63,856 nucleotides of DNA, taken from assembly GCF_001194135.2 (NCBI RefSeq), contig NC_068981.1:98436074-98499929 (forward strand), written 5' to 3'. The position numbers and the translations under genes are program-made. The notes beneath the pieces are model-generated. The model worked only from the letters and a program-made list of their open reading frames with translations, searched no databases and had not been told where the DNA came from. The DNA comes from Octopus bimaculoides. Taxonomy: Eukaryota. This document shows positions 1 through 63,856 of the stretch, one piece after another. The number at the start of each line of letters is the position of its first letter. Positions within the stretch are counted from its first letter, which is position 1.

Positions 1-605
1 ATTTTAATATGCCAGACCACTGGTTTTAATTGATTAATATCAATTTCTACCCTTATTAATAAATTATATATATATATATATATAAATATATATAGTTTTA
101 GGGAAAAGAACCGAGGTTCATGAACTCATTGATGAAAATCCACTGTCACATATAGAAAAATTAATAAGTAAAAGCACAATAAATAAGTATAATATAATAC
201 AAAGTAAATATCATAAGATAAAGATAATAAAACTACTACATATGTTTCATAACCAATTTTCAAATAGAAAGATAATTTAAATCGATTAAAACTATTAAAA
301 ATCAATTCTATTCAAAAATATAGCTAATCTTCAAGTCAAAATACAACAATAATGATAATAAAAGAATGTATATATCAACAAACAATAAATAACAAATGAA
401 TGTAGATAAAATACTTATTATATTAAGATAGAAAAATATTATTAAAAGTATCAAAATTATAAACATTCCATAACCAACCCTACGTCCATTATAATATAAG
501 CTAACAAGAATATTATATGCAAAAACCAACTTAACGAATTTTTCGTTTAAAATACAATTTGAACGAAGTTTTAGGTTAAAATAATAAAGGTAGAATATAT
601 ATATG

Positions 606-820
606 ATGGGGTACTGAAAAGTTCCTGGCTTTGGGTAAAAGAAAATACAAGGCGATAAGTTAATTATGATTTTATTCAACATATTCCCCTCTCAGATTCA
701 CACACTTATTGCAGCAGTCCTTCAGTTTTACTAAACCCTGTTAAAGCATTTGGAAGGTTGGTCCACCAGCCAAGCCTTTCACAATACCCTTAAAGCCAGG
801 AACATTTCAGCACAACCTTG
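606..820. mobile_element. Mariner-type MITE (about 215 bp)
   Basis: Inverted ends ggggtactgaaaagttcctggcttt / aaagccaggaacatttcagcacaacc; a second copy in opposite orientation at 45063-45290. Confidence 0.7.
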
Positions 821-1099
821 TAGTTTACTCTCAGATTACTGGGACATCGTGATTGTTATTATTTTTCCTTAAGTCAATCATCTCAAGCTGACAAAATTCT
901 TAACTGCTAAATTGTGTAAAGTGTATTATGTTGCTAAGCATCAACACACATAAGGTGTGTGGCGATCGTGTTTATTTAGGAGTGAAAGTTGATAAAGAAA
1001 TACATAGTGATCCATTTATAGTAAAATAGTGCAACATGTTGCAAAATGAAAACAAAGGCTCAATGTGAAAATAAACAAGCATCATGCTCAGTACAAAAG

Positions 1100-1420
1100 C
1101 ACACAGAGTTATATTGAAGAATATGATTTGTTCTTTTCAGTAGCAGCTGATACTTCAGACAAAGAGCAACACAAGTTTTTCCCTATGTATCTGGAATACA
1201 ATACTTTGGGCAAAGAGAGTGCAACATTTGTTACTTGACTTTTACAGCAACAACAATGAATTTTATCAGAGAATATAACAAATATTCTGCTAACTAAAAC
1301 TAGAGCCAAGAAGTCTGGATGAATCTGAAAATGCATTGTCTCCATATACTAATGTCAATGCAAATGTAAACTGTGGGGAACTCAACTGTATTCATCAAAA
1401 CCTGAAAATTGCTCAAAAGA
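1100..1420 (+). mobile_element. Decayed hAT-like transposase fragment
   Basis: FSVAADTSDKEQHKFFPMY (first catalytic Asp strand) and, after a frameshift, SPYTNVNANVNCGELNCIHQNL (resembles xADNAxVNxG). Confidence 0.45.
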
Positions 1421-1749
1421 ATCCATCATCATCATCGTCACTGCTGCCATTGCCGCCACCACCGCCACCACTGCCGCCACCACCATCGCCACCACTGCCG
1501 CCACCGCCACCACCACCACCACCACCACCATCATCATCATCATTTTAAGGATGCTTTCCATGATGGCATGGATTGACTGGTTTGACAGGATCCTGTTCCA
1601 GCATCTCAGTTTTGGTATGGCTTCTAAGGCTGTATATTCTAACATCAACCACTTTGCAGAATGTATTGGGTACATTTTTGTAACACCAGTCATCTTGCTT
1701 TGGGCAAGGCTGAACTCCTTTTGATTCTGAATTATCTCTGCGTTATCTT

Positions 1750-2030
1750 GATTCTATATATGAAGCCAAAACTCATCCTGGCTTAGGAAAGTTCAAGGAA
1801 AGCAGCTGGATCTGCCTCAAACAATTTCAGATTTTTCCATGATGTGATCAGCCTTGTGCACTTTTGACTGGGTGTTACAAGATGTGGAACCCAACAAGCA
1901 AAAACCTCCATCATGCCAAGTTCATTGTGCTGAATATTTTCAACTCTCTCACAGAATATGCTAATAGCATGGACTATTTGATTTATAGTCAATTGCCTGT
2001 CATCCATCACCATGTGGGAACACTATCAAT
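1750..2030 (-). mobile_element. Mariner transposase fragment
   Basis: ORF 1783-2013: MDDRQLTINQIV...CWVPHLVTPSQK..., with a WVPHxL motif. Confidence 0.8.
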
Positions 2031-3499
2031 GTTTTGGCTGATTTTCATGAGTATGATGAATCATCATCATCATCATCATCATCATCGTTTAACGTCCGCT
2101 TTCCANNNNNNNNNNNNNNNNNNNNNNNNNNNNNNNNNNNNNNNNNNNNNNNNNNNNNNNNNNNNNNNNNNNNNNNNNNNNNNNNNNNNNNNNNNNNNNN
2201 NNNNNATGCTAGCATGGAAAGCAGACGTTAAACGGTGATGATGATGATGATGATACATACATATAGGAAACTCTGCTTAACTCCACTTAACCAAGATTTG
2301 AAACCTGCACACTTGTTGTTTCTTAGATGAATGTTCGATCCTTTGTGTTTCATCTCTATGTTGGGAAATTAATGAAAAACGCCTGACTTCCAAGGGCTTT
2401 CGGTGATCAGAGAAAGGTCAATCCATTGTTTTAGATTTTACCTACTTCCTGACCAAACCTTATATAAGTGAGAGCATCTCTCTCTCACCCTCTTCAGGTT
2501 TTGAATTGGCTAAGCAAGAGCACATCTCTTTCTTCATTTCAGCCATCAAACGAGGAACACAGCATCAGCCAAATGAAAAGGGACAATGCATTTCTTACTC
2601 TTTCTTCACCTCTGTTATTTCAAAAAACTCCATAAAGATGAAAAGTAAAGCTGATCTCAGTGTAATTTGAACTCAGATTCTGCCAGCTTGCTGCCTTAAT
2701 AATGATAACAATAATTCTTTTTATTACAGACTTAAGCCTGAAATTTTGAGGAGAAGAGGCCTAGTCAATTACATTGACTCCAGTGCTTGACAGGTACTTA
2801 TTTTATCAACCCCAAAAGAATGAAAGACAAAGTAAACCATGACAGAATTTGAACCCAGATCATAAAGACAGATAAAATGCTACTAAGCCTTTTATCCATC
2901 ATGCTAACAATTCTATAAGCTTGTTGCCTCGTTGGTTTCAAATTTTGGCACAAGGCCAGCAATTTCAGGGGAGAGAATAAGTTAAATACATTAACCTCAT
3001 TCATCAACTGGTATTTATTTTATTATCCCCAAAATGAATGAAAGACAAAGTCAACTTCAGCAACATTTGAACTCATGACATAAAACTGGAAGAAATGTCA
3101 TTAAGCATTTTGTCAAGCATGCTAATACTTCTGCCAAATCACTGCCAAGTCAACCTTTGAAGGGTTTGAATTCAAATCATAAAGAGTCAAGCTAAATACC
3201 ATATGTGCGTGTGCACACACATACACACACACACGCATGCACACACATGCACACACACATGACAGGTTTCTTGCAGTTTCCATCTATCAAATCCACTCAC
3301 AAGGCTTTAGTCAGTGAGAGCCTATAGTAGAAGACACTTGCCCAAGGTGTCACACAATAAGACTGAACCTGGAACTATGTGGCTGGGAATCAAGCTTCTT
3401 ATCACTCAGCCATGTTGGCAAATAATGTTAATATAAAAATAGTTAATAAAATAAATTTTCAAAAGACAGGAAAAATTAAAATCAGCATTATTCTGATAC

Positions 3500-3655
3500 C
3501 TTTTAGATTAAAAGCTTTGTCAATGGTGAATTTTAGGCCAATATCTGACTGGTATGACACACACTGGTTAAGATTCAGAACTGGGAATGGTTGAATAGAA
3601 TGGTCAGTATCCAACTTCTTCTTACACCATTCCATCATTTCAAATTCTGTCTGAT
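3500..3655 (-). CDS. Exon 21 (last found), start of probable C2-like domain 3: (D)[51 protein letters not shown]
   Basis: Acceptor ttttcctttaatAG, donor AAG|GTATCA, 156 bp, phase 1-1; no downstream exon found in 1-3499. Confidence 0.88.
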
Positions 3656-3731
3656 CTATTAAAGGAAAATTAAAGATTGATATTTACACAGCGAAATTGA
3701 AGTTTACGCACACTCATAGACACACACACAG

Positions 3732-3781
<50 letters not shown>

Positions 3782-6700
3782 TTATCTTTTATTTTTTACT
3801 TGCTTCAGTCATTAGATTGTGGTCATGCTGGGGCATTGCCTTGAAGGGTTTAGTTGAATAAATTGACACTAATACTTATTTTTTTCTAAACCTGGTATGT
3901 ATTCTATCAGTCTCTTTTGCTGGACTGCTAAGTTGCAGTGACTTAAACAAACCAACACTGGTTGTCAGACAGTGGTAGGAGACAAAGACAAAGACACACA
4001 CACACACACACACGCACACACACACACACACGCGCACACACATACACACACACACACACACACACCAGGTTATTTTCAGTTTCCATCCACCAAATCCATC
4101 CACAAGGCTTTTGTTGGCTTGGGGCTATAGTAGAAGACACTTGCCCGTGGTGTCACATAGTGGAACTGAACCCAGAACTATGTGGTTGTTAAGCAAATCT
4201 TTTACCACACATCCACACTTGGCCTATATATGCCGAACAGCTTTTCTTTTAAACAAACATTAAAACAATACTATGTACTAGATTTGCCTTTTTTATTAAG
4301 TTTTTTAAATATTTATTTTCATATGAGTTTCTTAAAGTTTTTGTGGGGAACAGTAAAGTTTCCATATCTATCATTAATGTCTCTAGACTGCCATGGTTTT
4401 TGTCTTTTTGTTAGAGCATTTAGTGTTGGCAAATTTTGTTGCTACATCATCATCTGGCATTCAGATTACTCTGTCAGATGTAATGCTTATTTATTCACAT
4501 TATTTTGAACTAATCATGCATTATCTTGTAGCTTCGAGATTTTGCTGATGTGACAACTTATTTTGAAATGACATTGTTGGTTAGGTGCAAAAGATCAAAT
4601 CTAGTTGGTTTGAACATAAAACAGGTAGAATATTTGGGTCAGATATGGCCAGTTTTAATGCTAAAGAAAGGAAATAAGTAGAGCCATTAGGAATGGGGGT
4701 AGACATCATACTAAATTTTTGATTTCTGACTGTCAGCATTTTATTTAAAAAAACAGGGAATTTTTTTTTTTTATTAGAATATGTCACGTGTTCATTTTAG
4801 CATTGTGCTCTATTATTAGAACTGTTTCCATCTTTAATAGCCATTTTTTTTAAGGATTATTCTGGACAGTATTGATGTTTTGTTTACTACTGTAACAGAG
4901 AGCTACAGTAGTAAACACAGGGAAAATCTCTGTTAGCAACTAAACATGGGGGCTAGTTTTTTTATATACCAAGTATATTCAGGTGCTGTGAAGTGTCTTC
5001 TACAATCATCCTTGACTGAATATGCAGCTGTGAGAACAACTATTAGGTGAGTGTAACACAACTCACCAACCCAAATCACTTCGAATTGGTGAGAGTGGAT
5101 AACATCATGGTGGTTCAGATGTCTTGACACTCTGTGAAATTGGTGGATAATTTAACTGTATTTGTAGGCCCCACTCATGGTAAGTTCTAATTGGACCACC
5201 AAACTATCATGTGAACAATGATCGTTCATTGGATAAAATTTTAGTCGCACACATGTTCGAGCTATGATTGAATCGTGACTTGACATTTGTATATGGCAAA
5301 ACACAGGATAAAATCCAATGCTCTACAACTATTTTGCTGTCAAATTGTTTTCATGTTGTGACATGCAGTGTATTGTGGTTGCTCCATGTTAAGTGCAGTG
5401 ATCTAACAAGAAAATGTCATCAAGTTTACAATTTTCATGTTTCCAATCAAATTTATAGTTACATTGATCATTAGCAGCTTGATTGTATACTTACAGGTAT
5501 TTTAAAAAATTTTAATGCATTTTTATAGTATATTATTCTAGTTGTTATTATGATTGGATGTAATGTATTTTGAGTTACTTTTTAGAAGTTTTTCCATGTG
5601 TCCATCTATTCTACATTTAGTACACATTTGATTCATGTAGTAGACATTATATGTGATTAGAAAATTTTTAATAAATGCAGTAACTAGTATATTTACTGCA
5701 TTGTATTTGTGTTTGTATTGTTCTCAGACGTGGTCTATTAGTTTGCTAAAATAAATCCATTATTGTTTTGTGTCTGTATAACTGTGTAGGTTTCTTTATT
5801 TGGTGCATTGTTTGTGGATGAGAATTCAAACACTCTTCTGAGAAGCCATTTTACCACAAATATTTCATATCTGTGTGAACTTTCACTGCATTCATATAAG
5901 TACAGTCATGAAATATCTGTTATATTTTATCTGAATGTTTGGTTCTTGAAATGGAGTCATTGTATCGCTGTGAGTTTCATGTAAAATGTTTTGGTTACTG
6001 AACTGTTTTTTAGGTCTTCCTTTAAAGTCTAAACATTTTGCAGTGTGTCTATTACAAATATATAGTCCACATTCCTAGTGTGTATTACATTTTTCATGCC
6101 TTGTTATCACTTTATTTTCTATTCAGGCCACATAAAATGCTGCAAATATCGACCCTGATGGAGAATCCATGATCATTCTTTTCTTTACTTTAATAACTTA
6201 CCTTGTAGACAGTGGATGGATTCTTCAGTTGCACAAGATACAAATATTTTTTTTAGTATGTCATCTGGTATAGTGGATGATATTATTTCTTGGGTGTTTA
6301 TATATATTATTTAATATGGCTTCTATAGTTTTTGTCACTAGAACGTTAATAAACAGACATTGACAATTTGGTTAGTTTCTTCAAAGATATGTTGAGGCTC
6401 TTCAGATGAATTTAGTGGTATCTTTTAAGTATAATCCTGATACAGCATATGCTTATATAAGCAGCAAATTATTTAAGCAAAAAGATGAGGTAGCTATGAG
6501 CTGTCCATCAAGGTCTATGTTTGTAGCATTCTACATAATCACAATAAAAAAATACAGCTATGACTGTATAATATACACCAGGTATGTGGATGATAAATTC
6601 TTGCCTTAATGGGCTACTACCAACATAAAATATAAACACCAATTCAATACTGTAATCACCAGAACTCCATTATACCAACAATCTGCAGTATATCATTGAT

Positions 6701-7979
6701 ATTTCCAAATAGACATTAGTGAATATATTAACTGCTTATCATGATAGAGATGAGAGTCACTTTTTACCTGTTTGGATTCCATCAAAGAGCTGTAACCTGC
6801 AGATGAGAGTCTTAAGTGGCTCTGATAACTTAGAATGCTTCTGGAAACTTTCAAATATTCTTTCTTCTGAGATGGTTGGTTTACACTGGATAGAATGATA
6901 GTAGTTTGAAGTATAGGGTGGAGCAGGCTGTACATCCTGTAAGGTAACAGAGATTGGGAAAACTATTAGTAATGGATCAGAGGAATGCTTTAATCAAGAC
7001 CTAGAAATATAGATAAATAACAGTGAGACAAGAACTTGTAAGAGAGGATGGGAGAGATAATGAGAGAAGATGTGATAAACAGTGTGGTCTCTAGGTATTC
7101 AACTGACTATCTATATGTTATAGGTCTATTGAAGCATAATGGACCTATGAACGTTTCAAACATCTTACAACAAAATGCATATCATTTGAAAAGTTTAATA
7201 ACACCTGAAAACTTCATTTTCATATAGTTGGGAAAAATCAACTCAACAGAGATCATGCTTTTCAATGTAATACTCAACAGAAGACTTGGCCTCAACACAG
7301 TAAGCTAATGAAGTACTTGTCAATTCTTTGATACTGCTGCTGTTGTTTGAAGTGTAAACATAAGTACTTGTAGTACTTCCATTTAGCAGGTTGACTGAGA
7401 CATTTAAATAAAGTATCTTGGCCAACAGGGATCATGCAATACTAGTCACCAAATATGAATATCTATCCTCTTTATTAGTTGTTCAGTATACTCTACAGTT
7501 GATCATGCATATTCTTATATCCAAATATTACATATTTCAGTTGCTACATCAGAGTGTAATGCCCTTTCTTGACATGAGTTCCAGGTTCAGTTGGCTCTGT
7601 CTGACAGCACCTGGTGTGGTAATGGGTCCCCAGGTTTATGAATTCCCCAAAATAGGTAAATAACCTTATTGCCTTGTGAAACAAAGGCTAAGTAGTGAAC
7701 CTTATAATAAATCCAGAGTGGAGTTGTTAAGCCAGAATAGTGTTAGATTTGGCACAATCCTGCCAGTTCTTGCAGCCAAACTGACACCAGTTTACACTAT
7801 TTACATTATTTACATTTGACGGATATTTGTCCTCATTTTGTTTGTTGTTAACACGTTTTGGCTGATATACCCTCCATCAGGTGTCTTAGGGAAATTTTGA
7901 ACCTGGGTTCTCATTCCTAAGGCATTTTTCGATGTTGTTGTTGTTGTTGTTATTATTATTGTTATTGTTATTGTTGTTG

Positions 7980-8015
<36 letters not shown>

Positions 8016-9876
8016 TCACTGCTTGGAATCAAACTCAGATTCTTGGGGTTAGTAGCCTGCACTCTTAACCACAACGCCATATGCCCACGGGCAATTATGG
8101 AGTGAATTTTAGAACTTATAAATCTAATATTTTCCTATCCTTCCTTAATACCGGTTCCCATATGCTATTCATATCTGCACTCGGTTTCTTTTAGTTTTAG
8201 TATTTTCCAGTGGTGTTCTCTGTCTATTATTTTAACTTCATCCTACAGGGGGAGGTGATCTCCATTTTTCCATACATGTTCAACTATACCCGATTTATCA
8301 ATATCTGCAATGTTCTTCTACTCTTATTTTGAGGGGGCAACATGTTTTGCCTTTGTATAACTAAAAAAAAACTGTTCTATTCTACACTCCTTTGGATCAC
8401 ACCAGATAGACTGAGAGGATATTCTAGATTCTGAGTAGACCAAGATCTCTATATACCTAACCCTGGCTTGTACTCTGAATTGGTCAAGTTCTGACTGACC
8501 AGTGATGCAAACTTCAGTATCTCTTGAGACAGTTGGACTCCAGAAATAGACCATATTTCAATGGAACAGAATAATGTCAGTCAACAGTTCTAGTCAGTGT
8601 CTTGTGGAGCTATTAGTGATAATAAGACAGAAGTTAGTGTATTACTATTCCGGCATGAAGAGATACAACGGTATCTGATGACCAGTAACTATTGTGGCTA
8701 CTAACATAAAACAGCAACTACAGTACAATGGCAGTCACACATCACACCAGTGAGAGGAACCCACTTTACAACAGGGACAAACACAGACACAAATATACGC
8801 ACACATACAACAGGCTTCTTTCAGTTTCCACTTACCAAATCCACTCATAAGGCTTTGATCAGCTTTATAGAAGACACTTGCCTAAGGAGCCATGCAGTGA
8901 GACTGAATCCAGAACCATGCAGTTGTGAAACAAGCTTCTTACCATGCAGCTATGCCTGTATCTTCCTTGGCCTACACAGGCCTAATCTATCTCCACAATA
9001 GATCATAGACTTTCTTTTAAGTTAACACTACCTACTGCACTTCCTTTCACAATACTTTCCTACCCAGTATTTTTCATATGCTGTTATTGTTGTTGTTGTT
9101 ATTGTTTAACCCTAGGTTGACACTAGTCAAGCAGACCTATGATCAAAGTATCTCATCATTTTATATTGGGTTGTCAAATTCATTGCTTTTTTTTCCATTT
9201 ATTTTAATTCTTATTTTTCATTAATAATTTTAACAAATCAGTGATTACTATCAACAAAGCATTGTCAAACTAGTGGAATGTCAGTAAAAAGTTATAAACA
9301 TTAAAGGAGAATATATTATTAACTGATTTGTTAAAACTGTTGATGAAAAATAAGGATTAAAATAAATGGAAAAAAAAAAGCAAATTTATCTAGCAATATC
9401 AACAACCACAGTATTCAATGTAACCTTTTTTATATTTAGGATGACAGTGTGTGATTTAAGGAAGATTCAACTATTATTTCTAGCAAGTCAAGTGCCTCTA
9501 GGATCACTACTTTCTTGGTTGATTCAGCTACTGATTTACACCTACCTGCACTAAAGGTAAAATCCGAATTAAAAGTGACACCACAGGAACAATTGGTAGA
9601 TTGTCTAAGCTGGAAGACTTGATATTTTTAGACATGTCCAAAGACCCACTTCTTAACTTCAGCTGATAACCTCCAGAGCAGAATTTTACCTGTTTACAAA
9701 CAAAAACACAGTCAAAATGATACACCTAAGTTATATATCTAAATTATTTTTACAATAATTAAATTAGTGTTGATATATTTAATAAACAGAACATTAAAAG
9801 TTAACTAGAAATAAACAATATTACTGAATATCATTTTTATTTTCTCTGCAACTATGTTTGTTTGCTTTCTGAGTAT

Positions 9877-9956
<80 letters not shown>

Positions 9957-11149
9957 ACACACATGTATGCATGCATGTATGTATGTGTGTGCATGTTTGT
10001 AATTATGTATGTTATCAATCAGTTTCATTTCTGTATTTCTTGTCCATGTGGTGGTGGTGGTTTTGGAGGTGTTGGTGGTGGTGGAATTTATGTTGATGTT
10101 AGTTTCATTGTTGTTCACAATGATGATGATGGTGATGTAAGATGAAAGAGCAATTAAAACAACAAATTAACTCAAGAAATTAACTACATACATCATTATT
10201 ATCATTGTAAGATTCATAAAGACACATTAATGCATTGCCTAGTGTACACAGCTGGGTGGAGTTCATGTCAATAGTATACACAGTGAACAATATAAAGGTA
10301 TCTTTGGGTAAGTTATCCTTCATCTTTTGCATTATGAAACGATCTTCAGGGACAAACATGGGACAACACCATTTGCTGTCAATGGACGGGAACGTTGGCA
10401 GCAGTTTTGTTGTTAAGGGCTTTGATGGCTGAACTAGATAAGAAACAACCTGAAAGTAGAAATGTAGACATGAGTTACAAGACATATCCTTGTTACAAAA
10501 TATATTTCAGTATTAAATTTTTTGTCTGAGTTCCATCTACTTATCCAGCTTCTCCACCCACTATTCCTGGGGTTGAATCATAGAGGTAGGGTCCTCAGGC
10601 ACCTCCTCCATAGGATCTAATCAGAAGCAAATATCATTAGAGTTTCTGGCTGAATTCACAAGCATGACCAACGGATATCATACAACTATCTCATTCTTAG
10701 TCTATCCCTTGGTATGACAGACTCTCCCATCGAAGACGACGTATGAATGTTCAGCTTTTGCTGGACAATGTATACAAATGATTTGTTTATAGTGATCAAA
10801 TGTCCATGCTGCACATTAGCTCACTCTCTCCATCAAATCAACATTGTCTGAACAGGTACAAGATGTATGACATGTCAGGTGTTGAAGTGATCACAAAGCA
10901 ACATGAGATGAAGTGTTTTGCTCATGAACACAACATACCACATGGTCTAGGAATTGAAATCAGGATCTCATGATCGTGAGTGCAACACTCTAACCACTAA
11001 ACTATGTGCTCTCACTTGGTATGTATGTATTTTTATTAATATTTAGCAGAAGCAACAGAGTAACTCAAAGGCTGAGAGTTTCATACATTGGCACTTATCA
11101 AATGTATATGTTTATGTATATCTATACACACAACCACACACACACATAC

Positions 11150-11184
<35 letters not shown>

Positions 11185-13092
11185 NNNNNNNNNNNNNNNN
11201 NNNNNNNNNNNNNNNNNNNNNNNNNNNNNNNNNNNNNNNNNNNNNNNNNNNNNNNNNNNNNNNNNNNNNNNNNNNNNNNNNNNNNNNNNNNNNNNNNNNN
11301 NNNNNNNNNNNNNNNNNNNNNNNNNNNNNNNNNNNNNNNNNNNNNNNNNNNNCAACATACTGAAAATTTAGAAATAGCAGTCAAAGAACTACTGATTCTA
11401 AACTACAAATTTGTAGTTTAGAATCAGTAGTTCTTTGACTGCTATTTCTAAATTTTCAGTATGTTGGAGAAGCAACTCAATTGCTAATCCCTGTATATTT
11501 ATGATTATATATATATATATATATATAATCAAAATAAGCAACAGGATATCAAGTAGTAATGCAGTACAACCATTTCAAGTGGCTCCATTTAATTGAACAA
11601 TGCAATCCTTACATCAATTCAAATACAGCTCTATCTTTAGCTGCACAAAAAAAATATATGGAACTTCAACAGGTAGGATACATTAATATAATTTTTCTTA
11701 AATATTTTAACACAGCAAGAAATTCATGTTGTCACTATTCTTGCTACATGTTAAAATATTTAAGAAAAATTATATAATGTATCCTACCTGTTGAAGTTCC
11801 ATATATTTTTTTTTTGTGCAGCTGAAGATAGCACTGTATTTAAATTGATGTAATGATTGCATTGTTCAATTAAATGGAGCTGCTTGAAATGGTCGTACTG
11901 CATTACTACTTGATATCCTGTTGCCTATTTTGATTTTATTCACCTTACTTCGAGCTGTGTGCATAATACCAGAATGACTTGGTGATTCAACTTAAGTACC
12001 TAATTCAACTGAATCTTAATTACTTCTTATATATATATATATAAGTTTGTAATAAAAATCTCTTCACATAACTTGAATCTACATCACTGTAACTGTAAGG
12101 TCCAATTTTCAGTTCTAATCTAATCATTTCACTTCAAGTCTCCCTTTGTCTCCCTCTGCCTGGAATACTTTCTGCCATCAAACCATTTAACATCTGTTTT
12201 CCATGCTAGCAGGGATTGAATGATTCAACAGAAGCCAGCAAGCCAAAGGAGAGTGCTGAGCTCCGAAGTCTACCTTTCTGTTTGATATGGTTTCTATGGT
12301 TGTATGCGCTTCCTAATACCAATCACTTTACAGAATATATTGGGTGTTTTTTACATGGCACTAACACTAGTGAGGTCACCAAGTAACTCACAAAACAATA
12401 TCCTCCAACTGAGGGTGTTGTAGCATTGGGAAAGGTGGCTTTATATGTTAAATGTTGAGAGGTTAAAGTATGATAAAGTGTCTGAAACAGGTGTCTTACT
12501 ATTGAGGAGACGCATGGCTACTCCAGTTGGAAAAGTGGGAAGATGAGGTGAAGGTGCATCAGGGTGCACCCTAAAGTTACAGGGAGATAGTAATAGATAC
12601 AGTGCAATACTTATATATACATATATAATAATAAACATATATTAAAATGAACAGAATCCAATATTCATATATATAAAGGTAGTGAGCTGGCAGAATCGTT
12701 AGCATGTTGGGTGAAATGTTTAGCAGTATTTCGTCTGTCTGTAGGTTATGCATTCAAATTCTGCCAAGGTTGACTTTGCCTTTCATCCTTTTGAGGTCAA
12801 TAAAATAAGTATCAGTTTATCACTGGGGTTGATGTAATCAACTTGCCTCCTCTCCAGAACTTGTAAGCCTGGAAAGCAGATGCTCAATGATGATGATGAT
12901 TATGAATAAACAAATATAATTATAAACATAATCCAATATTTATGTATACATACAGTATTTATATATAATTTATATATAATTTACAGAGTTGTTAAAGTGT
13001 CAGAACTCAGAGGGCAGTATTTATTCTTGCCCTCTGTGTTCAAACACTCCTGAGGTTAACTTCACCTATCTCTCTCTCCCTCTCTCTCTCCC

Positions 13093-13123
<31 letters not shown>

Positions 13124-16100
13124 TTCACTAGAAGAAATTAAGAGTAATTAGAGGTGGAGAGAGATGGGCTTTGTTGGCTCTAAAATGTCCAAGACGTTCT
13201 GTATATCATGATAGTGCCCTTATGACTCCCTCTGATACATACATACATACATACATACATACATTCACACACACACGTACATACATACATACATACATAC
13301 ACACACACATGCACACATGCATACATACATACATACATACATACATACATACGTAAGTGTGTGTGTGTTTATATATACACATATGTGTAAAGGTGGTGCC
13401 TCTCTTCATGGCTTACACTAACAACAATCTTTTAAGTACAAGATCAAAGATTTGAAGGTGAGAGAATACAATTATATTCATTCCAGTTACACAACTGGTA
13501 ATCATGTTATTGACACTGGGAAGAAGAAAGTTAAAATCAACCTCTGCAGGATTTGAACTCAGGACATAACTAAATACTGCAAAGCACTTTGACAACTGCC
13601 ATCCATCACCCTGGCTTACCTTAACAATAGAAGCATTATCAGGCAACATTCGGAGGCTATCAATATAGACACAAAAATCTTTGACATCATTTGACTTCCC
13701 CATCTTATCATCTGCCACAGAATCTGAATGATGACCCAGCCAAAGACCATCACTCATAAGTGAATTTCTTGAATCACTGAAACAGAACAGAAATCTCAAT
13801 GAATCTTAGAGAACATTTTGTTTGTGTGTAACAGAGAAAGAAATATCTTTCTTTTACTAGCTTCAATCATTGGACTGCAGCAATGCTGGGGCACCACCTT
13901 AAAGGATCTAGTTAAACAAGTTCACCTCAGTACTTACCTTTTGTTTTAAAAGCCTGATACTTATTCTGTCAGTCTCTGATGCTGAACAGCTAAGTTACAA
14001 GGACGTAAACAAACCAACACTTGTGGTCAAGTGATGGTGCAGGACAAACATGTACTAAAAGACAATCACACCCACACACACATACACACACACACACTGC
14101 CCCCCTCCACTCACACACACACATACATATACACAGGGTGCATTGGGTATATTGTCACCATTTTATATTTTTAATTCCACGCATGCACGTTGTTTGTTTT
14201 TGATTTTGTTGACTACACAGTATAGTAGAATCAGTTGGGCAACATCTGTGAGAAAAACAGCACCACCATGATGCAATTCACTCTGCCAGAAATTAGGGAA
14301 TGACATGCTGTACTGCTTGGAATTCACGCTAGAAGCTCCAATACGAACATTTCAGAGTGTTTGGGTGTAAATCTAAGGACAGTGCAATTTGAGGACATAT
14401 ACCGAGAGTCATAAAAATCAAACATCCAGTCAACATCATGGTGTTAGAAGTGGTCACTAGTCATGGCGACACTATGCCTCCATTAGTCTTTCCTCATGGC
14501 CTCAGATTCAACACGGAGGCCTACATCAAGTACCTGGAGGAGGTAGTGCTGCCCTGGGTCAAGAGGGGTGGCTGCTGGAAGACTCTATGTCTGGCAACAG
14601 GACTCTGCACCATGCAACACAAGCAGGAGAACCCAGTCATGGCTGTCAAATAATTTCTGCAACCACATCACCCCTAACATCTGGCTACCTAACTCACCAG
14701 ACTGCAACCCCCTTGATTATTATGTGTGGGGCGCAGTTGAGCAAAAGACCAACAAAACTCCTTGTAACACCAAAGATGAACTGAAGGCAAGGATTATGGC
14801 AGCATTCATCAACTTAAACAAGAAGACAGTCCAGAAGAGTTGCAGGAGATTCTGAAGTCGTCTGGAGGCTGTGGTTGAAGCCAAGGGCGATATTATTGAA
14901 TAAATTTACTCTTTCGTATTTCAAGATATTTTTATGTAATTTTGGTAAATATATCTGCTAAAACAATCTACTCACAAGGCTGCAACAATATGTGGTATTA
15001 GTTGGAAGCAGTGGCAACAAAGAAAACTGGGCTGACTGTGGAAACAAAACAGTCAGTGCCATGTACACTGAGTTGCATCTTACTATTGATCAGTCACCTG
15101 TTTTTCAGATCGAGCAGCAAGGTAAAATGGGAGAGGAAATCTGCCCCAAGGATTGGGTATGGCAGAGCAGCGACTAGAAGAACCTAGTGAAAGCATCGTC
15201 TGAGTTGTATATTCAAGGTGAGAGAAATTTTGCCATATGTGGTAATAGGTGAATGGTTGACCACTTGGATGATAGTGACCGAAGGACAAGGTTTTCTGTG
15301 TGTATATTTGGCAGCTCCTGAGTCAACTAGGAAACTCCTCTGGGAAATTTCATCTTTGATAAAAATTGCACGACTTGGTGGGATGGTACCAGAGACAGTA
15401 GCCATGCTTACTGCTCCATTCAGGCATTTCCCTGGGTGCTATATGAGCAAGGTGGTGTGCAATTCCTTGCCTTGGCGCCAAAGGTGGTATGGTAGCAATA
15501 TACCAATCCCTTATTGCGAACTTCCGCTGCCAGGTCTTCAATCATTTTTCCCATGGCACATCAAAAATCCTGGAACTGGGATGCTATGGCCGCTACAGTA
15601 ATGGAAGGAGAAGGTAACATTGGAGTGGTTATCTCCATTATTTTATCGGCTGATGTTGCCAATTGTTTAATGGTACTGATGTCACATATGGGTGTGAGGA
15701 TGGCTTCGATGTTAACAGGTAGGCAAGAAAAAAATAGTTTGAGAAAACCACTCTCTAATGAATTGCCTTCGGCAAGCTGGCACATTCTATGTAGTAGTTA
15801 CGACAGGGCTCGGTCTCCCAGCGGTTCATCATTAACCCTTTCATTACCAGCCCAGCTGAAACTGGCTCTGGCTCTAAGTACAAATGTTTTGTTTTCATAA
15901 GTTTTGAATTAAAATCTTCCACCAAACCTTAGTCACAATTTATGTTCCTAACACTAGCTGAATGATAACTAAGTTATTTTACTAAATTCTTTATTATATT
16001 TAAAATGATTGAAAGAAACACAGAGCTTCTCAAAATAAGTACAGTAATGAAAAGGTTAATGAGTTTGTGGAACTTTTTCTCCACTGACAGGGAATTCCAC

Positions 16101-18203
16101 TATAGAATCTTGACCTTTACAGAGGTATAGCTGGCGTCCATCAGTGGATTCGTAAGGGTATCCCATACTTTGCTCGTGAGAGCAGGTAACAAAGAACTTA
16201 TCAGAAGATGCAAACACTGCATTTCGGATGACATGTGGTTTGCTGCAAAGTAGGATTCCATTTGGGGAAACCAAACGGAGTGTCTCCGATGAAAATAGAC
16301 AAAGGTGGATAAGAAACAGCAGCTTTGGAAGGTGAAGCCATTGTTACTCGCCGTATGTGTGAATCTGGTGAAAGAAATGTCGCTATGATGCTCTGTACTG
16401 TCATGTGAGAAATGTTTTGCTTTTCTCCAACATTGGGTTCACTACTTTAGCAAGTATATGTGTGTTTCCAGTATTAGGTTGGCAATGGGCTGATTAGGTG
16501 TAGGCTGCATCCAAATGAAAACTAAATATAACAATTTTTATTTTGTTGGAGATGCATTGCAAGTCGTTATGGCATTCTGGCATGTATAGTTTAAACAGAA
16601 ACAGAGTGAACGAATATATCATCAGATGGTACCTACTGTGAGAGAGGCATCATGACACCATGTGTAGGGCACTGAAGCAAAGGAAGAGAGCTAGCAGTCC
16701 TAGCTGTGGGCAGTTGGTGAGCTGACTGCCCAAAAGGGAAAAGAGGAAAAGTCCTGTCAGTTGGGCTCCTTATGTGCCTTTCATGACTTCCATTAAGGAC
16801 TATTGTATTTTGCGCATGTGTTGTGGCTGCCCACTTCGTCTTTTCCGGGCCTTTAATGTTTAACCCTGAGATAATCCAAGCAGCACGATGGATATGCTAC
16901 AAAGCTTTGGTCAGCCTGGAGCTATAGCAGCAGACATTGCCAAAGGTGCCACGCAGTGGGACTGAACTCAGAACCATGTGGTTGTGAAGCAAACTTCTTA
17001 CTACACCTATGAAAAATATTTTCTTTTTTTCTTTTCAAATAGAAAAGTGAATTGAAATGTTATGCTATTAACCCTTTAACTGCAAAATAAATTTCATGGT
17101 TATTTTTAGATTGCTTTGCAATCCCAAGATTATAATGCTTTTTCAATGAATGGCCTTTGTGTCTATGTTATATCCACTGCCACAAAAAAAAACAGAATTG
17201 GCATTTTCTACAAGTCATGGTATCTCATAAAACTTGATATATCTTTTATCTTTTATCTTTTACTTGTTTCAGGCATTAGACAGTGGCCATGCTGGGGTAC
17301 CACCTTCAAGAATTTTTAGTTGAATGAATCGACCCCAATATGTTTTTTAAAACTTGGTACTTGTTCTATTGACTTCTTTTACTGAACCAATTAGTACAGG
17401 GACATAAACACACCAACAGTGGTTGTCAAGCAGTGGTGGGGGATAAAAACACACACACATACATACAACGGGCTTCTTTCAGTTTCCATCTACCAAATCT
17501 ATTACAAGGCTTTGGTCAGCCTAAGGCTATAATAGAAGATATTTGCCCAAGGATCCACATAGTGGGACTGAACCCAGAATCATGTGGTTGAGAAGGAAGC
17601 TTCTTGCCACACAACAGAAAATAATTCCAAGCTTGACCTTCTTCATCAAAAGATAGACTGGTCTATAAAACTGCTTTTCACAGTTACATGTAATGAAATT
17701 TGGAGTGGATATATCGGATTTCTGTAGTAATATGGTTAATACATCTAATATTTAACCAGCAGTACTTGTGGAAATACCCCAGTTATTTTGAAAGTTGGAA
17801 GGTTATGGAGAATCATGAAATAAAATCATTTCTTTCCAATTTACATTTTATTCAAAACATTTGACTATATAGAGTAAAACTCCACATAGTATTGAATATT
17901 AGGAGACAATTTGTCTGAAAGCTATAGCTCTTATCATACACTTGTAACCTCTTCTACTTTGAGAATTGTTATCTAATATTTTTTCACTTCCTGACAAGAA
18001 GTAAACAATTTTAACAATGAAATGAAATCAAAGACATAATCTATCTATAATATTATTCTCATGTGATTGTGTAACAAGAAGTTTGCTTCACAATCACATG
18101 GTTACAGTTTCAGTCCCAATGTATGGTACCTTGGGCATCTATTTTCTACTATAGCCCTGGGTTGTTTCTATTATAACATAAAAGCAAACATTAATATTGA
18201 TGT

Positions 18204-18242
<39 letters not shown>

Positions 18243-18562
18243 NNNNNNNNNNNNNNNNNNNNNNNNNNNNNNNNNNNNNNNNNNNNNNNNNNNNNNNNNN
18301 NNNNNNNNNNNNNNNNNNNNNNNNNNNNNNNNNNNNNNNNNNNNNNNNNNNNNNNNNNNNNNNNNNNNNNNNNNNNNNNNNNNNNNNNNNNNNNNNNNNN
18401 NNNNNNNNNNNNNNNNNNNNNNNNNNNNNNNNNNNNNNNNNNNNNNNNNNNNNNNNNNNNNNNNNNNNNNNNNNNNNNNNNNNNNNNNNNNNNNNNNNNN
18501 NNNNNNNNNNNNNNNNNNNNNNNNNNNNNNNNNNNNNNNNNNNNNNNNNNNNNNNNNNNNNN

Positions 18563-18634
<72 letters not shown>

Positions 18635-20209
18635 CGACGATGATGATGATGATGATGATGATATGTATTATATATATAGGAGTGGCTGTGTGGTAAGTAG
18701 CTTGCTTACCAACCATATGGTTCCAGGTTCAGTCCCTCTGTGTGGCATCTTGAGCAAGTGTCTTCTACTATAGCCTTGGGCCAACCAAAGCCTTGTGAGT
18801 GGATTTGGTAGACAGAAACTGAAAGAAGCCCGTTGTATAATATATGCGTATATATATGTATATGCATGTGTGTGTGTGTGTATGTTTGTGTGTCTGTGTT
18901 TGTCCCTCCAATATTGCTTGACAATTGATGGTGGTGTGTTTACATCCCAATAACTTAGCAGTTCAGCAAAAGTGATCAACATAATAAGTACTGGGCTTAC
19001 AAAGAATAAGTTCTGGGGTCGATTTGCTTGACTAAAAAGCGGTGCTCCAGCATAGCCACAGTCAAATGACTGAAACAAATAAAAGAATAAAAGAATATAT
19101 ATACGCAGGAGTGGCTGTGTGGTAAGTAGCTTGCTTACCAACTCAACCCCAAGACTTATTTTTTTTTAAGCCTGCTACTTATTCTATCCATCTCTCCAAA
19201 CTGCTAAGTTATGGAGACGTACAAGGTGGTATCAAAAAGTTCCCAGACAAGTTCTGTAGTGCACCAACATATAACAGTACACAGTTGCGTGCACAGCGAG
19301 AACTAGCAGTGACCTTCATGAGTCAGTGTGCTGAGTGACGTCACTGTGATTACTTCGCAAATTCTGAAATTTGCGGTTTTGTGATGACATGTATGCTGTA
19401 GTCTGCGATTTTGCAATGGACAGGAAGAATTAGCCAACATGAACTTTTGCATTAAACTTAGGAAGTCTGCTACTGAGACATTGAGCATGTTTTGGAAAGC
19501 TTACGGTTATGAAGCAATGAGCTGTATGCAATGTTTCAAGTGGCACAGGTGCTTCAAAAGCAGAAGGACGTCCCTGGAAGACATGCGATCTAGAAGACCT
19601 GCCACAAGCATCACCCTCAGAAATGAGTTATTGTGCATCAAGAATTCATTACCCAGGACCAGACCATCAACCAAGAGTTCTACTGTGACATTTTGAAGCA
19701 TTTGAGGAAGGACATTGAGTGAAAGGGACCAGGTCTGTGGAGTGCAAGGAACTGGATTCTTCATAACAACAATGTACCCTTTGAGTTTCTTGCCAAAAAC
19801 AACATGGTATCACTTCCACACTTACCCTATTTACCAGATTTAGCACCTGAAGACTCCCATATCTTCCCCAAGATGAAAATACAGCTCAAAGGTCACCCTT
19901 TTAATGCCATTGTTGAGATCCACAGCAAATCACAGAAGGTCCTTGACTCACTTAAAGAAAATGATTTCCTGACTGGATTCCAAAAGTGGCAGGAACACTG
20001 GGATCAGTGTATTGCTGTGTAAGGTGACTCTTAAAACTTTGGTAAATAAGTTATTTTTTATTAAACATAACAAATCCAGGAACCCTTTTATACCACCTCG
20101 TAAACACACCAACACCAGTTGTCAAGCAGTGGTGGAGAAACAAACACACACACACACATGGACACAGACACACACACATACACAAACACACACACATATA
20201 TAAATATAG

Positions 20210-20292
<83 letters not shown>

Positions 20293-23200
20293 CACGATGG
20301 GCTTGTTTTAGTTTCTTTCTACCAAATCCACTCACAAGGCTTTGGCCAGCCCAAGACTTTAGTAAAAGACACTTGCCCAAAGTTCCACACAATGGGACTG
20401 AACTCAGAACCATGTGGTTGAGAAGCATGCTTCTTACCACACAACCATGCTTGTGCTTTTTGTTTTTAATTCTTTAAATTCTTCCTCTGAGGAAGGGGCT
20501 ATTTTCTAGTAAAGATGCATAGTCCATCATTGGAATGTAAATCACAAAAACAATGTCACATTTTAAACCTCAGAAAAATCTTGCATATTTTTATTGTTTC
20601 ACTTTCAGATTGTATTTGTAATGTGTAAATTAGCTGACTGATTTCTCTTCCTGAAAATTCAAGCTTATCCAGACTGTCAGTCAGGCATTTACTTATAAAA
20701 TCAAGTGCACCTATTATTATTGGTATAAATGTAAATTTGTAATGTGGATATAAAAGCTGAAAATTTCAAAGCAGCTGTACATTGTTATTTTCTTTGATTT
20801 TCAAAGAAATATTCACATCAGCAGAACATCTGACCTCTATGATGATACATATATACTTTTTCTTGTCTGTTCCAAGCGACAATATCTGATCTGTTATGCT
20901 TACACTTCACAGATGTTTGAGTACATATTCAATAACAGGGGGATTTCAGGGCAGTCTTTTCTCTGGATGGCAATGTTTTTGCAACAACATTGTGTCACAT
21001 AGGGAGGTAGTATCTTGATGATATTTTGGGGCAACTGCTATGTATATATATGTGATTGTATGTGTGTGTGTTTGTGGGGGGGGGGGCAGTACTGTCTGTA
21101 TGCTTTATCTTTGCACGATAGTTGTAAACAAATTTCACAGCCATGCAAGTAGTGTCCTTCAATTCCAGTCTGCAGTGAAAACATGTCTGGGCATGGGGAA
21201 ATATTACCTTACGTGACAGTTGATGACAGGAAGGGCATTTGAACATAAAGAAAAAATCTGCCACAGCAAATTCCATTCAACCCATGCAAGCACAGAAAAT
21301 GGATGTTAAAATGATGATGATGATCGNNNNNNNNNNNNNNNNNNNNNNNNNNNNNNNNNNNNNNNNNNNNNNNNNNNNNNNNNNNNNNNNNNNNNNNNNN
21401 NNNNNNNNNNNNNNNNNNNNNNNNNNNNNNNNNNNNNNNNNNNNNNNNNNNNNNNNNNNNNNNNNNNNNNNNNNNNNNNNNNNNNNNNNNNNNNNNNNNN
21501 NNNNNNNNNNNNNNNNNNNNNNNNNNNNNNNNNNNNNNNNNNNNNNNNNNNNNNNNNNNNNNNNNNNNNNNNNNNNNNNNNNNNNNNNNNNNNNNGGAGA
21601 GGGAGAGGAGGGAGAGGGAGAGGAGGGAGAGGAGGGAGAGGAGGGAGAGGGAGAGGAGGACATATGCCCTACTTACCTGGCGTTGAGAGCAGTTTCAGTT
21701 CTTATATCTACTTTTAGAAATAATTCAGAGTTGTAACCTAAAATATCTTTAGACAAAAATACGATATATTAAAACAGTGAAAGTTGAATATAGAATTAAA
21801 GTGCAGAATACAAAATTATAGTGTAGAATAAAAAATTAGAGTTGGAATATAGAGTAAGATAAAGAATTACTGGGAAGTAAAAAAGGAACTATTGAGTGAT
21901 ATATATATATGTATATATAGAATTATAGTATTTGATAAAGAGTTATTTGAGGAAGATAGTATTGACAGGAATATAGAATTATGTAATGTAGAGTTATATG
22001 ATAAAGAAGTGTGGCTTAGAGTTTAGGGGTATTCGGCTCACAATCGTAAGGTCATGAGCTCAATTCCTGGCAACATGTTGTGTCCTTGAGCAAGGCACTT
22101 TATTTCATGTTACCCCAGTCCACTCAGCTAGCAAAAATTAGTAGTACCTGTATCTCAAAGGGCCAGCTTTGTCACATTTTATGTCATGCTGAATCTCCCT
22201 CAGACATGTGTCTGTAGAGTGCTCAGCCACTTGCAATTTAATTTCTTGAGCAAGCTGTTTCATTGATCAGATCAACTGGAACCCTTTTTGTTGTAACTGA
22301 CAGAGTGCCAGTTAATGGAGAGTAAAGAATTGTTTGGTAAGGTAGTGATGGTTAGTTTCCTGTGACAAGAGAATTAGTTGCATGATCCATTGATTATCTC
22401 TTAAACTAGGAGCCTTATAGCTACTGGACTCACATTTTATTATTATTGGTTCTCTTGGTTTTGGTGGACTTATCCTATATTCAATGGTTAATTGAATATC
22501 TGATTTTCTCTCTTTCAGCATTTTTAAATACTTTTATGATCCTGAAAGCTATGGCTTACATGCTTATAAAATTTAAAAAAAAAAAGAACAGCACAGCACC
22601 CATGACTTTTGGAAACATTTTTTCATGCTCAGACTTCTTGACCATAGTATCCAGACTGTTGCTATAGTAACGAAGCTAAAGCATGCAGAGTGAAGCCACT
22701 TGGCACAGATTGACCTTGTACTCTGCCATGCATGTGCACTAAGTTTTAACATTCTAGCTCACTTCCGCTGTTTATAGCAGTGCTTGGAAGGAAGGTACAT
22801 AGCGTGTGATCATCACATTAACTATGACAATGAATTTCTCTCATGGTATCTACTGTAATAAAGTTTGTTCTAACAGAACATTCACATTTAAGTGGTAATA
22901 AATATTATCTCTCATAACCAAATACTGTAAAATATTCCATCTCATATTCCACTGATTCTACCAGTCTATTGCCCTACCAACAGCCTGAGACCACTTTTAG
23001 TTCTATGAGACAAAACTACCCATTTTAAAATGCTCGCATTTAAATTGAAACTTTCCTTCATAATTTTATTAAAAAGCAAAAAAGAATGTTATAGTAACGG
23101 AGCATTGTTGTGAAACAAAGTTGAAGAAAAATGCTCATCAAATTTGCTTACATTTTGAAGACGTTTCTGTGCAGTTGATAGATTCTCTGACATGTTGCTG

Positions 23201-26200
23201 CATGAAGATATCAGGAATGGCTCCAGAATGTAAAGCAGCTACAGTGTTTCTTTGGGTCAGCTCAGTCAGTGGAATAAAGGCCCAACCAAGGGTTGCTGTA
23301 AAAAGAAGAGGAAAATGATATTTTTGTTCTCAATGGGTTGTTACATACAAAATTAAACATTATTTCTTTTTCTAAGTAGACAGTAGACAGACGTGAACAG
23401 TACAAGATAGAACCAGTCTCAGCTACTAGACAGAGTTTCATAGAGCTAGTACACAGGACTAGATAGATCTTGTAGACTGAACAAAATAGAAGTAATGCAC
23501 TGAAATGTATAGAGCTGAAAGACTGAATTTCATAGAGCTGGTAGACTGAACTGAACTGTGACGGTGCATGACCTAATGTTAGGTCATGGTTTTAATTGCT
23601 GCACTGGGTAGGTGCATTGTGTTCTTTAGCAAAAAAGCTCATTGTATGTTACTCCAGTTCAATCAATGGTAAATGAGTAACTCTGCAATGAACTGGCAGC
23701 CCATTTAGGAAGAATATTGCGATCTCAGTCACTTATATACAAAGGAAACCAGGCAACTGGCCCTATGAATCCTAGCACTTGAGACAGTAATGTCCACAAG
23801 ACTTACTTTTTACTTCAATACACTGAACAATGTAGAGACAGTCAACTGAATTTGATAAAGCCAGTTCAATGAACTAGATAGTAATAACTATGTATGTATA
23901 TAAACAAACTTACATTTGTTTTTTAGAAGCATTGAATGTGTATCATACAATACTGACAAGAAAGTGATATTTCAAATGCAGTATCACTATTGAAGCAGCA
24001 GAAAAATTGGGTATTATTACTCTTACAAGGTGGAAAAAGTTGTCAACAAATAGTCATGGGAGTTGAACCCACATCCCCCAATACACTGCTTAAGTGCTTT
24101 TCCATTAAGTTAAACTGCCCGCTGAGAACATTTCTGCTGATTTTAAGCGCTAAATAGACAACTTTGTGAAATGTAACAACCACATGTGCATATAAACAAA
24201 CTTACATTTGTTTTTAGAAGCCTTGAATGTATATTGTACAACAGCATTAATAGACTGAACTATGCAGATAGAGCTGGGAGAGTGAACTAGTTCAAGTTAG
24301 TATGCTGAACTGGACAGAACTAATAGACTGAGCTCTTTTTCAAATCACTGCAAACAAAGATGTATTTCATTATGCCATGTCAAACCATGCATCAATTCAA
24401 CATCTACACACTGTATTTATCTGGTCAATATCAACAGATTTTATTACTCCAGTCATCAACACATTCAGGTCCTGTAAATGAGGAGTTCAGCCAGCACATT
24501 GGTCTGGGGCACGGAAAGACCTGTGAATATCTAACAGGAATTTATCAAAGAAAGAAAGGAAGGAAGGAAGGAAGGAAGGAAGGAACATCACGGGTAAAAG
24601 CAATCTTGTTCTACCTTGAAAATTTTCTCTTGTAGGCCCAAAATACAGTGTATCAATCCATTCAACATCTACACCACTGTATTTATCTCAAGAGTTCTCA
24701 ACCCTTTTTTATCTATGGATCCCTTTGGTTACAATTTTATTCTGGTAGACCCCCATAACCATTCAATGTTTCAAAGCTAGTTTTATCAAAGCTTCTTTCC
24801 AAATTGTTATAGTTTTCACACATTAACCTGTATAGGTTGAATTATGTAAAATGTTAGAGAAAAAAACCTTGCTGTTTTTTGCTATACATACCAATACATA
24901 CATCTAGAGCAAAATTTTTTCAGGAGCCCTTAAAATACAATTGTGGATCTCTGATTTACTATTTTGTTGTGTGGACCTCCAAAAGTCTTCTATGGATCTT
25001 CAAGGCCATATGGATCCAAGATGAGAACCACTGACCTATCTGATAAACATCTGCACTCTGTATCTATCAGGTTGAGTAAAAAGTAAGCAACGTTTTGAAC
25101 CATGAAGAATTTGTACTAGATTTTTGCAGAGTTTTGAATTTTTTTTAAACATTTTTTTTGCAATTGTTTGATAATACAGACATAGACTTGCCCAAATGCA
25201 TCAATAAATTAACATTGATATTTTTTTCACTGTTGTTACAAACATCTGAAATGGAACTGCCATTGCACGATATTCAAGCAATTTTGCTATTCAACTTCAA
25301 AAAAGGACATAAAACAGCTGAAACTACTCACGATATCAATGAAACATTTGGTGAGGAAATGACCAGTGAGTGGTCAGCTTGAAAATGGTTTAAACGATTT
25401 TGCAGTGGAGACCTGAGCCTTAAAGATTGTGAACGTAGTAGACGCCCATCTGTCATCAATAATGGTTAATTAAAGACCGTCCATTGAGAAAGGTCTACGT
25501 AAAACCACTTGAGAACTGGCAAAAGAACTTCAAGTTAGCCAGAAAACTGCCTGCAATCATTTGCATGTGATCAGAAAATCAAAAAGGCTCAACAAATGAG
25601 TACCACATGATTTGAATGAAAATCAGAAAATGCACAGATATGAAATTTGCTTGTCGCTTCTTCTCCGTAACCAGACAGTTCCATTTTTTGACCGTATTGT
25701 AACTTGTGATGAAAAGTGGATTCTGTACAATAATAAAAAAATGTTCTTCCGAGCTCTTCAAAAAGAAGGTTATGGTGACTGTTTGGTGGTGTACTGCTGG
25801 ACTCATCCACTATAACATCTTAAAACTCAGAAAAACCATTACTGCAGATACATATTGCCATGAAATTGCCAAGATGAATGGAAAACTGCTACTCCTTCAT
25901 CCCAGACTGGTCAACAGAATAGGGCCAATCATTCTTCATGACAATGCTCGACCACATGTTTCCCTAATGATGCTCCAGAAGTTGAGGGAACTTGGCTACT
26001 AAGTTCTTCCCCACCCAGCTTATTCCCTAGACCTTTCTCCTACTGACTATCACTTTTTCAAGAACATTGATGGTTTCCTGCAAGAGGAGTTCAAAAATCA
26101 AACAGATACTAAAAGTGCATTCAAAGAGTTCATCAGCTCCAGAACTCCAGATTTTTATGTTACCGGAATAAACAAACTTGTAACTCGGCAAAAATGTTTT

Positions 26201-27189
26201 GATTGTAATGGTACTTACTCTGATGTGGTTGGCGTTAGGAAGGGCATCCAGCTGTAGAAACTCTGCCAAATTAGATTGGAGCCTGGTGTTGCCATCCAGT
26301 TTCACCAGTCCTCAATCAAATCGTCCAACCCATGCTAGCATGGAAAGCGGACGTTAAACGATGATGATGATGATGATGATTGTTGAAATATATTGTGATG
26401 ACTTTCATATTTCAAAACAGTTGCTCACTTTTTACTCATCTTGATATATAGTCAGAGTGTGAGGTGTGAGATGTTTTAGCGTAGACATTTTGGCATTGCC
26501 TATTTAGAACCACCAATTCAACACTGACATATTTGCCATCAGATGTTCTAATGGTTCTCATTCTCCCATTTTCTCTCTCTCTCCCCTGCCCCTCCTCTCT
26601 TTTACCCCTCTTCTCTCTCTCACGCCCCACCTCTCTCCAGCCCCTCCTCTCTCTCTCTCACCCCTCCTCTCTCTCATCCCTCTTCTCTCTCACCCCTCCT
26701 CTCTCTCTCTCTCTCGCCCCTCCTTTCTCTCTTGCCTCTCCTCAGTCTCTCACTCTCCCTCTCTCTCTCTCCTCCCCTTTCTCTTTCTTACTCAATCTGT
26801 ATGTGTAAATTTCTTGTTTACTTTAATTGTCAAAACATACTGTCACCAAAACTAGCTGAATGTCCAGTCAGCTATGCCAAATCAACAGCATCCAAACAGC
26901 TGTATCTAGCTGTCACATTCTGATATAATCAACATCTAAATTTACATTATTTAGTTTTTCCTTCTTTGCAGTAGGGATTAAAATAATTATCGCACAAAAA
27001 AAATTTTCATTATCATTGGTGCAGGAGTGGCTGTGTGATATGAAGTTTGCTTCCCAATCACATAGTTCCCAATCACATAGTTCAATCCCAATGCATGGCA
27101 CCTTGGGCAATTGTCTTCTACTATAGCTTCAAACCAACCAAAGACTTGTGAGTGGATTTGGTGGACAGAAACTGAATGAAGCCATGTGT

Positions 27190-27228
<39 letters not shown>

Positions 27229-55117: not shown

Positions 55118-56770
55118 TTTATTACACACACACACACACACATATATATGTCCAACATCGGGACCAACTTGTGTGCAAACATGGAGGCACATTGGCAAAA
55201 TGCAGCACCTCTAAATGGAAACATTGCCTATCATTGTGGTTTTGTGGCACAAAGCAAAGCCTGCTTTGCCATTCACTCAAGAAAACACACAGTAAATGAT
55301 CTACAAACACTCAAGCAAACTGAGTCCTCAGCTTGTTCCATTTGCCAAAATCTTTGCAAGACACCACCAGGCCTCGAGAGATACATTTATGCATACAGAA
55401 CATGATTACCACTTTATTTTACTGAACCCTCATTTATCATTCACAATGAGAGAATCCATCATGTACAGATACATGTGTGTGTGTGTGTGTGTGTTCTGAT
55501 CAATAAGTATCCGGACTGTTGTTATAGTAATGAAGCTAAAGTACACAGAGTAAAGCCACTTGGCCCAGATTAAACTTGAACTCTGCTGTGCATGTGCACT
55601 AAGTTTTAACATTCTAGCTCACTTCCAATATTTACAGTAGTGCTTGGAAGGAATGTGTGTAGCATGTGATCATTGCATTCACCATGACAAAGAAAGTTGA
55701 GCAGAGAATCTGTATAAAATTTTGCCAAATGCTTGATGATACCTGCTCAGACGCCTATGCAAAGTTTTCAAAACTTTTCATCATTCTCAACACAATCAAA
55801 GTGATCTTGTGCAATTGAAACCCAAATGTCTTTCTGGTCAGCTGAAAGCAATTATGGCACAAACTTGGCAGACTTGTGTCTCATACCCAAATCTTCAGTG
55901 ATAATGGACTGAACTGAACCATAACTAATCTGCACATCCTTTGATAACTCATTGATGGTGATTCAACAATTTTCCCTCACAACTGATGCACATCTGTGAT
56001 GTTTTTCTCAGTTCTGCTGGTTGTGGGTCTCCCAGAATGTTCATCAATATTGACATTTTTCAGCTATCTTGGAAACATCTGAACCACTTGTACACTTGTG
56101 TGCAGCTCATACAATCTTCTCCATACACTTTCTGTAACTTTGCACAGGCCTCTGAGCAGGTATCACCACGGCAACTTTCTCTGTCATGGTCAATGCGATG
56201 ATCACACGCTACACACCTTCCTTCTAAGCACTACTGTAAACAGCGGATACGAGCTAGAACATTAAAAATTAGTGTGCATGCACAGCAGAGTTCAAGGTTA
56301 ATTTTTGCCAAGCGGCTTTACTCTGCATACTTTAGCTTTGTTACTATGGCAACAGTTCGGATACTTATTGATCAGACCACACACACATGCACACACATAC
56401 ACGTATGCATGCACATGCACATACACACACACAAACACACATATATGTATCTGTATAGGATGCATTCTTATGATCAGACCTTATATATATATATATAATT
56501 ATATACTTATATACAAATATACATATATTTTTTTACTTGGCATCAGCATTAGGGTCTCAATTCTGTTGTGGTGGACAGGTCTTTGTATGAGGGCCTATCT
56601 AACCCATACTACTAGGAGTGGGTGTGTGGTAAATAGCTTGCTTACCAACCACATGGTTCCAAGTTCAGTCCCACTGTGTGACACCTTGGGTAAGTGTCTC
56701 CAGCTATAGCCTCGGGCTGACCAAAGCCTTGTGAGTGGATTTGGTAAACAGAAACTGAAAGAAGCCCGTC

Positions 56771-56827
<57 letters not shown>

Positions 56828-58578
56828 TCTGTGTGTGTGTGTGTGTGTTTGTTTTTGTGTGTCTGTGTTTGTCCCCCACCATCGTTTGACAACCGATGTT
56901 GGTGTATTTATGTCCCCGTAACTACCGGTTCGGCAAAAGAGACCGATAGAATAAGTACTAGGCTTACAACGAATTAGTACTGGGGTCGATTTGTTTGATT
57001 AAAGGCAGTGCTCCAGCATGACCGCAGTCAAATGACTGAAACAAATAAAAGAATAAAAAGAAAAGAATAGAATATGAACATATTTATATATATAGCCTGG
57101 ATCACCTGGATTGGGCAGATTGTCTGGTGCTGAGTCAGCTCCCCTGGCCACAGTATTTGCTCCATTCCCCTCATACTCTTGCCATAGGGATTGAAGAAAT
57201 TCAGGCAAATATCTCAGCACTCCATGCATGCAATGAACCTGGTTAACAGAATGGGACAGGTACAAACTGTATATTCAAAGCTGTTCACCAATAGATAGGT
57301 TGGTGCATTAATCACAAAACCAAGCAGTTATTTCCCAAGGTATTTTGTCTGACTCTTTAACAATTCTGCCAAACCACTACCAATAGCATCAATATAATCT
57401 GAATTACTACATAAATCAGTATTGGAGAAATACAGAATAAAAGTGTGTTACCTGAGAGTATCATGAGTCACCAGTGACCCATAACCAGCCTCAATGATAG
57501 CATTTGCCAGCCCTTGACTTAATAATGATTTCATTTCTAGCAACATCTGCTGAGAGCACTCCTGCAAAAGATATGCATCATCATCATCATCATCAAACTT
57601 TTAACATGATTCTATATTAGTATGGGTTAGATAGGCTTGCCATACAAAGACCTGCCCACCACAACAGTCAATACAATAAATTATTGGCCAGTTCATATTT
57701 TTCACTTGCTATAAAGGATAAAAGACCCCCTTCAGTCATGAATGACCATGTGATTGCCTAGAAAGTTACCCTCCGAGGTCTAAGCCAGGGCAAGGTTGTT
57801 TATGGAAGACCAGCAGTCAGCCATGCATACCAGCTCCCCCTCCCCAAGCTACTGATGTCTTTCCCAAAGGCTGATACATCTTGGCATCAGTGACGTCACA
57901 ACTCATTTCTACAACTGAGTGAATAGGTGCAACATGAAATAAAGTGTCTTGCTCAATAACAATACATAGTCTGATCCAGGAATTGAACTTACTAGTGCAT
58001 GGTAGTGAGCCCAACACTCTAACCACTGAGCCATGCACCTTCACTTGCTTTAGCTTCTTTATATTTCATCATAAAAATAAAACTGTTTTCATGCTACACG
58101 ATCTAACTTCAAACAAAGGAAGGCTAGATGGATTTAGAAGGGAAGGTTATAATTTTGAATTTTAATCCAAGGAAGAGAGGCATGCTCATAATACTTACAT
58201 GCATTTTCATTCCTGTTAGTGATGAGGAAGGACCTAAATCCAAAAATCTTCAGCAAAATGACAGAGGTAAATTGTAATTATTTCTTTTGATGAGACATGA
58301 CCAAATTTGACAGAACTTCTGTTTGGATCAACTCCAGTTTATTACTGGAACTAATTTTATTATTCTCATAACTTTGGAAAACAAAGTCACACAAGAGGTT
58401 CAGGGAGGAAGGAACATAGAATATTTACCTTGCGTTGAAGTCCATGTGAAGGATAAGACAGGTACTTTAATGTAAACTGAGGCCCCATACAGGAAACCAC
58501 AGCTTGACTTCTCTCAGGGCTGAGGTTGATTTCTGAGTCTATGATATGAGCAAACTTTTGACAGATATTTTCTTGGAT
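3500..58578 (-). CDS. Multi-exon gene (21 exons found, partial at both ends): uncharacterised protein of more than 1100 aa with a TBC/Rab-GAP-like domain followed by C2-like domains
   Basis: Manual splicing: every exon below has AG/GT boundaries. Phases chain 0-0-2-1-1-1-2-0-1-0-0-0-2-0-1-1-2-0-0-0-1-1 with no stop codon. Domain calls come from motif resemblance only. Confidence 0.85.
4930..6400 (-). mobile_element. Decayed Penelope-like retroelement (RT C-terminal half plus GIY-YIG tail)
   Basis: Frameshifted motifs [15 protein letters not shown] (SLFTNVP), [13 protein letters not shown] (MGSP), [10 protein letters not shown] (RYVDD) and DDCRRH...YIKKLAP. Confidence 0.65.
6406..6620 (+). 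mobile_element. Penelope-like RT fragment, inverted relative to the neighbouring copy
   Basis: [22 protein letters not shown]...IYTRYVDD in ORF 6406-6609. Confidence 0.7.
6768..6936 (-). CDS. Exon 20: [56 protein letters not shown]
   Basis: Acceptor tctctgttaccttacAG, donor CAG|GTAAAA, 169 bp, phase 0-1. Confidence 0.88.
7935..8560 (-). mobile_element. Penelope-like GIY-YIG 3-prime fragment followed by a tRNA-like segment and an (AAT)n tail
   Basis: [16 protein letters not shown] ... [37 protein letters not shown]; A/B-box-like segment at 8014-8085. Confidence 0.65.
9546..9689 (-). CDS. Exon 19: [48 protein letters not shown]
   Basis: Acceptor tttttgtttgtaaacAG, donor CAG|GTAGGT, 144 bp, phase 0-0. 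Confidence 0.9.
10192..10449 (-). CDS. Exon 18: [12 protein letters not shown]...[36 protein letters not shown]
   Basis: Acceptor catttctactttcAG, donor GAT|GTATGT, 258 bp, phase 0-0. Confidence 0.9.
11353..11466. repeat. Perfect 114-bp palindrome abutting an N-gap
   Basis: 57-bp arms, no spacer, centre 11409/11410. Confidence 0.95.
11527..11935. mobile_element. Foldback/MITE-like element with imperfect inverted arms of about 200 bp
   Basis: aatcaaaataagcaacaggatatc... is mirrored by ...gatatcctgttgcctattttgatt. Confidence 0.8.
13620..13776 (-). CDS. Exon 17, start of C2-like domain 2: (S)[14 protein letters not shown]...[20 protein letters not shown]
   Basis: Acceptor ttctgttctgtttcAG, donor AAG|GTAAGC, 157 bp, phase 2-0. 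Confidence 0.9.
14133..14960 (+). mobile_element. Internally deleted maT (DD37D) Tc1/mariner element
   Basis: QQDSAPCNT...[13 protein letters not shown] with 37 residues between the 2nd and 3rd Asp; left end tacacagggtgc; right TIR not seen. Confidence 0.8.
14982..16901 (-). mobile_element. Gypsy/Ty3 LTR retrotransposon relic: 5-prime LTR (16663-16901), PBS, gag, protease; pol and 3-prime LTR missing
   Basis: LTR TGTAG...CTACA; PBS TGGTGTCA; gag [13 protein letters not shown]...[34 protein letters not shown]; protease FLVDSGA and PILGADFL. Confidence 0.85.
15890..16048. mobile_element. Short non-autonomous repeat inserted in the Gypsy gag
   Basis: AT-rich block interrupting gag; a similar sequence occurs at about 49110-49257. 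Confidence 0.55.
19222..20100 (+). mobile_element. Internally deleted mariner element with both TIRs and TA TSD, inserted in a SINE
   Basis: ta|caaggtggtatcaaaaagttccc ... ggaacccttttataccacctcg|ta; fragments [13 protein letters not shown] and [20 protein letters not shown]. Confidence 0.88.
21677..21737 (-). CDS. Exon 16: (C)[19 protein letters not shown]
   Basis: Acceptor gatattttAG, donor CAG|GTAAGT, 61 bp, phase 1-2; bridges exons 15 and 17 exactly. Confidence 0.85.
22630..22830 (+). mobile_element. Solo 5-prime arm of the mariner family that forms the 55493-56378 element
   Basis: Shares gtatccagactgttgctatagtaacgaagctaaag...ctagctcacttcc with that element. Confidence 0.7.
23152..23295 (-). 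CDS. Exon 15: (S)[47 protein letters not shown]
   Basis: Acceptor ttcctcttctttttacAG, donor AAT|GTAAGC, 144 bp, phase 1-1; LGWAFIPL is a typical C2 strand. Confidence 0.9.
24689..25033. mobile_element. hAT-type MITE
   Basis: Ends caagagttctcaacc / gatgagaaccactg resemble CAGTGGTTCTCAA TIRs; flanks atttatct / acctatct resemble a decayed 8-bp TSD. Confidence 0.55.
25070..26220 (+). mobile_element. Near full-length decayed mariner (DD34D) transposase pseudogene
   Basis: [63 protein letters not shown]; multiple stops and frameshifts. Confidence 0.9.
26225..26385 (+). mobile_element. RTE 3-prime-tail repeat ending in (GAT)n
   Basis: ggttggcgttaggaagggcatccagc...gcatggaaagcggacgttaaacgatgatg; copies also at about 1540-1700, 2060-2255, 32020-32190, 32448-32600, 43160-43380, 44376-44750 and 45830-46010. 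Confidence 0.8.
27535..27808 (-). CDS. Exon 14, C2-like domain 1: [23 protein letters not shown]...[16 protein letters not shown]
   Basis: Acceptor tttttttataacAG, donor T|GTGAGT, 274 bp, phase 0-1. Confidence 0.88.
29630..30096. mobile_element. 467-bp MITE with 24-bp TIRs and perfect 8-bp TSD (AATTGTGG), inserted in a SINE
   Basis: TIRs ggtggaattctagtttaggcaccc / reverse complement ggtggaattctggtttaagcaccc (22/24); TSD at 29622-29629 and 30097-30104. Confidence 0.92.
31118..31358 (-). CDS. Exon 13: (Q)[21 protein letters not shown]...[28 protein letters not shown]
   Basis: Acceptor ttttcttttcAG, donor AAT|GTAATT, 241 bp, phase 2-0. Confidence 0.85.
31480..31895 (-). mobile_element. Penelope-like (probably Naiad-type) RT fragment
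   Basis: [12 protein letters not shown]...[19 protein letters not shown]...FGL*R/DNVLAI...[16 protein letters not shown]...PYRKPN...YIKTASSH. Confidence 0.75.
33800..33918 (-). CDS. Exon 12: [39 protein letters not shown]
   Basis: Acceptor ctttctcttctgttgtAG, donor TCA|GTAATA, 119 bp, phase 0-2. Confidence 0.85.
34950..35270 (+). mobile_element. Representative of a second tRNA-headed SINE family
   Basis: gtggctcagtggttagagtg head with central ttgagcaagacactttatttcac; related copies at about 22010-22310, 34530-34880 (-) and 57720-58040 (-). Confidence 0.7.
35619..35780 (-). CDS. Exon 11, TBC C-terminal helices: [54 protein letters not shown]
   Basis: Acceptor tttcactctatttcAG, donor CAG|GTAAGA, 162 bp, phase 0-0; VWDQLFL matches the TBC IWD.FF motif. 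Confidence 0.92.
36300..37000 (-). mobile_element. Possible highly decayed LINE apurinic endonuclease segment
   Basis: One frame with several stops: [10 protein letters not shown]..., SEDRYYLLI..., later DF/LAHH (GDFNAHH-like). Confidence 0.3.
37650..38040. repeat. Compound (GAT/GAC/AAT)n trinucleotide tract
   Basis: Direct reading; similar tracts at 18563-18660, 38620-38740 and 53500-53890, plus many (CA)n, (TA)n and (GA)n arrays. Confidence 0.95.
38133..38291 (-). CDS. Exon 10: [53 protein letters not shown]
   Basis: Acceptor ctaattcttcAG, donor GAG|GTACAG, 159 bp, phase 0-0. Confidence 0.85.
39167..39345 (-). CDS. Exon 9: (G)[59 protein letters not shown]
   Basis: Acceptor aattgcAG, donor AAG|GTGGGT, 179 bp, phase 1-0; [12 protein letters not shown] resembles the TBC L..DP.L..HL helix. 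Confidence 0.9.
41683..41860 (-). CDS. Exon 8: [59 protein letters not shown]
   Basis: Acceptor attcctttacAG, donor AAG|GTAATA, 178 bp, phase 0-1. Confidence 0.9.
42040..42300 (+). mobile_element. Possible LINE (CR1/L2/Jockey-type) 3-prime remnant
   Basis: [16 protein letters not shown] and [12 protein letters not shown] resemble the end of LINE ORF2. Confidence 0.3.
42817..42940 (-). CDS. Exon 7: (G)[41 protein letters not shown]
   Basis: Acceptor tttttctcttAG, donor GAG|GTAAGT, 124 bp, phase 2-0. Confidence 0.9.
43883..44890. mobile_element. AT-rich foldback element (inverted arms of about 135 bp) carrying an RTE 3-prime insertion at about 44376-44750
   Basis: ataagaattgaaataaaagctcaaattaggcaatc... 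is mirrored at ...gattgccaaatttgagcttttattttaattcttat. Confidence 0.7.
46769..46985 (-). CDS. Exon 6, start of TBC-like domain: (D)TRKSV...[33 protein letters not shown]
   Basis: Acceptor ttttatttcctAG, donor GG|GTAAGT, 217 bp, phase 1-2; LPxxLRxxIW resembles the TBC N-terminal motif. Confidence 0.9.
47333..48262 (+). mobile_element. Four head-to-tail copies of a tRNA-derived SINE of about 210 bp
   Basis: Repeated gagctggcagaat..ttagcatg...gagttcaaattcc...gactttgcctttcatcc units; other copies at about 12680-12860 and 29200-29630. Confidence 0.85.
48516..48618 (-). CDS. Exon 5: ([14 protein letters not shown])[20 protein letters not shown]; acceptor either at 48618 (phase 0) or at 48575 (phase 1)
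   Basis: Donor CAG|GTAAGC, phase 1, joins exon 6 in frame. Only the 48575 acceptor is directly in phase with exon 4. Confidence 0.6.
49837..50100 (+). mobile_element. Penelope-like (Naiad-type) C-terminal fragment with a 24-bp inverted duplication at its 5-prime junction
   Basis: [40 protein letters not shown]...[13 protein letters not shown] at 49878-50078. Confidence 0.75.
50150..52157 (-). mobile_element. RTE-clade LINE, ORF2 pseudogene (RT plus internal zinc finger); 5-prime end runs into an N-gap, 3-prime end truncated
   Basis: [64 protein letters not shown]. Confidence 0.93.
53134..53271 (-). CDS. Exon 4: (E)[45 protein letters not shown]
   Basis: Strong acceptor ttttccttcctcAG, donor ATG|GTAACC, 138 bp, phase 1-1. 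Confidence 0.65.
55170..55405 (+). mobile_element. Possible LINE C-terminal zinc-finger remnant
   Basis: [15 protein letters not shown] ... [17 protein letters not shown] (C2H2-like). Confidence 0.4.
55493..56378. mobile_element. Palindromic mariner derivative built from two 5-prime ends
   Basis: Arms of about 250-280 bp starting gtctgatcaataagtatccg; both contain the transposase start MTxKV; the minus strand carries a longer N-terminal transposase fragment. Confidence 0.8.
56611..57062 (+). mobile_element. Representative of the most abundant tRNA-derived SINE (about 400 bp, internal (GT)n, tail gaaacaaataaaaga)
   Basis: Other copies at about 3250-3410, 3780-4220, 8740-8960, 13850-14130, 17250-17620, 18677-19095, 20100-20450, 27020-27430, 41370-41600, 54380-54800 and 60630-60835. 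Confidence 0.85.
57106..57266 (-). CDS. Exon 3: (S)[53 protein letters not shown]
   Basis: Acceptor ctttgaatatacAG gives the in-frame phase-2 start, donor CAG|GTGATC, 161 bp, phase 2-1; acceptor choice is uncertain. Confidence 0.65.
57452..57561 (-). CDS. Exon 2: [36 protein letters not shown]
   Basis: Acceptor ttttgcAG, donor CAG|GTAACA, 110 bp, phase 0-2; the only open frame. Confidence 0.75.
58429..58578 (-). CDS. Exon 1 (first found): [50 protein letters not shown]
   Basis: Acceptor ctttctgtctctacAG, donor AAG|GTAAAT, 150 bp, phase 0-0. Confidence 0.75.
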
Positions 58579-58659
58579 CTGTAGAGACAGAAAGTGAGAG
58601 ATAATAACACATAATAAGGGTGGGTAAGTAGGCAGTACAATCTGCTGCATGGTCAGTTC

Positions 58660-59764
58660 ATCAGTGGCTAAACTGAACAAAAGGTGCTTCAAAGGTCTCA
58701 GTCATTGCCTGCATGAGGTCCAACACTCGAAAGGAGTTCATCCACTTTGCCTCCATGAGGCCCAATGCTCAAAAATCCTTTTTATGTGCCACCAATATGG
58801 ATGCCAGTTATGTGACGCCAGCATCAGCCACGACTGGGATTTCACTTGGCTTGACAGGTCTTCTCAAGCATAGCATATCGCCAAAGGTCTTGGTCACTAG
58901 TCATTGCCTCTGTGTGGCCCAAAGTTCGAAGATCATGCTTCACCACCTTGTTCCAGGTCTTCCTGAATCTTCCTCTACTACAGGTTCCCTTCACAGTTAG
59001 AGATCAGCACTTCTTCACACAGCTGTCCTCATTCATATGCATCACATGATCATACCAGCACAGTCATCTCTCTTGCGTACCACATCTGATGCCTCTTAAG
59101 CTTAACTTTTCTCTCAAGATGCTTACACTCTGTCAAACATGCACACTGACATTGCACATCCAGCAAAGCATAGTGGCTTCATTTCTTTCAAGCCTACACA
59201 CGTCCTCGGCTGTCACAGCCCATGTTTCACTGCCATGTAGCATAGCCGTTTGCACACAGGCATCATACAATCTGCTTTTCACTCTGAGAGAGAGACCCTT
59301 TGTTACCAGTAGAGGTAGGAGCTCTCTGAACTTTGCCCAGCCTAATCTTATTCTCACAGCTACACTCTTGCAGCATCCACCTGCACTACTAACTTGGTAA
59401 TCTAGATAACAGAAGCTATCTACTACCTCTAGCTTACCCCACCTGGCAGTTGATGGAGTCTATTTTTTGTACATTTTATTGTACCTCTTCATCTTCCACA
59501 TACAAAAGCTATTTTCCTTGTTAACCTTCCTATCATATTGCTGCACCTTTTATGTGTCCAAAACTTACACTGGGTGCATCTTATGTTGTTTCTACCTACA
59601 CCTTTTCTACAGATTGAACAGGGCCATCTACATGAAGGGATTTGTGATCTGTCTGCCTTTCTACTTACTAAGACTTTGGGTTTTGCTATGTTAACTCTAA
59701 GGTACTTCGATTCTAGACCTTGCTTCCATGTGTGGAATTTCTTTAGTTCTGGTAATGATTCACC

Positions 59765-59765
<1 letters not shown>
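58660..59765 (-). mobile_element. Second, 5-prime-truncated RTE LINE copy (3-prime half of ORF2 and UTR)
   Basis: [55 protein letters not shown]. Confidence 0.88.
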
Positions 59766-59802
<37 letters not shown>

Positions 59803-60640
59803 TATATATATATTCAATTTTTCACTCTTATTATTTAAATCTATATATACATACATGCATGCATGCGTGCATGCATGCACACACACACACGCACACTCAC
59901 ACACACATGCAATCCAGATACATTTTTTTCTCTCCTCATTCTTTTTTGTAGGAGAGTGTAAGCTCAAAATGTCAGACATCTTCCGTTTTTTTCTGAGCAT
60001 CAAATTAATGCATCTTGTTTGTTGTTCTCTCACCTGTCTCTTTCGGCATAATTTTGAACCACCATATACATACATACATACATACATACATCAGGCAGTG
60101 GCTCTCATGGTTTCTGATCTTAATTGATTGGAAGTGTTATCATGTACATTGTTTTGTCTTGGTATAAAAGATGGGCTACAGCAAATATTCTGCTCAATAC
60201 CACACATTTGCTTGTCAGTTGTTTGACCTTAACCAGTTCAGTATGTCCCTTGGTGGTTGACGATATGTACATCTCTGATCACGAGCAGAAGTAGTGGGGG
60301 AGCATCATAGCCATGTGTTGAGAGGAATTCTTTGGGGTTTGAATAATTCACCTTTGGAAACATGGGTGTTTTGCTCAACATCCTTAAACAAACCTTATTC
60401 AGGGACCTTTTGAACGGAATGGGCTACTCGACCTGAAGAAAATTCTAACTGGGCCCCACAAGCGAGGTCATGTGCTGTTTATCTTGATATGAGATCACCA
60501 TGTCGTGCACATATGGTTGTGATGCATGTGCCTGGTGTACCCTTATCAGACGGGTAGTCATGATGGGTATATTGGGTTTTGTATATTTTACCCCAGTGTC
60601 ACTTTGATGGCATGCACTGCTCTCATACATACATACACAT

Positions 60641-60694
<54 letters not shown>

Positions 60695-60904
60695 TCGATG
60701 GACTTCCACACAGTTTCTTTCTACCATATTCACTCACAAAGCATTGGTTGACCCAGGACTATAGTAGAAGACACTTGTTCAAGGTGCAACACATGTGGTT
60801 CCAAAGTGAGCTTCTTAACCACCCAGCCATGTCTGCACCTGATGTGTATTCAATTCAAGCAAATCCTTCATCATATCATCCTTTCTGACACTAATTTTGT
60901 GATC

Positions 60905-63645
60905 CTTGGTTGGTTGGAAGTAAACAATTTCCTGTATCAAAAGTCAATGAACAATTCCATATAAGTAGGGAAAATAACTTTTATTTTAAGTTTTTAAAAA
61001 AAAACATCACCCCAACTGAAGAAATCTAACACCACTTTTGACCCAAATTATGCAAAATTTTTGTGAGGTTCATAATGCCTACTCAAGTTCTTACCAAACT
61101 TGGTGTGCTGATTTAATGCAATGCAGAAGCAGTATATCTCAAGTTTCAGCTTTCAAGTTTAAGTAGTTTAGGAGTTATAGAGTTTTTAATTTGTTACTAC
61201 TTAGGCCCTATTTTAGGAAATATCCTCTTCTTCTCCTTTTTATTTTGGTGACACTAAAAACCTTGACTATATTAACTGTTTTTCAGAATAGTAGGCTTAA
61301 CCAACTAGAGTATCTAAAATAATGTCTCATAAGAGAAGTGCTTGTGTCACTCAAAGAATCAAAAAAATTTGGATGAAGAATCTCATACAATTTCAAGATT
61401 CACATAGGAAAAGAAGACCTGTTACTCTAGAAGAGTATTCTTTGGAAAACAACTGCAGGATACCAATGAAACTTCAAATTGTCGGTCGCTACCTGTTCCT
61501 TGGAGGTACCATCAAAGGAAGGAAAGAAAGAACAAAGGAAATTTCAAAAGAAGTAACTTTTTTGTGGCAAAAGAAATTAAATTTCCCGTATTTATCAACT
61601 CAAAATGTACAAGCAAAAGTAGAAAAAGTGCTGAATACCTATGATAAATGTGTAAAACAAGGAAAATACAATTCATTGAAAGGAATTTTTGACATCACAA
61701 AGGAAAATGGTGAATGACTGTGCAGTGAGAATAGAAGGTTATGTCATCTTCAAATTGAAAGCAAGGGACAGGTTGGATATGCAACTGGAAAGGCAGCCAG
61801 TTCCAAAACTATCCATCCATCCAAAAGAAGGAAAGTGTCCTTAATACCAACTTCAACCAGAGCAACTCCAGTGTCATCATCAACGTCTAAAGCAGAGACT
61901 GAAAGTGAATATCAAGAGTCTGAAAAATCAGATGAAGTATCCACACAAACAAGGAGGAAGTGTAGCAAAACTGGAACTGCAACCGAGTTAGTAATATCTT
62001 CCAAGCTCTCAACCCAAAAAGCAGCAACAGTTTGTCGACAATTATCTCAAGATGGAATCAATGTCAAGACTCCTTACCAATTTGGTTTTCAGATCGACTA
62101 TCAAAGAAGTTGTTAAACTAAAAAACGAAAATGAAGAAAACACTACATTTATAAAGCTAGTCATTGCATTTTGATGGTAAACAAATTGATGACCAAGAAT
62201 ACCAAATGTTAGTTTTAAAAAATAAACAGAAAGAAGTTAAGTTAGAAGCATTCCAATTACCAAAGGGAAAAGCCGATACTGTTGTGAAAGGAATAACAGC
62301 TGTTTTAGATTAATACAATTTATGGAACTGTGTAAAGATGATTGTCGCTGATACAACTGGTGTGAACACTGGGAAAAGAAATGGCAATCTGTTTGCTCAA
62401 AAGAGTTTGAAAAAACCGCAATTTATTGGTTGTCAGCATCATATCCTTGATAGAGTTCTTCATGTTGTAATGGATAACAAACTTGGAGAGAAAAAAGTCA
62501 TCTTCTAATATTAAATATTCATCACAGAGCTTCTAAGTAATTACAAGAAACTCCAGGCTAATTTCAAAAATGGTGAGGAAAAAAATACTGAATCAGCAGG
62601 ATGGCAAGATGACATGAAATTTTTATTTCATTTGACCAGAGTTTTTTGTTTCTATGAAGAAACCAGAAAATTTCTTACTGTAAAGTTTAAAAAAATACCC
62701 AACTTAAGTAATGCAAGATGGAATTCTCAAGCAATACTAGCTCTTTTGATATTTATTCTTCTACCAGAGAAAAGAGTTTTGCTTCTCAATGTTTGTTGAT
62801 TCATCTCTTACAGCTGGGCAGATTTTTGGCTTACTGACCAAATGTTCAATGCACATGATTATCAGAAGTTATGTGGTAGCCTGCAAGTTCATAAAAAAGC
62901 ATTGAAATCTGAAAAAAATTTTTGGAGTCGAGAGCCATCAAAACTGGAAAATTCCAGAACAAATCAGAATGCAGAATGGGTAATCAAGTGCCTTCAAGAT
63001 TTTTATGAAGTTTGTAAAAAGAAGGAGAAACTACAGCTTCGATTTATCTTATCTAACAAAACATATTAATTCTTTGTTATGTTTAAAAATCTGCAAACAT
63101 TCAGCACCCTTTTTCTCATACAGTTATTTAAAATTGGAATTAAACCTATAACGTTAAAAGTATGTATTTATGTATTATTTTTAATTTTGTATATTATCGA
63201 ATAGCCTAGTTATGAACCTTTGCATAGAGCAATTTCAATTCAGTAATCTTCAAAATGTATAAATATACTTTTATTCCACATCTCTCTTTTGTTTACAAAG
63301 ATTTAGGCAGCGAAAATACTGAAGTGTGAATCTAGTGCCACCGAGTGATTATAATTTTAAAAGCCCATAACTCCGAAACTACTTCAACTAGAAAGCTGAA
63401 TTTTCAGATATACTATTTCTGGATTGCATTGAATCAGCACACCAAGTTTCGTAAAAACTTGAGCAGGCGTTATGAACCCCCTAGAATTTTGCCTGATTTC
63501 GATCAAAAGTAGTGATCGATTTCCTAAGTTGGGGGTGACGTTTTTTTGAACAAAGCAAAATAAATGTTAGTTTCCTAACTTTTATGAAATTATACATCGA
63601 ATTATAGTATAGTATAGCATAGGTTGTGAAAAAGTCATAACCCTA
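60905..63645 (+). mobile_element. Decayed hAT-like (possibly hATm group) DNA transposon of about 2.7 kb with long imperfect inverted arms
   Basis: HFDGK (62167), VADTTGVNTG, GCQHH (CxxH), SNARWN, TNQNAEWVIK; arms at about 60960-61190 and 63360-63590; right end accct. Confidence 0.75.
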
Positions 63646-63856
63646 ATATGTGTGTGTTACGGAGATGCACTTGCATAGCAAGCGACCTGATCTGAGATCG
63701 TGTGCTGGAACGAAAACAATTGCAGCGTGGAAGGTGTTTATAAGCCATTTGAGAAACACACAAAAACCATTAGATTCACTTCAACATTTAGATTTAATTT
63801 GCCAAACTATTTTCGTCACTTTGAGGTCTCAAAACGACAAAAATATTTCGGCAAAT

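Follow-up and report, generated by a model that had tools for sequence, protein, structure and literature searches.

Gene structure

The window analysed here, the whole stretch of 63,856 bases from Octopus bimaculoides, is AT-rich and repeat-rich eukaryotic DNA containing nine N runs. Interspersed repeats recognised by self-comparison were masked over ~16 kb of it. Transposon remnants, including a reverse transcriptase, a PHD-like finger and a mariner transposase, are present among its long open reading frames (ORFs). The gene under study lies on the minus strand and runs from 58578 to 3500.

Nineteen exons of this gene were located, every one bordered by a canonical AG acceptor and GT donor (Table 1). 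Joined in phase, they give 3,094 nt or 1,031 codons without a stop; all 18 junctions are phase-consistent, and the chance of such a stop-free frame at the base composition of the window is ~1e-32. The spliced translation is 100% identical to residues 39–1069 of the database protein P0001. In exon-by-exon tblastn, the O. sinensis protein covers all the 19 exons and the Argonauta protein covers 15 of them at 44–75% identity. Judged by these comparisons, the exon chain is real and the gene truly codes for a protein. A sequence-only reading made earlier had described 21 canonical, in-phase and stop-free minus-strand exons encoding about 1120 or more residues; the chain stands, but the support extends to 19 exons and 1,031 residues within the window. 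The same reading had counted eight exons absent from the ORF track. Many are indeed absent, the number being nine of 19 under the default list with its cut-off of 60 aa or more.

The exon boundaries were set by tblastn of octopod proteins back to the window. The initial reconstruction used no homologues; it scored splice sites, applied codon log-odds learned from the clearest exons, masked repeats and enforced phase. It recovered most exons with exact boundaries, plus false exons that were discarded against the orthologues, for example an upstream extension (47126–46816) and the segments 46578–46460, 16283–16115, 15183–15098 and 6264–6202. The exons at 38291–38133 and 33918–33800 were missed or under-scored by this splice-site and codon-score chainer.

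Hand-picked exon pieces totalling 378 residues gave zero matches in a word-indexed homology search. The same type of search with a 953-residue draft retrieved four octopod proteins, all unnamed and without Pfam domains: P0001 (1,069 aa, a MetaClust entry), P0002 (1,324 aa, O. sinensis LOC115211485, to which the octopus gene is 95% identical), P0003 (1,196 aa, O. vulgaris) and P0004 (1,203 aa, Argonauta hians). The orthologous gene of O. vulgaris spans 105 kb.

Exons are numbered as in P0001, with exon 1 outside the window. No coding match was found anywhere in the window for residues 1–36 of the O. sinensis orthologue, which correspond to the first coding exon, or for its last ~226 residues, which hold the tail and the greater part of C2-like domain 3. 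Since exon 20 leaves one spare base, the gene runs on past the low-coordinate end. By these sequence criteria the gene is truncated at both window ends, with 19 of its exons inside. In the domain-to-exon map, the TBC fold is encoded by exons 5–11, C2-like domain 1 by exons 12–16, C2-like domain 2 by exons 16–18, the helical linker by exons 19–20, and the first strand of C2-like domain 3 by the end of exon 20.

Table 1. Exons of the octopus gene and N runs within its introns (window coordinates).
Feature	Position	Strand	Content and basis
Exon 2	58429..58578	-	Conserved N-terminal region of unassigned fold; AG/GT, phase 0; 100% tblastn match to P0001
Exon 3	57472..57561	-	N-terminal region; donor 57472 in database model, stronger donor at 57452; tblastn
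Intron 3, N runs	52158-52914 (757 N); 54109-54118 (10 N)		
Exon 4	48516..48618	-	N-terminal region; tblastn, AG/GT
Exon 5	46769..46985	-	TBC fold begins; RxxxW-type motif with family-invariant R
Exon 6	42817..42940	-	TBC fold; segment at the place of the IxxDxxR arginine finger, without family-conserved R
Exon 7	41683..41860	-	TBC fold; segment at the place of the YxQG glutamine finger, family consensus P
Intron 7, N runs	39634-40329; 41200-41209		
Exon 8	39167..39345	-	TBC fold; carries a 12-residue motif at 39240-39205
Exon 9	38133..38291	-	TBC fold; insertion loop and FIRQWIGE (invariant W)
Exon 10	35619..35780	-	TBC fold; LWVWDQLF (W, D and Q nearly invariant); source of the sub-threshold Pfam RabGAP-TBC match
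Exon 11	33800..33918	-	Final helices of the TBC block; donor CA/GTAATA (slash marks the splice point)
Intron 11, N run	32611-33095		
Exon 12	31118..31358	-	Disordered linker, then start of C2-like domain 1
Exon 13	27535..27808	-	C2-like domain 1
Exon 14	23152..23295	-	C2-like domain 1; LGWAFIPL (G and W nearly invariant)
Exon 15	21677..21746	-	End of C2-like domain 1
Intron 15, N runs	18243-18562; 21327-21595		
Exon 16	13620..13776	-	Start of C2-like domain 2; match to the FDLYID..RFLPDN motif of the family and CCDC17
Intron 16, N run	11185-11352		
Exon 17	10192..10449	-	C2-like domain 2
Exon 18	9546..9689	-	End of C2-like domain 2
Exon 19	6768..6936	-	Conserved PAPxY motif, helical linker
Exon 20	3500..3655	-	Helical linker, then first strand of C2-like domain 3; one spare base at end

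Assembly gaps and a probable hidden exon

Every N run within the gene is intronic. For the gap-bearing introns 7, 11, 15 and 16, the flanking exons are in phase and the orthologues are continuous over the junctions. At intron 3, the O. sinensis protein contains 34 additional residues (126–159) between exons 3 and 4; this stretch, which is conserved across phyla, has no match anywhere in the read sequence of the window. A conserved exon is therefore probably hidden in an intron 3 gap, most likely the longer one, with the 10-N run as the alternative. It should be an exon of ~103 nt encoding EKPHELLQQFRRETALQFKEYLYKFCQNEELRIM or a close variant.

The splice donors of exon 3 bear on the same point. 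Use of the better donor at 57452 would extend the exon by the in-frame residues VTHDTLR, which are present in O. sinensis. The database model P0001 uses the weaker donor at 57472 and omits the 34-residue segment, as does the O. vulgaris model. On the simplest interpretation, the gene model jumped over the gap-hidden exon by using the weaker donor; the shared omission in O. vulgaris leaves alternative splicing as a possible explanation. The case carries a lesson for annotation, in that an assembly gap can conceal a conserved exon and force a gene model to a weaker splice donor.

The N-terminal block is predicted to adopt a TBC fold

To model the N-terminal block, residues 151–554 of P0001, exactly as the window encodes them, were submitted to AlphaFold2 with a 47-sequence alignment. 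The resulting model is all-helical and confident (pLDDT 88.5, pTM 0.88). In Foldseek, TBC/RabGAP domains occupy the first 13 places among its PDB matches (probability 0.99–1.0, target-normalised TM 0.42–0.69), followed by a sharp drop in score; they include TBC1D4, TBC1D1, Gyp1p, TBC1D15, TBC1D22A/B, TBC1D23 and TBC1D7. On the strength of the model, the N-terminal block is a TBC/RabGAP fold, as had been proposed earlier from short motifs alone.

At the level of sequence the resemblance is faint. The Pfam RabGAP-TBC profile (PF00566) scores 13.2–22.9 bits among the proteins with listed scores, below its gathering score of 25.2, and the match spans just the last third of the profile. Fifteen of 22 full-length members match it at E<=0.01 (best E 1.3e-5), all sub-threshold. 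Searches of PDB sequences with a draft of the protein, the profile of the four octopod proteins, the 47-sequence profile of the block or a sub-profile of the motif A–C region gave no significant match; the best hit of the TBC profile was TBC1D23 at a non-significant E of 0.19. A phycocyanin match of the sub-profile (E 0.0075) covers 41 residues of one helix and was taken as chance. TBC1D32/Bromi was considered and set aside: that protein has a divergent TBC domain at its C-terminus and is devoid of C2 domains, and the Xenopus gene would bear its name.

The short motifs named by the sequence-only reading were located on the minus strand. LPxxLRxxIW is present at 46851–46822, where it forms motif A (RxxxW) of the family; in the 47-sequence alignment, R53 is kept in 46 of 46 and W57 in 39 of 46 sequences. 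VWDxLF reads VWDQLF at 35741–35724. The pattern L..D.EL..HL corresponds to the 12-residue motif of exon 8, in which the leucine stands one residue further from the aspartate, so that the pattern as written is unmatched.

Active TBC RabGAPs possess two catalytic motifs, IxxDxxR with the arginine finger and YxQG with the glutamine finger, known from the Gyp1p–Rab33 structure. At the place of the former, the family consensus is SPIxGLIENAV, without a conserved arginine; at the place of the latter it is Y(E/Q)P(Y/F), with proline at the glutamine position in 33 of 47 sequences. Both placements use a register of our own alignment, taken from the order of the motifs and the helices of the model; profile searches of the motif A–C region reached no solved TBC chain that could confirm it. 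The YxQG-equivalent loop precedes the helix 154–164 of the model, and this helix-loop-helix pattern agrees with the chosen register. The octopus sequence reads YNQSYQP, and its glutamines Q148 and Q151 adjoin the expected position without being conserved in the family. The arginine and glutamine fingers appear to be replaced. With both fingers apparently absent, the TBC domain most likely binds a small GTPase without acting on it as a catalyst, a prediction that we make with moderate confidence, and 'Rab-GAP' is probably a label of fold rather than activity for the octopus protein.

The C-terminal region is predicted to contain three C2-type domains

The C-terminal region was modelled with a 48-sequence alignment from residues 435–1203 of the Argonauta orthologue, which was chosen because it alone of the octopod sequences has no pieces missing. 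The model (pLDDT 83.8, pTM 0.69) contains three β-sandwiches, a helical linker between the second and the third, and a helical tail. When the sandwiches were searched jointly, 112 PDB matches were obtained at E<=1e-3, and those listed are all C2-domain proteins: ferlins, extended synaptotagmin, DOCK, copine, PI3K, cPLA2, synaptotagmins and Munc13. The best fold match (E 2.6e-9) is 9nw3_3A from the Tetrahymena ciliary tip central pair. This resemblance is at the level of fold, with a low TM of 0.16–0.28; the chain is probably C2D1, an identification taken from the paper rather than from the entry.

The 48-sequence profile of the region found no significant match among PDB chains by sequence, and curated Pfam C2 models did not match the octopod proteins. 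Six of 22 full-length members match Pfam PI3K_C2 at E<=0.01 (best E 7.7e-7), and a CCDC17-type protein of Chromosphaera reaches 20.1 bits against a cut-off of 26.4. According to the model, the C-terminal part is composed of three C2-type, PI3K-C2-like β-sandwiches. PI3K-type C2 domains are usually calcium-independent.

The C2 assignment, too, had been made from short motifs alone, among them LGWAxIPL, found as LGWAFIPL at 23290–23267 of the minus strand, and the model and fold search bear it out. Three C2-like domains had been counted; three are present in the family model, but the window holds two complete domains and the first strand of the third.

An unnamed family with a conserved domain order

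Among 1.84 billion representative proteins, a trimmed profile built from the four octopod sequences found 411 relatives at E<=1e-3, 56 of them at E<=1e-30. A word-indexed search with a 22-sequence alignment returned six proteins. In profile positions, the common layout is a variable N-terminus, a conserved block (15–385), a variable linker and a conserved C-terminal region (640–1140). In terms of domains, the layout comprises the conserved N-terminal region of unassigned fold, the TBC domain, the variable linker, the three C2-type sandwiches, and the helical linker with the tail. Thirty-six long proteins carry all four modules in the order TBC then C2, and 14 more lack the first C2-like domain only.

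This order recurs in independent annotations of molluscs, an annelid, a nemertean, echinoderms and vertebrates. Full-length members occur among invertebrates in Biomphalaria, Mytilus, Owenia, Tubulanus, Acanthaster and Diadema, and among vertebrates in Xenopus tropicalis (LOC100490302), Lissotriton, Lepisosteus, Polypterus and Narcine. The ichthyosporean Chromosphaera has P0095, which contains the TBC block and C2-like domains 2 and 3. P0005, a protein of 1,389 aa with both halves, comes from assembled 4.5 kb contigs of sequencing runs, the size of a single transcript. Relatives of ~500 residues that match the first block alone are unnamed crustacean proteins; TBC1D19, which had been considered as the identity of these TBC-only relatives, proved wrong when they were looked up.

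All full-length members that were looked up are named 'uncharacterized' or 'hypothetical', and family members that were scanned have no Pfam domain above threshold. Six orthologue identifiers are not mentioned in the searchable literature, and a literature search found no described TBC protein with C2 domains. The sequence-only reading could name no characterised protein in which a TBC domain is followed by three C2 domains, and this agrees with what was found. Its further term, an 'undescribed system', is too strong for one gene of a widespread and catalogued, if unnamed, family. As to novelty, the gene is already catalogued as a hypothetical protein in several genomes, and it is the combination of a TBC domain with a CCDC17-type triple C2 region that appears to be undescribed. 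From the sequence comparisons, conservation of the unnamed TBC-C2 family extends from an ichthyosporean up to anamniote vertebrates; as far as found, neither a Pfam model nor any publication covers it. The vertebrate genes bear 'LOC' names, so that apparently no mammalian member has been named, and this seeming absence would explain why the family has been overlooked.

The C-terminal region is shared with CCDC17

The C2 region is homologous to a named and barely studied human gene family, CCDC17, a relation that the sequence-only reading had missed. In hhalign, a profile of 11 TBC-containing members aligned with a profile of six CCDC17-type proteins at a probability of 100% and E 3.1e-57 over 664 columns. 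The alignment runs from the first C2-like domain to the C-terminus, and the TBC block is without a match. The octopod-only profile by itself reaches CCDC17 of gecko, annelid and chytrid at about 4e-12 to 6e-11 among the 1.84 billion proteins. Relatives that match the C-terminal region alone are named CCDC17 in gecko, annelid and a chytrid fungus, and are also found in a choanoflagellate and an ichthyosporean.

Both types of gene coexist in Owenia (P0016 with TBC plus C2; P0137, CCDC17) and in Chromosphaera (P0095 of the TBC type; P0101 of the CCDC17 type). P0095 was outside the training set of the C-region models and matched those of C2-like domains 2 and 3 at 3e-19 and 1e-20. Because both types occur together in these species, the octopus gene is better described as a paralogue of CCDC17 than as its one-to-one orthologue, a conclusion drawn from the co-occurrence of genes rather than from a tree. 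On the same grounds, the TBC-C2 and CCDC17 lines would be old paralogues and the TBC-C2 fusion older than animals.

CCDC17 itself is barely characterised: what is known of it is its use as an expression marker and its listing in an interactome. It serves as a marker of ciliated cells (PMC13096173) and is listed in the DNAAF9 interactome as a ciliary tip protein (PMC12700831). As further ciliary hints, CCDC17-type proteins occur in flagellated lineages such as the chytrid and the choanoflagellate. The present comparison provides a handle on this common multiciliated-cell marker, whose domain structure has been essentially unexplained, in that it gives CCDC17 the same three C2-type domains.

Proposed function

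The account that we favour, with confidence just above even, is that the octopus gene belongs to an unnamed TBC-C2 family paralogous to CCDC17, in which a non-catalytic TBC domain serves as a scaffold, the C2 domains act as an anchor, and a ciliary role is speculative. In such a protein, the TBC domain would hold a small GTPase without catalysis, as in TBC1D7 or TBC1D23, and the three C2-type domains would most likely fix the protein to a membrane or microtubule surface. More speculatively, the protein may act at motile cilia or basal bodies, where it might connect the ciliary membrane or the axoneme with a carrier or compartment marked by a GTPase. The membrane-trafficking or ciliary role suggested by the sequence-only reading is best taken as a hypothesis. 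A ciliary role is plausible by paralogy; it is proposed on the grounds that CCDC17 is a multiciliated-cell marker listed among tip proteins and that the C2 region finds its best fold match in a ciliary-tip chain, probably a tandem-C2 protein.

The principal alternative is a general, non-ciliary scaffold of membrane trafficking or the cytoskeleton, in which the TBC-like block would recognise a Rab and the PI3K-type C2 domains would attach to endomembranes, as those of other multi-C2 proteins do. TBC and C2 domains are typical of vesicle traffic, and the fold matches of the octopus protein include ferlins, extended synaptotagmin, copine, DOCK and PI3K. Moreover, the ciliary link of the TBC-C2 family is by CCDC17 paralogy only, and the TBC block alone has been retained in crustaceans. 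Crustaceans have no motile cilia outside sperm, which implies that at least the TBC block performs a function independent of motile cilia. Against this, CCDC17, the sole relative of the C2 region that bears a name, is linked to multiciliated cells, and proteins of its type are present in a flagellated chytrid and a choanoflagellate. We regard a purely non-ciliary scaffold as a real possibility that is nonetheless on the unlikely side.

Somewhat more doubtful still is the ciliary hypothesis in its full form, which we put forward tentatively. It states that the family is an unrecognised component of the motile cilium or basal body, whose dead TBC domain would hold a Rab- or Arl-type GTPase and whose three C2 domains would bind the ciliary membrane or the microtubules of the axoneme or tip. 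The family would be as old as Holozoa; animals possessing ciliated epithelia or larvae and free-swimming sperm would have kept it, and amniotes would have lost it. If true, it would supply a missing piece of the biology of ciliary tips and cargo delivery that is invisible to mammalian model systems, and Xenopus LOC100490302 would offer an easy experimental entry.

That the TBC domain is instead an active Rab GAP with non-canonical catalytic residues, targeted to a membrane by the C2 domains, is improbable. The TBC fold is clear, the RxxxW and WDQLF regions are strongly conserved, and octopus Q148 and Q151 lie near the expected glutamine; these glutamines, however, are not conserved, the 47 members show no conserved arginine in the IxxDxxR region and a proline consensus at the YxQG position, and the Pfam RabGAP-TBC match is below threshold and confined to the last third of the profile. 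Finally, an annotation artefact fusing neighbouring TBC-like and CCDC17-like genes is very hard to credit: TBC-only proteins (in crustaceans) and C2-only proteins (the widespread CCDC17) do exist, but the TBC plus C2 order is found in 36 long proteins, independent annotations across phyla among them, P0005 carries both halves on transcript-size contigs of 4.5 kb, and 18 of 18 junctions in the window are in phase and stop-free.

Comparison with known systems

Among TBC proteins, TBC1D7 and TBC1D23 are examples without the arginine and glutamine fingers. The octopus family resembles them in its predicted all-helical TBC fold, in which the RxxxW and W...F...WD motifs are kept, and in the apparent absence of both fingers. 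It differs from the named TBC1D subfamilies in belonging to none of them; its Pfam score is below threshold and its sequence similarity to solved TBC domains is non-significant.

The C2 region has its structural counterparts in the tandem-C2 proteins of the ciliary tip, Tetrahymena C2D1 and vertebrate Ccdc33. C2D1 is located on the tubulin surface of ciliary-tip microtubules, and the C2 domains of Ccdc33 are required for its function at the ciliary tip. These proteins, like the octopus family, have multiple C2 domains per chain; in contrast, they have no TBC domain, and the resemblance is at the level of fold, without a sequence relationship to PDB chains.

The third comparison is with CCDC17. 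The two families share ~700 residues from C2-like domain 1 to the C-terminus, with three β-sandwiches, the helical linker and the tail, and the motifs FDLYID..RFLPDN, GG.QLRL and PAP.Y are common to both. They part at the N-terminus, where CCDC17-type proteins have a Cys/His motif (C..C...H....C) and a long, mostly unmatched part in place of the TBC block.

Repetitive elements in the introns of the TBC-C2 gene

Copies of an interspersed repeat family account for a large share of the introns of the TBC-C2 gene. The window contains up to 13 of these copies, which often lie next to (CA)n or (TA)n microsatellites. Their translations have motifs in common, such as GLNLEPCGW and SKLLTTQPL. Remnants of mobile elements are also present in the introns. 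Three plus-strand segments are of the mariner type: the first contains a match to Pfam Transposase_1 (25706-26002, E 3e-15), and the other two appear mariner-like by eye yet have no Pfam match. The retrotransposon fragment in intron 3 is matched by the Pfam reverse-transcriptase family RVT_1 (E 1e-5) and also carries a PHD/C1-like zinc finger; a partial second copy of this fragment, upstream of exon 2, was found by self-BLAST.

The cluster of five plus-strand ORFs in the expected intron 1 may be another decayed mobile element, because a 'CQHHILDRVL' stretch in one of the ORFs resembles hAT-type transposases. The three ORFs of the cluster that were tested gave no Pfam match. The tracts flanking exon 9 do not code for protein: they are expanded trinucleotide repeats lying in introns 8 and 9. 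In several frames they appear as open reading frames, as long as 170 aa, of poly-Ser, poly-His, poly-Ile or poly-Met.

Repetitive and mobile-element features in and around the introns of the TBC-C2 gene
Feature	Coordinates	Strand	Remarks
Mariner-type transposase remnant, intronic	25612-26002	+	Pfam
Mariner-type transposase remnant, intronic	14438-14855	+	by eye
Mariner-type transposase remnant, intronic	19439-20022	+	by eye
Retrotransposon fragment, intron 3	50219-51955	-	RVT_1 and PHD/C1-like zinc finger
Partial second copy of the retrotransposon fragment	59079-59767		upstream of exon 2
Interspersed repeat family copies	17187-17739, 18668-19142, 54371-54799, 56563-57094, 3706-4221, 27023-27445, 20250-20455 and others	both
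ORF cluster (131, 93, 56, 61 and 75 aa)	61322-63069	+	expected intron 1
Long low-complexity tracts, introns 8 and 9	37541-39186	both	flank exon 9 (38133-38291)

Exon 16 and the O. vulgaris locus

Exon 16 (13776-13620), with which the second C2-like domain starts, encodes 13 residues that the models of O. sinensis and O. vulgaris leave out. Argonauta has kept this segment, and the family consensus retains it too, with the motif WVxH. The discrepancy probably reflects how the two other species are annotated or an alternative acceptor used there. The orthologous O. vulgaris gene (P0003; GCA_951406725.2) spans ∼105.6 kb, far exceeding the 63,856-nt window. The gene next to it on the upstream side codes for a protein with a SPRING1 domain.

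An unusual relative and further fold matches

In one relative, P0010 (1,658 aa), a stretch of ∼33 residues from the TBC block (profile positions 132–165) is repeated in tandem about 17 times. Either the protein has undergone an unusual expansion of internal repeats, or the pattern is an artefact of assembly or annotation. For the model of the TBC block of P0001 (residues 151–554, encoded by exons 5–11), the database protein matching the exons in the window, the next matches after TBC domains were 9qzf_E and 9qzf_v, both belonging to the proximal A-C linker of the Tetrahymena centriole; at a probability of 0.66–0.75 and a TM-score of about 0.33, these model-based matches are too weak for interpretation. 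The good fold matches to the model of the C2 region of the Argonauta hians orthologue (P0004, residues 435–1203) include 9ijj_k (E 3.9e-7), an 859-residue chain from the central apparatus of mouse sperm.
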